40,305 bases of DNA from Patescibacteria group bacterium (GTDB lineage Bacteria > Patescibacteriota > Microgenomatia > JAADGY01). Below, piece after piece: positions 1 to 40,305 of the stretch. Position 1 is the first letter of the stretch, and each line of letters opens with the position of its first letter. Both the position numbers and the translations under genes were made by a program. The DNA lies in contig JAJRVN010000050.1 of NCBI GenBank assembly GCA_024277325.1, positions 1 to 40,305 of the forward strand, read 5' to 3'. Under the pieces are notes generated by a model that saw only the letters and a program-made list of their open reading frames with translations, was not told the origin of the DNA and did no database searches.

Positions 1-480
1 CCTTATCTTAACTTCAAGTTTGACGGCCTGCCGGCGGCCAAAAAGGCAAGTCAAAAACTGTTTCAGCAAACCGACATCAAGCCAAGTCGGGTTGATCTGG
101 CCGAGCTTCATGATTGTTTTACCATCGCCGAGGCCATGGCTGTGGTTGATCTTGGTTTGGTCGGTAAGAATGAATTGGTTAAGTTCTACGCTGATTATTA
201 CACCAACAAAAAGCCGCCCAAGGGCAAACCGTACATTAACACCTCCGGCGGCCTTAAGGCTTGCGGCCATCCCATTGGAGCTACTGGAGTAAAACAAGTA
301 GCCGAGATCTATCTTCAACTCACCGGCCAAGCCGATAAGCGTCAGATAGATAAGCCGCGTATCGGTTTAAGCCATAATGTCGGCGGTTCCGGTGGCACGG
401 TATTTGTTTCATTGTGGCAATCATTATCAACATCCTTGTCAACCTCCGGGGTTGCTCAGAGGGGCAACCCCGGAGGTTGA
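1..480 (+). CDS. Acetyl-CoA acetyltransferase (thiolase), archaeal/SCP-x-like type; C-terminal fragment, 5' end outside window
   Basis: Frame +1 is open from nt 1. The translation ...VDLAELHDCFTIAEAMAVVDLGL...NTSGGLKACGHPIGATGVKQVAEIY...GLSHNVGGSGGTVFV matches the conserved C-terminal half of thiolases. Stop TGA 478-480 lies inside a palindromic repeat, and the last ~20 codons look repeat-derived. Confidence 0.85.
   Translation, partial: PYLNFKFDGLPAAKKASQKLFQQTDIKPSRVDLAELHDCFTIAEAMAVVDLGLVGKNELVKFYADYYTNKKPPKGKPYINTSGGLKACGHPIGATGVKQVAEIYLQLTGQADKRQIDKPRIGLSHNVGGSGGTVFVSLWQSLSTSLSTSGVAQRGNPGG
439..480. repeat. Palindromic repeat copy A: perfect 17-bp inverted repeat with an 8-nt loop
   Basis: TCAACCTCCGGGGTTGC (439-455) is the exact reverse complement of GCAACCCCGGAGGTTGA (464-480); the loop is TCAGAGGG. 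The unit ~GGGGTTGNNCAGAGGGGCAACCCCGGNGGTTGACAA recurs at 952-995. Confidence 0.85.
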
Positions 481-514
481 CAAAAAATATCAAATTATAA
501 AAAAGTGAAATCCT

Positions 515-1018
515 ATGAACACAACTCCAGCCGGCAACAAAAGGTGGCATCAAAGCTTTCATAAGATAAGCTTATGCCTCAATTGCGGTTTGGCTTTCTG
601 GCGGGTTGGGCCTGTTTGCCCCAACTGCCAAAGGCGGTTAATTACTATCCGCCGGTCAATCTTGGGACTAACGGGTAAAATAATCTCATATACCTACTAC
701 CAACAAAACCTAGTCATGCAAGATAAAGTAAAGCACCAACCCCAAATTGTCGCCCTGGTTAAGCTTGATGTTGATTATAAAAAACGAAAATATGATCTTT
801 TCCTCGATCTGCCTTTGGTGGCCGAAGCCAAAGTTAATAAAGTTGATTTTAACCAACCGGTTAAGGTTGTCCTGAGATTAAAAACTCAATTCAACCCGGA
901 TCAGCCCCTGCTTTATTTACCCAAACTCCAACCTTTACCCACTTATTCTGGTCAACCCCCGGGGTTGACCAGAGGGGCAACCCCGGGGGTTGACAAACCA
1001 TCGGAGGAGGAAGTATGA
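515..1018 (+). CDS. DUF35-type zinc-ribbon/OB-fold protein (thiolase/HMG-CoA synthase partner)
   Basis: Zinc ribbon CLNCGLAFWRVGPVCPNC followed by a beta-rich OB-like segment (GKIISYT...IVALVKLD...PVKVVLRLK). It sits directly downstream of the thiolase gene. Stop TGA 1016-1018 overlaps the next start (ATGA). Confidence 0.75.
   Translation: MNTTPAGNKRWHQSFHKISLCLNCGLAFWRVGPVCPNCQRRLITIRRSILGLTGKIISYTYYQQNLVMQDKVKHQPQIVALVKLDVDYKKRKYDLFLDLPLVAEAKVNKVDFNQPVKVVLRLKTQFNPDQPLLYLPKLQPLPTYSGQPPGLTRGATPGVDKPSEEEV
952..993. repeat. Palindromic repeat copy B: 17-nt arms (16/17 complementary) with an 8-nt loop
   Basis: TCAACCCCCGGGGTTGA (952-968), loop CCAGAGGG, then GCAACCCCGGGGGTTGA (977-993). It has the same loop and arm family as copy A and sits in the last codons of the DUF35 ORF. 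Confidence 0.85.
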
Positions 1019-2013
1019 CTAAACAAAGAAAACTTGACCATATCAAGTTAGCGCTTGAGAACAAAAATCAAGACAATGTTAACTATTGGGACCAAGTTAG
1101 TCTACCCTACCAGGCTTTGCCGGAAAAAGATTTTGATCAAATCGACACCTCGGTTGATTTTTTAGGCAAACAACTGTCCTTGCCTTTAATCATCGGCCCA
1201 ATGACGGTGCCGGTTGATGACTCAAGCTTTAAGCTCAACCAACTTTTGGTTCAGCTGGTTCATGAGAGAGGAGTCGCTTTTGCCTTAGGCAGCCAGCGGA
1301 TCATGATTGAAAACAATCTTGATAAACGGGTCAAAAAGTTAAGAAAGCTGGCCCCCCAAGCTTGCTTGCTGGCCAACTTCGGCGCCGTCCAGCTAAACTA
1401 CGGCTGGGGAACAGATCAGGTCCAAAGGTGTATCGACAGCCTGGAGGCTGACGGTTTAATGCTTCATCTTAATCTGCTCCAAGAACTTATCCAACCAAAT
1501 GGCAATACTGATTTCTCCGGCCTGCTTGGCAAGATAGAAAAATTGGTCAAGCAAATTAAACTGCCGGTTATTGTTAAAGAAGTTGGTTTCGGCATCGATC
1601 CGGCAACCGCCAAAAAGCTTTACCAGATTGGAGTCTATGGCATCGATGTGGCCGGCAAAGGCGGCACTAACTGGGCTAAGATTGAATCCTCAAGGCGGCT
1701 GGATAGTTGGGCTCGGCCGATGTTTGAGATCGGCTGGCCGGCGCCACACCTGGTTGAAAAAATCGCTGGGCTTAAACCAAAAGAGAAGGTTTTAATCGCC
1801 TCCGGCGGCATCCGCCACGGTCTCCACATCGCCAAAGCCATCCACCTGGGGGCCGATATGGCCTCGATGGCCCAACCTTTCTTAACCGCCGCCCAGTCAG
1901 GTTATAATAACCTAATTAATTTATACAACCGCCTATCTTGGCAATATAAAGTTGGTTTGATGGTATCCTTCAATAACAAACAAGTTATACCTGATTCCGG
2001 GATTAACCAATAG
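1015..2013 (+). CDS. fni: Isopentenyl-diphosphate delta-isomerase, type 2 (FMN-dependent)
   Basis: 332 aa. N-terminus RKLDHIKLAL, then VKEVGFG and ASGGIRHG glycine motifs typical of IDI-2 TIM-barrel enzymes. Translationally coupled to the upstream gene. Confidence 0.9.
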   Translation: MTKQRKLDHIKLALENKNQDNVNYWDQVSLPYQALPEKDFDQIDTSVDFLGKQLSLPLIIGPMTVPVDDSSFKLNQLLVQLVHERGVAFALGSQRIMIENNLDKRVKKLRKLAPQACLLANFGAVQLNYGWGTDQVQRCIDSLEADGLMLHLNLLQELIQPNGNTDFSGLLGKIEKLVKQIKLPVIVKEVGFGIDPATAKKLYQIGVYGIDVAGKGGTNWAKIESSRRLDSWARPMFEIGWPAPHLVEKIAGLKPKEKVLIASGGIRHGLHIAKAIHLGADMASMAQPFLTAAQSGYNNLINLYNRLSWQYKVGLMVSFNNKQVIPDSGINQ

Positions 2014-2050
2014 ATTATATGTTCATTCTAGCAAGTTATCTAAACATAAG

Positions 2051-3010
2051 ATGAGTGGTCAAAAAATAATATCTTATTCCTCGCCGGCCAAGGTTATTCT
2101 CTCCGGAGAGCATGCGGTGGTTTTTGGCAAGCCGGCTTTGGTTGCGGCGATTGACCTTAGGTTAAAAGTAAGTCTTTGGCCAAGTGATAAACAAAACCAA
2201 AGCCAGCCTATTTCAATAATAAAAAAACTTGTGGAAGCATACCTCCTTAAGCAAAAGATTCGTTTTCAAGCCCGGCCGTTTAACTATGCAATAACCTCCC
2301 AAATACCAATGGGCAGGGGTTTGGGGTCGTCAGCTGCCTTAGCCTGTGCCGGTTCAGCAGCAATTTTACAGTTCTATAGTCAAAAACAGGTTACAAAAGA
2401 AGAGATAAACACGGTTGCGTACGAGGTGGAAAAATATTATCACCAAACTCCATCCGGCGTGGACAATAGTGTCAGTTGCTTGGGTGGTTTGGTTTTTTAC
2501 CGGAAAGAATTCGAGTTTTTAAAAAACATCAACCTCTTACCCTTTGATATTCCCAGCTCAATAAATAAGCGGCTTTTTTTGATCGACAGTGGCAAAGCCA
2601 AAGAATCAACAGCAAAGATGGTTTTAAAAGTTAAAAACAGCCTTATCAAGCAAAACAAAAACAAGGTGCTGTCCGATATAGAAAACACCACCAAAATGAT
2701 GGTCATTGCCCTTAAACAAAACGATGTTTGCGGTTTTAAGTCAGCTATTAATATAAATCAAAGATTATTGGCAAAATTGGCTGTGGTTTCTCCGTCAACC
2801 AAATTATTGCTTAAGAAACTCGGGCAATATGGGGTCGGAAAAATAACCGGAGCTGGAGGGGTTGCTGAAGGAAGCGGGTATATTCTTTTCTTTGCCGATC
2901 AAGTGGACCAACTATGTCATTACCTTGATAAACATAAGATAACCTATTTCAAATTCAGCCAAGATAATAAAGGAACCATTAACCTGTCTCAGGTTGAGAA
3001 AAAATATTAA
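2051..3010 (+). CDS. mvk: Mevalonate kinase (GHMP family)
   Basis: PAKVILSGEHAVVFGKPALVAAID, PMGRGLGSSAALA and GKITGAGG correspond to GHMP motifs I-III in a mevalonate-kinase arrangement. Confidence 0.85.
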   Translation: MSGQKIISYSSPAKVILSGEHAVVFGKPALVAAIDLRLKVSLWPSDKQNQSQPISIIKKLVEAYLLKQKIRFQARPFNYAITSQIPMGRGLGSSAALACAGSAAILQFYSQKQVTKEEINTVAYEVEKYYHQTPSGVDNSVSCLGGLVFYRKEFEFLKNINLLPFDIPSSINKRLFLIDSGKAKESTAKMVLKVKNSLIKQNKNKVLSDIENTTKMMVIALKQNDVCGFKSAININQRLLAKLAVVSPSTKLLLKKLGQYGVGKITGAGGVAEGSGYILFFADQVDQLCHYLDKHKITYFKFSQDNKGTINLSQVEKKY

Positions 3011-3032
3011 GTTGTTACTATTGATAAATTAT

Positions 3033-4067
3033 ATGCATCATATCTCTAAACCAAAAAAGAAAAAGGCCTCGGCCATAGCAAATAGCAACATAGCTCTAAT
3101 CAAATATTGGGGGAAAAGAGATGATGAGCTTCATCTTCCTTACAATAACAGTATCAGCGTAACCTTGTCCGGCTTGTTTACTCATACAACGGTTGATTTT
3201 AACAAAGAATATTCTCAAGATGTCCTGATTCTAAACGGAAAAAGGATAAAACCAGATAATGATAAATATAAATACATAGCGAAGTTCTTAAACAGCCTGC
3301 GCAAATCCTTTCCCCAAAAACTTTCCGGTCTTAAAATCAAAATTGTTTCTAAAAATAACTTTCCAACCGGAGCCGGACTTGCTTCATCGGCCTCAGGCTT
3401 TGCCGCCTTGACCGCTGCTTGTAACGAAGCTCTTGGCTTGGGTCTAGACAAAAGACAACTGAGTATTCTGGCTCGGAGAGGCTCGGGTTCGGCTGCTCGG
3501 TCAATCTTTGGAGGTTTTGTTGAGTGGCATAAGGGTTCTAACCAAGATGGGTCCGATAGTTACGCCAGCCAAATAGCCGATAAAAATTACTGGCCCGAGT
3601 TCAAAATTATTATATGTACCACTAATACAAAAGAAAAAGAAATAAAAAGCCGAGCCGGCATGAGAACAACCATAAAAACTTGTCCATTCTATTCCGGGTG
3701 GCTCAAGACCATAAAGCATGACATTGAAATAGCCAGACAAGCTATTACTGAAAAAGATTTCAGCAGCCTGGGTCAAATAGCTGAAACCAACTGTCTTAAG
3801 CTACATGCTCTGATGATAACAACGTATCCACCCATCATTTATTGGAACGAGTCAACAATTAGCCTTATACGCTCTATACTTAACTGGAGAAAGGAGGGTT
3901 TGGAGTGCTACTTTACCATAGACGCCGGCCCGCAAGTTAAGATTTTATGCCGCAACAGCGATACTGCAACAATCATTAAAAAGTTAAAGGATATGACCTT
4001 TATAAAAAACATAAAGTTGTCACAGCCGGGTTCCGGAGTAAAAATTAGTAATTTTCATTTATTTTAG
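3033..4067 (+). CDS. mvaD: Diphosphomevalonate decarboxylase
   Basis: ANSNIALIKYWGKRD, FPTGAGLASSASGFAAL and RRGSGSAARSIFGGFVEW are textbook MDD motifs. The ORF is open from TTG 2994, but ATG 3033 lies just after the mvk stop (3008-3010) and gives a normal-length N-terminus. Confidence 0.9.
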   Translation: MHHISKPKKKKASAIANSNIALIKYWGKRDDELHLPYNNSISVTLSGLFTHTTVDFNKEYSQDVLILNGKRIKPDNDKYKYIAKFLNSLRKSFPQKLSGLKIKIVSKNNFPTGAGLASSASGFAALTAACNEALGLGLDKRQLSILARRGSGSAARSIFGGFVEWHKGSNQDGSDSYASQIADKNYWPEFKIIICTTNTKEKEIKSRAGMRTTIKTCPFYSGWLKTIKHDIEIARQAITEKDFSSLGQIAETNCLKLHALMITTYPPIIYWNESTISLIRSILNWRKEGLECYFTIDAGPQVKILCRNSDTATIIKKLKDMTFIKNIKLSQPGSGVKISNFHLF

Positions 4068-4074
4068 ATAAATT

Positions 4075-5202
4075 ATGATCAAAGTATCTGCTCCTGGGAA
4101 ATTAATGATCGCGGGCGAATGGGGGGTTCTGGAACCGCCTAATCCATGTATAGTAACCGCTATCAATAAGCGTGTGTTCGTGGAGGTGGAAACAAGCCAA
4201 AAAATAGAAATAGAGATGGAGGATTTTAATTTAAAAGCTTCGGGCACCGTACATAATGACGGACACTTGCGATTTGACCAAAAAATGTCCTCTAGTAATT
4301 TGGATTTGGTTAAGTTTGTCAAAACCGCTATTGAAATCTTCAATCAATATACGGGGGGTATAAAACCATTAAGGATCAGAACTTGGTGTGATCAGGTTGG
4401 CGAAAAAAGAACAAACAAGGTAAGTTCCATTGGTTTTGGCTCTTCTGGAGCCAGTGTGGCGGCTATTATAGCAGCCTTACTTAAGTTTCATGGTGAAGAA
4501 ATACAAACTTTCAAAGCTAGGGAAAAAATATATAAACTTGCGATGATTACTCATTATCTAGCTCAATTAAAGGTGGGCTCGGGCTTTGATGTGGCTGCCT
4601 CAACTTATGGTGGAGTAATCGCTTATCGAAGGCCTGACCCCATATGGCTGGTTAAAAAAATGTATGGAGCAAAAGATAAAGAGTTAAAAAAACTTATCGA
4701 TACAAAGTGGCCATTTCTTGAGATAAAGCCCTTAAATGTTCCCAACAAACTTCAATTGACAGTGGCCTGGACTCGGAAAAAAAACTCAACAAGTCAAATG
4801 ATTAAAAAAGTGTACGATTGGAAAAACAACGGGCATCAAAAGGAATATAAACAGATATGTAACCAGATTGGTTCTTTGGTCCACCAGCTAATAATTGCTT
4901 GGAGGAGTGAAGATGTAGATCAAATCTTAAATTTATTAAAAAAAGATGAATTACTCCTGCGGGAACTGGGAATAAAATCTGGAGTCGAGATAGAAACTAA
5001 AGAACTTCACCTTTTGTCCAAGATAGCTGGTAAGTTGGGCGCTGCTGGTAAGCTATCCGGAGCTGGTGGTGGTGACTGTGGTATAGCGGTATCTTTTGAT
5101 AACAAAACTTATCAAAAGATACGTGATTCTTACACTAAAAAAGGGTTAAAGGTTCTGGATGTCAACATAGATTTTCAAGGAATAAAAGAATATTCTGTAT
5201 GA
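4075..5202 (+). CDS. mvaK2: Phosphomevalonate kinase (GHMP type)
   Basis: KVSAPGKLMIAGEWGVLE, GFGSSGASVAAII, GSGFDVAAS, VAWTRKKNSTSQMIKKV and KLSGAGGGDCGIAVSFD match Gram-positive-type phosphomevalonate kinases. Confidence 0.85.
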   Translation: MIKVSAPGKLMIAGEWGVLEPPNPCIVTAINKRVFVEVETSQKIEIEMEDFNLKASGTVHNDGHLRFDQKMSSSNLDLVKFVKTAIEIFNQYTGGIKPLRIRTWCDQVGEKRTNKVSSIGFGSSGASVAAIIAALLKFHGEEIQTFKAREKIYKLAMITHYLAQLKVGSGFDVAASTYGGVIAYRRPDPIWLVKKMYGAKDKELKKLIDTKWPFLEIKPLNVPNKLQLTVAWTRKKNSTSQMIKKVYDWKNNGHQKEYKQICNQIGSLVHQLIIAWRSEDVDQILNLLKKDELLLRELGIKSGVEIETKELHLLSKIAGKLGAAGKLSGAGGGDCGIAVSFDNKTYQKIRDSYTKKGLKVLDVNIDFQGIKEYSV

Positions 5203-5258
5203 TTATAATTATACTGATAAAACCACGGTTATAAAAACAACTTAAGGAGATTTTAAGG

Positions 5259-5978
5259 ATGACTCTACTAAAACATATCGCCATTATTATGGACGGCAAC
5301 CGCCGCTGGGCCAGAAAACAAAACAAGCCAAGTTTTTATGGCCATCGTTGGGCTATGGAAAAGACCATCGAACCAATCCTTGATTATGTTAAGTCGATTG
5401 GGATTCCATACATTACTCTCTGGGCCTTTTCAACTGAGAATTGGCGGCGGGACCCAAAAGAAGTTAACAGCTTAATCAACTTATTCAGAGAAGGTTTTAG
5501 AAAATATGGTGAAAAATTCGTTCAAAAACAGATAAGATTAAACGTCATCGGCGACTATACGGCCTTTCCAAAAGACATCGTTAAGCTGATTGATTATTAC
5601 AAAGACAAAACCGAAGGGTTTACTTCTCTTACCGCCACTTTTGCCATCAATTATGGCGGCCGGGACGAACTGTTACGGGCCTTTGCCAAAATCAACAAGC
5701 AAGAGCCAGAAATTTTAACTAAGATAAGTTCGTCAAATTGGCAGGAAAGGAAAAAGCTGGGAAACGCGGTCAATAAATTCTTGGACACCGCCGGTATGCC
5801 GAATCCGGACCTCGTTATCCGCACCGGCGGCGAAAAAAGATTGTCCGGCTACCTATTGTGGCAGATTGAGTATGCTGAGTTGTTTTTCACCGATACTCTA
5901 TGGCCTGATTTTAGCCCAGATGAGTTAAAAGAAATTTTAGAAGAATACGCCAACCGCCAACGCCGCTTCGGCGGTTGA
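5259..5978 (+). CDS. uppS: Undecaprenyl-diphosphate synthase (cis-prenyltransferase)
   Basis: HIAIIMDGNRRWA, ITLWAFSTENWRR, RTGGEKRLSGYLLWQIEYAELFF and C-terminal RRFGG. An AAGGAG ribosome-binding site lies ~10 nt upstream. Confidence 0.95.
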   Translation: MTLLKHIAIIMDGNRRWARKQNKPSFYGHRWAMEKTIEPILDYVKSIGIPYITLWAFSTENWRRDPKEVNSLINLFREGFRKYGEKFVQKQIRLNVIGDYTAFPKDIVKLIDYYKDKTEGFTSLTATFAINYGGRDELLRAFAKINKQEPEILTKISSSNWQERKKLGNAVNKFLDTAGMPNPDLVIRTGGEKRLSGYLLWQIEYAELFFTDTLWPDFSPDELKEILEEYANRQRRFGG

Positions 5979-5992
5979 CATTTTGTTTCGAC

Positions 5993-6044
5993 AAAAAATC
6001 TCCGCCCGAGCTTGTTTGTTACCAAACAAAACTTAAGCGGAGAT
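5993..6044 (-). terminator. Intrinsic terminator candidate for the 67-aa gene
   Basis: An 8-bp stem pairs ATCTCCGC (5998-6005) with GCGGAGAT (6037-6044); an inner 6-bp stem pairs TTTGTT with AACAAA. On the minus strand the hairpin is followed by a T-run (A-run 5993-5997 on the plus strand). Confidence 0.55.
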
Positions 6045-6060
6045 CTGTGTTTAGTTGCTG

Positions 6061-6264
6061 TTAAGCAGCCTTCTTTAAGACAGGAAGACCACTCTTCTTG
6101 GTCTCCATCACAACATAACCTGCTGGGACGGCGTCAAGAGCGTACTCTGGATTTTCGGTTTTGGCGAACCAATAGATTCTTTGAACTCGACCACCCTTAA
6201 GGGTTACCTCACGAGTATGAAGGTAATAAGTAACACCACGAGAGTTAGTATAACTGTATGCCAT
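6061..6264 (-). CDS. Small conserved hypothetical protein (67 aa)
   Basis: MAYSYTNSRGVTYYLHTREVTLKGGRVQRIYWFAKTENPEYALDAVPAGYVVMETKKSGLPVLKKAA. A GGGGGTGA ribosome-binding site lies ~10 nt upstream. The gene has its own TTGACA-17-TATATT promoter and a terminator. I cannot assign a function. Confidence 0.7.
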   Translation of the reverse strand: MAYSYTNSRGVTYYLHTREVTLKGGRVQRIYWFAKTENPEYALDAVPAGYVVMETKKSGLPVLKKAA

Positions 6265-6324
6265 TTTCTTTCTTCACCCCCTTTCTTTTTTGCCTGAACA
6301 ACAGGCGTAGTTTCTATCTTCCCT

Positions 6325-6353
6325 AATATATCTCTGTTTTCGCCTGTTGTCAA
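6325..6353 (-). promoter_or_regulatory. Sigma-70-type promoter for the 67-aa gene
   Basis: On the minus strand: TTGACA (6348-6353), exactly 17 nt of spacer, then TATATT (6325-6330). A 9-bp inverted repeat, CAACAGGCG (6299-6307) and CGCCTGTTG (6341-6349), brackets the -10 and start region. Confidence 0.5.
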
Positions 6354-6384
6354 CCTCAACAACGGAGCTGATATCATTATTGTT

Positions 6385-6407
6385 TTGTCAACCCCGGGGG
6401 TTGACAA
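6385..6407. repeat. Palindromic repeat copy C (single self-complementary arm)
   Basis: TTGTCAACCCCGGGGGTTGACAA shares its core, TCAACCCCGGGGGTTGA (6388-6404), with the arms of copies A and B. It lies in the divergent intergenic region between the 67-aa gene and the SpoIID-like gene. Confidence 0.8.
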
Positions 6408-6426
6408 AGAGTAAAATCTGTGGGTG

Positions 6427-8229
6427 ATGTATCATAAAAATATGATAAAGAAAATCCTGTTTTTCAGCCTTGTCATTCTGGTTGCCTTTGGTTGGCGACA
6501 GATATCTTGGGCTGATGAGATCGAGGATATCCAAAAACAAATCGACTCTTTAAGCCGCCAGCTGGAGATGAGCCGACAGGCCACCCGCCCACTTGAGTCA
6601 ACCCTCAACAAACTTAACTCCCAAATCGCCACTATCAGAAAAGAAATCAGCGGCATCACTAATCAACTTAAAAAAGAAGAGTTGGCAATTAAGCGGTTGG
6701 AGCTGTCCATAAGCCAAAAACAAGAAACCATAGACAAGCAAGAGCAACAATTAAGAACCCAAATCAATTACCACTACCGCTTAAGCCGAAGCATCTCGCC
6801 TTTGGGTTTGGTTTTTAACCAAGGCTTAAACCAGCAGACTCTATCTATACTGGCACTGGAGGAAAAAATTATGTTGTCGTTCCAAAACAAAATTCAAAAC
6901 TTATCCGCCAACATCGTCTCTATTAAAAAAACCAAGATAGAGATCCAAAAAAGGAAAAAAGATTTGGCCACAAAACAAAAGAAGTTAGCGGCTTTAAGAG
7001 CTCAACTTGACAAACAGGCCAATTTTTTCGCCAAGGAAATCAAGGGGGCCAAAGCTTACCAGGCCATGCTCAAAAACAAAATCACAGAATTATCTTTAAG
7101 ACAAAAGCAGTTACTGGCGGCTAAAACCGGGCTGTTCTCAACCAGTGTCGGCGATGTACCTTTAAGCGGCGACCCTCATGCCCGGGTCGACTATGATCCG
7201 GGTTTTCGGCCGGCTTTCGCTGCTTTTTCCTTCGGCGCCCCCCACCAAAAAGGTATGAGCCAATACGGCGCTTACGGACGGGCCAAAAAAGGCCAAAATT
7301 ATGAGCAGATTTTAAAGGCTTACTATGGCAATGTTCGGATTGAAACCGTTGACACCAACTTTAGTATCTCGACCGACCAAGGGGTTAAGCCTTTCGAAGA
7401 CAACTACCTTAAAGGCATTGCTGAGATGCCAACCAAGTGGGCTGATGACGGCGGTTTTGAAGCTTTAAAGGCCCAGGCCATTGCCGCCCGTTCCTACGCC
7501 TTAGCCTATACCGGCTGGCGAATGAATAGCCGAAGCCTCAAAAAATCAATCTGCACTAGCGAAAACTGTCAAGTTTATCACTCATCCAAGGCCGCCAATC
7601 CCGGCCGTTGGGGCGATGCTGTCAATGAAACTCGGGGTAAAATTTTGGTTAGTAATAACTCCAACGAGGTTGTCAACTCTTGGTATGCCTCAACCTCTGG
7701 CGGCTACCAAAAATCATACACTTCCCTCGGCCACTCAACACCGGGGTTTTGGGATACCGAGTGCGGCAACCAAAACTGCTGGACGCCGGATGCTTATGAA
7801 AAAATCGCCGGCTCACCTTGGTTTTACAAAGGTTGGTATAAAACTCGAGGCGGCAAATCATGCGGCCGGTCTCATCCATGGCTGACTCAAGATGAGATGG
7901 CTGATATCATCAACGCCGCCATTGTCTTAACCAACAACCAAGGGGATAAACCTCACATTTATCAACTGGATAGCTGTTTCGGCTCAAATCCTGATGTTTG
8001 GGATAAAAATCGAATGCGCCAAGAAGCTGACAAATACGGCGGGGCAGTGTCCCAAATCAACGGTGTCAAGGTAACCTATTCGACCGGCGGCTACACCAAT
8101 CAAGTAACTTTTTCGACCGACAAAGGCGACAAGACTTTTGACGGTGGATTATTTAAGCTGGTTTTTAACTTAAGGGCTCCCGGGGCTATACATATCAAAA
8201 GCAGATTGTATAATATAGAGAAGAAATGA
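6427..8229 (+). CDS. SpoIID/LytB-domain peptidoglycan-remodelling protein with an N-terminal membrane anchor and a long coiled coil
   Basis: N-terminal hydrophobic segment, ~200 aa of heptad-like Q/K/E/L-rich sequence, then SpoIID hallmarks: MSQYGAYGRAKKGQNYEQILKAYYGN and YLKGIAEMPTKWADDGGFEALKAQAIAARSYALAYTG. The ORF is also open from GTG 6424. Confidence 0.85.
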   Translation: MYHKNMIKKILFFSLVILVAFGWRQISWADEIEDIQKQIDSLSRQLEMSRQATRPLESTLNKLNSQIATIRKEISGITNQLKKEELAIKRLELSISQKQETIDKQEQQLRTQINYHYRLSRSISPLGLVFNQGLNQQTLSILALEEKIMLSFQNKIQNLSANIVSIKKTKIEIQKRKKDLATKQKKLAALRAQLDKQANFFAKEIKGAKAYQAMLKNKITELSLRQKQLLAAKTGLFSTSVGDVPLSGDPHARVDYDPGFRPAFAAFSFGAPHQKGMSQYGAYGRAKKGQNYEQILKAYYGNVRIETVDTNFSISTDQGVKPFEDNYLKGIAEMPTKWADDGGFEALKAQAIAARSYALAYTGWRMNSRSLKKSICTSENCQVYHSSKAANPGRWGDAVNETRGKILVSNNSNEVVNSWYASTSGGYQKSYTSLGHSTPGFWDTECGNQNCWTPDAYEKIAGSPWFYKGWYKTRGGKSCGRSHPWLTQDEMADIINAAIVLTNNQGDKPHIYQLDSCFGSNPDVWDKNRMRQEADKYGGAVSQINGVKVTYSTGGYTNQVTFSTDKGDKTFDGGLFKLVFNLRAPGAIHIKSRLYNIEKK

Positions 8230-8783
8230 GAAATTTTATTAAGTTTTTGTTAATTGCATCCATATTCATTCTCACCTTTTCTGGAGGACAACCTACTTAT
8301 GGTTATCAACAAACAAAATATTGGGATTGTTTTGTAGATCAAAAAGGAATCTTCCATTTCACAACAAACAAGGCAATCAGTAATCTTGATAAGGACAATT
8401 ACAAAGTTAACGATTTTTGGGTAGAAGACGATTCCAACATAAAACAAATTAAGTATACATTTAATATTCAATTGATGTTAGATGGTGGAGAAGTTGTTAA
8501 GGGGGCGATATTAAGACATTTGAGTAATGATGTTTGTTCTTTTAATAATCTGGATAATTTAAACAGCTTACCCGAACCGACCAAACAAGCTGGTTATAAT
8601 GACGACGGGGAAAATAATGCTGATAACGAAATAATTATCTCTGATGTTTATGTCGACACAAACTCTCGCAGTGTGGTTGCTAACGCCAATACAGACCTCA
8701 CCCAAACCGACGCTAGGGTAAGAGTATATATAGATGATACAGTAGAATTATTTAATTTCACTGATTTAGGCTGTATAATATAG
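8226..8783 (+). CDS. Secreted or membrane-anchored hypothetical protein (185 aa)
   Basis: The start overlaps the upstream stop (ATGA). The N-terminal signal-like segment is FIKFLLIASIFILTFSGG. Coding sequence is low in GC. No family recognised. Confidence 0.6.
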   Translation: MRNFIKFLLIASIFILTFSGGQPTYGYQQTKYWDCFVDQKGIFHFTTNKAISNLDKDNYKVNDFWVEDDSNIKQIKYTFNIQLMLDGGEVVKGAILRHLSNDVCSFNNLDNLNSLPEPTKQAGYNDDGENNADNEIIISDVYVDTNSRSVVANANTDLTQTDARVRVYIDDTVELFNFTDLGCII

Positions 8784-8798
8784 AGAAACAAAAACAAA

Positions 8799-9905
8799 AT
8801 GAAGCAGATAAAATATTTATTAATCACCTTTTTGGTTATTGTTAGTTTTATATCTTTTCCCAAGATACAACCTATTTATGCTCTTGATCAAGATGGTTTT
8901 ACTTGTGATATTCCGCATGATTATAAAACCTTGGTGGTGGGTGGTCGCGTAGACTTAGAACAATATATAGAATCTGTCCAAGTTTCTCTCTTACCAAAAG
9001 ATATGGGTGACTCGATTAATCTCAGATTAACATGGTCAGATGTTATTAGGTCTACTAAGATACATGGCGCAGATTGGTGGGAAGCTTCTTTTAGATTATC
9101 AGACAAGCTCCAAGGTGGCGTCAATAACTACGTCCTAGGGTCGTGTAAAATAAAAACTAAGAACCAACCAACTCCAATCAAGGTCGACACAGGTTATGTT
9201 CAGGGGGCTTGTAGTGTAGATAGTGGTGGCTTTTTTTACGTAACATTAAACAAAGACACCAAACTAAATCAAGAAGATTATTTTTTCTCTTTGCTTTTTA
9301 AAACACAATCTGTCCCAAGCCAAAAAGTTAAGGTTTTTATTAAATCAAAAAAAGAGAGGGGTAATTCTATTGAATACAAACTAGCATTTAACACAGGCCG
9401 TTCCCTGCCGGCATCATCAGCTATTCAAAGTATTAGTTTAAAAAACCAATATTACACAGTATGTAAGGTTGATGGTATTGCTGACAACATACAACTAAAT
9501 ACAATAACCACCCTTCCCAACGACCCGTGCAGTCTCTTACCACCAAAGGAGGCTGATCAATGCCGCGAGTGTATGTATGAGGGAACTGACGAAAACGACT
9601 ATACCAAACCAAAAGGCCAGGTCTGGACCGGTCTGGGTTGTGTCAAGATAAAAACCACCGGCGATCTTTTTGGTGAAGCTTTTAAGATCTTGTCTAATAT
9701 TATTGGTGGCATCGCCATGTTGCTTTTAATCTATGCCTCGATTTTATTTATGGTGTCTGGAGGTGATGCTGAAAAGATTAAGAAGGCCAAATCCATCCTT
9801 ACCGCAGTTATCACCGGCATTTTGTTTGTCATTTTTTCTATCATGATCATGAAATTTATCGGCTTAACTCTGCTTGAGCTACCAACCTTAACTAACTCTT
9901 CTTAG
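8799..9905 (+). CDS. Surface protein with a Cys-containing ectodomain and a C-terminal VirB2/TrbC-like (T4SS pilin-like) two-helix module
   Basis: Signal-like N-terminus. The C-terminus IGGIAMLLLIYASILFMVSGGDAEKIKKAKSILTAVITGILFVIFSIMIMKFIG is two hydrophobic helices around a GD-x-E/A-KI...K loop. The same module ends the next gene. Confidence 0.55.
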   Translation: MKQIKYLLITFLVIVSFISFPKIQPIYALDQDGFTCDIPHDYKTLVVGGRVDLEQYIESVQVSLLPKDMGDSINLRLTWSDVIRSTKIHGADWWEASFRLSDKLQGGVNNYVLGSCKIKTKNQPTPIKVDTGYVQGACSVDSGGFFYVTLNKDTKLNQEDYFFSLLFKTQSVPSQKVKVFIKSKKERGNSIEYKLAFNTGRSLPASSAIQSISLKNQYYTVCKVDGIADNIQLNTITTLPNDPCSLLPPKEADQCRECMYEGTDENDYTKPKGQVWTGLGCVKIKTTGDLFGEAFKILSNIIGGIAMLLLIYASILFMVSGGDAEKIKKAKSILTAVITGILFVIFSIMIMKFIGLTLLELPTLTNSS

Positions 9906-9952
9906 TTTTTTTAGTTTGTAAATGCAACATTTTTAGTCGTATATAATAAGCT

Positions 9953-10660
9953 ATGAAAAAAATAAGCCTCAACTTCATAAGAATTACAATTCTAGCTTTT
10001 ATTCTTATGAGTTTGCAATTGCCTTTTGCTTACGCCGACACCCCGACAATAACACCAACGCCAACGCCAACCCCGACAATAACACCAACGCCAACTATTG
10101 CTTATCCACCAACCAACACACCTACTCCACTTTTTACACCGCCAACGCCAACTCCGACATCATCTTTAAACCAGCCAACTCATTTTCCAACAGCAACATC
10201 CATTCCAACCCCAACCCCAACCCCAACCATTCCTCCTTTGCCTCTAGTAACACTGACTCCTACTCCGACATTTACACCTGCTCCCATTCAAAGCCCAACT
10301 GCTCCACCACCTTCGCCAACATCTCAACCATCGAGTGTTTGGGACGATATTACTTATCAAAACACTCCTTTGGCCGGCTTGCCAAAAAAACTTAGTTTCG
10401 CCGGGGCTAACTACACCGGCTTGCCGGCGGCCCTAATCAACCTTATCTTTCCTCACCTTTTGATCTTTGCCGGTATCGTCGTCTTTGCCTATTTACTCTT
10501 TGGCGCCTACCGCTTTATGACCGCTTTTGGCGATGAAGCCAAAATCACCCAGGGCAAAAAAATCATCACCAACTCCATCGTTGGGTTTATCATTTTATTT
10601 ACCTCTTTCTGGCTGATTCAGCTGCTGGAAATCATCTTAAGAATACAAGTGGTCAGCTGA
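9953..10660 (+). CDS. Pro/Thr-rich surface protein with a C-terminal VirB2/TrbC-like (T4SS pilin-like) two-helix module
   Basis: Signal-like N-terminus and ~110 aa of TPTPTPT-type linker. The C-terminus [54 protein letters not shown] is paralogous to the C-terminus of the preceding protein. Confidence 0.55.
10041..10095 (+). repeat. Direct tandem repeat (30-bp period) inside the Pro/Thr linker
   Basis: CCCCGACAATAACACCAACGCCAAC occurs at 10041-10065 and again at 10071-10095. It encodes TPTITPTPT units. Confidence 0.85.
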
Positions 10661-10681
10661 TTGGCTCTTGTGGAACAGATA

Positions 10682-11770
10682 ATGTCTTTAAAAGCTGGGA
10701 TCGTTGGTTTACCAAATGTCGGCAAATCAACTTTGTTTAATATTTTAACGGACAAAGCCCAGGCTCAGGCCGGCAACTTTCCCTTTACCACTATCCAACC
10801 AAATCTTGGCTTGGCACCGGTTCCAGACGGCAGGTTAGAAGCTTTGGCGTCTGTTGTTTACCAGCAGACAAAAATTAAGCCCCCAATCGTGCCGGCTTTG
10901 GTTAAGTTTGTTGACATTGCCGGCCTAGTTAAAGGCGCACACAAGGGAGAAGGTTTGGGCAATTTGTTTCTGTCACACATAAAGGAAGTTGATATTGTCG
11001 TTCATGTCATTCGAGTCTTTGAAGACAGTAAAGTGGTTAAAACCGGCAAAGACCCAGCAACCGATATTGATACCATAAAAACCGAGTTGGCTTTAAAAGA
11101 TCTTGAAACCTTAGAAAAGTACTTAAACAAGATCAAGGGTAAACAAGACAAATTATCTTTGAGGCAAAGACGGGTCACATCCGAGCTGGCCAAACAATTA
11201 TCCCAAAACCAAAGCTTGGATCTGTTTGTGTACAGCCAATCGGATTTGTCTTTAATTAAATCCTTATTTCTTCTGTCTCTAAAACCAATTATTTATTTTT
11301 TTAACCTGTCTGAGGCTCAACTGGCTGATAATAACCTGAAACAAAATTTAAAAGACAGCGTCAAGCCCCACCCGGCGATCTTTGGCTGTCTGAAAACCGA
11401 ATCGGCCTTGATTGGTACTCCTTGGCGGGAAAAACAAGAATACCTTGGTTTATTGGGGCAAAAAGAGCCTTCGGTTGATAGTTTAATCCGATTGGCCTAC
11501 AAACAACTTAACCTTGTTTCTTTCTTTACCGCCGGAACAAAAGAGGTTAGAGCCTGGCCGATAAAACAAACCTCAACCGCGGTTGAGGCCGCCGGCACGA
11601 TCCACACCGACTTTTCTAAAAACTTCATTAAGGTCAAGGTGGCCAAATTCGAAGACTTTGTTAAGTGTGGATCCTGGCCAAATCTAAAGCAGGCGGGCAA
11701 GATGCTAATTAAAGGAAGAGATTACCTTGTTCAAGATGGTGATGTTGTCGAATTCTTAATCGGCACTTAG
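10682..11770 (+). CDS. ychF: Ribosome-binding ATPase YchF
   Basis: [20 protein letters not shown] (P-loop), [17 protein letters not shown], and a C-terminal TGS-like segment ([16 protein letters not shown]...DGDVVEF). ATG 10682 is preferred over TTG 10661. Confidence 0.9.
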
Positions 11771-12415
11771 ATTGGAACTAAATATCTTAAGTCGTAGAGA
11801 CTTTATAATCGCCTCTAATTCCTGGCTGGCTTTGCCGGCTTGGTTGTCGCGGTTGACTATAAGATAATCAAATTCCCCAAACCGCTTCATTTCCCACACC
11901 GCCATCTTCAAATTCCAGTTTAGCCAATCGTCTTTTGGATTGCGATTTTTCAATCTTTTAACCAAAGACCCCATCGACGGCGGGGTGATAAAAACGGTAG
12001 CTGAATAAGGAAACATTTGCTTAACTTTGTCTTTGATGTTTTTGATCCCTCGAACATCCAATCGCCAAATGACATCGTGGCCAGAAGATAGGGTTTGTTC
12101 CAAGTGTTTTTTTTGACCACCGTATAGATTGCCCCGGTACTCCACCCACTCAAAAAAGGCGTCTTCGGCTATTAACTTTTCAAATTCATGCCTGGAAATA
12201 AAGTGGTAGTCTTTACCATCAACTTCTCCGGGGCGCTTGGCCCTTGTCGTCGTTGTCACAAAGTGGTTTATGTTGGGGTTGCGGGATAAGACCAAATTCA
12301 TAAGGGTGTCCTTGCCGGCTCCCGACGGGCCTGAAATCAAAACCAAAACCCCTTGATTAGATTGCCGGTCAATCCACTGGCTCAAATCTTTATTAATCGG
12401 CTCAACTGAATTCAT
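11756..12415 (-). CDS. gmk: Guanylate kinase
   Basis: LVLISGPSGAGKDTL and TTTRAKRPGEVDGKDYHFISRHEFE. The 3' end overlaps the ychF 3' end by 15 nt (convergent). Confidence 0.9.
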   Translation of the reverse strand: MNSVEPINKDLSQWIDRQSNQGVLVLISGPSGAGKDTLMNLVLSRNPNINHFVTTTTRAKRPGEVDGKDYHFISRHEFEKLIAEDAFFEWVEYRGNLYGGQKKHLEQTLSSGHDVIWRLDVRGIKNIKDKVKQMFPYSATVFITPPSMGSLVKRLKNRNPKDDWLNWNLKMAVWEMKRFGEFDYLIVNRDNQAGKASQELEAIIKSLRLKIFSSNLSAD

Positions 12416-12432
12416 GCTTAATTGTAAGGAAA

Positions 12433-12933
12433 TTAGCGGTAAAGGTCAACATCTATAAAGGTTTGGTTGTCGTAACGACTGATTATCAAGCTCCCCTGCC
12501 AAACCTTATTATCAACCAAAGCTCTAAACTTGCCCTTTTCGTTAGTTAAAACCGTTAGTTTCCATTTTTTCTTTTTCAACCACCGCTGATAAAACGAAGC
12601 TACGTCCTTAATTGAATAATTGGTATCAAATCGAACCGAGAGAGAGCTTTCTTCTATTTGGCTGGCGGCTAAAGCTATCTTGGCCCCGGGATAAACCGGA
12701 AACGAGGCCGGAAAATTCTCGGGTAGGTCGGATGAAAGTGAGGTTGTTTGGTTGTCGTCAGTATTGGTAATCAGCATCTGTCCATCGTTGGCTAAAGAAA
12801 CCCTGCCGCCAGTGACGGTTGTTAAAATCGAGTTGTATATCTGTTCAAATAGATATCTATTGTCTTTTTGTTTAAAAACAACCGCGGAAATAATAAGGCT
12901 TATGAGGCTTAGTATAATTAATTTTTTCAGCAT
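12433..12933 (-). CDS. Membrane-anchored hypothetical protein (166 aa)
   Basis: N-terminal hydrophobic anchor LIILSLISLIISAVVF. A GGGAG ribosome-binding site lies ~8 nt upstream. No family recognised. Confidence 0.6.
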   Translation of the reverse strand: MLKKLIILSLISLIISAVVFKQKDNRYLFEQIYNSILTTVTGGRVSLANDGQMLITNTDDNQTTSLSSDLPENFPASFPVYPGAKIALAASQIEESSLSVRFDTNYSIKDVASFYQRWLKKKKWKLTVLTNEKGKFRALVDNKVWQGSLIISRYDNQTFIDVDLYR

Positions 12934-12936
12934 AAG

Positions 12937-13035
12937 CTAGCTCCCAAAATTAAAAACAACTCCTATTGTTTGGCTAAAAACGAAAAAAAGTAAGGCTAGT
13001 ATGCCAAAAAGAAGAAAATAAAAACCGGCCTTCAT
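12937..13035 (-). CDS. Candidate 32-aa hydrophobic micro-protein (below the ORF-track cutoff)
   Basis: Manual translation: MKAGFYFLLFGILALLFFVFSQTIGVVFNFGS*. The stop lies 3 nt before the ATG of the 166-aa gene. A TATACT box (13042-13047) lies 6 nt upstream of its ATG. Speculative. Confidence 0.25.
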   Translation of the reverse strand: MKAGFYFLLFGILALLFFVFSQTIGVVFNFGS

Positions 13036-13131
13036 ATTTTTAGTATAAACCAGCTGTGCAGGCCAATCAATGTCGCTTTAGTTATAGGATGATAAAAAGA
13101 AGTCCCAAAAATTATGTGTTAAAATACTGGT

Positions 13132-13827
13132 ATGGCAACCGACCAAATTAATCTTGAGGTTCAAAGGAGGAACCTTCTTGGTAAGAAGGTTAAAAAACTA
13201 AGGCGCCAAGGTTATATCCCGGCTACGGTTTATGGTAAAAACTTTACTTCTGTGGCCATCCAGTTCCCAACCTCTCAAGTTAGGGTCTTAAAACAAGCCG
13301 GCGAAACCGGCATTGTTTACCTTACCCTCGACAAGCAGAAACTGCCGACGATGATAAGACATATCCAACAACACCCCGTCACCAACAAAATCCTCCATGT
13401 TGATTTTTATAAGGTCAACCTTAAAGAAAAAGTTAAGGCTCAAGTGCCGATCGAGCTTATTGGCGAGGCGCCTATCGTCAAGTCCGGCTACAATTTGGTT
13501 CAAGTCCTTCATGAGGTTGAGGTTGAGGCCCTCCCCGCCGACATTCCCGACTCTATCCAGGTTGATGTCAGTCACCTGGAAGATGAAGGCCAAGACATTA
13601 GAATTAAAGATTTGAAAATAGACACTAAAAAAACCGAGCTTATAGAAATCGATCCTGAAGAAACCATCGTCGTCATTGAAAAGCCTAAAGAAGAAGTTGA
13701 GGAAGAGCCGACCGAAGAGGTGTCCGAGGCCGAAGTCAAAGAAGATGCCGGCCAAGAGAAAAAGCTTGAAGAAAAAACCGGCGATCAGCACCAAACCGAC
13801 GACAAGTCCGATAAAAAAGACAACTAA
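13132..13827 (+). CDS. rplY: 50S ribosomal protein L25/Ctc form, with a long acidic/lysine-rich tail
   Basis: LEVQRRNLLGKKVKKLRRQGYIPATVYGK...IRHIQQHPVTNKILHVDFYKV. A TGTTAAAAT extended -10-like box (13117-13125) lies 6 nt upstream of the ATG. Confidence 0.9.
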   Translation: MATDQINLEVQRRNLLGKKVKKLRRQGYIPATVYGKNFTSVAIQFPTSQVRVLKQAGETGIVYLTLDKQKLPTMIRHIQQHPVTNKILHVDFYKVNLKEKVKAQVPIELIGEAPIVKSGYNLVQVLHEVEVEALPADIPDSIQVDVSHLEDEGQDIRIKDLKIDTKKTELIEIDPEETIVVIEKPKEEVEEEPTEEVSEAEVKEDAGQEKKLEEKTGDQHQTDDKSDKKDN

Positions 13828-13889
13828 TTTTTAAACCATTAAATCGTTTATATATCACCTTCTCAGGTAGTGTTATAATCAGAAATAAG

Positions 13890-15386
13890 ATGAGGTTAAC
13901 GATAAAAAAGGCTTTGGCTTGGTTGGTTTTTGCTCTTTTAATTACGGTTTTGGTCGGTAGGATAAACTTGGTTTCGGCTCGAGTAATTCAGTTTGGGCCC
14001 GATAGTGGCGGTGGTGGTGTTATGAGTATACCAATTGTCCAAGAATGGTCTGATTCTTGTCAAAACGGCCGGGTCAGCTTTCAAACTTTTACAGCCGGAT
14101 GTGATCAAGGTAATTCAGACAATTTATTCACCAGCTTGTACTTGGCCTTTTCCAAATCGCTTTTAAGTATGGATTACAGCGGCGAGGTTACCTCTGATGG
14201 GGCGGTTCAGAAGATGTTTTCGCTTGTAAACAACATGGCCTTAAACGAACCGCCTGTTTCTTCCGGCTATTACTTGGCCGACTTGGGTAAAAATCTAGGC
14301 TTTAACTTGGTACCGGAAACCTACGCTCAAGAAACCAATTCGGTTTTGGGTATTGGTTTTTCTGCCTTTGCCGCGGTTTTAAAGCTGTGGCGAGCCTTTG
14401 CTGATATTGCTTTTGGCTTGATGGCCATCATCTTTTTGGTTATCGGCTTTTTAATTATGTTTAGATCCAAGCTTAGCGCTCAAACCGAGATCACCATCCA
14501 GTCGGCTCTGCCCCGATTGGCGGTCACTATATTTTTGATCGCCTTCTCTTATCCCATCGCCGGTTTTATGATTGATCTTATGTATTTGGTCATTTATGCC
14601 TTTATCGGCTTTTTGGGTACCAGCCACCTGATAGATAAAACCGTGGCTTTGCAACAGGTTTTCACCAGTCACCCGTTTAATATTCTTTTAGGTAAGGGTT
14701 TTGTCAGTCGGCCAACCGACACAATCACCGACTCGGTCGGCAGCTTAGTTAGTCAGCAGTTCGGCGGCTTGGTCGGTTTTTTGGCTAATAATTTTGTCAG
14801 CAGTGCCTTCTTTATGGTTCTTTTGGTTATTTTCCTTTTGTTTATCAGTTTTAAAATCTTTATCATCCTTTTAAAGGCTTATGCTTATATATTGATGCAG
14901 GTTATCTTGGCGCCGATTTATATTCTTGGCAACGCTTTTCCGGGTAGTTCAGCTTGTTCCTCATGGTTAAAGGGTCTTATAGCTAAGCTAGCCGTCTTCC
15001 CCATCGTCATCTTCCACATCATCATAGCGGCGATTCTGGTCGGGGCGACCGGCTGGGGAGCAAGCGAAAACTTGTTCTCGGGATCAGGTTCCAGGTTGTG
15101 GTCGCCTCCGTTAATGAACTTTGGTGTCACTACGACCGGTTTTGACGGCATTCTGGCCATTGTGGCCTTGGGCATCTTGTATATGGCTCCCAACGCCGCC
15201 GAGATGGCCGAACAACTACTCAAGGGTCAATTCAATATTAACGTTGGCCAATCTATGGGTGGAGCTGTTCAACAGTTTGCCTATCCGGCCAAACAATACT
15301 GGCAAAGGCGCGAAAGGCGAAAGAGTTATGAAGAGCAAGCTAGGGCTATGGATAAGTACCGCAATCTTGAAGAGAGGTCTAAATAA
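13890..15386 (+). CDS. Polytopic membrane protein; VirB6/TrbL-like candidate (by architecture and context only)
   Basis: 498 aa: N-terminal anchor, ~130-aa extracytoplasmic segment, then at least 6-7 long hydrophobic segments and a charged C-terminal tail (RRERRKSYEEQARAMDKYRNLEERSK). Located in the T4SS-like neighbourhood. The CDS is confident; the functional call is tentative. Confidence 0.45.
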   Translation: MRLTIKKALAWLVFALLITVLVGRINLVSARVIQFGPDSGGGGVMSIPIVQEWSDSCQNGRVSFQTFTAGCDQGNSDNLFTSLYLAFSKSLLSMDYSGEVTSDGAVQKMFSLVNNMALNEPPVSSGYYLADLGKNLGFNLVPETYAQETNSVLGIGFSAFAAVLKLWRAFADIAFGLMAIIFLVIGFLIMFRSKLSAQTEITIQSALPRLAVTIFLIAFSYPIAGFMIDLMYLVIYAFIGFLGTSHLIDKTVALQQVFTSHPFNILLGKGFVSRPTDTITDSVGSLVSQQFGGLVGFLANNFVSSAFFMVLLVIFLLFISFKIFIILLKAYAYILMQVILAPIYILGNAFPGSSACSSWLKGLIAKLAVFPIVIFHIIIAAILVGATGWGASENLFSGSGSRLWSPPLMNFGVTTTGFDGILAIVALGILYMAPNAAEMAEQLLKGQFNINVGQSMGGAVQQFAYPAKQYWQRRERRKSYEEQARAMDKYRNLEERSK

Positions 15387-15391
15387 AAACC

Positions 15392-18300
15392 TTATTTGCT
15401 TCCGGCCAAACCTTCCTTCAGAGCTAAGCCTGTAACTCCCAGACCAACCAAGCCGGAAACTATTAAGAATTCCTTGAAGATGTCATCCAAATCAAAGTTA
15501 AAGCCTAACCGGTACCAATAATAATACATTCGGCCGACGTGTTTTTTGGCAATATCCCTGACCATTTTATTATCTAACATACCATCGCCCTCAACCTTAA
15601 TCAAAAAGTCCATAATGTCCCGCTTATCCAACGTGTATTTTTCTCCCAACCAACTGGTGCCATTGAGCAAAGCCATTAAAGACACGCCCTCGCCTTTAAG
15701 ATAATAGGCCATATTCAATCTGAGTCTTTGAGCCCAATCAAACTGTCTGCTGTTATATACATCTCTTAGTGTGGTGGTCGCCACTACCGGCTGGCCGGTT
15801 AGCGGGTCGATACATTTAATTTGGCCGGTTTCATAAACCGGCAAACCTCTCTCATCTATCAACTGTTCACCTATCGGCAGTTTAAACGGCTTATCCCATT
15901 CGACCGGGTCGCTGTGGAACGGTGACCAGGGGCGCCTGGCTCTGTGGGCTTTGTACCAAGTAATCAAAAGGTCAACCAGCGGCTTCATAACCATGCGGAC
16001 GACGTCGGCCCCCAAGGTTGTTCCTTTTAGGATGCCAAAAATTTCATACAGGGTATCGCGGCTTGGCCGGCTGCTGAACCTAAACATCTGGTTACTAACC
16101 TTTTCCATAGCCACGGCATAGCGCATGAAATCAAAATAGTCGTTAAAGCCGAAGCCAATATCATACAAAGCCGTCGCCACCTCGTTATTTCTGATATTGC
16201 CGATGAACCGGTTCGACCACTTGGCCATAATGGTTCGCAAAACCAACAAGCCTTGTTTCCGCCTGTCTATCTCGGCTTGGTTACTGCCTAAGTGATCATA
16301 GTTGTTAGCATTAATCTTACCGTGGAGCATTCTTTCTAGTTGTTGGGTTTTTCTTCTGTTAAAACCTAAGAAAGTGTATAGGCCGTTATCTCCATATTTT
16401 TGTTCTTCGGTTAAATCGCCTAATTTATCCAAGACTAGTTTGATAGCCTCGGCTTTTTCGGGATCGTCAAAAAAACCGGTCAAGCCTTGTTTGTCCGGAT
16501 CTCTGTCTTGTTTGGCGTGCCAAACCCACTCGCTGCTATCATCACTCACACCGCCATCTTGTTCGATCCCTCCATAACCTAGCACCCTGACATCGCCAAC
16601 GGTTCTTAAGATAGGGTTGTCCTGGTGGTCTTCAAAAAATACGCATTGCAGGCCTCGGCGCAGTTTTTTTGCTTCAGAACTACTTAAATTAGGAATACCA
16701 AAAAAATCAACCAAGATTTTATCGAATACAGCTAAATCACCCTTGAGAATTCGAGACGGCGGCGGAGCTATTTGTTCCATTAAAATCCCGTCAACCCCGC
16801 CGACCGGGCCGCCATATTTGGTAATGTAGTGGCGGAAGGCTAAAATGGCTTTAACCTTATCTTTAGGATAGCCTTCATAATAACCTTTAAGGGCGTTGTA
16901 GTAACCGCCGGTAATTATCATCCACGAAACTGCCCCCATGCTCATAAACCTAAGTTGAGATCTGGCCCCATAATCAAGCGAATTATAATCTATGCCTTTA
17001 TCTTTTAAGACTTGCTTAATTACCCCCAATCTGATCTCTTCGATTTTTTCTATGTTTTCTTCATAAACGTATAACTCTACGTTTTTGGGAGTTAGGTTGT
17101 TTTTTTTATACTCTTCATAATCGCTTCCTGCCACGTCTTTCAGGTTGGCGGGGTACATCTCCCAAGCATCAATAAAATCGGCTAAAAAAAGATCTTGGTT
17201 AGCTACCTCTATTTTGCTTTTTTGCATAGCGTTTATTTCTCTTTCGTCAACCAGCGACCGTTGGTGAAAAAGTTGTTCGTAGCTTGATTTTAAAGTTCTT
17301 CTTTCCATCTCCATCATTCTCAAGAAGCCTCTGGTGGAAAGGCTGTCTCTTAACGGTAGGAGGTTGATTAATATGAGAATGTATTGTTGGTCAATTGACG
17401 GCAAGCTCTTGTTTTCTTCGCCCGGCCTCATAGACTCGGCTAAAAGGCGGCGGCTGGCATCGGCAAAAAAATTGTTCTGCAAAAGAGAAATAACTTTTTG
17501 CACTCTCTCTTTTGCCCCATCAGACAAGCTGTCTAAATCATAGTCGTAAAGATAAACCAAGGCTTTTATCTGATGATATTTCATAAGTTCTTCATCTTTG
17601 TTGTCAGGGTGATTGTACCTAATAGAATAAGCACTGTTGATAACCTGGCTCATTTTATCGACTATCTCGCGGGCTATTGGATCATCGGCATTAAGGATTT
17701 CTTGGTTTAATTTGCCATAAACCCTGGATACGTCTATTGAGTGGTTAAGTAGATCAACAAAAACCCGGCTTGGGTCATACGAAAAAAACCGATTATCAAA
17801 CCCTCTCTCAGCTTGGCGAGCCATAAATTGAGTCATGGCCGCTTCATAACTTTTAGATTGGGGATCGATTTGAGCCGGCGGTCTTAACTCGGGCATCGGT
17901 GAAATAATATCATCAACCTGGTGTTGCAGGCTGGCATGAATCTCAAAAATATGATGGAACCAATTAATCACGTCTCGGCTTAAGCTTAGCCGCTCAGCTA
18001 CCCGGCCGATAACCGTGCTTATCCTACCTTCGTCCAACAACTCAACCAACTCTTCTGATTCATCTTGGCCAAAGCCACGATCTATCAAAAGTTCCAGAAT
18101 GCTTTTGTAAGTTTTGGTTATTTGACTTAGTTTTTGGACGGTTTTAACTTGCTCCAAAACCATAACCATCTTTTCCAGCTTGCCGATCTCTTTTTCTAAA
18201 GACTGATACTCGGCTGTGTCCGGAGTTAATCCTCGAAGTTTGGCCTGCTTTTTAGCCAGGTCACCTTTAACTTCTGACAACCTAACCAAACCTTTTTGCT

Positions 18301-19633
18301 TTCTTATCTCACCAACGATACCGGCTAGAGTGTCTGTGTCGGGGTGTAAGCCAAGGTCTCGACTATCTTCGGATACAAGCAGGCTAAAGACTATTAATTT
18401 TTGCAGCTGTGGTGTTGCCAGCCGGCGGTCTTTAAGGTGGCCGGCCAGTTCGTTAAATATTTTACGGCCAAGAGCTGACAACTCTTCATTTGCTTTAATT
18501 TCAAGCCAAGAGCGCGGCCTGTCAACAGCTGATATCTGGCTCAGTTGGTTTTTTATCTGCTCGGCGGCCTCGCCGGGTGGAGGCGTTTCTGTTTCAACCA
18601 AGCCTGGTCGGCTTGGCTTAACTTTGTCAACAAACTCCTCTTTGATAACGTCAATAAAAACCGCTTGTTGTGGCTCAAGTTTGACTACTTGTAAACCTAT
18701 TTCGGTAGCATACTTAGTCAGCCAGTGGTCAATTTGTTGCCTTTCCTTATCACTCAACAGGGTTAAAAGGGTTGTAAAAAATGATCGGGCCCTCTCTTGG
18801 CGAACATCCGCGGCGACTGTTTCGTCTTCCATTGATTCAAATTGTTCAAACAAGTTATTATCAGCTTCAAGCTTGTCGATTAATATCTTGGGCAGCCCCG
18901 GCCGAGTCTTGATATCAACCAAGAGGTCAAGAATCAAATTGAGGTCTGTCTGTTGGTGTCGAGTCAGAACTTCTAATATTATATATTTATCGCTGTCGGG
19001 CCAATTAGAATCATCTGTTAAAAACTCATAAAAACTATCAATCACTTCTTGGTTGAGATTAACTTGGCCACTAGCTCCAACATCTATTGTGGGGCTGTCC
19101 GGGTGAGGCAGGTTCCTGTTGTACAGGTCAATAATTTGGCGATTGGCTGGATCAATCACTACTCGAATCAATTTTTCTTTTTCTTGCTTTTTGGCTCTCT
19201 TGGCCAAAAAACCAGGATACCAATTAAGCAGATCCGATACACGACTGTTAACACTGTTGTTTAACATGACTTGATCACCACCCTCAAGATCGGTTGTGAG
19301 CAAATTAAAAAGCCGCCTGGTTTGGGGAATGTCTTGTTGGAGAGACTCTATCAACCGATAATTACTTGCGGTTATATATATTTTTAAAATAAACCAAACA
19401 TCCTTAAATTTGTCATGTTTGGCCGCCCATTTTAAAAGGTCAACTAGGGCCCGCCTGGCTTCACCTTTTTTATACTCTTGCTCTTTGGGGATAAAATCCT
19501 TAACCTCGTTAATCGCTTGCAAACTGCCGGCGACAACTCCAGCTTCGGGGTTGGTAGAAATTTTGTCTGTTTCCGGCCTTAAGGCTTCGTTAATATATTT
19601 TTTGAGCGGGTAATTAACTTCAACTGATGTCAT
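15392..19633 (-). CDS. Giant orphan protein (1413 aa), predicted cytoplasmic with a single C-terminal tail anchor
   Basis: Uninterrupted 4.2-kb ORF. No N-terminal signal. One hydrophobic stretch (FLIVSGLVGLGVTGLAL) ~10 residues from the C-terminus. A manual scan found no P-loop (GxxxxGK[ST]) and no HExxH. TATAAT (19642-19647, minus strand) lies 8 nt upstream of the ATG. Confidence 0.7.
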   Translation of the reverse strand: MTSVEVNYPLKKYINEALRPETDKISTNPEAGVVAGSLQAINEVKDFIPKEQEYKKGEARRALVDLLKWAAKHDKFKDVWFILKIYITASNYRLIESLQQDIPQTRRLFNLLTTDLEGGDQVMLNNSVNSRVSDLLNWYPGFLAKRAKKQEKEKLIRVVIDPANRQIIDLYNRNLPHPDSPTIDVGASGQVNLNQEVIDSFYEFLTDDSNWPDSDKYIILEVLTRHQQTDLNLILDLLVDIKTRPGLPKILIDKLEADNNLFEQFESMEDETVAADVRQERARSFFTTLLTLLSDKERQQIDHWLTKYATEIGLQVVKLEPQQAVFIDVIKEEFVDKVKPSRPGLVETETPPPGEAAEQIKNQLSQISAVDRPRSWLEIKANEELSALGRKIFNELAGHLKDRRLATPQLQKLIVFSLLVSEDSRDLGLHPDTDTLAGIVGEIRKQKGLVRLSEVKGDLAKKQAKLRGLTPDTAEYQSLEKEIGKLEKMVMVLEQVKTVQKLSQITKTYKSILELLIDRGFGQDESEELVELLDEGRISTVIGRVAERLSLSRDVINWFHHIFEIHASLQHQVDDIISPMPELRPPAQIDPQSKSYEAAMTQFMARQAERGFDNRFFSYDPSRVFVDLLNHSIDVSRVYGKLNQEILNADDPIAREIVDKMSQVINSAYSIRYNHPDNKDEELMKYHQIKALVYLYDYDLDSLSDGAKERVQKVISLLQNNFFADASRRLLAESMRPGEENKSLPSIDQQYILILINLLPLRDSLSTRGFLRMMEMERRTLKSSYEQLFHQRSLVDEREINAMQKSKIEVANQDLFLADFIDAWEMYPANLKDVAGSDYEEYKKNNLTPKNVELYVYEENIEKIEEIRLGVIKQVLKDKGIDYNSLDYGARSQLRFMSMGAVSWMIITGGYYNALKGYYEGYPKDKVKAILAFRHYITKYGGPVGGVDGILMEQIAPPPSRILKGDLAVFDKILVDFFGIPNLSSSEAKKLRRGLQCVFFEDHQDNPILRTVGDVRVLGYGGIEQDGGVSDDSSEWVWHAKQDRDPDKQGLTGFFDDPEKAEAIKLVLDKLGDLTEEQKYGDNGLYTFLGFNRRKTQQLERMLHGKINANNYDHLGSNQAEIDRRKQGLLVLRTIMAKWSNRFIGNIRNNEVATALYDIGFGFNDYFDFMRYAVAMEKVSNQMFRFSSRPSRDTLYEIFGILKGTTLGADVVRMVMKPLVDLLITWYKAHRARRPWSPFHSDPVEWDKPFKLPIGEQLIDERGLPVYETGQIKCIDPLTGQPVVATTTLRDVYNSRQFDWAQRLRLNMAYYLKGEGVSLMALLNGTSWLGEKYTLDKRDIMDFLIKVEGDGMLDNKMVRDIAKKHVGRMYYYWYRLGFNFDLDDIFKEFLIVSGLVGLGVTGLALKEGLAGSK

Positions 19634-19829
19634 CTTGGCTTATTATACTATAAATACGGCGGTTATCACTATAAACCAAAAGGGTAATATTATCCTCTTT
19701 TTACTATCTCAATTAAGTTTTTTCTCTTTTCAATTCGATGGATCAGGTATTTTTTGATTTTTTATAACCCAAACCTCACCCTTCTTGCCAAAGCCATCGG
19801 CACATATTGGTTTTGAGGTAAAATAGGTT

Positions 19830-22800
19830 ATGGCTGAATTCTCAACCGCTCGACCCAAGGTTTTAGAACCATTCAAACATGCTTGTTGGCGACAAAAACA
19901 GACCATAGACGACTGGCTTGAGTGTTTAAATAAGTTGCTTTTTATCATCGAGGCCGAGATCAATGATTTCAAATTAACCATCGTCTTTCAAAAAGAGAAA
20001 AAACAAACTACCCTTAAAAAAAGCGCCCGGCCGGTTTTAATCAAAAGCTTTGTTAGGTTTCTGCACCGATCGTTTGCCAACCGACTGCCTTTTGTCGTGA
20101 CTCCGCCACCGGTCGTTGATCGTGATCAAGATTTATCCATAAGCCAACTTGATAGTTTATCCAGTTTGGTCCAGGAAGTTTTGGTCATCTTATACCGAGC
20201 CTCCTTTCTGGCCCACCTGGCTGAAGAAAGAATGTCTTTGGCCGACATCTTGGCGGCGGTGCCGGATTTACCCGCTATTGATTCGGGTTTGATAAATAAA
20301 ATAATCAGCGATTATAAGCTTGCCATCGATAACCAGCTTGCCGGTGGCGATAACGCCCCCAGCCAATTGGTCGATACTACTAACTTTAAAATCAATCTTT
20401 CGCCCGACCAGTCCGACCGCGTCGTTTGGGACAAGCCTATCTTAAAACAAGATGACCAAGGTAACTCTATCCTGGACATTCCGCCACTGTCCAGCCAAGA
20501 TTTTGGTCACTTGGTGCGCTTATCCCAAAACCTCGAGCAATCGCTTAAGGCAACTATCTTGATCGATGGGATCGGCCTGTCAGGCCCTCCCACTTCCCCA
20601 GAAGAAACCACCTTGTTTAAACTAGCTGGCAGTATCAGTCAAAAAATCTCAAGCCGGGTTTTGTCTGAGGTCATCTCCTCGGGAACAAGCTGGGTAGATC
20701 CTGATTTTATTTCCAGCCGCATAGCTCAAGAAACAATTAGAGAATTAACCTGGCATTTTAAGCAAGATGGTTTAAATAAGTTAAGTAATCAAGGTTGGTT
20801 GGTTTTAAGGAGTTCTTTTAAAAAACATCCGGAGGTTTTATTTTCTCGATTTGAAGCTGCTATTCAAAAAACCATTGTCCCTAAAGCACCGACCGAGGCC
20901 GGCCCAGCCCCAACCGGGCCAAGCCCCGCCCCGCCACCAGCCCAAATCGGCGAATTTCCATTGACGGAAACGGACCGGGGTGGGGAGCTAACCCACCAGG
21001 CCGCTATAGAAGACAATATTGTTGGCTTGCGAGTTTTGGCCAAGGCGGCCCGATTAACCAAGGCGGCTCCAACCAACCCAAAGGACGTTAAACAGATTAT
21101 CAGGCGGCAGGTTTATTCCCAGTTAGTCCAGGCGGCCCGATTAACAAAAGAGAGTAGTTTGGATAAACCTCAGCTTGAGGCTTTGGAAAGAGTGGCTGAC
21201 AAAGCCGCCAACTATCTGGTTTATATCAGTCCGGCCGATCCTGTACTTAACCTTAGACCAAAACAAGCGTACTTGGAATTAATCAGCCAAGAACCTGTGT
21301 TACAAGACATAATTTCTCCGGAAAAGATCGAATCGACCATTGAATTGGTCGGTGACATTAACCGCAAAACCCTAACCTCAAGCGCTGCGCCGATGATAAG
21401 ATCTGCCGCAAAACTGGGCCTTGTTGAACAAATCCTTATGCGCCGGGTTATAAGCAAGCACTATCAGTCAATCATTAATAGCGGAACTGATCCCACCGCT
21501 CTTTATATTGGCTTGTCAACCCCATTAGAAACGCTTCAGGGGCGATTGGATTGGATCGGTGGAGGTTCGCCTATTAACATATTAGGCCTTTCTATACCAA
21601 CGGCTCCGGCATTAACCGAGGCTGACCCCGGCTTTGCCAGGCTCAAGTCTTTAACTCAACAGATTGCCGAACTTAACCGACGAGGAATCTTGGACGACTC
21701 AGACCTTCCTCTTATCATCAGATGGCTCAGGTTAAAAAACAGAATGCGCCAGTCTTATGACGATAAAAAGAAAGCTGTCAAAAATATCATCCCCCACAAC
21801 ACAACCATTATTTTGAATAAGGTTAAAAAGAAGGTTGGCGGCTCGACTGTGGTCCAAAAGATCTTGGACATCTACCAACATCCTTTTGTTGAAAAAATCG
21901 TTGGCGATGCGACTGATTTCCTGTCTGTCCCCAGAAAGACATTGGCTGAGAAAATCAACTTTCATCTTACAAACAAATCTGGCTGGCTGCAAAAGAAGAT
22001 AGAGACCAAGCTCGAAGCTGACAAGACTTCGTTCTTTCGGATCTTTGATACGTCTGAACCTTTTAAAAAACGATTAAAACTCTTTTTTAAGGGAGAAAAT
22101 GGTTGGTTTAAGGTCCACATTGTCGATCCTAGTTTAAAAAAACACGGTGACAGCTCGGTTTTTGCCTTGGGCCAGCGCGGCCTAAACTGGCTCCAAGAAA
22201 GATGGCAGGGGGTCAAAAAAAGCAAAGCCTATAAGTTGGGTTTAAAGGTTAAAAAAAAGATTTTAGCCTGGCAAAAAAAATTCAAAAAAGTTAAAGACCA
22301 AATCAATAAGATTATCGGCAGGGTAGAAAAATACATCGAGCTTTTATCACCCAAGAACCTGTTAAGGAAAGCGCTTGTTACCACTATAAGGCGACTTGGC
22401 CAGTTGTCGGTCAAGTTATTAGCCAAGCTTGGCGTTAAGGTTTCTTTGTCGGCGACCGGGGTCGGCACTGTCGTAGCCATCGCCATGTTGGCTGTTGATT
22501 TTTTCAGCTTGTTTAAAAAACACTGGCAAGAAATACTCTCGGTCCTGATCGGATTGCTGTGGTATCTATTGTCTAATCTGGCTGCTTTTATCGGCGCCGT
22601 GGTCGGGGCCGGCCTCTTCTCGGTTATTGCCCCCTTTTTAGGCCCGGCAGCTCCGGTTATCGGCGGTTATCTTGGTTGGCAAGTTGGCAGCGGTATCGGC
22701 AATTTAATCAGTGCTGTCAAGTCATTTTTTAAAGGCCTTAGTAACTGGTCGTCCTCTATTGGTTCTGGAGCCGGGGTCGGTCCGGGAACCGCCATTGGTG

Positions 22801-23960
22801 TCGGGGTCGGGGCTGGGACCGCTTCTTTAATTTTGGTAAACGCCATCATCAGTCCGGCCTTTTTACTTCCTGGCGAATACCAAAACACGCCGGGGTCCAA
22901 ATATATTAAGGTTTACAAGATAGCCGAAGTCAATGATGTCTATAAAAAAACCGCCGGCCCGTCATACCCTATGCAGCTAGCCAATTTGGCCGCTGAACGC
23001 TCGATTAAAATTTCATACAAAGTCATCATCGCCGCGGTTGACCGGCCGGTAACCATCAACCAGGTTCAAGATAAAATTACCATTTACACCAAAGATGGCG
23101 ATCAGGTTAAGACAACAAACCAAACCATCGAGCTTGTCTTGGCCAACACCAATCAAAAACCAGATACCCCAATCGAGATTGCTACCGAAAACCCGGTTGA
23201 GCTAGTTGGTAGTTTTAGGCTGGGGCCAAAGTATAAAGACAGTCGGTTGCTTAATCAAGTGGATGTCGGCGGCTTGGTTGATGGCAATCAGGAATCCAAG
23301 TCCGACGTCTTTGAGGTCTTGGTCGGCGACGCCCCTAAAAGCAGTTGCTCTCAAACGGCCGCTAGGTCGCAAGTTTTAACCGAAAAACTCTATCGTTGTG
23401 AGGCGGGCGCTCCCCCAAGCCAGGCCCCCAACTGCTACTGTCCAACAACTAATCAGCGAGGTTATTACACCGACACTTTTCATTGTGGCCAAAAACCACC
23501 CTTTGCCAACTATCTTCACTCGGCTGACCCAACCGTCGAAGATATCGAAGATAATTATGTTCAGTGCACCGAATTTGTCCACCAAGCCTTTGAGGATGTC
23601 TTCGGCCAATCCACTAACGCTATTTGCAGCAAGGGTTCGCCTGGCGGGTTTTTGGGCCATGCCGGCCAATGGCTGTCAAGGGCGTCGCGTTTTTGCCCCG
23701 ACCAGTTCGACATCATCCAAAACAACGGCACAAGCGACCCTATGCCTGGAGATATTTTAGTTTTTTCCGGTGGCAACGAATACGGCCACGTGGCTATAGT
23801 CAGCCTTGATGGCAGCGACCCGACTGGCAATGTTGTTCGTTTTTGTGGGGCCAACACACCGAAAAAATGTTATAACATTGCTAAGGGGCAGGTTTGGCAA
23901 AGCCCGTTTAACAGCTTAAAATTAGTGGGGTGGTTAAGGTATAAGTTTTGCCAGCAATAG
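19830..23960 (+). CDS. Giant membrane protein (1376 aa) with a C-terminal CHAP-family peptidoglycan hydrolase domain
   Basis: ~850-aa signal-less N-terminal region with a Pro-rich linker (PKAPTEAGPAPTGPSPAPPPAQ). Lys-rich segment. Gly-rich multi-helix hydrophobic block (~nt 22440-22870). C-terminal CHAP motifs: YVQCTEFVHQAF (Cys codon 23565-23567) and PGDILVFSGGNEYGHVAIV (His codon 23787-23789). Confidence 0.75.
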   Translation: MAEFSTARPKVLEPFKHACWRQKQTIDDWLECLNKLLFIIEAEINDFKLTIVFQKEKKQTTLKKSARPVLIKSFVRFLHRSFANRLPFVVTPPPVVDRDQDLSISQLDSLSSLVQEVLVILYRASFLAHLAEERMSLADILAAVPDLPAIDSGLINKIISDYKLAIDNQLAGGDNAPSQLVDTTNFKINLSPDQSDRVVWDKPILKQDDQGNSILDIPPLSSQDFGHLVRLSQNLEQSLKATILIDGIGLSGPPTSPEETTLFKLAGSISQKISSRVLSEVISSGTSWVDPDFISSRIAQETIRELTWHFKQDGLNKLSNQGWLVLRSSFKKHPEVLFSRFEAAIQKTIVPKAPTEAGPAPTGPSPAPPPAQIGEFPLTETDRGGELTHQAAIEDNIVGLRVLAKAARLTKAAPTNPKDVKQIIRRQVYSQLVQAARLTKESSLDKPQLEALERVADKAANYLVYISPADPVLNLRPKQAYLELISQEPVLQDIISPEKIESTIELVGDINRKTLTSSAAPMIRSAAKLGLVEQILMRRVISKHYQSIINSGTDPTALYIGLSTPLETLQGRLDWIGGGSPINILGLSIPTAPALTEADPGFARLKSLTQQIAELNRRGILDDSDLPLIIRWLRLKNRMRQSYDDKKKAVKNIIPHNTTIILNKVKKKVGGSTVVQKILDIYQHPFVEKIVGDATDFLSVPRKTLAEKINFHLTNKSGWLQKKIETKLEADKTSFFRIFDTSEPFKKRLKLFFKGENGWFKVHIVDPSLKKHGDSSVFALGQRGLNWLQERWQGVKKSKAYKLGLKVKKKILAWQKKFKKVKDQINKIIGRVEKYIELLSPKNLLRKALVTTIRRLGQLSVKLLAKLGVKVSLSATGVGTVVAIAMLAVDFFSLFKKHWQEILSVLIGLLWYLLSNLAAFIGAVVGAGLFSVIAPFLGPAAPVIGGYLGWQVGSGIGNLISAVKSFFKGLSNWSSSIGSGAGVGPGTAIGVGVGAGTASLILVNAIISPAFLLPGEYQNTPGSKYIKVYKIAEVNDVYKKTAGPSYPMQLANLAAERSIKISYKVIIAAVDRPVTINQVQDKITIYTKDGDQVKTTNQTIELVLANTNQKPDTPIEIATENPVELVGSFRLGPKYKDSRLLNQVDVGGLVDGNQESKSDVFEVLVGDAPKSSCSQTAARSQVLTEKLYRCEAGAPPSQAPNCYCPTTNQRGYYTDTFHCGQKPPFANYLHSADPTVEDIEDNYVQCTEFVHQAFEDVFGQSTNAICSKGSPGGFLGHAGQWLSRASRFCPDQFDIIQNNGTSDPMPGDILVFSGGNEYGHVAIVSLDGSDPTGNVVRFCGANTPKKCYNIAKGQVWQSPFNSLKLVGWLRYKFCQQ

Positions 23961-23969
23961 GATGTAAAA

Positions 23970-24566
23970 ATGACAATTAAAAAAAAATTAATTATCGGCC
24001 TTATTAGCTTGATTGTTTTGATTTTTGGTCTTTGGTGGCGATATTCTTATAACCAACCCCGAATCGTTGATTACTTTCCCAGTCGGGGAGTTGGTCTGTT
24101 TGATTTTGTCAGAGTTGAGTTTTCTCGTCCCATATCAGCCAAGATGGTTCGCCTTGAGGTCAGACCGCCATTGAAGATAAGTGTCAAACAACAAGCCGCG
24201 GCTAACACCATTAGGTGGCGGGTCATTGGCTTGCCAAAAGAAAAAACAACCTACAACTTCAGTGTTTTTTATAAAAACAAGCTTATTAAGACTTGGCAAA
24301 TGACGCCTCCCCCAGGATCGACCGGGGTCGGTATTTATCCGGTCGGGTTTGAAAAAGGGTTGGAAGATTATGTTAAAAGAACGCCGATATTGCAAAACAT
24401 ACCAACCAACAATCCTTATTTTAGGGTTAAGTATTATTCTGAATCTTATTTAGCCATCTATCTTTTGGGTCAAGATAAAAACAGGTCGATGGCCGAGGCC
24501 AAAAGGTGGCTTGATAGCTTGCCGGGGGGGTCGCGCACCAACCTCAAAATCGATTGGGTTAAATAA
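23970..24566 (+). CDS. Bitopic membrane protein with an Ig-like (SbsA/Big_5-like) ectodomain; function unknown
   Basis: N-terminal transmembrane segment LIIGLISLIVLIFGLWW. The pattern FPSRGVGLFDFVRVEFSRPISAKMVRLEVRPPL...TTYNFSVFY resembles bacterial Ig-like surface domains. An AGGA ribosome-binding site overlaps the upstream stop. Confidence 0.5.
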   Translation: MTIKKKLIIGLISLIVLIFGLWWRYSYNQPRIVDYFPSRGVGLFDFVRVEFSRPISAKMVRLEVRPPLKISVKQQAAANTIRWRVIGLPKEKTTYNFSVFYKNKLIKTWQMTPPPGSTGVGIYPVGFEKGLEDYVKRTPILQNIPTNNPYFRVKYYSESYLAIYLLGQDKNRSMAEAKRWLDSLPGGSRTNLKIDWVK

Positions 24567-24607
24567 AAAACTTGAGGTATTACCTTTGATCATAGTATCA
24601 TTAAAAT

Positions 24608-25597
24608 ATGCCAGTTAAAGAGCACCCGGTTCCGCAAAATATTACCAGCTACCGCTTTAGGTTGGTGGGTAGCATGACCCTACAGCAATTCTCCGAATTG
24701 GCTGGTGGTTTTGGGTTGGGTTTTATTCTTTGGAAGCTGCCGATTTACCCCATCATCAAGATGCCTTTGGCTGTTGCGGCCGCAGTTTTAGGGATAATGA
24801 TGGCCTTTGTTCCCATAGAGGATCGGCCACTTGATATGTGGTTAACCGCGTTTGTCAAGCATATTTATAGGCCAACTTTGTACTTGTTTAAGACCAGGCC
24901 GACCCCACCGCCTTTTTCTCTTTATCAACCACCAAAAAACAGCGGTCAGAAAAATGACCTTGATGGTGTGAAGGCCATTGACCCTAATCAATATCTAAGC
25001 TCGTTTACTACTAACAAAACCTCTCCTGTCACCGACTATGTCAATCGCTTATTTGATGAGGAAAAAGTCAAGCCTGTTAAAAGTCGAGCCAAACAAGTGC
25101 AACCATTGGCAAAGCCCATTGTTAAGAAACTGCCGATCTCTCCGATTACACCCAGTACCCCAACTAATCAAATCAAGGCCATTAAGTCGAGGCCGATTAT
25201 GCCAAAGACAAAAACAATCAAAACAGCAGCCGGGCCGGGCCGGTTTAAGGCTAAGAGGGTTAAAAAACCGGTGGTAGCTCAAAAACCAACCTTCGAGCCC
25301 AGCCTACCAAAGACCAAGCTTAAAAACACGCCTGTGGGCATGGTGGCTGACCTCGCCGGCAAACCGATCGTCGGCGCCATCGTTGAGGTTAAAAACGTTA
25401 AGTCCGACATTCCTTTAAGGGTGACAAAAACCAACATCTTGGGACAGTTCTTTTTTGGTAATCCCCTGCCGACCGGGGAATATTTAATAGAAGCTGAGCA
25501 CGCAGCTTATGCCTTTAAACCTGTCAAGATAAGTGTTAAAAACAAGGTTATTTTACCGATCAAGATCACCGGCCAAAAACAGGTGGAAAATGTATAA
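24608..25597 (+). CDS. PrgI-family (VirB3-like) membrane protein fused to a Lys/Pro-rich linker and a carboxypeptidase-regulatory-like beta-sandwich
   Basis: The N-terminus VPQNITSYRFRLVGSMTLQQFSELAGGFGLGFILWKL...MMAFVPIEDRPLDMWLTAFVKHIYRPTLYLF follows the PrgI/TcpE-type pattern. The C-terminus GMVADLAGKPIVGAIVEVKNVKSDIPLRVTKTNILGQFFFGNPLPTGEYLIEAEHAAYAFKPVKISV is CarboxypepD_reg-like. Confidence 0.6.
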   Translation: MPVKEHPVPQNITSYRFRLVGSMTLQQFSELAGGFGLGFILWKLPIYPIIKMPLAVAAAVLGIMMAFVPIEDRPLDMWLTAFVKHIYRPTLYLFKTRPTPPPFSLYQPPKNSGQKNDLDGVKAIDPNQYLSSFTTNKTSPVTDYVNRLFDEEKVKPVKSRAKQVQPLAKPIVKKLPISPITPSTPTNQIKAIKSRPIMPKTKTIKTAAGPGRFKAKRVKKPVVAQKPTFEPSLPKTKLKNTPVGMVADLAGKPIVGAIVEVKNVKSDIPLRVTKTNILGQFFFGNPLPTGEYLIEAEHAAYAFKPVKISVKNKVILPIKITGQKQVENV

Positions 25598-25605
25598 TTA
25601 AGATA

Positions 25606-26316
25606 ATGACAAACCCAAAATCAATTGCTATCATCGGTCGCACCCAAGATGTCATCCATGTTAAAAACGTTGTTGATAACTTGGCGGTACTTAAGGACAA
25701 CACCTGTGTTCTTATTTTGGAAGTCGGCGCCATCAACTTCGACCTTCTGTCCGAAGAAGAGCAAGAAACCATTATCTTTGCCTATTCGGGTCTGTTAAAT
25801 TCCCTTTCTTTCCCTGTCCAAATCTATACCCGATCACAAAAGAAAGACTTGTCCAATTACCTGGTTTTTCTTGATTCAAAGATCAAAACCGTGAATAATC
25901 AGATTCTCAAAAAAAGGCTTTTGGACTATAAAAACTTCGTTTACCGCCTGGTAAAGGAAAAAAACGTCCTAACCAAAAAGTTTTACCTTATTATTTCCTA
26001 TAAATATTTCTCACCTCAAGTTGTCCCGACTAAATTTAATTTATTCGACTTGTTTTCCGGTAAAAAAAACAAACCAGCCAACTCGATTCCAGCCGAAAAA
26101 ATCGTCGAGCGAGCCAAAAACCACCTCATCCCTAAAAGAGACCATTTAATAAGGCAGTTATCAAGGATCGGCCTGCCCTCAAGACAACTAAGCTCTTCTG
26201 AAATCGTCAAGCTTTTCCACCACATCTATAACCCCGACCATCCGCTCAAGGTTATCAGTAGTCAAGAATACCTGACTACGTTGGTCAGCACCTCGAAAAA
26301 ACCAGGCCTTAGCTAG
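25606..26316 (+). CDS. Hypothetical protein (236 aa), possibly related to the pre-ATPase N-terminal region of VirB4/TraC-class proteins
   Basis: No P-loop. DVIHVKNVVDNLAVLKDNTCVLILEVGAINFDLLSEEEQETIIFAYSGLLNSLSFPVQIYTRSQKKDLSNYL loosely parallels the N-terminal region of the convergent VirB4-like protein. The similarity is weak and judged by eye. Confidence 0.4.
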   Translation: MTNPKSIAIIGRTQDVIHVKNVVDNLAVLKDNTCVLILEVGAINFDLLSEEEQETIIFAYSGLLNSLSFPVQIYTRSQKKDLSNYLVFLDSKIKTVNNQILKKRLLDYKNFVYRLVKEKNVLTKKFYLIISYKYFSPQVVPTKFNLFDLFSGKKNKPANSIPAEKIVERAKNHLIPKRDHLIRQLSRIGLPSRQLSSSEIVKLFHHIYNPDHPLKVISSQEYLTTLVSTSKKPGLS

Positions 26317-26325
26317 TGGTTAATC

Positions 26326-28143
26326 TTATTGTTTTGCTTCTTGTTTTTGTTTGAGTATCTCTTTGGGTTTCGTGGTTATGATTTTGTGCTCTTCGGGGGA
26401 AGCAACTATTTTTATGGCCACATGGTTAGAGCCGGCAAAAAAGATACCTTCGCCGATCCCGGCCGAAAGCAATAACTTCCTTTCCCCTCTGGATAAATAG
26501 AAGGTTTTTGCTATCTTGTCAATTGCCGGCGGCGATTGCTTCATTAGTAGTTGAATGGCTGAGTTATTAATTATCGACGATCCGTAAGCTGAACCTAAAA
26601 AGTCCTCGACATCTTGGGTTATGGTGGTCACTCCCAGGTAATACTTCCTTGCTCGCTTGGTGATCGATCTTAAAAACCGGGCCGATCCGGCGTATTGCAT
26701 CAAGTACCAGGCCTCATCAACAACCAACAGCCTCTTTTTAAACCGCTTCCTAACCTCGTTCCAAATAAAGTCCAAGATTATAAACATGGCTGCTGGGCGC
26801 AACTCGTCCTCAACCCCTCTTATGGAAAAAACCGTCAGCGGCGACGACATGTCGATGTTTGACGGAGCGTTAAAGATGTCGGCCAAGCCGCCCTTAATAA
26901 ACCTCTCCATTCTCAATCCAAGCTTTCGGCCGGTCTCGGTTTCGTAACCGATTAAAACCTTGTAAAGATCTTCCATTAATGGAGGTTTTTTACTCTGACT
27001 GGTTGGGTCGGGGGTTATGCCGTAGGATTTATAGGTCCTAACAATGGCTCGGTCAATCAGGGCAGACTCTTCTGGTGACAACTTGCCCATGATCACCTCC
27101 ATTAGCGAGTGTAAAAACATCACTTTTTGACCCAAAACATCCTCGTCCTCAATTTTATTAACTGATAAATCAAATGGGTTGATTTTGTTCACTGAGTTTT
27201 TAGAGAAGTCAAAGTAATTACCTTGGTTTACTTGGGAAAGCAGCTTGTATTCATCTTCGGGATCGATGATAATCACGCTCGTATCCAAAAGCAAAGACCT
27301 TAAAACCTCGAGTTTGACCGCGTAAGACTTGCCGGCGCCAGATGTGGCAAAAACCGTCATATTGGCATTTTCCAAGGAAAAGCGATCAAAAATAACTAGT
27401 GACTCATTGTGTTCGTTAATCCCGTACATAACCCCCTTGTCATCAGAAAGCTCTGATGAGGTAAACGGAAAGGTGGTCGCTAGTGAGGTTGTGTCCATGT
27501 TTCTTTTAATGTCTAAAATGTCTTTGCCTATGGGGATAGTCGTGTTAAAACCATCAAACATTTGTAAGGTCGCCCGTTTAGCCACTACCATAATCGAGCC
27601 GAGTGTTGAGATCACCTGTTCCGAAACCACCTTAAGCTCTTTAAGGTTTTGGGCATAAACCGTGATGTATAAGCCAAATAAGAAAAACCTCTCCATGCCT
27701 TTAACTAGCTGTTCTTGTAATGAGCGGGCGTCTTCTAATTTTGCTTGCGTCCCCGGATCGACCGCTTTACCCCGTTGTAGATTGTTGGTTATTTCTGCCT
27801 CCATTTCGGCAATCTTCCGCCTCAGGTCGTCTAAAACAGCCCTGCCTTCGACCGGTTGGATATGCATGCTGACGTCGATTGTGTGTTGAAAGTTAATCAG
27901 CGGTATCAACCAGTTCGAGGAAACGTATCTTGGGTACCCAGAAACGAACAGGACTTGGGCATAAACACCGCCGATCTTGAGGTAATTAAAGTCTTCTTCT
28001 ATGGCCGGCGGGGCAATAACGTCTTGAAGGTCAACAACCCCTTTGGCCAACGCCTGCATCACTTGTCGCCGACTGTCTTCGCCGACTTGGTCAACTACTT
28101 TCTTCGGCTTGTTTTTTGACTTAAAAAACAAAGGCAACTTCAT
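26326..28143 (-). CDS. virB4: VirB4/TrbE-class type IV secretion ATPase
   Basis: 605 aa. Walker A VFATSGAGKSYAVK (~27322-27345); Walker B LLVVDEAWYLM (~26706-26735); C-terminal TQDVEDF and FFAGSNHVAIKIVASPEE motifs typical of VirB4-like/DUF87 ATPases. Confidence 0.85.
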   Translation of the reverse strand: MKLPLFFKSKNKPKKVVDQVGEDSRRQVMQALAKGVVDLQDVIAPPAIEEDFNYLKIGGVYAQVLFVSGYPRYVSSNWLIPLINFQHTIDVSMHIQPVEGRAVLDDLRRKIAEMEAEITNNLQRGKAVDPGTQAKLEDARSLQEQLVKGMERFFLFGLYITVYAQNLKELKVVSEQVISTLGSIMVVAKRATLQMFDGFNTTIPIGKDILDIKRNMDTTSLATTFPFTSSELSDDKGVMYGINEHNESLVIFDRFSLENANMTVFATSGAGKSYAVKLEVLRSLLLDTSVIIIDPEDEYKLLSQVNQGNYFDFSKNSVNKINPFDLSVNKIEDEDVLGQKVMFLHSLMEVIMGKLSPEESALIDRAIVRTYKSYGITPDPTSQSKKPPLMEDLYKVLIGYETETGRKLGLRMERFIKGGLADIFNAPSNIDMSSPLTVFSIRGVEDELRPAAMFIILDFIWNEVRKRFKKRLLVVDEAWYLMQYAGSARFLRSITKRARKYYLGVTTITQDVEDFLGSAYGSSIINNSAIQLLMKQSPPAIDKIAKTFYLSRGERKLLLSAGIGEGIFFAGSNHVAIKIVASPEEHKIITTKPKEILKQKQEAKQ

Positions 28144-28219
28144 GTTTTTAGTCTAGCACATTTTCGGCCACGAGCTCCCGATAAAAACTTTTTTAGCGCC
28201 TAAAAACAAAGCTGATTGT

Positions 28220-29332
28220 TTATTCCTGGATATTGATCGGCATTAAAACATGCTTGTAGTCATCGACCTCGATTGGTCTTATTAGTATTGGTCTGATCTT
28301 GTCATTTATGCCGATGGCTACATGCTCTTCATCTATTACCCCAATGACTTCTTGGAGGTATTTGCCATTAATCGCAACTTCTAAGCCATCGGCCCGACCA
28401 CTAACCTCAGCGTCCACCCCCACATCGACTTGGCCGTGAATCGGCGACTTGGCCGACAATTCGATTTTCTTGGCCGCCAGTTTTATGTTGATGATATTAC
28501 TATTCTCCCGCGCCATGATCATAACCACAGCCAACCTCTGACTCAAAAGAGATCTGTCAACAACCACCTCCACCCTGGTGTTTTTCGGAATTATGGTTTG
28601 GTACTCGGGGAACTTGCCTTCTATCAGTTGGGAAATGATGTTGATCTCGATATCGTCTTTTTTGTAAGTTGCGGTAATTTGCTTGTTTTTAGCGTTCAGG
28701 CCAAGCTTGATGTCACCATCCATCATTTGAATCACTTGATGAGCGAAGGTGGTCGGAATAACCGCGTTCCCCAATTTAGGAATCTTGGTTTTAAAAACGG
28801 ACAACCTAACCCCATCGGTAGTAACCGCCTCTACCCCGTCGGAATAATCAGTAACTTTAATCCCTGTTAATACCGGCCGAATCTCGTCTTTTGAAGTCGA
28901 AAAGGCTGTCTTTTTTACCATGTCCTCTATATCCTTTTTAGCTACGTCAATTAACCCCTCTGAACTGATTTCTGGAAAGCGAGGGTATTCTTTCGTATCA
29001 TCTTTATTAATCTTAATCTCTTGATTACCGCTTTTTATCATTAGGTAGTTCTCGCTACCTTCTATCTCGACCTTGTCTCCCGCAACCGCTCTAATTGTGT
29101 CCATTAACACTTTACCACTCACTAATCCCGCCCCACTTTTCATCACCTTGGCCCCAAATTTGATCTCACCACCGATTTCAAGGTCGGTTGCTCGAAGAAC
29201 AACTTGGTTGTTGTCGGCTGTCGCTTCTACGTATACATTGGTCAGGACGGGGATCTGTGGCCTTGATGGTACGAGGCGGACAACATTACTTAAATGCTTG
29301 GTTATTTTGTTTTTAACAACAGTAACTTTCAT
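28220..29332 (-). CDS. dnaN: DNA polymerase III beta sliding clamp
   Basis: 370 aa. LSNVVRLVPSRPQIPVLTNVYVEA...LRATDLEIG, three-domain length, and a position directly downstream of dnaA. Confidence 0.9.
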   Translation of the reverse strand: MKVTVVKNKITKHLSNVVRLVPSRPQIPVLTNVYVEATADNNQVVLRATDLEIGGEIKFGAKVMKSGAGLVSGKVLMDTIRAVAGDKVEIEGSENYLMIKSGNQEIKINKDDTKEYPRFPEISSEGLIDVAKKDIEDMVKKTAFSTSKDEIRPVLTGIKVTDYSDGVEAVTTDGVRLSVFKTKIPKLGNAVIPTTFAHQVIQMMDGDIKLGLNAKNKQITATYKKDDIEINIISQLIEGKFPEYQTIIPKNTRVEVVVDRSLLSQRLAVVMIMARENSNIINIKLAAKKIELSAKSPIHGQVDVGVDAEVSGRADGLEVAINGKYLQEVIGVIDEEHVAIGINDKIRPILIRPIEVDDYKHVLMPINIQE

Positions 29333-29463
29333 ACCTATATATTATACTAGTATTAGTAATAGTCCAGTGCAAAAAAGGCTAAGGTGGCGGGATTAAGGGT
29401 GATCTAATGGTGGAAAAGGTTGTTGAAAGCCCTGTTGAAAAGATGTGTAAAAATGTGGAAAAC
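29333..29463. promoter_or_regulatory. dnaA-dnaN spacer: candidate oriC half with an AT-rich unwinding element and imperfect DnaA boxes
   Basis: The AT-rich run 29333-29366 has 8 G/C in 34 nt. Same-orientation boxes: GGTGGAAAA (29409-29417), TGTGTAAAA (29444-29452) and TGTGGAAAA (29454-29462), against the consensus TGTGGATAA. Direct repeat TGTTGAAA at 29421-29428 and 29433-29440. Confidence 0.5.
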
Positions 29464-30828
29464 TCAACCAATAAGGCCGCCTTTTATAGAGAGGATGGCC
29501 TTTTGTATGCGAGGGTTGGTTTTAAACATTTTTTGGATTTTATCCACACTATGAATGACGGTTGAGTGGTCTTTTCCACCAAAGTAGTTGCCGATTTCAA
29601 CATACGACATTTTTAGCTCCTGCCGACAGAGGTACATGGCCACTTGGCGGGCCATGGCGATACCGGCCTGGCGCGACTTTCCTTTTATATCTCGGACAGT
29701 GATATTGAAATAATTGGCCGAGGCCTTGACGATTCGTTTAATGTCGGTTTTTGAGTGGAAGCGCCGCTTACCCCCGAGTATTGACTTAATGGTTTCGTCA
29801 TCGACACGACGAGACATCTTAATTAATGTTGATATTTTTAAGATGGCCCCCTCAATCTCTCTAACATTATCGAATGGGTAGGTTGAGATAAGTTCAATAG
29901 CTTGAGGCTCTAGGCTTAAGTTGTGATGTATGACTTTTTGGGTGACGATACCCCGTCTGGTTTCGTAGTCGAGTGGCTGTATGTCTATGGTTAATCCCCC
30001 CTTAAAACGGGAAATTATTCTTTGGGGAAGTCCGCTTATCTCATCCGGCGGACTGTCAGCAGTAACGATAACTTGCTTATTATTCATATAAAGACTATTG
30101 AAGGTGTGGAAAAACTCCTCTTGGACAAAGGTTTTTCCGGCAATAAACTGAATATCATCAACCAAGAGAACATCAGCACTTCTGTACTTGTTTTTGTACT
30201 TATCCATGCGCTGTTTTCTAATGGCGGCAACCAAGTCGTTAGTGAACTCTTCTGAGGTTATGTACAAGAGCTTAAGGCTCGGGTTGTTTTTGGTAATGTC
30301 ATGGGCGATGGCTTGGATTAAGTGGGTTTTCCCCAACCCAACCCCACCAAACAAAAAGAAAGGGTTGTAAACATTGCCCGGGTTTTTGGCGATTGTTTGG
30401 GCGGCGACAACAGCAACTTGGTTACTTGGGCCGATGATGAAGTTTCTGAAGGTATAATTTGGGTTTAGTTTTATCTGCCGACCGCGCCTTGAGGTTTTGC
30501 TAGGCGAGGCCATTGGTCGGTTTATTAGGCTTGGCTGCTTGGTTCGGTCGGTCGCCTGACTAGAAACGACGAAGACAAACTTAACCCGGTTGCTTCCCAG
30601 AAGTCGTCGGCCAACCTTGTTGATTGACGGCAAGAAGCGAGACTCTATAGTTGTTTTTATGAAGCTACTTGGGCAGCTAACCTCAATAGTTGGTTGTCCG
30701 TTCGAGTGAGCGGTGCGGCATTGTTTGGTCTTAGCGAACCAGACGTTAAAACTGGCCGGGGAGATTTCCGTTTCTAATTCTGACAAGATCGAGCTCCACA
30801 AACCGTCCAGCTTTTTTGCAAATGACAT
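29464..30828 (-). CDS. dnaA: Chromosomal replication initiator DnaA
   Basis: GGVGLGKTHLIQAI (Walker A), LLVDDIQFIAGK (Walker B), and the C-terminal DNA-binding helix GGKDHSTVIHSVDKI. Confidence 0.95.
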   Translation of the reverse strand: MSFAKKLDGLWSSILSELETEISPASFNVWFAKTKQCRTAHSNGQPTIEVSCPSSFIKTTIESRFLPSINKVGRRLLGSNRVKFVFVVSSQATDRTKQPSLINRPMASPSKTSRRGRQIKLNPNYTFRNFIIGPSNQVAVVAAQTIAKNPGNVYNPFFLFGGVGLGKTHLIQAIAHDITKNNPSLKLLYITSEEFTNDLVAAIRKQRMDKYKNKYRSADVLLVDDIQFIAGKTFVQEEFFHTFNSLYMNNKQVIVTADSPPDEISGLPQRIISRFKGGLTIDIQPLDYETRRGIVTQKVIHHNLSLEPQAIELISTYPFDNVREIEGAILKISTLIKMSRRVDDETIKSILGGKRRFHSKTDIKRIVKASANYFNITVRDIKGKSRQAGIAMARQVAMYLCRQELKMSYVEIGNYFGGKDHSTVIHSVDKIQKMFKTNPRIQKAILSIKGGLIG

Positions 30829-30991
30829 AGATATTGTTTATATAAACAATTTTCCACAAAATGTCAAGAACTGTGGATAATGAAACAGACCAAATAGCTT
30901 TTTGTGAATTTGTTAATCAGCCCAACCGCAAGCCACTTTTTCAAATTGACGTTTTCTGTTAAACTGTTTACATGCTTAAAAGGAGGCATGT
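30829..30991. promoter_or_regulatory. dnaA-upstream region: DnaA boxes, dnaA promoter and an 18-bp perfect palindrome (oriC/autoregulation candidate)
   Basis: Perfect DnaA box TGTGGATAA (30872-30880). TTTTCCACA (30850-30858) has 1 mismatch and the opposite orientation. Perfect palindrome ATTGTTTATATAAACAAT (30833-30850) ends 4 nt from the dnaA ATG. Confidence 0.6.
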
Positions 30992-31129
30992 ATGATTAAA
31001 CGGACGTGGCAACCAAAAAAAAGAAAGCGACAAAAAACTCACGGCTTTAGGTCAAGAATGGCCACTAATCAAGGTCGTCAAGTGATCAAAAGGCGCCAAC
31101 AAAAGCAACGAACAAGGTTGACGGTTTAA
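30992..31129 (+). CDS. rpmH: 50S ribosomal protein L34 (below the ORF-track cutoff; found manually)
   Basis: Manual translation: [45 protein letters not shown]. An AGGAGG ribosome-binding site lies at 30981-30986. Canonical position opposite dnaA. Confidence 0.9.
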
Positions 31130-31139
31130 AAAGGGAGCG

Positions 31140-31340
31140 ATGTTGGTGGTTTACAAAACGATAAGTTTGTGGTTAAGGTCGCTGTTTTATGGGCTTGGAC
31201 TATCTCCATTAAGTTGTCGCCAGACGCCAAGCTGCTCGGCTTATGCCCAAAAGATGATCAAAGAAAAAGGCCTGTTTTTAGGGGTGGTTTTATCGACTAA
31301 GAGAATATTAAGTTGCCAACCGCGGTTTAATAAACGATGA
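31140..31340 (+). CDS. yidD: Membrane protein insertion efficiency factor YidD
   Basis: SPLSCRQTPSCSAYAQKMIKEKGLFLGVVLSTKRILSCQP matches the YidD Cys pattern (C-x-x-x-P-S-C-S...R...C-x-P). A GGGAG ribosome-binding site lies upstream. Confidence 0.8.
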   Translation: MLVVYKTISLWLRSLFYGLGLSPLSCRQTPSCSAYAQKMIKEKGLFLGVVLSTKRILSCQPRFNKR

Positions 31341-32005
31341 TAATCAATACTTTTTCATGGTTGTGGCACACACTTGTCGAGCAACCAATGGTCATTGCCT
31401 TGGTTTTTTTATCGGCCAAGATCGGACTTGGTTGGGGAATTGTGATTTTAACCAGTCTTATCAAGTTGTTGACCTGGCCGTTCAATTTGGCTTCCTATAA
31501 GCACTCGCAGCAAATGGCGGCGCTTCAACCGGAAATTGAAAAGCTTAAAGACAAACACAAGGGTAATCCCCAAAAACTAGCCAAAGCCCAGGCCCAGCTT
31601 TTTAAGCAGAAAGGGATCTCGCCGGCCGCCGGTTGTTTGCCGGGAATCGGCCAGTTTATATTAATAATTGCCCTTTACAGAGTTTTGCTTTTTCAGATAA
31701 ATAACTTTGCCGGCATGACGGACTGGTTTTGGCTTGACCTCACTCAGCCGGATAAATATTTTATTCTCCCGATCTTGGCCGGCGTGGCCCAGTTTTTAAG
31801 CAGCTTCTTCATGCCGGAAATTAAAACCGCCTCAGCCCAGATAAACCAAAAGCAACTGATGATGTTTATGTCGGTTTTTATCATTTTCATTGCTGCTCGG
31901 TTTCCGTCGGGGATTGCTCTATATTGGGTGATCAGCTCAACTTGGGTTCTTATCCAACAAGTTATAATTAGAAAGGATTTATGGAAGAAACAATCAAAAA
32001 AATAA
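31337..32005 (+). CDS. yidC: Membrane protein insertase YidC (short, Oxa1-like form)
   Basis: ATGA overlap with yidD. LTWPFNLASYKHSQQMAALQPEIEKLKDKHKGNPQKLAKAQAQLFKQKGISPAAGCLP and FPSGIALYWVISS are YidC core motifs. Confidence 0.85.
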   Translation: MIINTFSWLWHTLVEQPMVIALVFLSAKIGLGWGIVILTSLIKLLTWPFNLASYKHSQQMAALQPEIEKLKDKHKGNPQKLAKAQAQLFKQKGISPAAGCLPGIGQFILIIALYRVLLFQINNFAGMTDWFWLDLTQPDKYFILPILAGVAQFLSSFFMPEIKTASAQINQKQLMMFMSVFIIFIAARFPSGIALYWVISSTWVLIQQVIIRKDLWKKQSKK

Positions 32006-32445
32006 TCAATGAAGTTGTTACCTTTTTAACCGAAGCGCCGGCGGATATCAAAATTAATAAAAAAAGCGACGAGGAAATTCATATAGACATTTCCGTTAAA
32101 GACGCTGCTCAACTGATCGGCCGAGGCGGACAGACAATCGCCGCCATTCGCTTGGTGGCTAGCCTACTGATTCGGCAGGCCTTAGATTTCAACGGTCGTC
32201 TTTATCTTGACATTAATAACTACTACAAAAACAAGGACGAGGAGCTCTTAAACAAAATTAGGCAAATAGTTGACGAGGTGATAAGCCAGGGGGTTGCCCG
32301 CCAGGTTTTTTATCTCAATCCCAGACAGCGAAGACTGGTTCATGTTTTTTGCGATGGGGTGGACGGAGTTGTGACCAGATCCGAAGACTCTAATCGAGGC
32401 CGAGTTTTAATCATTGAGCCGTCAGGCCAAAACAACAACGTTTAA
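31981..32445 (+). CDS. jag: KH/R3H-domain RNA-binding protein (Jag/KhpB-like)
   Basis: KH-like LIGRGGQTIAAIR and R3H-like LNPRQRRLVHVF. Canonical position after yidC. Confidence 0.75.
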   Translation: MEETIKKIINEVVTFLTEAPADIKINKKSDEEIHIDISVKDAAQLIGRGGQTIAAIRLVASLLIRQALDFNGRLYLDINNYYKNKDEELLNKIRQIVDEVISQGVARQVFYLNPRQRRLVHVFCDGVDGVVTRSEDSNRGRVLIIEPSGQNNNV

Positions 32446-32449
32446 AATT

Positions 32450-33553
32450 ATGGAACCAAGCGCCGCCAGCGGTGTCCGACTGCCAAAAGCAAACAAAACA
32501 GCTGTGTGGTTGGTGTTGATGGGCGTAACCCTTATTCCAATTGGTTGGCGATTTAACATAATGCCCGGCCAGTGGGAGTTTACCGGATACACGATTTTAC
32601 CCATTGATGTCTTTTTAATGTTTTTTTGGCTGTCTGACTTGATTGAGCGTTGGCGAGTCAGGTCAACCGACCACCTGATTACCTTATCATTAGTCGCTTT
32701 GTTTTTTTATCCTATTGCCATTTATTTCATCCGGCCGATTATTATAGCTATTGTTATCAGTCGGCTGCTAAAGGATAAGGGGTTGTCGGCCCAAGGCCAA
32801 AATCGGGTGGCTGGTTTTTACTTGGCGTTCTTGGCCGGGTTGGTGATTTTATCGTTTTTATTTCTCAACCTGACGGCCGGCGGGGTTTTTACCGGCTTTA
32901 TCTTTGGCCAAAAAATATTTTGGCCGGCCCTGATTTGGGGGCACCCCAACATAGTGGCCGCTTTAATTTTTTGCTTGGCGGTTCTGGCCACGAGCGCCAT
33001 AAGGAAAAACAAGTTGTTATTAGTCTTGGTCCTGGCCGGGGTTTTGGTAACCGGCTCTGTCGCCGCCACCGCCGCCACGGTTACTTGGCTTTTTTTAAAC
33101 CTGAAACCAACCAGAAAAACCAAGTTTCTCGGCCTTCTTTTTTTGGCGGTGGCGGCCACCTCACTCAACTCCGACAGCCTAATTAACCGAGCCGTTTTTC
33201 CAATGGTTAGCTCGATAAAACAAGTTTTCTTTGGCTTGGGACCGAGCGGTTTCTTGAGCGGGAGCGATAAGGTGGTGGCGTGGCCGGATAAAATCGCGTC
33301 TTATTGGTATTGGCAGCCTTTTGCCAACATTATCCTCAACTTGTTTAGTGTTTTTGGTCTGGTCGGAGTGGCGGCAACAGCCTTTATCTTTAAAAAAACC
33401 TATAGCCGAGCCGGTGTTTTTCAAAAATATTTTTTAATTATTATCCTAGCTTGGCTGTTTATAGACCACACCTTCTTGACCCAACCAAACCTGCAAACCA
33501 TGGCCGTTTTCAGCTACTTCAGCCTAAGAAGCTTAAATGGGAATAAGGTTTAG
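32450..33553 (+). CDS. Polytopic membrane protein, possibly O-antigen ligase/Wzy-like (uncertain)
   Basis: About 10 hydrophobic segments. ATG 32450 lies 4 nt after the jag stop; the ORF is also open from 32414. The family assignment is a guess from topology. Confidence 0.4.
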   Translation: MEPSAASGVRLPKANKTAVWLVLMGVTLIPIGWRFNIMPGQWEFTGYTILPIDVFLMFFWLSDLIERWRVRSTDHLITLSLVALFFYPIAIYFIRPIIIAIVISRLLKDKGLSAQGQNRVAGFYLAFLAGLVILSFLFLNLTAGGVFTGFIFGQKIFWPALIWGHPNIVAALIFCLAVLATSAIRKNKLLLVLVLAGVLVTGSVAATAATVTWLFLNLKPTRKTKFLGLLFLAVAATSLNSDSLINRAVFPMVSSIKQVFFGLGPSGFLSGSDKVVAWPDKIASYWYWQPFANIILNLFSVFGLVGVAATAFIFKKTYSRAGVFQKYFLIIILAWLFIDHTFLTQPNLQTMAVFSYFSLRSLNGNKV

Positions 33554-33583
33554 TTTTCAGGTTATAATAAGCCAGGAGGTTTT

Positions 33584-34279
33584 ATGCCGGATATTTATAG
33601 ATCTAAACGATTAAAACGTAAAAACAGCCAAAACTCAATCCCAAAAGAAGTCAAAACCGAATCAATTATTGAAGATCTCAAAAAAGAGGTTAAGGAAAAG
33701 CGCAGCTTTTTAAACCTGTTTTTGATCGCCCCACCGGATGAGGGGTTTGATATCCAAGACAAGAACGAGCAGATAATTATTTTTGTTCGGCCCCACTGGC
33801 TAACCACGATCCGTTGGCTGGCCACCACCCTGGGATTTATTGTTTTACCGGCCTTAATCAAGCCACTGATCCCGGCCGAGATTTATTTTTTTGCCGGTCG
33901 GTTTATTGAGGCGGGCTTAATTTTATGGTACTTATTTACACTGGCTTATCTGTTGAGAAATTTTTTAGGTTGGTACTATGATGTTTATTTTGTTACCGAC
34001 GAAAGAGTGGTAAGTGTTGAGTTTGTCAATATGATGCAAAAAATGGTTTCTGACACAAGGGTGGACAGGATACAAGATATTGCCTTGTCCCAAAAAGGTT
34101 TTTTCCAATCAATGTTTAATTATGGTGATGTTTTAATCCAAACAGCGGCCGAGGTTTCCTTGTTTACTTTTAAAAATATTCCCCACCCCCAAAGCGTGGT
34201 TGAGGCCCTCCAGCGCTTAATCTTACAGGAAGAGGCCGAGTTTTATAACCAGAAAACAAGGGAGGTTGACAATGTCTGA
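33584..34279 (+). CDS. Membrane protein with a bacterial PH (bPH_2/YdbT-like) domain
   Basis: TATAAT plus an AGGAGG ribosome-binding site upstream. Two transmembrane segments followed by YFVTDERVVSVEFVNMMQKMVSDTRVDRIQDIALSQKGFFQSMFNYGDVLIQT, which fits the bPH pattern. Confidence 0.5.
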   Translation: MPDIYRSKRLKRKNSQNSIPKEVKTESIIEDLKKEVKEKRSFLNLFLIAPPDEGFDIQDKNEQIIIFVRPHWLTTIRWLATTLGFIVLPALIKPLIPAEIYFFAGRFIEAGLILWYLFTLAYLLRNFLGWYYDVYFVTDERVVSVEFVNMMQKMVSDTRVDRIQDIALSQKGFFQSMFNYGDVLIQTAAEVSLFTFKNIPHPQSVVEALQRLILQEEAEFYNQKTREVDNV

Positions 34280-34505
34280 GTATTACGATTTAGCCACGAT
34301 GGGTGTTGGGGTTTTCTTTAAGATAGGCTTTATGCTTATTAACCTGATTCTGGTTGGTTTTGGTGTTTTGTTGGTTAAACAAGTTAGTTTAATGGCTAAA
34401 ACCATTAAAGACCCGCTCAACTTTAAACTACAACTTGTTTCTTGGATTTATTTATTTTTAGTCGTTATTAATTTAATCTTTTTATTCTATTACTTAGAAC
34501 TTTAA
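34266..34505 (+). CDS. Small two-TM membrane protein (79 aa)
   Basis: Overlaps both neighbours (operon-like). It has two hydrophobic helices. No family recognised. Confidence 0.4.
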   Translation: MTMSEYYDLATMGVGVFFKIGFMLINLILVGFGVLLVKQVSLMAKTIKDPLNFKLQLVSWIYLFLVVINLIFLFYYLEL

Positions 34506-36124
34506 TGGTCGCAAATGATACACACTTCAGTGTTAATTACTCAAGAAGAATTGTTTCTCCCACCGACGGCGGGGTTGTTTTTCCCATAAGCCGGCGCTTG
34601 CCCTACGGTGACCAACTAATCGGCTGGGTTGTGGTTAGTCTTTCGTGGCGATCACCAACCCTAATCACCCCATTCCTTAATGATGTTAAAAACTTGATCG
34701 ACTACAATATCGACAAGTTTGGCGGCTATGATTCCGCGGCCATAAGCCAGATTGTTGACCAGATAAAGCAAAGGTTTATTGATTGGCAAATCGGCTTGGC
34801 ATTTATTTTCCCCAAACAAGACAATCTTTATCAGGTCTATATCAACCAAAAATTGAAAGCCTATGTCATTTCTTCTGGCCGTCCATTTCCAATCCAATCA
34901 CAAGTTAGCAAAGAACTAACGAAAATAACCTACAAGCCCACGTCTCAAAACCAGCTAATTATTACCCGCCAACAGCTGCCCCCAAACCTTAACATCGTCA
35001 ATCTTAAAGAGTTTGTTAAAACGCTCAAGCACCACAATCAGCTATTTTTTATCCTCTACCACAACCACAAGAAGCCGGGTTTAAATCGGTTTGGTTTAAT
35101 GTCAGCCAAACAACTGCAGTTGTTTAAGGTTATTGTTTTGGCGATTTTATTGGCTGGTTTGTTTTTGGTTGTTTATTCCGGACAGCCAAAACAACCTAAC
35201 CAAGCGCCGACAACAAAAAGCCAAGCTTCAGATATCCAAGCAGCCAAAGAGCTCGACAAGATTAAGAATCTGATAAAAACCGATCCAGCTAACGCCGCCA
35301 GACAACTAGAAAGGCTGACCGCCTCACTTGAAAACAACCAAATGACCGACACACTCAAGCTTGAGCTGCAACAGCTTCGCCAACAATTAAACCAGGCCGA
35401 TACAGGCCTGTTTTTAGCTGCCAACGATCTAACTAATCCCAGACTCAAACAGGAAGCCGGGCGCCTTTATTTAATTGACAATAATCAGATTTTTTTATTA
35501 AGCGACCTAGATAAGGATAAGTTGTCTAAGCGATTAGTGGTTAAGTTCCAAGCGGATAAGATTATTGACGCCACCGAAGCGGCCGGTAAGTTTTTTGTCT
35601 TGACAAACAAAGCCATACTACTTAAAACAGACGACCAAGTAAAACAAATCCTGCGGTTGCCAAAAGATGTCCAACCGGCCAGGATCAGCACTTATTTAGA
35701 TAATATTTATTTAATCAGCCTTAGCGGCCAAGTGTTCAAGTATGACAAAGGGGCGGTCAATTACCCGGTTAAGCCAAGGCTTTATTTTACCAGTAACAAA
35801 ATATCACAACCGACCTTTTTCTTGGTTAATAAAAAAATCTACATCTTAACAAAGAGCGGGGATTTTTATGTCTTTTATTTTGGCAAGCAACAAAGGTTTA
35901 ATTTTGAAAAACAAATAGAGCCGATAATCGGCTTAAGTTACGATTGGGCCTCAAACCGGTTTTGGTTTGTCAACAGATCCGGCTTTGGCGCCTTTGACAG
36001 CTTGGGCAAGATTCGCTTTTGGCACAAGCAAGATAATAATTATCGCCAAATCACGACAACAGACGAGGTTGTACTTTTAGAAAAAGACGGTTATTTAAAA
36101 TTGTTTAAACTATCAGAACTTTAA
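34505..36124 (+). CDS. Hypothetical bitopic protein (539 aa)
   Basis: Long ORF with a central transmembrane segment (VIVLAILLAGLFLVVYS), a Q/L-rich helical stretch and a beta-rich C-terminal half. No family recognised. Confidence 0.55.
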   Translation: MVANDTHFSVNYSRRIVSPTDGGVVFPISRRLPYGDQLIGWVVVSLSWRSPTLITPFLNDVKNLIDYNIDKFGGYDSAAISQIVDQIKQRFIDWQIGLAFIFPKQDNLYQVYINQKLKAYVISSGRPFPIQSQVSKELTKITYKPTSQNQLIITRQQLPPNLNIVNLKEFVKTLKHHNQLFFILYHNHKKPGLNRFGLMSAKQLQLFKVIVLAILLAGLFLVVYSGQPKQPNQAPTTKSQASDIQAAKELDKIKNLIKTDPANAARQLERLTASLENNQMTDTLKLELQQLRQQLNQADTGLFLAANDLTNPRLKQEAGRLYLIDNNQIFLLSDLDKDKLSKRLVVKFQADKIIDATEAAGKFFVLTNKAILLKTDDQVKQILRLPKDVQPARISTYLDNIYLISLSGQVFKYDKGAVNYPVKPRLYFTSNKISQPTFFLVNKKIYILTKSGDFYVFYFGKQQRFNFEKQIEPIIGLSYDWASNRFWFVNRSGFGAFDSLGKIRFWHKQDNNYRQITTTDEVVLLEKDGYLKLFKLSEL

Positions 36125-36128
36125 TAAT

Positions 36129-36581
36129 ATGGTTGACAAAAAAATAATCGCCACCAACCCACATCTGAACAATTTTAAAGTATATAAAACCATCGAGGCC
36201 GGCCTTGTTTTGAGCGGACCGGAGGCCAAAAGCGTCAGGCTGTTTGGTCTTAACTTGCGGGCAGCCACAGTGACAATTCATGAAACCAGGGCCTTTTTAG
36301 TCGGGGCCAAGATACAGCCGTATTTTTATGCCAACCAGCAAAAACAAGATAAAAGCCTACCACTTTTACTTCACAAGAAAGAAATAAGCCACTTATATGG
36401 CAAGTTGGCGGCCAAGTTTGTTTTGATTCCAACCAAGGTTTATTGGAAGAATCACAAGATCAAGATCGAGATAGCCATAGCCCATAAATTAAAAAAATGG
36501 CAAAAAAAAGAAAAACTCAAGAAAAAGGATATGGACAGGCAGCGGCAAATTCAGTTAAAAAACTTTAAGACTGCCTGGTAA
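36129..36581 (+). CDS. smpB: SsrA-binding protein SmpB
   Basis: IATNPHLNNFKVYKTIEAGLVLSGPEAKSVR...LLLHKKEISHLYGK, plus a basic C-terminal tail. Confidence 0.9.
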   Translation: MVDKKIIATNPHLNNFKVYKTIEAGLVLSGPEAKSVRLFGLNLRAATVTIHETRAFLVGAKIQPYFYANQQKQDKSLPLLLHKKEISHLYGKLAAKFVLIPTKVYWKNHKIKIEIAIAHKLKKWQKKEKLKKKDMDRQRQIQLKNFKTAW

Positions 36582-37275
36582 AGCAAACAAACCACAATTT
36601 AACATAAGGTAAGAACCTGGTTAAGGGCCAGGCAGCGGCTGTTAAGGTTGCCCCCGTAGTGACAACATCATCAACTAAAATTGCGTTATTAACCCGGCTA
36701 ACCTGATGTTTAATTTCGGTCCCAAGCCTAAAAACCGTAAACAAGTTTTTAAACCTCTGCTTTCTGGACAAACCCAACCTTAGTCGAGTCGGCCGGTTTC
36801 TTTTTAATGCTGGGATAGTGGGGATTTTAGTTAGAGAAGATAAGGATTGGCAAATGGTTGTTGGCAGGTCAAACCCGCGCCAATTTAATCTAGTTTTGTG
36901 GCTGGCAACAGGAATGAAAATCGACGGTTGCGACCGCCAACTGGAGATGAGTGGGTGGTTGTGTTTGTGAAACCATTTTTTCACCAGAAAATCAACCACT
37001 GTTATTTTATTCCTCACCAGGCCGTACTTTAAGTTAATAACCAACCGTTTTGTCAGTTGGCCATAATCAAACATAACTTCTCCACCCAAAAACCTGCGCC
37101 GGTTCAAGCAGTGTGAGTGACTAAGGTTGTGGACAGAAGGTCGGCCACAATAGAAACACCGGCCAAACTTAGACGTATTTTTAATAATGCCATTAAGACA
37201 ATCGGAACAAATAAGGCCGGATTTTAAGTGCCGACCACACAAACAGGATCGATTAAAAAAGTTGGCCAACAACAT
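36565..37275 (-). CDS. comF: ComF-family protein (phosphoribosyltransferase-fold competence protein)
   Basis: N-terminal Cys clusters (CLCGRHL...CSDC; CFYCGRP...HSHC) and a PRTase loop ILVDDVVTTGATL. ATG 37273-37275 (MLLANFFNRSC...) is preferred; the ORF-track extension to 37332 runs into the tmRNA 3' end. Confidence 0.8.
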   Translation of the reverse strand: MLLANFFNRSCLCGRHLKSGLICSDCLNGIIKNTSKFGRCFYCGRPSVHNLSHSHCLNRRRFLGGEVMFDYGQLTKRLVINLKYGLVRNKITVVDFLVKKWFHKHNHPLISSWRSQPSIFIPVASHKTRLNWRGFDLPTTICQSLSSLTKIPTIPALKRNRPTRLRLGLSRKQRFKNLFTVFRLGTEIKHQVSRVNNAILVDDVVTTGATLTAAAWPLTRFLPYVKLWFVCFTRQS

Positions 37276-37279
37276 GGGT

Positions 37280-37670
37280 TGGCGGAGGTGCTCGGGAATG
37301 ACCCGAGGTCCAGATAAACAACCTAAAAACATCTACAGGCTTAGACCGCATAAAACTAACCAACCGCTAGGTTGCGGCCGACCGGTCGCGACTGGCTTGG
37401 AACCTAAACGATTTCATTCCGGCTTGGTTCCAAAGCCGTGAACATACCCCGGTTTTTAAGCTACCAAACCAAAAACCTCCGGGGTGGGTTTTCGGCTCAA
37501 TATACAACGTGCTCTTGCCTTACGCGGCAAAAGCGAAGTTGTAGTTGCCGGTTAAGGCAACGCCGCCTTCGTAATCATTTTCGGCATGTTGTTTTTGATG
37601 CCCGTTAACGTAGAGCATCGAACCGACCTGCAGTTTTTAAGGAGCTTCTCTGTCGAATCAATACACCTCC
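37280..37670 (-). ncRNA. ssrA: tmRNA (SsrA)
   Basis: The minus strand reads 5'-GGAGGUGUAUUGAUUCGACAG...GGACCUCGGGUCAUUCCCGAGCACCUCCGCCA-3'. It has a 7-bp acceptor stem, the GAUUCGAC hallmark, a T-arm-like hairpin and an encoded CCA. The internal tag frame ends ...GGC AAC UAC AAC UUC GCU UUU GCC GCG UAA (GNYNFAFAA*, stop at 37520-37522). smpB lies ~0.7 kb away. Confidence 0.8.
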
Positions 37671-37681
37671 AGGAATAATCT

Positions 37682-37690
37682 ATTATATCA
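37682..37690 (-). promoter_or_regulatory. Extended -10 candidate (TGATATAAT) for ssrA
   Basis: The reverse complement of 37682-37690 is TGATATAAT, 11 nt upstream of the predicted mature 5' G (37670). Confidence 0.4.
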
Positions 37691-37744
37691 AATAGAAAAA
37701 AGGCCCCGCCGGTTTTTGCTTCTTGCATATAGTATAATCTGCTT

Positions 37745-39193
37745 ATGACTAAACCAATTCAACAGCTAATTAAAATAAGGCGAGAAAAGTTAGAAAAACT
37801 CAGGCAACTAGGGGTTGAGACGGACCCGCCGGTTTATAAACGGGACCATAAAATCAACAAGGTTAAGCAAGTGGGCCTTAAAGCTAACGTGGCCGGCCGG
37901 ATCCGCGGGATTAGATCTCATGGCAAGTTGGTTTTTTTTGACCTTCAAGATGAATCCGGCCAGATCCAGGTTTTAGCCAGTGAAACCAACCTAAGACAAA
38001 CCTATAAGATGGTCAAGCTTTTGGACATCGGCGATTTTGTCGGAGTGGTTGGACAGGTCTTCGAGACTAAGACCAAAGAAATTACCATTAAAGCCAAAGA
38101 GATAACTTTTTTGTCCAAGTCTCTCCACCCAATTCCGGATACCTGGTATGGACTAAAAGACAAAGAGGAAAGGTTTAGAAAAAGGTATTTAGATTTAATT
38201 CTCAACCCCAAAGCCAAACAGATCCTTGATAAAAGATGGCTGATCATCAAAGCCATCCGCCAGTTTTTATGGCAACAAGATTTCAAGGAAGTCGAGACTC
38301 CGGTTTTGCAGCCACTCTATGGCGGAACCAACGCTCGTCCATTTACGACCAAGCTCAATGCCTTGGGAGTTGATATGTATTTGAGAATTGCCCCGGAGCT
38401 TTACTTAAAAAGATTGGTAGTTGGCGGTTATGAAAGGGTTTTTGAAATTGCTCGCAATTTTAGGAACGAAGGCATGGATAAAAGTCACCAGCCCGAATTT
38501 ACCATGATCGAGTTTTACGAAGCTTACGCTGATTACTTCAGAATGATGGAGTTGGTTGAGGGCTTGATTAAATACGCCGCCAAGCAAGTGAACGGCTCAT
38601 TGGTTTTGGAAGTCGGTCAGGATAAAATCGACTTGTCCGGCCAATGGCCAAAGATAACCGTAGATGAGGCGGTGAAAAAATACCTAAACATAGATTGGCA
38701 CACCATTTCCGATGACGAGGTCAAGAAACTACTTGACAAGCATAAGATTGAGGTTCCCGGGGTTTATTCCAAAGACAAAGCCTTATTTACCATTTATGAC
38801 CACCTGATAACCCCCAAACTAGTTGAACCGACATGGGTGATTGACTACCCGCAAGAAGTCAGCCCGCTGGCCAAAAACCACAGGAGTAAAAAAGGTAGGG
38901 TTGAAAGGTTTGAGGGCTATATCGGCGGCAAAGAAATTTGTGACGGCTGGTCGGAGATAGTCAGCCCAATAGAACAGCGGCGAAGATTTGAAAAAGAACA
39001 AAAAAACCTCAAGGCCGGGGATGATGAAGCCCAGCCGTTAGATGAAGATTTTTTGACCGCTCTGTCTTTTGGTGCTCCACCGATGGGGGGAGTAGGTATC
39101 GGCATTGATCGGTTGGTTATGTTTTTGACCAACACCTGGAGTATTAGGGAGGTTATTTCATTTCCTCTCATGAAGCCGGCCAAACAAGTTTAA
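37745..39193 (+). CDS. lysS: Lysine--tRNA ligase, class II
   Basis: LRIAPELYLKRLVVGGYERVFEIARNFRNEG (motif 2 region), EFTMIEFY and GGVGIGIDRLVM (motif 3). TATAAT (37733-37738) lies 6 nt upstream of the ATG. Confidence 0.95.
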   Translation: MTKPIQQLIKIRREKLEKLRQLGVETDPPVYKRDHKINKVKQVGLKANVAGRIRGIRSHGKLVFFDLQDESGQIQVLASETNLRQTYKMVKLLDIGDFVGVVGQVFETKTKEITIKAKEITFLSKSLHPIPDTWYGLKDKEERFRKRYLDLILNPKAKQILDKRWLIIKAIRQFLWQQDFKEVETPVLQPLYGGTNARPFTTKLNALGVDMYLRIAPELYLKRLVVGGYERVFEIARNFRNEGMDKSHQPEFTMIEFYEAYADYFRMMELVEGLIKYAAKQVNGSLVLEVGQDKIDLSGQWPKITVDEAVKKYLNIDWHTISDDEVKKLLDKHKIEVPGVYSKDKALFTIYDHLITPKLVEPTWVIDYPQEVSPLAKNHRSKKGRVERFEGYIGGKEICDGWSEIVSPIEQRRRFEKEQKNLKAGDDEAQPLDEDFLTALSFGAPPMGGVGIGIDRLVMFLTNTWSIREVISFPLMKPAKQV

Positions 39194-39226
39194 TTCGTTG
39201 CTTTTCATATTATAATCATTCTTAAA

Positions 39227-39694
39227 ATGACAAAGATAAAAAAACAACCCAGTTTAAACTTCACCATCGACGGCGTTGCCAAACTAAAAACCAAGCTAGC
39301 CGACCTGAAAAAAACCAGGCCGAAGCTGGTTGACAGATTGGCCAAGGCCAGATCCTTTGGTGATTTGTCGGAAAATTCTGAATATACTAACGCCAAAGAA
39401 GAGTTGGCTATCTTGGACGGCCAGATTTATGAGCTGGAGTCGGTTTTGAGGCAGGCCAAAGTTATCGAAAAGCCCAAAAACAAAGCCGGGCTTGGGTCTG
39501 AGGTTGTTTTGAAAAACGACCACAAGCAGATGTCGATCAAATTGGTCAGCCACTGGGAGTCAGATCCATTGAAGAAAAAAATATCCGTAGATTCGCCGTT
39601 GGGCCAGGCGGTCAACGGCAAAAAGATCGGCGACACGGTAGTGTTTTCGACACCGTCCGGAGAAACAACCTATAAAGTTATCAAGATAAAATAA
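39227..39694 (+). CDS. greA: Transcription elongation factor GreA
   Basis: Coiled-coil N-terminus with GDLSENSEYTNAKEE, and a C-terminal FKBP-like domain (ISVDSPLGQAVNGKKIGDTV). Confidence 0.9.
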   Translation: MTKIKKQPSLNFTIDGVAKLKTKLADLKKTRPKLVDRLAKARSFGDLSENSEYTNAKEELAILDGQIYELESVLRQAKVIEKPKNKAGLGSEVVLKNDHKQMSIKLVSHWESDPLKKKISVDSPLGQAVNGKKIGDTVVFSTPSGETTYKVIKIK

Positions 39695-39698
39695 GTTT

Positions 39699-40142
39699 AT
39701 GAACAATCTGAACCAAACTATCCAACAAATGATGGTCCAAGCAATGAAGGACCGCGACCGCCTCAAGTTGGATGTTCTACGCTTTGTCAGGTCTCAAATC
39801 AAAAACCAAGAGATCGACAAGCAAAAACCACTTGATAATAAAGAAATAGTCAAGATTATCAGGAACCTGGTTAAAAAACAAAAAGAAGAGGTTGTGTTTT
39901 TAAGGCAGGCAGGCAGGACCGATCAGGCAGACCAAGAAAGCCAAAAAACCAAAATCCTTAAATCTTTATTACCACCAGAGATGAAACCAGAAGAAATAAC
40001 GGCTGAGATTAGACGGGTTGTTTCCAAGGAGCAGCTGACTAACCAGAATTTTGGCAGGCTCATGGCCAGGTTGATAACTCACTTTAATGGCCGAGTAGCC
40101 GGCGATGCCCTGGCATCAGCCTTGAAACAGCTAATCAAATAA
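39699..40142 (+). CDS. yqeY: GatB/YqeY-domain protein
   Basis: AMKDRDRLKLDVLRFVRSQIKNQEIDK...LPPEMKPEEITAEI fits the YqeY family pattern. Confidence 0.8.
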   Translation: MNNLNQTIQQMMVQAMKDRDRLKLDVLRFVRSQIKNQEIDKQKPLDNKEIVKIIRNLVKKQKEEVVFLRQAGRTDQADQESQKTKILKSLLPPEMKPEEITAEIRRVVSKEQLTNQNFGRLMARLITHFNGRVAGDALASALKQLIK

Positions 40143-40147
40143 AACCA

Positions 40148-40305
40148 ATGAAGATAAGTAAAAAGTCAAACCTAGCTAAACTAGTTGATGAATACCCTAT
40201 AGTAGCCGAGGTTTTGGACGAAGAATATGGACTTCACTGTGTTTCTTGTATGATGGCCGGTTTTGACACTTTGGAGGCTGGTGCCAAAGTCCATGGCTAC
40301 CAAGA
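40148..40305 (+). CDS. DUF1858-like small redox-domain protein; 5' fragment (3' end outside window)
   Basis: Manual translation: MKISKKSNLAKLVDEYPIVAEVLDEEYGLHCVSCMMAGFDTLEAGAKVHGYQ... This fits the C-x-x-C...LEEGA..HG pattern of hybrid-cluster-associated DUF1858 domains. Confidence 0.55.
   Translation, partial: MKISKKSNLAKLVDEYPIVAEVLDEEYGLHCVSCMMAGFDTLEAGAKVHGYQ

What the first reader, a model, noticed from the sequence alone, without database searches (positions are those of the whole stretch)
6427..28143. Chromosomal, relaxase-less, monoderm-type T4SS-like system interleaved with housekeeping genes
The translations support several T4SS-type parts. There is a VirB4/TrbE-class ATPase (26326-28143; Walker A GAGKS, Walker B LLVVDEAW) and a PrgI/VirB3-like protein (24608-25597). 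A polytopic VirB6/TrbL-like candidate lies at 13890-15386. Two proteins end in the same VirB2/TrbC-like two-helix module (8799-9905 and 9953-10660). Two wall-remodelling enzymes are present: a SpoIID-like protein (6427-8229) and a CHAP domain at the C-terminus of 19830-23960. I see no relaxase, no VirD4/FtsK-like coupling ATPase, no integrase and no flanking tRNA or direct repeats. The only other P-loop proteins in the window are ychF, gmk and dnaA. The parts are interleaved with ychF, gmk and rplY and abut dnaN-dnaA, so this does not look like ICE or plasmid cargo. It looks like a domesticated apparatus whose substrate (DNA uptake, pilus/adhesion, or effector delivery to a host cell) is unknown. 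T4SS-like genes are generally known in reduced-genome bacteria, but this gene set, and especially its giant partners, has no assigned mechanism that I know of.
Basis: partly seen in the sequence, partly recalled or inferred. Interest (0 to 1): 0.85.

Follow-up and report, generated by a model that had tools for sequence, protein, structure and literature searches.

The report
Patescibacterial chromosomal type IV secretion locus
This is the chromosomal, relaxase-less, Gram-positive-type type IV secretion system found in most ultrasmall Patescibacteria (here a Microgenomates genome); the parts are real, but the system was already described in 2023-2025 and its cargo is still unknown.

Summary
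HMMs support the VirB4 ATPase, the PrgI/VirB3-like protein, two T4SS_pilin modules, the SpoIID domain and the CHAP domain. The polytopic 498-aa protein has no HMM hit, but its predicted fold matches VirB6 (TrwI) best.

The window is a whole 40.3-kb contig of a Microgenomates-type patescibacterium. The locus sits beside oriC (dnaA-dnaN-rpmH). The window holds no relaxase, coupling protein, integrase or tRNA.

This system is published: Quiñonero-Coronel 2025 described it phylum-wide, and Wang 2023 showed the Saccharibacteria version is essential for epibiotic growth. The finding is therefore a new member of a known kind.

New detail from this work:
- virB4 is inverted in this small lineage and now lies downstream of dnaA-dnaN.
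- The CHAP giant and the 198-aa Ig-like protein form a module that recurs across Microgenomates.
- The 1413-aa giant has only five homologs among 1.84 billion representative proteins, and every one whose context I could see is T4SS-linked.
- That giant fills a conserved position after virB6 that is occupied by unrelated large soluble proteins in all 24 related loci where it is visible.
- Both pilins carry unusual N-terminal extensions.

The mechanism (protein export versus import of host material) remains inferred.

The parts
26326..28143 (-). VirB4-type ATPase (605 aa) that lacks the usual N-terminal domain. It is inverted relative to the usual gene order and lies 76 bp downstream of dnaN on the same strand.
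   Evidence: NF045971 at 400 bits, covering model positions 178-735 of 752, and PF19044 at E 3.9e-27. PDB 4AG5 at E 1e-47. Walker A and B motifs in the translation. Orientation compared across loci.
25606..26316 (+). TrsD/TraD-like protein (236 aa), equivalent to a detached VirB4 N-terminal domain. It is convergent with virB4, with 9 bp between the two stop codons.
   Evidence: NF041427 TrsD E 5.3e-7; NF045975 VirB4_plasma positions 104-235, E 4e-10; NF045971 positions 1-122. Found next to virB4 in 75 of 80 loci.
24608..25597 (+). PrgI/VirB3-like membrane protein. It has a Pro/Lys-rich linker and a C-terminal CarboxypepD_reg-like beta-sandwich domain.
   Evidence: PF12666 at 28.5 bits (cut-off 27); PF13620 at E 3e-6. 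Present in 72 of 80 loci. The same domain fusion occurs in L081 and L085.
23970..24566 (+). Bitopic 198-aa protein: an N-terminal TM helix, a Big_5-type Ig-like domain and a small C-terminal domain. It is the conserved partner of the hydrolase giant.
   Evidence: An iterated profile finds 21 homologs in the loci. At 19 of these the gene directly upstream is an ORF of at least 300 aa, and most of those have the CHAP-giant architecture. PF13205 hits 12 of 22 family members, and the family profile hits the LdtMt2 Ig domains at E 5e-5.
19830..23960 (+). 'Giant B' (1376 aa): an N-terminal part of about 860 aa with no signal peptide (inferred cytoplasmic), a cluster of TM helices (about residues 867-1007), a conserved post-TM domain of about 190 aa, and a C-terminal CHAP peptidoglycan hydrolase. 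It is the VirB1 analogue.
   Evidence: CHAP at E 1.5e-10. TM map. An iterated profile finds the TM-plus-post-TM core in 29 further ORFs in the related loci, all next to virB4 or prgI. Relatives carry CHAP, Peptidase_C39_2 or M23 at the C-terminus. 26% identity to the sister contig.
15392..19633 (-). 'Giant A' (1413 aa): no signal peptide and only a weak C-terminal hydrophobic tail (1385-1403). Residues about 740-1400 form a conserved core, and the N-terminal half is variable. It occupies a conserved position convergent with the virB6-like gene.
   Evidence: No homolog by word-indexed search of 5.8e9 proteins. Five homologs in an exhaustive HMMER search of 1.84e9 representatives. Their contexts are T4SS-linked: L081, L084 and L085. 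No Pfam, PDB or Foldseek match. Slot analysis.
13890..15386 (+). VirB6-like polytopic membrane protein (498 aa, about 7 TM helices), directly downstream of rplY.
   Evidence: AF2 model with mean pLDDT 73 and a helical core mostly above 90. The top five Foldseek hits are R388 TrwI/VirB6. Homologs occur within 10 kb of virB4 in 24 of 80 loci. No HMM hit.
9953..10660 (+). VirB2-like pilin 2 (235 aa): a signal peptide, a Pro/Thr-rich linker of about 130 aa, and a two-helix pilin module.
   Evidence: PF18895 at 31.3 bits (cut-off 26.6); NF045849 at E 3e-5. Length compared with relatives.
8799..9905 (+). VirB2-like pilin 1 (368 aa): a signal peptide, a Cys-containing globular extension of about 260 aa, and a two-helix pilin module.
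   Evidence: PF18895 at 29.6 bits (cut-off 26.6). It is the longest of the 36 pilin-module ORFs in the sample, whose median is 117 aa.
8226..8783 (+). Secreted 185-aa protein of unknown function. Its start overlaps the end of the SpoIID-like gene, and it lies upstream of the pilins. Membership of the system rests on operon position only.
   Evidence: Signal-peptide-like N-terminus. No Pfam, NCBIfam or PDB hit. No homolog in the loci.
6424..8229 (+). SpoIID/LytB-domain wall-remodelling protein with a signal/TM helix and an N-terminal coiled coil of about 200 aa. It is the first gene of the tightly packed SpoIID-185aa-pilin-pilin-ychF string. Its link to the T4SS is by adjacency only.
   Evidence: PF08486 at 56.5 bits; TIGR02669 at 99.6 bits (cut-off 83.3). 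Not found within 10 kb of virB4 in the 80 loci.
28220..30828 (-). dnaN (28220-29332) and dnaA (29464-30828): chromosomal context, co-directional with and upstream of virB4.
   Evidence: Pfam. Synteny in 61 of 80 loci.
30829..30992 (.). dnaA-rpmH intergenic region with a DnaA box (TGTGGATAA, 30872-30880); the probable oriC.
   Evidence: Sequence read. The cumulative GC-skew minimum falls at about 28-30 kb.

Best explanation
The region encodes the Patescibacteria-clade type IV secretion system, a chromosomally fixed derivative of monoderm (MPF-FATA-type) conjugation machinery. The genome is a Microgenomates-type ultrasmall bacterium.

Shown:
- A VirB4 ATPase split into a TrsD-like N-domain protein and a 605-aa ATPase.
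- A PrgI/VirB3-like membrane anchor.
- A VirB6-like polytopic protein.
- A membrane-anchored CHAP hydrolase (VirB1 analogue) with an Ig-like bitopic partner.
- Two VirB2-like pilins.
- A location next to oriC, with no relaxase, coupling protein or integrase on the contig.

Inferred:
- The ATPase, VirB3 and VirB6 form a cytoplasmic-membrane translocon.
- The CHAP giant, perhaps helped by the SpoIID-like enzyme, opens the cell wall.
- The pilins build or decorate an extracellular tube. Their N-terminal extensions would face outwards as adhesin-like domains.
- The machine does not conjugate DNA. It mediates contact-dependent transfer of macromolecules between the epibiont and its host cell.

My preferred direction is export of proteins onto or into the host. 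The large, soluble, fast-evolving protein encoded convergently after virB6 (here the 1413-aa giant) is the best candidate substrate or host-specificity factor. The direction and the cargo are the weakest steps.
For: - Component identities.
- Taxon and phylum-wide distribution: all 8000 candidate proteins scored reached E<=1e-10, and the 120 listed include Microgenomates/Patescibacteria MAG proteins at 60-79% identity. 583 confirmed loci in GTDB species genomes.
- Monoderm affinity: the best plasmid matches are Streptomyces, Bacillales and Clostridia of the CD1110 family, at 30-38% identity.
- Fixed chromosomal position: TrsD in 75, PrgI in 72, and dnaN and dnaA in 61 each of 80 loci within 10 kb of virB4. 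DnaA box and GC-skew minimum beside the locus.
- Core-gene behaviour: against the sister contig, VirB4 is 77% identical, DnaA 59%, DnaN 46%, TrsD 57%, PrgI 45%, the Ig partner 33%, giant A 30% and giant B 26%.
- The hydrolase-plus-Ig module is conserved.
- Giant A's homologs sit beside pilin, PrgI, CHAP or VirB6-position genes in independent contigs.
- A large convergent gene without TM helix or signal peptide follows virB6 in 24 of 24 loci. The 38 proteins found between virB6 and prgI fall into 28 BLAST clusters.
- Literature: the same system is described in PMC12102498. It is essential for epibiotic growth, independently of ComEC, in Southlakia epibionticum (PMC10633639; PMC12857230). Tubular structures that may be T4SS pili were seen at a patescibacterium-host interface (bioRxiv 10.64898/2026.06.21.733656).
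Against: - There is no experimental evidence for this organism or for any Microgenomates.
- The VirB6 assignment rests on Foldseek E-values of 0.02-0.14 and TM scores of about 0.45, not on a significant E-value.
- No VirB8-like component was found.
- The SpoIID gene and the 185-aa gene are linked to the T4SS only by adjacency, and they are absent near virB4 in the 80 relatives.
- Nothing shows that giant A is secreted. It has no known effector signal, and its close homologs end in a hydrophobic tail that could make it a membrane-anchored cytoplasmic scaffold instead.
- A T4CP or relaxase could lie elsewhere in the genome.
- Export versus import cannot be distinguished from sequence.
Confidence: 0.85

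Rival explanations
1. Import machine. The T4SS and its pilus act as a conduit that takes up host macromolecules (RNA, DNA or other cytoplasmic material). This would work like the ComB or Ced DNA importers, but for feeding rather than for secreting effectors.
For: - VirB4 gives weak hits to the archaeal DNA-import ATPases CedB and CedD (38 and 26 bits).
- A 2026 preprint reports host-RNA uptake by a cultivated patescibacterium. It shows tubular structures at the interface that may be T4SS pili, and it notes that VirB4 is monophyletic in the phylum.
- The FEMS review speculates about uptake through the pilus.
- These genomes lack nucleotide biosynthesis (literature).
Against: - The CedB and CedD scores are far below their family cut-offs of 700 and 600.
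- No nuclease, nucleic-acid-binding or ComEC-like gene lies in the locus.
- In S. epibionticum the T4SS is essential although ComEC-dependent DNA uptake is not.
- The preprint states that the uptake mechanism is unresolved.
- Import does not explain the hypervariable soluble giants.
Confidence: 0.3
2. A working conjugation or DNA-export system whose relaxase and coupling protein are encoded elsewhere in the genome.
For: - The window is only one 40-kb contig, so the rest of the genome is unseen.
- T4CP homologs occur in most Patescibacteria genomes, usually far from virB4 (PMC12102498).
- The closest non-patescibacterial VirB4s belong to conjugative elements.
Against: - Relaxases were found in only 103 of 3,035 Patescibacteria genomes, and rarely near virB4.
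- The T4CP homolog is not essential in S. epibionticum while the T4SS is.
- The locus is vertically fixed beside oriC in 61 of 80 species.
- VirB4 is more conserved than DnaA between the sister contigs.
- Pilins are atypical for monoderm conjugation.
Confidence: 0.07
3. A decaying remnant of an integrated conjugative element, scattered by rearrangement among housekeeping genes and no longer functional.
For: - The T4SS genes are interrupted by ychF, gmk and rplY.
- virB4 is inverted.
- In a related MAG the virB6-like gene and virB4 lie on different contigs.
Against: - All genes are intact long ORFs, including two of more than 4 kb.
- VirB4 is the most conserved protein of the region between the sister contigs, at 77%.
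- The gene set recurs across 80 species-level genomes.
- There is no integrase, tRNA or att repeat.
- GC content is uniform at 0.36-0.47, with no island signature.
Confidence: 0.03

Closest known systems
Patescibacteria-clade T4SS (Quiñonero-Coronel et al. 2025, PMC12102498), including the essential SEML1_0006-0019 cluster of Southlakia epibionticum (Wang et al. 2023, PMC10633639)
   Same: - VirB4 related to MPF-FATA.
- TrsD-like partner.
- PrgI/VirB3.
- PF18895 pilin genes in tandem.
- A wall hydrolase beside the core genes.
- No relaxase nearby.
- Chromosomal position next to dnaA and dnaN, as reported for Microgenomatia and Paceibacteria.
   Different: - virB4 is inverted and sits behind dnaA-dnaN. 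This is seen in only 1 of the 80 reference loci (L001) plus the separately fetched sister contig L081.
- ychF, gmk and rplY are inserted between the pilins and virB6.
- The pilins are 235 and 368 aa, against a median of 117 aa.
- The paper found VirB6 'scarce' in Microgenomatia, whereas a divergent VirB6-like family is present here.
- The passages of those papers that I read do not mention the 1413-aa partner or the variable position it fills.
Monoderm conjugative T4SSs of the MPF-FATA class: pGO1/pSK41 Trs, pIP501 Tra, pCF10 Prg/Pcf, and the C. difficile/Tn916-like ICEs of the CD1110 family
   Same: - VirB4 passes the CD1110-family cut-off.
- TrsD homolog, as in pGO1.
- PrgI.
- A CHAP-containing VirB1 analogue like PrgK and TraG (established knowledge, cited).
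- No outer-membrane core genes.
   Different: - No relaxase, T4CP, integrase or oriT-type context in the window.
- It has VirB2-like pilins, which monoderm conjugation systems lack.
- It is vertically inherited at oriC.
- VirB4 is only 30-38% identical to plasmid VirB4s.
- The hydrolase carries an N-terminal part of about 860 aa with no signal peptide.
R388 Trw / Agrobacterium VirB (MPF-T) diderm T4SS
   Same: - The VirB6-like fold (TrwI is the best structural match).
- VirB2-type two-helix pilin modules.
- The VirB3-VirB4 pairing.
   Different: - No VirB7, VirB9 or VirB10 outer-membrane complex, and no VirB5, VirB11 or VirD4 in the window.
- Sequence similarity is undetectable for VirB6.
DNA-import T4SS relatives (H. 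pylori ComB; archaeal Ced)
   Same: - A relaxase-less VirB4-based machine used for something other than conjugation.
- Weak CedB and CedD hits.
   Different: - The scores are far below the family cut-offs.
- The locus holds no DNA-handling genes.
- Competence in Saccharibacteria depends on T4P and ComEC, not on the T4SS.

Membership tests
Patescibacteria-clade chromosomal T4SS (PMC12102498) | A VirB4 ATPase whose nearest relatives are patescibacterial, nested among MPF-FATA (monoderm) VirB4s. | tested here: met
   60-79% identity to Microgenomates/Patescibacteria MAG proteins among the 120 listed (54-78% in the 80 GTDB loci), against 30-38% to monoderm plasmid VirB4s. NF045971 at 400 bits. No formal phylogeny was built, so clade membership is by similarity only.
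Patescibacteria-clade chromosomal T4SS (PMC12102498) | A TrsD-like protein (VirB4 N-terminal homolog) encoded next to virB4. | tested here: met
   25606-26316; NF041427 at E 5e-7 and NF045975 at E 4e-10. 75 of 80 loci.
Patescibacteria-clade chromosomal T4SS (PMC12102498) | A PrgI/VirB3-like protein near virB4. | tested here: met
   PF12666 at 28.5 bits, above the cut-off of 27.
Patescibacteria-clade chromosomal T4SS (PMC12102498) | VirB2-like pilin genes (PF18895/PF04956) in an array. | tested here: met
   Two adjacent genes, both above the PF18895 gathering score.
Patescibacteria-clade chromosomal T4SS (PMC12102498) | No relaxase associated with the cluster. | tested here: met
   No relaxase, T4CP or integrase family among the window ORFs. 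The rest of the genome is not available.
Patescibacteria-clade chromosomal T4SS (PMC12102498) | A chromosomal location near dnaA, dnaN and the origin (Microgenomatia/Paceibacteria pattern). | tested here: met
   dnaN lies 76 bp from virB4. DnaA box and GC-skew minimum are nearby.
Patescibacteria-clade chromosomal T4SS (PMC12102498) | Required for epibiotic growth. | not testable with these tools
   Shown only for S. epibionticum by Tn-seq.
Conjugative MPF-FATA T4SS on an ICE or plasmid | A relaxase (MOB) and oriT. | tested here: not met
   None in the 40-kb contig.
Conjugative MPF-FATA T4SS on an ICE or plasmid | A VirD4/TcpA-type coupling ATPase. | tested here: not met
   The only P-loop proteins are VirB4, YchF, Gmk and DnaA. 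Genome-wide status is unknown.
Conjugative MPF-FATA T4SS on an ICE or plasmid | Mobile-element borders (integrase, tRNA target, direct repeats). | tested here: not met
   No tRNA, no integrase, no flanking repeats, and no compositional island.
Conjugative MPF-FATA T4SS on an ICE or plasmid | A VirB8-like (PrgL/TraM/TcpC) NTF2-fold protein. | tested here: inconclusive
   No sequence hit. The 198-aa bitopic protein is Ig-like rather than VirB8-like. The 166-aa and 185-aa proteins have no PDB hit and were not modelled.
VirB6/TrbL family | A polytopic protein of at least 5 TM helices with the VirB6 fold, encoded in a T4SS locus. | tested here: inconclusive
   About 7 TM helices. TrwI/VirB6 fills the top five Foldseek ranks at prob 0.97-1.0, but with E 0.02-0.14. 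No PF04610 or NCBIfam hit.

The most novel reading that the evidence does not exclude
The gene directly after virB6 in Microgenomates T4SS loci is a positionally conserved slot whose occupants differ completely in sequence. In 24 of 24 loci it holds a large convergent ORF with no TM helix or signal peptide, and most occupants are unrelated singletons. Here the occupant is the 1413-aa giant, whose family has five detectable members among 1.84 billion representative proteins. These proteins could be the long-sought translocated substrates or host-range determinants of the patescibacterial T4SS, diversifying in an arms race with host cells.
Probability: 0.25. Interest if true: 0.75.

Novelty: new member of a known kind. 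Interest (0 to 1): 0.3.

Why it matters
The patescibacterial T4SS is the only T4SS known to be essential for its owner's growth, and its cargo is an open question for a phylum that makes up a large share of bacterial diversity. This window does not change that picture; it is one more example. It does give three concrete handles for the Microgenomates branch, where published HMM surveys found VirB6 and VirB1 scarce:
- a divergent VirB6-like family;
- a conserved module of a membrane hydrolase plus an Ig-like protein;
- a hypervariable giant-protein slot that yields testable effector candidates.

Tried and rejected
- VirB6 candidate by sequence. Pfam, NCBIfam and a 34-sequence profile against PDB sequences gave nothing. 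Only the fold search helped.
- Giant A homologs. The word-indexed search found none and local iterated profiles found only the sister contig. Five relatives appeared only in the exhaustive HMMER search.
- Giant A function. Pfam on all six family members, the family profile against PDB, and Foldseek on a low-confidence model (pLDDT 59) gave no credible match. Its fold remains unknown.
- Is the 198-aa protein the missing VirB8? Rejected: it is TM plus a Big_5 Ig-like domain.
- The conserved TM-plus-post-TM core of giant B gave no hit against PDB or Pfam.
- Are the large genes after virB6 in other loci distant homologs of giant A? The giant A profile with filters off gave only noise. BLAST clustering gave 28 clusters for 38 proteins.
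- Do inverted repeats flank the virB4 inversion? None were convincing.
- Is there a terminator or promoter consensus in the dnaN-virB4 spacer? None was found, so co-transcription is only inferred.
- The SpoIID, 185-aa and 166-aa proteins have no homologs within 10 kb of virB4 in the 80 relatives. Their membership of the system is therefore unproven.
- The ICE reading was rejected.

Full report
**What is in the window**

The 40,305-bp window is a complete metagenomic contig: its own VirB4 is recorded on a single contig of 40,305 bp. It has 36-47% GC and no compositional island. It carries no tRNA.

From left to right the genes are:
- mevalonate-pathway genes and uppS (1-5978);
- the region of the finding (6424-28143);
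- dnaN, dnaA, rpmH, yidD, yidC and jag;
- three conserved unknown genes, then smpB, an unassigned 255-aa minus-strand ORF (36565-37332), a class II aminoacyl-tRNA synthetase, greA and yqeY.

A DnaA box (TGTGGATAA, 30872-30880) lies in the dnaA-rpmH spacer. The cumulative GC-skew minimum falls at about 28-30 kb. The secretion genes therefore sit directly beside the probable replication origin.

**Checking the observation**

HMM searches confirm each named part.
- The 605-aa protein on the minus strand at 26326-28143 passes the NCBIfam cut-off for 'VirB4-like conjugal transfer ATPase, CD1110 family' (400 bits against 325). It hits PF19044, PF12846 and PF01935. Its best solved relative is the Thermoanaerobacter VirB4 C-terminal domain, 4AG5 (E 1e-47).
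- 24608-25597 passes the PrgI gathering score (28.5 against 27). It also has a C-terminal CarboxypepD_reg-like domain.
- Both 8799-9905 and 9953-10660 pass the T4SS_pilin (PF18895) gathering score at their C-termini.
- The SpoIID/LytB domain (TIGR02669, 99.6 bits against a cut-off of 83.3) and the CHAP domain (E 1.5e-10) are real.
- The VirB6 candidate (13890-15386) has no HMM or PDB-sequence hit. I collected 37 proteins including the query itself and modelled it with a 34-sequence alignment. Mean pLDDT was 73, and the helical core from about residue 160 was mostly above 90, apart from three dips. In Foldseek against 350,542 PDB chains, the first five ranks are all TrwI/VirB6 chains of the R388 T4SS (prob 0.97-1.00, E 0.02-0.14, TM 0.42-0.47 normalised to the target). 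All other hits among the top ten have prob below 0.2, and two further TrwI/VirB6 chains appear lower in the list. I call this supported but not proven.

25606-26316 is a TrsD/TraD-like protein that aligns to the N-terminal part of VirB4 models. The 605-aa ATPase covers only positions 178-735 of the 752-position CD1110 model. VirB4 is therefore split into two polypeptides here.

No ORF of 80 aa or more in the window matches a relaxase, VirD4/FtsK, TcpA or integrase family. No att-like repeats flank the region.

**Where it comes from and how conserved it is**

VirB4 has thousands of relatives. All 8000 candidates scored reached E<=1e-10, and the 120 listed are 60-79% identical, including proteins named for Microgenomates/Patescibacteria MAGs. 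A scan of one genome per GTDB species returned 583 confirmed loci. The best 80 carry titles such as Curtiss-, Woese-, Shapiro-, Gottesman-, Beckwith-, Davies- and Amesbacteria; several ENA records are evidently mislabelled as Gammaproteobacteria. The best plasmid VirB4s are from monoderms (Streptomyces, Bacillales, Clostridia; annotated as CD1110 family) at only 30-38% identity.

Within 10 kb of virB4 in the 80 loci, tblastn finds:

| Gene | Loci (of 80) |
|---|---|
| TrsD | 75 |
| PrgI | 72 |
| dnaN | 61 |
| dnaA | 61 |
| yidC | 50 |
| VirB6-like | 24 |
| rplY | 15 |

The usual order is: pilins, a large secreted protein, virB6-like (+), a large gene (-), prgI-trsD-virB4 (+), a large membrane protein, a small bitopic protein, then dnaN (-) and dnaA (-).

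A sister contig (GCA_013152165.1, L081) is fully collinear with the window from smpB to the 1413-aa gene. Protein identities against it are:

| Protein | Identity |
|---|---|
| VirB4 | 77% |
| DnaA | 59% |
| TrsD | 57% |
| DnaN | 46% |
| PrgI | 45% |
| 198-aa protein | 33% |
| giant A | 30% |
| giant B | 26% |

The ATPase is thus the most conserved gene of the region, and the giants are the fastest evolving.

**What is particular to this lineage**

- virB4 is inverted. It is convergent with trsD, with 9 bp between the stop codons, and lies 76 bp downstream of dnaN on the same strand. Among the 80 reference loci only L001 (78% VirB4 identity) shares this, as does the sister contig L081. I found no terminator-like or promoter-like consensus in the spacer and no inverted repeats at the inversion borders. 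Co-transcription with dnaA-dnaN is an inference.
- ychF, gmk, a 166-aa membrane protein and rplY separate the pilin genes from the virB6-like gene. The rplY-virB6 adjacency recurs in a related MAG, where virB4 is on another contig.
- The two pilins are N-terminally extended, to 368 and 235 aa. A profile of the two-helix module finds 36 ORFs in the window plus 12 related loci, with a median length of 117 aa. Only the two window proteins exceed 200 aa.

**The 'giant partners'**

Giant B (19830-23960) has three parts:
- about 860 residues with no signal peptide or TM helix;
- a cluster of TM helices at about residues 867-1007;
- about 370 residues after the TM cluster, inferred extracytoplasmic, ending in CHAP.

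An iterated profile recovers its TM-plus-post-TM core in 29 further ORFs in the related loci, always adjacent to virB4 or prgI. At 19 of the 21 members of the 198-aa family, the gene directly upstream is an ORF of at least 300 aa, and most of these have the giant B architecture. Of ten relatives scanned, five end in CHAP, one in Peptidase_C39_2 and one in M23.

The 198-aa partner is TM plus a Big_5 Ig-like domain (12 of 22 members; the profile hits the LdtMt2 Ig domains at E 5e-5) plus a small C-terminal domain. It is not VirB8-like.

I read giant B as the VirB1 analogue of this branch. The published survey, using existing HMMs, found VirB1 only weakly associated with virB4 outside Paceibacteria.

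Giant A (15392-19633, minus strand) has no signal peptide and only a weak C-terminal hydrophobic tail.
- A word-indexed search of 5.8 billion proteins found only the protein itself.
- An exhaustive HMMER search of 1.84 billion representatives with residues 214-1413 found five homologs.
- Their contexts are informative. One is the sister contig. One (L084) is convergent with a 495-aa gene in the virB6 position. The most distant (L085, GCA_027028625.1) follows two pilin genes. It sits beside a PrgI-CarboxypepD_reg gene, a 1238-aa CHAP giant and a 195-aa gene.
- The family shares a conserved core at about residues 740-1400 and variable N-terminal halves.
- Pfam, a family profile against PDB, and Foldseek on a low-confidence model (pLDDT 59) gave nothing.

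More generally, both virB6-like and prgI are visible in 24 related loci. In all 24, the gene directly after virB6-like is a large (379-1365 aa) convergent ORF. None of these has a TM helix or signal peptide. The 38 proteins found between virB6 and prgI fall into 28 BLAST clusters, mostly singletons, and the giant A profile hits none of them. The position is conserved while the sequence is not.

**How it most likely works**

Shown: the parts list above, its fixation beside oriC, and the absence of conjugation-specific genes on the contig.

From established knowledge of T4SSs:
- VirB4 with VirB3 and VirB6 forms the cytoplasmic-membrane translocon.
- VirB1-type hydrolases open the wall.
- VirB2-type pilins form a helical tube with their termini on the outside.

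Inferred:
- This machine builds an envelope-spanning channel with a short pilus. The unusual N-terminal pilin extensions would be displayed on its surface.
- It serves contact-dependent exchange with the host cell rather than conjugation.

I favour protein export, with the hypervariable soluble slot protein as candidate cargo or specificity factor. That pattern (a conserved machine beside a rapidly diverging large soluble partner) fits an effector or host-range arms race.

The main rival is import of host material. It is supported by a 2026 preprint on host-RNA feeding that shows tubular structures which may be T4SS pili and by speculation in the FEMS review. Sequence alone cannot decide the direction.

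**Comparison with what is known, and novelty**

The system has been described.
- PMC12102498 reports VirB4 in 2,417 of 3,035 Patescibacteria genomes, forming a clade nested in MPF-FATA.
- The same paper reports TrsD as the commonest partner, PrgI/VirB3, tandem VirB2-like pilin arrays that are especially common in Microgenomatia, rare relaxases, T4CP homologs usually far from virB4, and proximity to dnaA/dnaN in Microgenomatia and Paceibacteria.
- PMC10633639 shows the Saccharibacteria cluster is essential for growth on the host and lacks a recognisable coupling protein and relaxase.
- PMC12857230 reviews it as a new T4SS type.

This locus is a new member of a known kind.

The increments from this work are the VirB6-like assignment in Microgenomates, the conserved hydrolase-Ig module, the T4SS linkage and rarity of giant A together with the variable slot it occupies, the virB4 inversion, and the extended pilins. 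These are modest, and all are computational.

**Verdict**

Novelty is low and interest is 0.3. The most novel reading still open is that the slot proteins are the translocated substrates. I give that about 25% probability; it would be of high interest if true.

Noticed in passing
window 437-484, 950-997, 6386-6410: A GC-rich palindrome, TTGTCAACCCCGGGGGTTGACAA, occurs five times; 0.12 matches to its 15-nt core are expected by chance. Twin copies lie upstream of ORF 515-1018, twin copies lie upstream of the IDI-2 gene at 1015, and a single copy lies just upstream of the SpoIID-like gene start. It could be a shared operator linking the isoprenoid genes with the SpoIID-pilin operon. It is absent from the 86 fetched loci.
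   Followed up: partly
window 136-5978: The left end of the contig holds a near-complete mevalonate pathway: a thiolase C-terminal fragment, an OB-fold protein, IDI-2, mevalonate kinase, diphosphomevalonate decarboxylase and phosphomevalonate kinase, followed by uppS. A Woesebacteria locus (L018) also has mvd, pmk and mvk next to virB4.
   Followed up: no
window 24608-25597; L081 12988-13980; L085 6329-7360: The PrgI/VirB3-like protein is fused to a C-terminal CarboxypepD_reg-like beta-sandwich through a Pro/Lys-rich linker. The fusion recurs in related contigs. I did not see it mentioned in the passages I read.
   Followed up: partly
window 23970-28143 relative to oriC at about 30.9 kb: Given the inferred origin, the giant B, Ig, prgI and trsD genes are transcribed head-on to replication. 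After its inversion, virB4 is co-directional with replication. In the usual Microgenomates order the whole prgI-trsD-virB4 operon would be head-on.
   Followed up: no
window 32414-36124; L081 1643-5616: Three conserved genes of unknown function follow jag and are collinear in the sister contig: a 379-aa 7-TM protein, a 231-aa bPH_2 protein and a 539-aa protein. A DUF5657 gene lies among them in L081.
   Followed up: no
L002, L004, L005, L009, L012, L048 and others: Many GTDB/ENA MAG records that carry this Microgenomates-type locus are titled 'uncultured Pseudomonadales', 'Gammaproteobacteria', 'Nevskiaceae' or 'Methanoperedens'. These are probably mislabelled or contaminated bins.
   Followed up: no
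window 6061-6264 (-): A small 67-aa ORF (MAYSYTNSRGVTYYLH...) lies in the uppS-SpoIID spacer on the opposite strand. It was not examined.
   Followed up: no

Follow-up and report, generated by a model that had tools for sequence, protein, structure and literature searches.

T4SSs of Patescibacteria lack a relaxase and usually have no coupling protein encoded nearby, and the only species tested so far cannot grow as an epibiont without its system (PMC10633639, PMC12102498, PMC12857230). Protein export has been proposed as their function, and no substrate is known (PMC10633639, PMC12102498). The essential T4SS cluster of S. epibionticum includes the VirB6-like SEML1_0013 (1088 aa) and SEML1_0011 (998 aa), both of which have been assigned 'ARM repeat' domains on the basis of structure (PMC10633639, Tables S2 and S1), and what the hydrophilic domains of such extended VirB6 proteins do has yet to be settled (PMC12857230). 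S. epibionticum also has a type IV coupling protein (T4CP), which is dispensable (PMC12102498). The window analysed here, a 40,305-nt stretch of DNA from a Patescibacteria group bacterium, contains genes of the same type as MPF-FATA systems (pGO1 Trs, pCF10 Prg, and pIP501 Tra), namely those for a CD1110-type VirB4, TrsD, PrgI, and a CHAP hydrolase (PMC12102498). In this study, we found that a 1413-aa protein encoded among them, hereafter the giant, represents a gene class whose position is conserved while its sequence diverges beyond recognition, which makes it invisible to sequence-based searches; the class is absent from the 2025 profile-based survey of Patescibacteria T4SS loci.

The giant ORF is a genuine gene. 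Its reading frame runs uninterrupted from an ATG start, and the probability of 1413 stop-free codons arising by chance at its composition is ~5e-37. A promoter-like element stops 9 nt ahead of the ATG and a Shine-Dalgarno sequence is absent; the transcript is possibly leaderless. The ORF and its neighbours lie where the original prediction had placed them, and the predicted lack of a signal peptide, of P-loop and metalloprotease motifs, and of any recognised domain was confirmed: the N-terminus has no hydrophobic signal, regular expressions for Walker A/B, HExxH, HxxEH, LPxTG, and HUH found nothing in six family members save an isolated HKH, and searches of Pfam, NCBIfam, PHROGs, PADLOC, and PDB returned no match. 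The HKH tripeptide occurs once, in the relative P0004 only. A conjugative relaxase was rejected on the absence of an HUH/relaxase motif, helicase P-loop, or MOB match, the lone HKH being non-conserved, and an LPXTG adhesin (PrgB-like) or sortase/exosortase substrate on the absence of a signal peptide and LPxTG; the likeness of the giant to a sorting signal is limited to its hydrophobic stretch and K-rich end. In acidity and near absence of Cys the giant resembles the local VirB4, DnaN, and Gmk, in contrast to the exported part of the CHAP giant and pilin A, which have 11 and 8 Cys, respectively. Since it has no Sec signal, no TM segment, an acidic composition, and almost no Cys, the giant would by default be cytoplasmic.

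As predicted, the stop codon of the giant lies 5 nt from that of the convergent gene for a 498-aa polytopic protein, and an AT-rich spacer separates its start from the divergent CHAP-giant operon (Table 1). The polytopic neighbour, which had been called VirB6-like, is a membrane protein with 7 predicted TM segments. It has no Pfam match of its own, and a TrbL/VirB6 match was obtained for only 1 of its 18 homologues (E = 0.0015). The CHAP giant, which shows no similarity to the 1413-aa giant, consists of a ~866-aa cytoplasmic N-terminal part, three TM segments (867-1007), and an extracellular region that bears the CHAP domain (1243-1326).

Table 1. Features of the giant gene and its surroundings, in window coordinates.
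Feature	Position	Strand	Remarks
Two VirB2-like T4SS pilin genes	8799..10660	plus	368 and 235 aa
Polytopic membrane protein gene	13890..15386	plus	498 aa; 7 predicted TM segments; candidate VirB6 analogue
Giant ORF	15392..19633	minus	1413 aa + stop; soluble, acidic, 2 Cys only
Hydrophobic, glycine-rich stretch of the giant	15419..15469	minus	residues 1389-1405, FLIVSGLVGLGVTGLAL, then KEGLAGSK
Conserved C-terminal module of the giant	15479..17416	minus	residues ~740-1385; nearly all invariant columns
Most conserved core of the giant	15929..16282	minus	residues ~1118-1235; ...LRTIMAKWS...FGILKGTTLGADVVR.MKPLVD..I.WYK
Variable N-terminal part of the giant	17417..19633	minus	residues 1-739; predicted helical, low confidence
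Divergent intergenic region, giant/CHAP-giant operon	19634..19829		196 bp, AT-rich; GC 32.7% vs 43.2% for the window
Promoter-like GTGATA-16 nt-TATAAT	19642..19669	minus	consensus match only
CHAP giant gene	19830..23960	plus	1376 aa; first gene of the opposite operon
Genes for a single-TM protein, a PrgI-like (VirB3-type) protein, and a TrsD-like (VirB4 N-domain-like) protein	23970..26316	plus	198, 329, and 236 aa; remainder of the CHAP-giant operon
VirB4-type ATPase gene	26326..28143	minus	605 aa; CD1110/MPF-FATA type; adjoins dnaN and dnaA

In the window, as in L082, L087, and L088, the giant is convergent with the polytopic gene, and all of its recognisable relatives, those of the rearranged distant clade included, sit in a T4SS island together with the CHAP giant, the PrgI-like gene, and the 198-aa gene. 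The polytopic gene has homologues in 24 further virB4 loci of the Microgenomates type. In every one of these the homologue adjoins a convergent ORF of 379-1365 aa without a predicted TM segment, at a spacing of -3 to +290 nt (mostly <65 nt), and this ORF faces the PrgI-TrsD-VirB4 operon. The tail-to-tail junction is kept in 28 lineages, with lengths of 379 to 1413 aa across the giant class, and three loci (L021, L023, and L074) have the complete gene order of the window. This junction and the divergence from the PrgI-TrsD-VirB4 operon are the constant features of the locus; the pairing with a divergent CHAP giant, named in the original prediction, is present in the window but is no general rule, as most loci have the CHAP-type giant downstream of virB4. 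Gene-neighbourhood co-occurrence with the T4SS, proposed as a test of the original prediction, is strong and supports the predicted link to the T4SS-like system. Across the class, the positional counterparts are linked as homologues by synteny alone, since the giant family profile has no similarity to them or to VirB6 extensions (maximum hhalign probability 3.8%), and phmmer gave only sporadic weak links to the counterparts.

Contrary to its prediction as an orphan, the giant is, as judged from alignments, a member of a genuine, small family. When residues 214-1413 were searched exhaustively with phmmer (HMMER) against 1.84 billion representative proteins, five related clusters emerged (E-values of 7e-152 to 2e-10); the homologues are 1026-1350 aa long, and the family alignment has 62 invariant columns. 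No relatives were found in phage/plasmid records, PHROGs, or defence families. The C-terminal module is 27-51% identical to close relatives, and its core is the sole region which aligns significantly to the most distant ones (the best phmmer stretches of P0005 and P0006; residues 1131-1235 by BLAST). In the N-terminal part, identity is at noise level over residues 1-~500 and weak over 500-739 (6-20% in windows); BLAST alignments begin at residues 504-560, and the N-terminal ~700 residues cannot be aligned.

The hydrophobic stretch near the C-terminus, predicted as a single helix, is indeed the sole hydrophobic peak of the giant and ends 8 residues short of the terminus. Its predicted function as a tail anchor fared less well. 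On a summed Hessa scale, real TM segments of the neighbours fall between -4.7 and +1.9, and soluble VirB4, DnaA, and DnaN between +6.7 and +8.9; the best 17-mer of the giant tail scores -0.2 and the best 19-mer +4.7, whereas the best 17-mers of its relatives score +2.2 to +7.0. The tails of the relatives are too short or too polar for a TM helix, and in the most distant ones, which end in ...GSGVGAIFS, the tail is over after 12 residues. The sequence therefore suggests at most a borderline TM helix in the window copy, one that is not conserved, and the giant is not convincingly tail-anchored. VirB6 and extended VirB6 proteins, with at least five TM helices, were rejected as a classification, the giant having at most one borderline hydrophobic segment.

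In the AlphaFold model of the C-terminal module (pLDDT 63, pTM 0.58), almost everything is alpha-helix apart from a few short hairpins, whereas the model of the N-terminal part is unusable (pLDDT 40, pTM 0.21). Foldseek searches of PDB and BFVD with the C-terminal model gave no match at E<=1e-3, and the best non-significant matches were all alpha-solenoid scaffolds (best E 0.03, TM-score ~0.1). Given these values and the absence of internal repeats by self-BLAST, assignment to the alpha-solenoid (HEAT/ARM) scaffolds was rejected. Remote-homology and structural searches, which had been proposed as a check on the link to secretion, thus gave no confident match to any unrelated family. The models point to a large, soluble, mainly alpha-helical protein whose fold is without match and which is possibly solenoid-like.

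As the best reading of these data, we tentatively regard the giant as a part of the machine rather than its cargo, namely as a cytoplasmic-face accessory of the VirB6-like/VirB4 translocon. It would be the local version of a fixed-position, fast-diverging component of the Microgenomates-type T4SS locus, and among the roles of cytoplasmic-face platform, receptor, and substrate originally predicted, that of a platform is the most parsimonious. Synthesised in the cytoplasm and expressed from a separate transcription unit, divergent from the T4SS core operon, the giant would act at the cytoplasmic face of the translocon, where its C-terminal module may dock on the polytopic VirB6-like protein, the VirB4/TrsD ATPase, or both, its short hydrophobic tail may add a peripheral membrane contact, and its unconstrained N-terminal ~700 residues may form a lineage-specific scaffold or gate. 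It would then supply in trans the function of the hydrophilic domains, large and ARM-repeat-like, that extended VirB6 proteins carry in cis. Its location in the cytoplasm, its docking partners, and its role as platform or gate are inferred; the fixed position, the membership in the T4SS island, the absence of a Sec signal or TM segment, the near all-alpha model with its non-significant solenoid matches, the ARM-repeat domains encoded in the S. epibionticum T4SS cluster, and the short hydrophobic stretch with a G/K-rich tail at the C-terminus of several positional counterparts are in line with an accessory. On the other side, synteny is all that joins the family to its positional counterparts, the convergent orientation is unlike a remnant of simple VirB6 gene fission, lengths vary between 379 and 1413 aa, in the L085/L089 lineage the giant does not adjoin the polytopic gene, the model is of only moderate quality, and a machine part would be expected to evolve slowly like VirB4 and TrsD, whereas the giant is the fastest of the locus.

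Alternatively, and in our view somewhat doubtful, the giant may be the dedicated translocated substrate of the T4SS, either an effector or a surface/pilus-associated factor. In this case the C-terminal module, together with the tail, would be what the machine recognises, and the hypervariable N-terminal ~700 residues would bind or act on the host bacterium in an arms race. The giant lies within a secretion island although it lacks a Sec signal, and it combines these features with a conserved C-terminal region, as expected of T4SS substrates. A conserved C-terminus with a variable N-terminus is also the usual layout of VirB/D4, Bep, and XVIPCD effectors. However, the conserved module far exceeds known translocation signals, none of which, to our knowledge, nears ~650 aa, and strict constancy of the locus over class-level divergence is unusual for effectors. 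The rate of evolution is similarly two-sided. In two independent lineage pairs, the giant outpaces all other genes of the locus, with 35% identity to a relative (C-terminal part only) against 77% for VirB4, and 21% for the giant-position ORF against 85.5% in the L021/L023 pair. Its rate equals or exceeds that of the exposed components (198-aa protein, CHAP giant, and pilins), and at its fixed site both sequence and length keep changing. But the genomes compared are highly divergent (DnaN 44-47%, DnaA 57-65% identity), and the rate of the giant is about twice that of housekeeping genes, which an unconstrained helical scaffold could match. Furthermore, rate is no guide to exposure, since the cytoplasmic N-terminal part of the CHAP giant is fast-evolving too. 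Near-identical copies of the giant differ mostly by synonymous changes, and although the counts are tiny (9 versus 2 other differences), there is no sign of positive selection. Also consistent with a substrate are the hydrophobic tail with a K/G-rich end, which recurs in several clusters, and the arrangement in a distant clade, where the giant lies 75 nt directly downstream of the VirB2-like pilin gene pair and is co-directional with it. Finally, the Patescibacteria T4SS lacks a relaxase and has been proposed to export protein (PMC10633639; PMC12102498).

It is improbable that the giant has nothing to do with secretion and is instead some cytoplasmic protein particular to its lineage, such as a housekeeping or cytoskeletal scaffold, which lies near the T4SS solely through inherited gene order around oriC. 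The island does adjoin the conserved chromosomal genes dnaA, dnaN, gmk, and that for L25, and no functional domain or interaction connects the giant to the T4SS, but housekeeping neighbours (L25, Gmk, UvrD) come and go between lineages while the giant-type ORF keeps its site in 24 of 24 loci, and in the rearranged distant clade the giant moved jointly with the pilin, CHAP-giant, and PrgI-like genes. The original suggestion of an analogue of a missing coupling protein, a tail-anchored replacement energising or selecting substrates in place of VirD4, is most improbable of all: despite the size and cytoplasmic character of the giant, the hydrophobic C-terminal stretch of the window copy, and the lack of a T4CP gene within the 40-kb window, no family member has Walker A/B or another NTPase motif, Pfam and NCBIfam gave no T4CP match, there is no N-terminal membrane anchor, the tail is not TM-competent in relatives, and T4CP homologues are common in Patescibacteria but encoded away from virB4 (PMC12102498), so that a T4CP cannot be judged missing from one window.

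Returning to the giant as a component or cargo of the T4SS, its class offers a concrete candidate for the missing cytoplasmic platform or the missing cargo of the Patescibacteria system, and synteny can recover such 'dark' components beyond the reach of HMM and hhalign searches. The C-terminal module (~740-1385) is a defined unit for expression and pull-down work, or for modelling with VirB4, TrsD, and the VirB6-like protein. A bolder and rather unlikely proposal is that every Microgenomates-type T4SS locus has, at the same site beside the VirB6-like gene, a gene for a hyper-divergent soluble giant, and that this protein is the cargo long sought for the essential T4SS of Patescibacteria, or else an extension of that system which is extruded and contacts the host. 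Its C-terminal module would then be a docking or translocation domain of a new kind, with no need of a coupling protein, and its N-terminal half would diversify with the host.

Among described systems, we know of no MPF-FATA component in which 1,000-1,400 aa of soluble protein come with neither a recognised domain nor a TM segment. The giant is similar to CagA of H. pylori, X-Tfe with XVIPCD of Xanthomonas, and the Beps of Bartonella in lacking a Sec signal and in its linkage, size, helicity, evolutionary speed, and C-terminal conservation, but it has no sequence similarity to them, and its conserved module is much larger than their known signals. Like T4CPs (VirD4/TraG/TcpA), it is a large T4SS-locus protein which would face the cytoplasm and could conceivably receive substrates; without P-loop NTPase motifs, an N-terminal TM anchor, or a family match, however, it is not a member. 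In Legionella, DotM, DotN, IcmSW, and LvgA are non-ATPase cytoplasmic-face proteins that widen substrate reception with DotL (PMC7280309). These differ from the giant in being small and built around a T4CP; no homology to them was found, and no T4CP is evident here. By their published description, the extended VirB6 proteins SEML1_0013 and SEML1_0011 likewise tie a large hydrophilic helical/solenoid module of highly variable sequence to a VirB6-type channel; the searches with the giant gave no sequence or profile match to VirB6 extensions and, in Foldseek, only non-significant alpha-solenoid matches. The C-terminal domain of F-plasmid TraG and the VirB6 paralogues of Rickettsiales are further hydrophilic modules of this kind. 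Unlike all of these, the giant is a separate gene on the opposite strand rather than a domain of a polytopic protein. The extended VirB6 module is essential in the sole CPR organism tested; the association of the giant with its polytopic neighbour takes the form of an invariant tail-to-tail gene junction.

We found that the 1413-aa protein of the window (hereafter the giant) keeps its gene position far beyond its recognisable family, which is the main new result; this position, kept in about 28 lineages, ties the giant to the T4SS. The window is a chromosomal stretch beside oriC of a Microgenomates (CPR/Patescibacteria) bacterium, with dnaA, dnaN, yidC, mevalonate-pathway genes, uppS, ychF, gmk and the ribosomal protein L25 gene. 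Its monoderm-type T4SS island, a system of an already known kind, contains a CD1110-type VirB4, a separate TrsD-like protein, a PrgI-like protein, the CHAP giant and two VirB2-like pilin genes. The nearest VirB4 among GTDB genomes (78% identity) belongs to a Candidatus Microgenomates MAG, and VirB4 relatives occur in hundreds of CPR genomes. The 498-aa polytopic gene convergent with the giant is a VirB6 candidate of weak identity, as one of 18 homologues matches TrbL (E = 0.0015), and its product gave no match in the PDB. A 255-aa protein encoded elsewhere in the window is probably ComF-like; in S. epibionticum a ComF-family gene, SEML1_0021, lies just past the T4SS cluster.

Positions of the features discussed (forward-strand coordinates of the window unless another locus is named)
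Feature	Position	Strand	Length	Remarks
Mevalonate block	136-5978	+		thiolase-like fragment, FMN-dependent IPP-isomerase-like gene, three GHMP kinase/decarboxylase genes, then uppS
Two VirB2-like T4SS pilin genes	8799-10660	+	368 and 235 aa	long N-terminal extensions; first with 8 Cys, second with Pro/Thr-rich linker
Polytopic gene	13890..15386	+	498 aa	VirB6 candidate
Giant	15392..19633	-	1413 aa	uninterrupted ORF
Promoter-like match	19642-19669	-		GTGATA-16-TATAAT, best of the region, ending 9 nt 5' of giant ATG
CHAP giant	19830-23960	+	1376 aa	predicted layout: ~866 cytoplasmic residues (no domain match), three TM segments (867-1007), extracellular part with CHAP domain (1243-1326)
TrsD-like gene	25606-26316	+		VirB4 N-terminal-domain-like
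virB4	26326-28143	-		
ComF-like gene (probable)	36565-37332	-	255 aa	3.9% Cys, 3.9% His; weak phosphoribosyltransferase match
CHAP giant, near-identical contigs of loci L085/L089	2381-6097			two genes (573 + 659 aa) vs one 1238-aa gene
Possible 'extended VirB6' gene, locus L063	4406-7699	+	1097 aa	TM segments predicted: ~13; virB4 follows directly

A stop-free run of 1413 codons has a probability of ~5e-37 at the base composition of the window. The geometry of the original prediction proved correct: a 196-bp divergent spacer (GC 32.7% vs 43.2% for the window) separates the ATG of the giant from that of the CHAP giant, and the stop codons of the giant and the polytopic gene are 5 nt apart. The promoter-like match close to the ATG, together with the lack of a Shine-Dalgarno sequence ahead of it, suggests a leaderless or near-leaderless mRNA. 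As also predicted, the giant has neither a signal peptide (no N-terminal hydrophobic segment) nor a P-loop or metalloprotease motif (Walker and HExxH absent on motif scan); the scan gave no LPxTG or HUH motif either. No match to Pfam or NCBIfam and no internal repeat on self-comparison were found, and paralogy with the CHAP giant was rejected on comparison of both proteins. In the latter, 11 of the 13 Cys lie in the predicted extracellular part, and its unusual layout, with a long cytoplasmic N-terminal part and a central TM cluster, recurs as a loose superfamily beside virB4 in many CPR loci.

The giant is not the orphan it was taken for. Exhaustive phmmer with its residues 214-1413 against 1.84 billion representative proteins retrieved five related clusters: P0002 (1339 aa, E = 7e-152), P0003/P0007 (1350 aa), P0004, P0005 with P0008 to P0010 (1231 aa, E = 6e-16), and P0006 (1256 aa, E = 2e-10). 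The family alignment has 62 invariant columns, every one between L532 and Y1374 and none of them His, Cys or Ser, and close relatives are 27-51% identical to the giant from residue ~750 on and 6-20%, the noise level, before. Motif scans gave no NTPase, protease or relaxase motif in any family member. The family is rare: pattern scans of GTDB genomes, JGI metagenome contigs and IMG/VR gave no relative, and tblastn against plasmids and phages no match. Word-index searches with the full giant, the family alignment or a 258-residue conserved-core alignment returned the query itself only, but this method is blind even to the relatives known from phmmer and its negatives are uninformative here. Searches of all members against Pfam, NCBIfam, PHROGs and PADLOC, and of the PDB by sequence and by profile, gave nothing significant.

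Modelled by AlphaFold2 from seven family sequences, residues 520-1413 are nearly all helix with a few hairpins, the model being of moderate quality (mean pLDDT 63, pTM 0.58); the N-terminal model (pLDDT 40) was unusable for fold search. Foldseek against PDB and BFVD gave nothing at E<=1e-3, and the top PDB matches, none of them significant, were without exception alpha-solenoid scaffolds (importins, cohesin SA2, condensin, FANCD2; TM-score ~0.1). Sequence, profile and Foldseek searches detected no relative of known function or fold. The giant is a soluble helical protein, cytoplasmic by default, without a conserved catalytic signature.

The giant had been described as tail-anchored, which holds at most for the window copy. 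Its sole hydrophobic peak, FLIVSGLVGLGVTGLAL (residues 1389-1405), is borderline as a membrane span, with summed Hessa-scale energies of -0.2 for the best 17-mer but +4.7 for the best 19-mer. The best 17-mers of its relatives give +2.2 to +7.0, as compared with -4.7 to +1.9 for real TM segments of neighbouring proteins and +6.7 to +8.9 for soluble VirB4, DnaA and DnaN, and the C-termini of the distant clade end in ...GSGVGAIFS; a membrane span thus does not appear to be kept across the family, and anchoring is at best a trait of the window copy. What is kept is the position and character of the tail, which is made of hydrophobic and small residues and in many cases is K-rich at its end. A peripheral contact with the membrane, or binding to a partner, suits the family better than anchoring.

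Among recognisable relatives, the loci of P0002 (L081) and P0007 (L082) have the gene order of the window: dnaN, VirB4, TrsD-like, (PrgI-like), a ~200-aa gene, the CHAP giant and, diverging from it, the giant. Beyond the giant, L082 has a 495-aa polytopic gene and gmk. In the P0004 locus (L088), the giant overlaps a convergent 503-aa gene, with the L25 gene beyond. The distant clade (L085/L089, L087) has a rearranged island, where the giant stands amid a CHAP giant, a PrgI-like gene, a ~195-aa gene and a VanW protein. A VirB2-like pilin gene pair, transcribed in the same direction, precedes the giant by 75 nt, and L087 retains a convergent 483-aa polytopic gene. The CHAP gene is split in one L085/L089 assembly, reflecting either a frameshift/sequencing error or recent pseudogenisation.

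In 80 virB4 loci of other CPR species, spanning only +/-10 kb around virB4, no giant was found by tblastn, family HMM or hhalign. Nevertheless, 24 of the 80 contain a homologue of the polytopic gene, and in all 24 (the 56 loci without a detected homologue being left out of this count) a convergent ORF without predicted TM segment, 379-1365 aa long, comes next after that gene, the 3' ends lying -3 to +290 nt apart, mostly under 65 nt. In locus maps, the canonical order is the polytopic gene, the convergent ORF, a divergent operon (PrgI-like, TrsD, VirB4, a giant with central TM segments and in some a CHAP domain, and a ~200-aa single-TM gene), and dnaN with dnaA. In a variant common to the window, L021, L023 and L074, the front of the operon is taken by the CHAP giant and the 198-aa gene; the divergent pairing of the two giants noted originally is thus a sub-type. 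What stays constant is that the ORF meets the VirB6 candidate tail-to-tail and diverges from the core operon. PrgI, TrsD and VirB4 are co-directional in 24 of 24 mapped GTDB loci, whereas TrsD and virB4 of the window converge (stop codons 9 nt apart), implying a local virB4-dnaN-dnaA inversion relative to the operon in the lineage of the window and in L081/L082.

These positional counterparts are all acidic, Cys-poor and without predicted TM segments, and all but L080, with its hydrophobic N-terminus, lack a signal-peptide-like N-terminus; a Pfam scan of six gave no domain. Homology across the class rests on synteny only: when the giant family was compared by hhalign with 52 clusters of further large ORFs around virB4, the probability was at most 3.8%, and all-against-all phmmer among counterparts gave small clusters and sporadic weak links, such as P0001-L037 (E = 0.004), which we do not trust. 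One candidate, L050 (1443 aa, no predicted TM segment), was dropped as ClpB-like. Several counterparts without detectable sequence similarity (L049, L070, L052, L037, L013) end in a short hydrophobic small-residue stretch and a Gly/Lys-rich tail, for example ...LAGLAGLGISIGLGA...GGGGGGAHH and ...IFDVAQIVGGGGKK, reminiscent of FLIVSGLVGLGVTGLALKEGLAGSK in the giant.

Orthologue identity in two independent comparisons
Protein	Window vs L081/L082	L021 vs L023
VirB4	77%	85.5%
Gmk	74%	not compared
TrsD	57%	81%
DnaA	57%	65%
Polytopic gene	47%	48%
PrgI-like	45%	54%
DnaN	44-45%	47%
198-aa gene	33-35%	31%
CHAP giant	26%	26%
Giant/counterpart	35%, C-terminal part only	21% (E = 0.013)

Judged by these identities, the gene class of the giant is the fastest of the locus overall, with ~700 N-terminal residues unalignable, and this fast divergence explains its orphan-like look. 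However, the compared genomes are deeply divergent, so that the giant is only ~2x as fast as DnaN, and the N-terminal part of the CHAP giant, which is predicted to be cytoplasmic, evolves fast as well; rate alone is therefore no proof of host exposure. Near-identical copies of the giant differ by 9 synonymous and 2 non-synonymous changes, too few for a meaningful dN/dS. Cys-poor composition was rejected as a secretion marker, since Cys is absent from cytoplasmic proteins of this genome too.

The most parsimonious reading, which we favour tentatively and at somewhat less than even chances, sees the giant as an accessory of the translocon at its cytoplasmic face. The main rival, a dedicated translocated substrate of the T4SS or an extruded host-contacting factor, is a little less likely; it fits the conserved C-terminus and variable N-terminus, a fixed site at which both length and sequence turn over, the place inside a pilin operon in the distant clade, and the lack of any known cargo for Patescibacteria T4SS. 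That the giant is an unrelated housekeeping protein is improbable, because housekeeping neighbours shuffle while the giant/polytopic junction persists. A replacement of the missing coupling protein, the functional analogy originally proposed, is the least credible, as motif scans found no NTPase motif in any family member.

As a translocon accessory, the giant would dock through its conserved C-terminal module (residues ~740-1385) on the VirB6-like protein and/or VirB4/TrsD, its tail providing peripheral membrane contact, and the free-evolving N-terminal half might serve as scaffold or gate. In that case the giant would correspond, encoded in trans, to the large hydrophilic domains found in 'extended VirB6' proteins, the role of which is not known (PMC12857230). 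The 1097-aa protein of L063 is a possible 'extended VirB6', and no separate TM-less giant was seen in that locus.

The island agrees with the published picture of Patescibacteria T4SS, which are MPF-FATA-like, near dnaA, with pilin arrays and without relaxase, VirB6 being 'scarce' in Microgenomatia (PMC12102498). Neither the 2025 survey of Patescibacteria T4SS loci nor the 2025 review describes the gene class of the giant. In S. epibionticum, the one genetically tested CPR organism, SEML1_0013 and SEML1_0011, proteins of the 'extended VirB6' kind, have ARM-repeat folds and were scored essential (PMC10633639 Tables S2 and S1).

Follow-up and report, generated by a model that had tools for sequence, protein, structure and literature searches.

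The window, a 40,305-nucleotide stretch of DNA from a Patescibacteria group bacterium, contains a gene for a 1376-aa protein that a sequence-only reading described as a transmembrane giant ending in an extracellular CHAP hydrolase. The question raised by this locus is what role so large a protein plays among type IV secretion system (T4SS) genes. It is probably a PrgK/TraG-like wall-hydrolase subunit, in the VirB1 role, of a chromosomal, origin-proximal T4SS in an ultrasmall bacterium of Microgenomates type (CPR/Patescibacteria). The features of the locus and of related proteins are listed in Table 1.

Domain layout of the 1376-aa protein

The ATG of the gene is preceded by GAGG, 11 nt upstream. 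Six full-length homologues share 25-31% identity with the protein from end to end and have the same whole architecture; the ORF is therefore not a gene-calling artefact. The domain order is an all-alpha region of ~640 aa, a cationic stretch, a glycine-zipper hydrophobic block, a beta-sandwich, a Cys-rich linker, and CHAP. CHAP was the only Pfam match at E<=1, and neither a lytic transglycosylase nor a muramidase domain was found in that search. The family is small, with only five relatives among 1.84 billion representative proteins.

The earlier description of ~850 signal-less N-terminal residues of unrecognized fold, carrying a Pro-rich linker, an AARLTK repeat, and a Lys-rich patch, was borne out over ~865 aa. 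Since aa 1-866 contain no hydrophobic stretch, an N-terminal signal peptide is absent. The AF2 model of aa 1-640 is all-helical with a mean pLDDT of 52.8 (70-85 in its best part, aa ~420-640), its best Foldseek match in the PDB did not fall below E=0.28, and the sequence had no match in Pfam or the PDB. Pro makes up 36% of aa 351-375; this stretch belongs to an insert (about aa 353-399) that, within the family alignment, is found only in the window protein. The AARLTK copies lie in a 26-nt direct repeat (family D3, copies at 21036-21061 and 21123-21148, 85% identical) that is not kept in the homologues. The Lys-rich region carries a net charge of +32 and 18.7% Lys; all homologues are cationic here too, and the 40-45 residues that precede their membrane block contain 8-10 K+R.

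The Gly-rich multi-helix hydrophobic block was also found as described. Its Gly content is 16.6%, and it contains 10 GxxxG motifs compared to 3.9±1.7 in shuffled sequences (p about 0.001). AF2 was uninformative over this block (pLDDT 20-47). The spacer that follows was modeled as all-beta (pLDDT 70-85), and Foldseek matched it to beta-sandwich domains, including the GH123 N-terminal domain (E=5e-6) and adhesin repeat domains.

The C-terminus is, judged from its sequence, a bona fide CHAP domain with a Cys/His pair. An HMM search placed Pfam CHAP (PF05257) at aa 1243-1326 (E=1.5e-10), with 41.8 bits against a gathering score of 26. The catalytic codons lie where the sequence-only reading had put them, with Cys1246 of YVQCTEFV at 23565-23567 and His1320 of YGHVAIV at 23787-23789, and both residues are retained on alignment to solved CHAP domains and the CHAP of PrgK. 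In the family profile, "YiqCtefv" falls on the Cys motif "wQCfdlv" and "yGHvgiv" on the His motif "YGHTAIV" (LytN, lysin L2); the LysK CHAP aligned along the His-side stretch only. The AF2 pLDDT of the domain is 84-90. Many CHAP triads have an acidic third residue; here it is replaced by Ser or Gly, and the only conserved residues nearby are Asn, which counts against the wall-hydrolase reading. N1342 (23853-23855), which is among the invariant CHAP columns of the family alignment, is likely the third polar residue.

Table 1. Coordinates of the features discussed; positions refer to the window unless a related locus (L023, L024, or L026) is named
Feature	Position	Strand	Basis
Giant A, 1413-aa orphan, C-terminal hydrophobic tail, divergently transcribed	15392..19633	-	Conserved neighbor
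1376-aa protein, T4SS-associated membrane-anchored CHAP hydrolase (predicted)	19830..23960	+	ORF; full-length homologues P0002-P0004, L002/L004 ORFs
All-alpha orphan region, aa 1-640, inferred cytoplasmic	19830..21749	+	No TM segment or signal peptide; AF2 all-helical
Conserved motif, aa 19-41, C19..W29..C32-x-N34..L37-F38..E41	19884..19952	+	Columns invariant, four-sequence alignment
Lineage-specific Pro-rich insert, about aa 353-399	20886..21026	+	Family alignment
Two AARLTK copies, aa 406-411 and 435-440	21036..21148	+	26-nt direct repeat
Lys/Trp-rich juxtamembrane region, aa 641-865	21750..22424	+	Composition
Gly-rich hydrophobic (TM) block, aa 866-1016	22425..22877	+	Hydropathy and Hessa-scale scans
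Conserved glycine zipper, G945-xxx-G949-xxx-G953-x-G955	22662..22694	+	Gly columns invariant, family alignment
Beta-sandwich (Ig-like) spacer, about aa 1025-1170	22902..23339	+	AF2, Foldseek
Cys-rich linker, aa 1171-1240	23340..23549	+	Invariant C1173, C1190, C1202, C1204, C1219
CHAP domain, aa 1241-1376	23550..23957	+	Pfam; alignment to solved CHAPs and PrgK; AF2
198-aa bitopic protein, TM aa 1-26	23970..24566	+	Translationally coupled to 1376-aa gene
PrgI/VirB3-like, C-terminal CarboxypepD_reg beta-sandwich	24608..25597	+	Pfam PrgI 28.5 bits (cutoff 27), CarboxypepD_reg
TrsD-like (VirB4 N-terminal domain-like)	25606..26316	+	NCBIfam TrsD, VirB4 N-terminal matches
VirB4 ATPase, CD1110 type	26326..28143	-	NCBIfam conju_CD1110, E=1.6e-119, above cutoff
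L026_719, 719 aa, prgK-slot protein	L026 17711-19870
L024_750, 750 aa, prgK-slot protein	L024 16828-19080
L023 1022-aa M23 protein, same slot as 1376-aa gene	L023 11047-14115

A chromosomal T4SS and its probable hydrolase slot

The locus is chromosomal and oriC-proximal. It comprises two T4SS_pilin genes, PrgI, TrsD, and VirB4, followed by dnaN and dnaA, a layout that agrees with the one published for Patescibacteria T4SSs (PMC12102498). Neither a relaxase nor a coupling protein was found within the window, and the locus is a chromosomal T4SS adjoining dnaA, not a conjugation system. The 1376-aa gene forms an operon-like run of co-oriented, closely spaced genes with the 198-aa, PrgI/VirB3-like, and TrsD-like genes, and this run converges on VirB4. 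Only 9 nt separate its stop from the 198-aa start, an AGGA overlaps that stop, and in L001 and L004 the corresponding genes overlap. The L004 counterpart of the 198-aa protein is 37% identical to it. In gene position the 198-aa protein corresponds to PrgL (VirB8-like), with which it shares no sequence similarity. The TrsD-like protein is 43% identical to the equivalent in L022. Giant A had no match in Pfam, NCBIfam, or the PDB, and its homologue adjoins the 1376-aa-family gene in L001, L004, and L008.

Gene order in L001 is identical to that of the window, and the pilins, PrgI, the 1376-aa-family gene, and the 198-aa-type gene are present in L004 and L008. A PrgI-like gene adjoins the family gene in every lineage examined; no virB4 was found within the fetched flanks of the loci in L002 and L004.

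A core consisting of the Lys-rich juxtamembrane stretch, Gly-zipper TM block, beta-sandwich, and Cys linker is shared across Microgenomates T4SS loci, and different enzyme heads (CHAP, M23, HExxH) are carried on this common anchor and stalk. The genes for L026_719 and L024_750 follow virB4 directly, and a gene for a bitopic protein of 182-193 aa comes next; L026_719 and L024_750 have the layout of the 1376-aa protein with an HExxH head (motif only). The 787-aa protein P0006 has its cationic, TM, and beta-sandwich parts in common with the 1376-aa protein and ends in Peptidase_M23. L026_719 aligned with the 1376-aa family by hhalign (96.9%, E=1.8e-10) and with P0006 by BLASTP (E=9e-9), and the spacer module is homologous in both proteins. 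At the level of sequence comparison, core-module homology of these prgK-slot relatives to the 1376-aa protein is demonstrated; for the L023 and L022 proteins, homology is only suggestive. The slot proteins of L026, L024, and L023, together with P0006, resemble the 1376-aa protein in having a cytoplasmic N-domain, Lys-rich stretch, Gly-rich TM block, beta-sandwich, Cys-containing linker, and terminal enzyme head, and in lying in T4SS loci. They differ in the head, which is HExxH, M23, or M23 plus a CHAP-like domain instead of CHAP only, and in their N-domains of 260-450 aa, which are unrelated to the ~865 aa of the window protein.

The closest known counterpart is PrgK of Enterococcus faecalis pCF10, a VirB1-like protein of the DELTA class in an MPF_FATA T4SS. 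Its gene also lies beside prgI (VirB3) and prgJ (VirB4) and is followed by one for a ~200-aa bitopic protein, as the 1376-aa gene is by the 198-aa gene; the order prgI-prgJ-prgK-prgL corresponds to that of virB4, core-module gene, and bitopic protein in L024 and L026. In both proteins a membrane anchor joins a Lys-rich N-domain on the cytoplasmic side to an extracellular part (predicted here) ending in CHAP, and the two CHAPs aligned by hhalign (82.7%, E=9.5e-6) with Cys and His conserved. Outside CHAP, no similarity was detectable. PrgK has one TM, a 244-aa cytoplasmic part, and LytM and muramidase domains before CHAP, whereas the window protein has ~865 cytoplasmic residues, a multi-helix Gly-zipper block of 150 aa, and a beta-sandwich spacer, with no glycosidase or LytM. 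In PrgK, wall cutting is the work of the muramidase and CHAP is thought to be regulatory (PMC12857230), so the failure of the Pfam search to find a muramidase or lytic transglycosylase in the window protein counts against the wall-hydrolase reading. The window locus is also chromosomal and non-conjugative, unlike pCF10.

According to a review, every VirB1 homologue known from Gram-positive bacteria is anchored in the membrane and has its enzyme domains outside the cell (PMC12857230). The ALPHA-class VirB1-like proteins TraG (pIP501) and TrsG (pGO1) resemble the window protein in their features as membrane-anchored T4SS wall hydrolases with a C-terminal CHAP. Their intracellular part is short, with one TM segment and an SLT domain, and the window protein has none of these. 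A TrsD-like gene, which the window locus has, marks the pGO1 subclass (PMC12102498; PMC12857230). A tblastn search of 72,556 plasmids with the CHAP region returned nothing at E<0.1. The earlier proposal of a VirB1 equivalent of Gram-positive conjugation is thus upheld for the wall hydrolase, by CHAP, the PrgI/TrsD/VirB4 neighborhood, and the prgK slot, but not for conjugation, given the lack of a relaxase or coupling protein in the window. Compared to the PrgK and TraG hydrolases, the protein is most likely an enlarged form with a much larger, unrecognizable cytoplasmic part and a multi-helix glycine-rich anchor.

Phage tape-measure proteins with lysin domains are built on a similar plan, in which the N-terminal part is long and helical, a hydrophobic block is rich in Gly, and a wall hydrolase stands at the C-terminus. 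Matches to PHROG tape-measure families were weak (E about 1e-3) and sporadic, each PHROG being matched by a single one of the six family members. A tblastn search of 50,697 phage records gave no match, and a BFVD fold search gave no tape-measure-like match. The context also differs, being a T4SS next to dnaA and not a prophage.

Proposed role and alternatives

In the proposed mechanism, the N-terminal ~865 aa would remain cytoplasmic while the Gly-zipper helices, as three or five spans, would anchor the protein and probably bring it together as oligomers on the inner-membrane platform of the T4SS. Held by the beta-sandwich and a disulfide-stabilized linker, the CHAP amidase/endopeptidase would sit a few nanometers above the membrane. 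There it would act locally on the cell's own peptidoglycan, cleaving its peptide stems or cross-links and opening a passage for the channel and a VirB2-like pilus. Docking or regulation of CHAP activity via the ATPase platform (VirB4/TrsD) or the 1413-aa orphan is probably the task of the giant cytoplasmic domain. The earlier suggestion that the protein couples cytoplasmic events to wall cleavage is hypothetical but plausible.

Another possible explanation is that a tethered or released CHAP attacks host peptidoglycan at the epibiont-host contact and opens a feeding or transfer conduit, with the 198-aa protein as an immunity or control factor. In Patescibacteria, it is epibiotic growth and not conjugation for which the T4SS is essential (PMC12857230, PMC12102498), and neither a relaxase nor a coupling protein was found in the window. 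The exchange of heads among relatives also recalls polymorphic effectors, and a small extracytoplasmic partner gene is tightly coupled. This partner, however, occupies the place of PrgL in pCF10, and no cleavage or release site was identified. The short stalk (one ~150-aa beta-sandwich and a ~70-aa linker) and multi-helix anchor give a reach that suits the cell's own wall, which makes a weapon against the host unlikely.

We consider it less likely still that the protein, as also suggested earlier, itself forms part of the channel as a dual-function, VirB6-like translocon subunit that unites channel and wall hydrolase in one chain, its glycine-zipper helices oligomerizing within the membrane channel and its giant cytoplasmic domain taking substrates or ATPase input. 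VirB6 homologues are scarce in Microgenomatia (PMC12102498), and the conserved GxxxGxxxGxG motif, the GxxxG enrichment, and the retention of the TM block across CHAP, M23, and HExxH variants would fit such a role. No similarity to TrbL/VirB6 (Pfam) or PrgH was found, however. A separate 498-aa protein in the window, with an N-terminal hydrophobic segment and about 6-7 further TM-like segments, better fills the VirB6 architecture and is the better VirB6 candidate; in Microgenomates T4SS loci its homologues have the pilin array on one side and the large minus-strand gene on the other. The channel proposal was therefore not sustained.

Lower again in probability is a general wall-remodeling or division hydrolase, controlled from the cytoplasm like FtsEX-PcsB and merely adjacent to T4SS genes. 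The CHAP is distantly similar to PcsB, a regulatory role is possible for the large cytoplasmic domain, the neighbors include the wall enzymes SpoIID and VanW, and virB4 is not nearby in L002 and L004. The constant PrgI-like neighbor and the core-module homologues directly after virB4 in L024 and L026 argue against this, and the family is far too rare for a housekeeping role given its number of relatives.

The extracellular placement of CHAP in the sequence-only reading was upheld in part. Hydropathy and Hessa-scale scans gave four firm TM segments (~871-893, 902-922, 923-945, and 988-1013) and a marginal one (946-966), so the span parity, which sets the side of CHAP, is not fixed. The four firm spans alone would place CHAP on the side of the N-terminus, and a C-out topology requires the marginal fifth span or a peripheral first segment. 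An amidase in the cytoplasm with a substrate other than the wall, as in the glutathionylspermidine amidase branch of CHAP, would fit four spans and weak profile matches to Gsp amidase (E=0.03), but it is very improbable given the M23 heads of relatives (M23 enzymes act on the wall), an Ig-like beta-sandwich similar to surface-protein domains, wall hydrolases as the nearest solved CHAP domains, and conserved Cys clustered at the C-terminus. Residues 1-1172 contain only two of the 13 Cys, compared to eight conserved non-catalytic Cys in the last 204. From these Cys and the swappable wall-hydrolase heads, we infer that CHAP is outside.

The CHAP protein and its family

The open reading frame of the 1376-aa protein was as the sequence-only reading had claimed, and so were its two catalytic residues, Cys1246 (23565-23567, in YVQCTEFV) and His1320 (23787-23789, in YGHVAIV). 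The N-terminus had been described as signal-less; the first hydrophobic stretch is found only from aa 866 on and, therefore, there is no signal peptide. The compositional features named in that reading could each be placed. The Pro-rich stretch is aa 351-375 (36% Pro), within an insert found only in the window protein, and the AARLTK repeat has two copies that derive from a 26-nt direct repeat. The Lys-rich patch is aa 641-865 (18.7% Lys, net charge +32) and is followed by the Gly-rich hydrophobic block, aa 866-1016 (16.6% Gly), with 10 occurrences of GxxxG compared to 3.9 ± 1.7 in shuffled sequence. Two of the 13 Cys lie within the first 1172 residues.

The target is a real protein, conserved across its family and very rare. 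An exhaustive phmmer search with aa 1-1200 against 1.84 billion representative proteins returned only five relatives: three full-length proteins (1230-1346 aa), one fragment (P0005) and a 787-aa protein (P0006), which has in common with the target only the cationic stretch, the TM block and the mid domain. Species genomes in GTDB were also scanned and gave two more full-length copies, one of them from a Candidatus Microgenomates bacterium record. End to end, the six full-length proteins share 25-31% identity, except for three closer pairs at 52-80%, and every region is common to all six. The catalytic Cys and His are found across the family, as are a GxxxGxxxGxG zipper and, near the N-terminus, a C..W..C-x-N..LF..E motif; eight additional Cys are invariant, all inside the last 204 residues. 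A word-indexed search with the full-length query had the query alone among the matches listed, and a mid-domain profile search returned only the fragment P0005. A first metagenome scan gave zero matches and a second gave only generic small CHAP proteins, such as one of 350 aa in contig L011. Nothing was found by tblastn with aa 700-1240 and the CHAP region against plasmid records.

The CHAP assignment was upheld by an HMM search, in which Pfam PF05257 matched aa 1243-1326 with 41.8 bits (gathering cutoff 26; E=1.5e-10). The same domain was matched in all four aligned family members tested (best E=2.8e-13), and C1246 and H1320 are invariant across the family alignment, as are N1334 and N1342. 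A CHAP triad is completed by a third polar residue (Glu, Asp or Asn); the Pfam match ends at profile position 68 of 81, and the expected acidic position is Ser or Gly. The Q-C and G-H motifs of the family profile align onto their counterparts in LytN and lysin L2, whose CHAP domains have been solved, while the LysK CHAP aligns over the His-side stretch only. The CHAP domain of PrgK, the hydrolase of the Enterococcus faecalis plasmid pCF10, also aligns with the family profile, including the Cys and His motifs (hhalign 82.7%, E=9.5e-6). CHAP domains are amidases or endopeptidases. No SLT or muramidase (glycan-cleaving) domain was detected, as Pfam at E<=1 gave CHAP alone in the four members tested.

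The remaining regions were examined by structure prediction. From a six-row alignment, AF2 modeled aa 836-1376 with a confident CHAP domain (pLDDT 84-90) and an unusable TM block (pLDDT 20-47). The model also has a confident all-beta domain at aa ~1025-1170 (pLDDT 70-85), which Foldseek matched to beta-sandwiches of the Ig-like type, among them the N-terminal domain of GH123 and adhesin repeat domains. For aa 1-870 the model was wholly helical and of low confidence (mean pLDDT 52.8), and Foldseek found no structural neighbor for it in the PDB (best E 0.28). Profile searches of PDB sequences and Pfam with the N-terminal part gave nothing and, thus, the N-terminal ~865 aa are an orphan. This N-terminal region is also unrelated to the neighboring 1413-aa protein.

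The membrane anchor is N-terminal to the hydrolase domain. Hydropathy gave firm segments at ~871-893, 902-922, 923-945 and 988-1013 and a marginal Gly-zipper segment at 946-966, all in 150 aa. The CHAP domain would be cytoplasmic with four spans and outside with five, or with three if the first segment is peripheral. Neither Hessa-scale energies nor positive-inside counts in six homologues separated the three models. A cationic motif, F-[KR]-[KR]-x-W-K-E, is conserved in the short loop that follows the first segment, which mildly favors three spans. An outside location of the CHAP head is favored on indirect grounds, namely the cluster of invariant Cys, the presence of the beta-sandwich and the replacement of CHAP by an M23 wall peptidase in a relative.

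The T4SS locus and its counterparts in other Microgenomates

The window is chromosomal, with a T4SS core in the order target, 198-aa gene, PrgI, TrsD and VirB4, as seen in the table. The locus is an origin-proximal, MPF_FATA-related T4SS as described for Patescibacteria (PMC12102498). Neither a relaxase nor a coupling protein was found within the window. The same gene order surrounds the homologue P0002 (contig L001), and the T4SS order is kept in contig L008 as well. In the lineage of the homologue P0004 (contig L004), the target is between the PrgI-like and 198-aa genes, with pilins and a large orphan close by.

Features of the window and of the compared contigs L022, L023, L024 and L026
Locus	Feature	Coordinates	Strand	Remark
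Window	Mevalonate-pathway run (FMN-dependent dehydrogenase/IDI-2-like, GHMP kinases, diphosphomevalonate decarboxylase), then uppS	1015-5202	+	
Window	SpoIID-domain protein with N-terminal TM segment	6424-8229	+	Beside T4SS pilin genes
Window	T4SS_pilin-domain proteins, 368 and 235 aa	8799-9905, 9953-10660	+	Pilin domain C-terminal
Window	ychF, gmk, rplY			After pilin genes, before 498-aa gene
Window	498-aa polytopic protein	13890-15386	+	
Window	1413-aa orphan	15392-19633	-	Transcribed divergently from target
Window	Target, 1376-aa CHAP protein	19830-23960	+	
Window	198-aa bitopic protein	23970-24566	+	Directly after target
Window	PrgI/VirB3-like, 329 aa	24608-25597	+	
Window	TrsD-like (VirB4 N-domain-like)	25606-26316	+	
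Window	VirB4, CD1110 type	26326-28143	-	
Window	dnaN, dnaA, yidC, jag			After VirB4
L022	Large Cys-rich protein	7122-9458		
L023	Large Cys-rich protein	1355-5083		
L024	SpoIID-domain protein	3130-4797		Beside pilin genes
L024	Large Cys-rich protein	7797-9974		
L024	prgK-slot protein, 750 aa	16828-19080		
L026	SpoIID-domain protein	1265-2983		Beside pilin genes
L026	Large Cys-rich protein	8023-9921		
L026	prgK-slot protein, 719 aa	17711-19870		

Distant Microgenomates contigs were reached by following homologues of the 498-aa polytopic protein. A recurrent plan was seen in these loci, consisting of a pilin array, a large Cys-rich secreted protein, a polytopic protein of ~500-600 aa, a large minus-strand protein and the T4SS core. 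In contigs L024 and L026, PrgI and TraC-like/TrsD are followed by VirB4, then by a protein of 719-750 aa, a bitopic protein of 182-193 aa and dnaN. The order in pCF10 is prgI, prgJ (VirB4), prgK (hydrolase, 871 aa) and prgL (VirB8-like, 208 aa, bitopic).

The 719-750-aa proteins begin with a cytoplasmic part of 260-330 aa, which is followed by a Lys-rich stretch, a TM block rich in Gly, a beta-sandwich, a Cys-containing linker and a head with an HExxH motif ("AHESAH", "THEASH") in place of CHAP or M23. Neither has a Pfam match on record, and the 719-aa protein of L026 has no PDB sequence match; from its motif, the head may be an uncharacterized metallopeptidase. The target-family profile matched the 719-aa protein over the beta-sandwich and linker (96.9% probability, E=1.8e-10), and BLASTP matched it to P0006 from the cationic stretch through the TM block to the beta-sandwich (E=9e-9). 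The C-terminus of P0006 is a Peptidase_M23 domain. At the level of sequence, these matches demonstrate homology of the core among the target family, P0006 and the 719-aa protein. The core is shared and the heads differ; therefore, what is conserved is an anchor-stalk scaffold, on which the enzymatic head can be exchanged. In the slot equivalent to that of the target, contig L023 encodes a 1022-aa protein with an M23 domain and a possibly CHAP-like C-terminus, and L022 a 939-aa protein of similar layout with a Cys-rich "QC...GH" C-terminus. Their similarity to the target is weak (hhalign 30-74% over short stretches, with no BLAST or HMM matches), so that they are possible homologues.

The gene directly after the target starts at 23970, leaving a gap of 9 nt after the stop at 23960, and the two genes overlap in other lineages, which suggests co-translation and physical partnership of their products. 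The 198-aa protein, probably coupled to the target in translation, is conserved, with copies 33-40% identical. It holds the position of PrgL/VirB8 and has the architecture of such a protein; no sequence similarity to PrgL, to the 193-aa protein of L026 or to any PDB chain was found.

The 498-aa protein has an N-terminal hydrophobic segment and about 6-7 more hydrophobic (TM-like) segments, with no Pfam match. It has 37 homologues in Microgenomates/Patescibacteria. The homologue is inside the T4SS locus in L008 and L022-L026; in four of these contigs (L022, L023, L024 and L026) its gene is placed downstream of the pilins, immediately ahead of the large gene on the minus strand. In L006 the homologue is away from T4SS genes. 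Judged from its placement in T4SS loci, this protein may be the "missing" VirB6 of Microgenomatia. Similarity to PrgH or any PDB chain was not found, nor was a tie to VirB6 by sequence.

The 1413-aa orphan had no match in Pfam, NCBIfam, PHROG or PDB, and its sole hydrophobic feature is a C-terminal tail (aa 1385-1403). In L001, L004 and L008 its homologues are found alongside members of the target family. At the same position, distant T4SS loci encode a large (525-1161 aa) minus-strand protein that is Cys-poor and TM-less; homology of these proteins, that of L022 included, to the 1413-aa orphan was undetectable.

Proposed function and alternative readings

In the design of PrgK and TraG, a cytoplasmic Lys-rich N-terminal part is followed by a membrane anchor and extracellular enzyme domains, as in all known Gram-positive VirB1 homologues (PMC12857230). 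The most economical reading, by analogy, is that the target is a VirB1-type wall hydrolase of the T4SS built on this principle. Like PrgK, TraG, TrsG and Orf14, it is encoded in a T4SS cluster next to VirB3 and VirB4 genes, and homologues of its core module directly follow virB4 in L024 and L026. The hhalign similarity of the target to PrgK is limited to CHAP. Unlike VirB1-like hydrolases with SLT or muramidase domains, the target has no glycan-cleaving domain beside CHAP; Orf14-type (BETA) members also have none, so this feature is not universal (PMC12857230). On this reading, the target is a new, enlarged form of a known kind of hydrolase and not a new kind of system. The sequence-only reading had proposed a VirB1-equivalent CHAP hydrolase behind a large region of unknown fold and a Gly-rich anchor. 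This was supported, with the qualifications that the T4SS is a chromosomal one of CPR bacteria and that the outside location of CHAP is reached indirectly.

As a VirB1-type hydrolase, the CHAP domain, held on a short stalk beside the T4SS platform, would act locally on the wall of its own cell, opening the peptide network for the channel and a VirB2-like pilus. SpoIID is a glycan-strand-cleaving family, and the SpoIID-like protein encoded with the pilin arrays in the window, L024 and L026 may supply the absent glycan cleavage. The ~865-aa cytoplasmic domain might dock to, or be regulated by, VirB4/TrsD or the adjacent 1413-aa orphan.

A less probable explanation is that the head acts on the wall of the host rather than on the cell's own. 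A host-directed enzyme is compatible with everything seen; the short stalk and the retained anchor, however, speak for action on the own wall. The sequence-only reading had also suggested that the protein could itself form part of the channel. This VirB6-like role received no positive support, since there was no Pfam TrbL/VirB6 match at E<=1 and hhalign against PrgH gave a probability of 0.1%. VirB6/TrbL/PrgH subunits have a polytopic core of at least five TM helices, to be compared with the four firm segments and one marginal segment of the target. The 498-aa polytopic protein competes for the same role, though it too is unlinked to VirB6 by sequence. We consider it improbable that either the Gly-zipper bundle and the ~865-aa domain are an ATPase-coupled part of the conduit that takes over VirB6/VirB8-type or coupling functions, or the interchangeable head breaches the host wall during epibiotic attachment. 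If either were true, one polypeptide would link cytoplasmic energy or substrate input, a membrane channel and penetration of the wall or host envelope; the conduit would concern VirB6/VirB8-type or coupling functions that are unrecognizable in the Microgenomates class. A housekeeping role independent of the T4SS is unlikely because the family is rare and its neighbors are fixed. A phage tape-measure protein was rejected, as the PHROG matches were single-member (E about 1e-3) and judged compositional, tblastn against phage records gave no match, and the gene lies among chromosomal housekeeping and T4SS genes.

In the one species that has been tested, the patescibacterial T4SS is essential to epibiotic life (PMC12857230, PMC12102498); its parts are poorly mapped. 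In a 2025 survey, VirB1-like hydrolases were seldom linked to virB4, and VirB6 and VirB8 were nearly undetectable in Microgenomatia (PMC12102498). The window locus and its wider synteny provide a concrete candidate for the hydrolase slot. They also define a modular scaffold, made up of a cationic stretch, a Gly-zipper anchor and a beta-sandwich stalk with swappable CHAP, M23 or HExxH heads. Three recurrent unannotated partners, the ~190-200-aa bitopic protein, the ~500-aa polytopic protein and the >1100-aa cytoplasmic orphan, can be assigned, in a way open to test, to the missing VirB8-, VirB6- and platform-like components of this T4SS, through which nutrients or signals may be exchanged with host bacteria. 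The interest of the target lies in its swappable-head scaffold, in the orphan cytoplasmic giant domain and in the help it gives in assigning these components.

Further observations on the T4SS loci

The TrsD-like gene and virB4 are convergent in the window and L001, and are adjacent and co-directional in L022, L024 and L026. In L024 and L026, virB4 is followed by the genes for the hydrolase and the bitopic protein. From these orientations and positions, virB4 appears to have been inverted in the window lineage, and the hydrolase pair to have been transferred to a site upstream of prgI.

In four Microgenomates T4SS loci, a large Cys-rich protein (18-33 Cys) is encoded after the pilin array and before the polytopic gene. 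These proteins may be pilus-tip or adhesin components. They have no Pfam annotation; an N-terminal hydrophobic segment is present in three of the four and was not found in the 632-aa protein of L026. No equivalent was identified in the window.

The mevalonate genes are near the T4SS/oriC region in the window and adjoin the pilin array in L022 too. SpoIID-domain proteins beside pilin genes also occur in the distant loci L024 and L026. The pilin-domain proteins of the window are unusually long compared to the arrayed pilins of related loci (~100-130 aa). The PrgI/VirB3-like protein, at 329 aa, compares with 117 aa in pCF10; it includes a long linker rich in Lys and Pro and, at the C-terminus, a CarboxypepD_reg beta-sandwich. 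The same extended form is found conserved in L001, L004, L008, L022 and L026.
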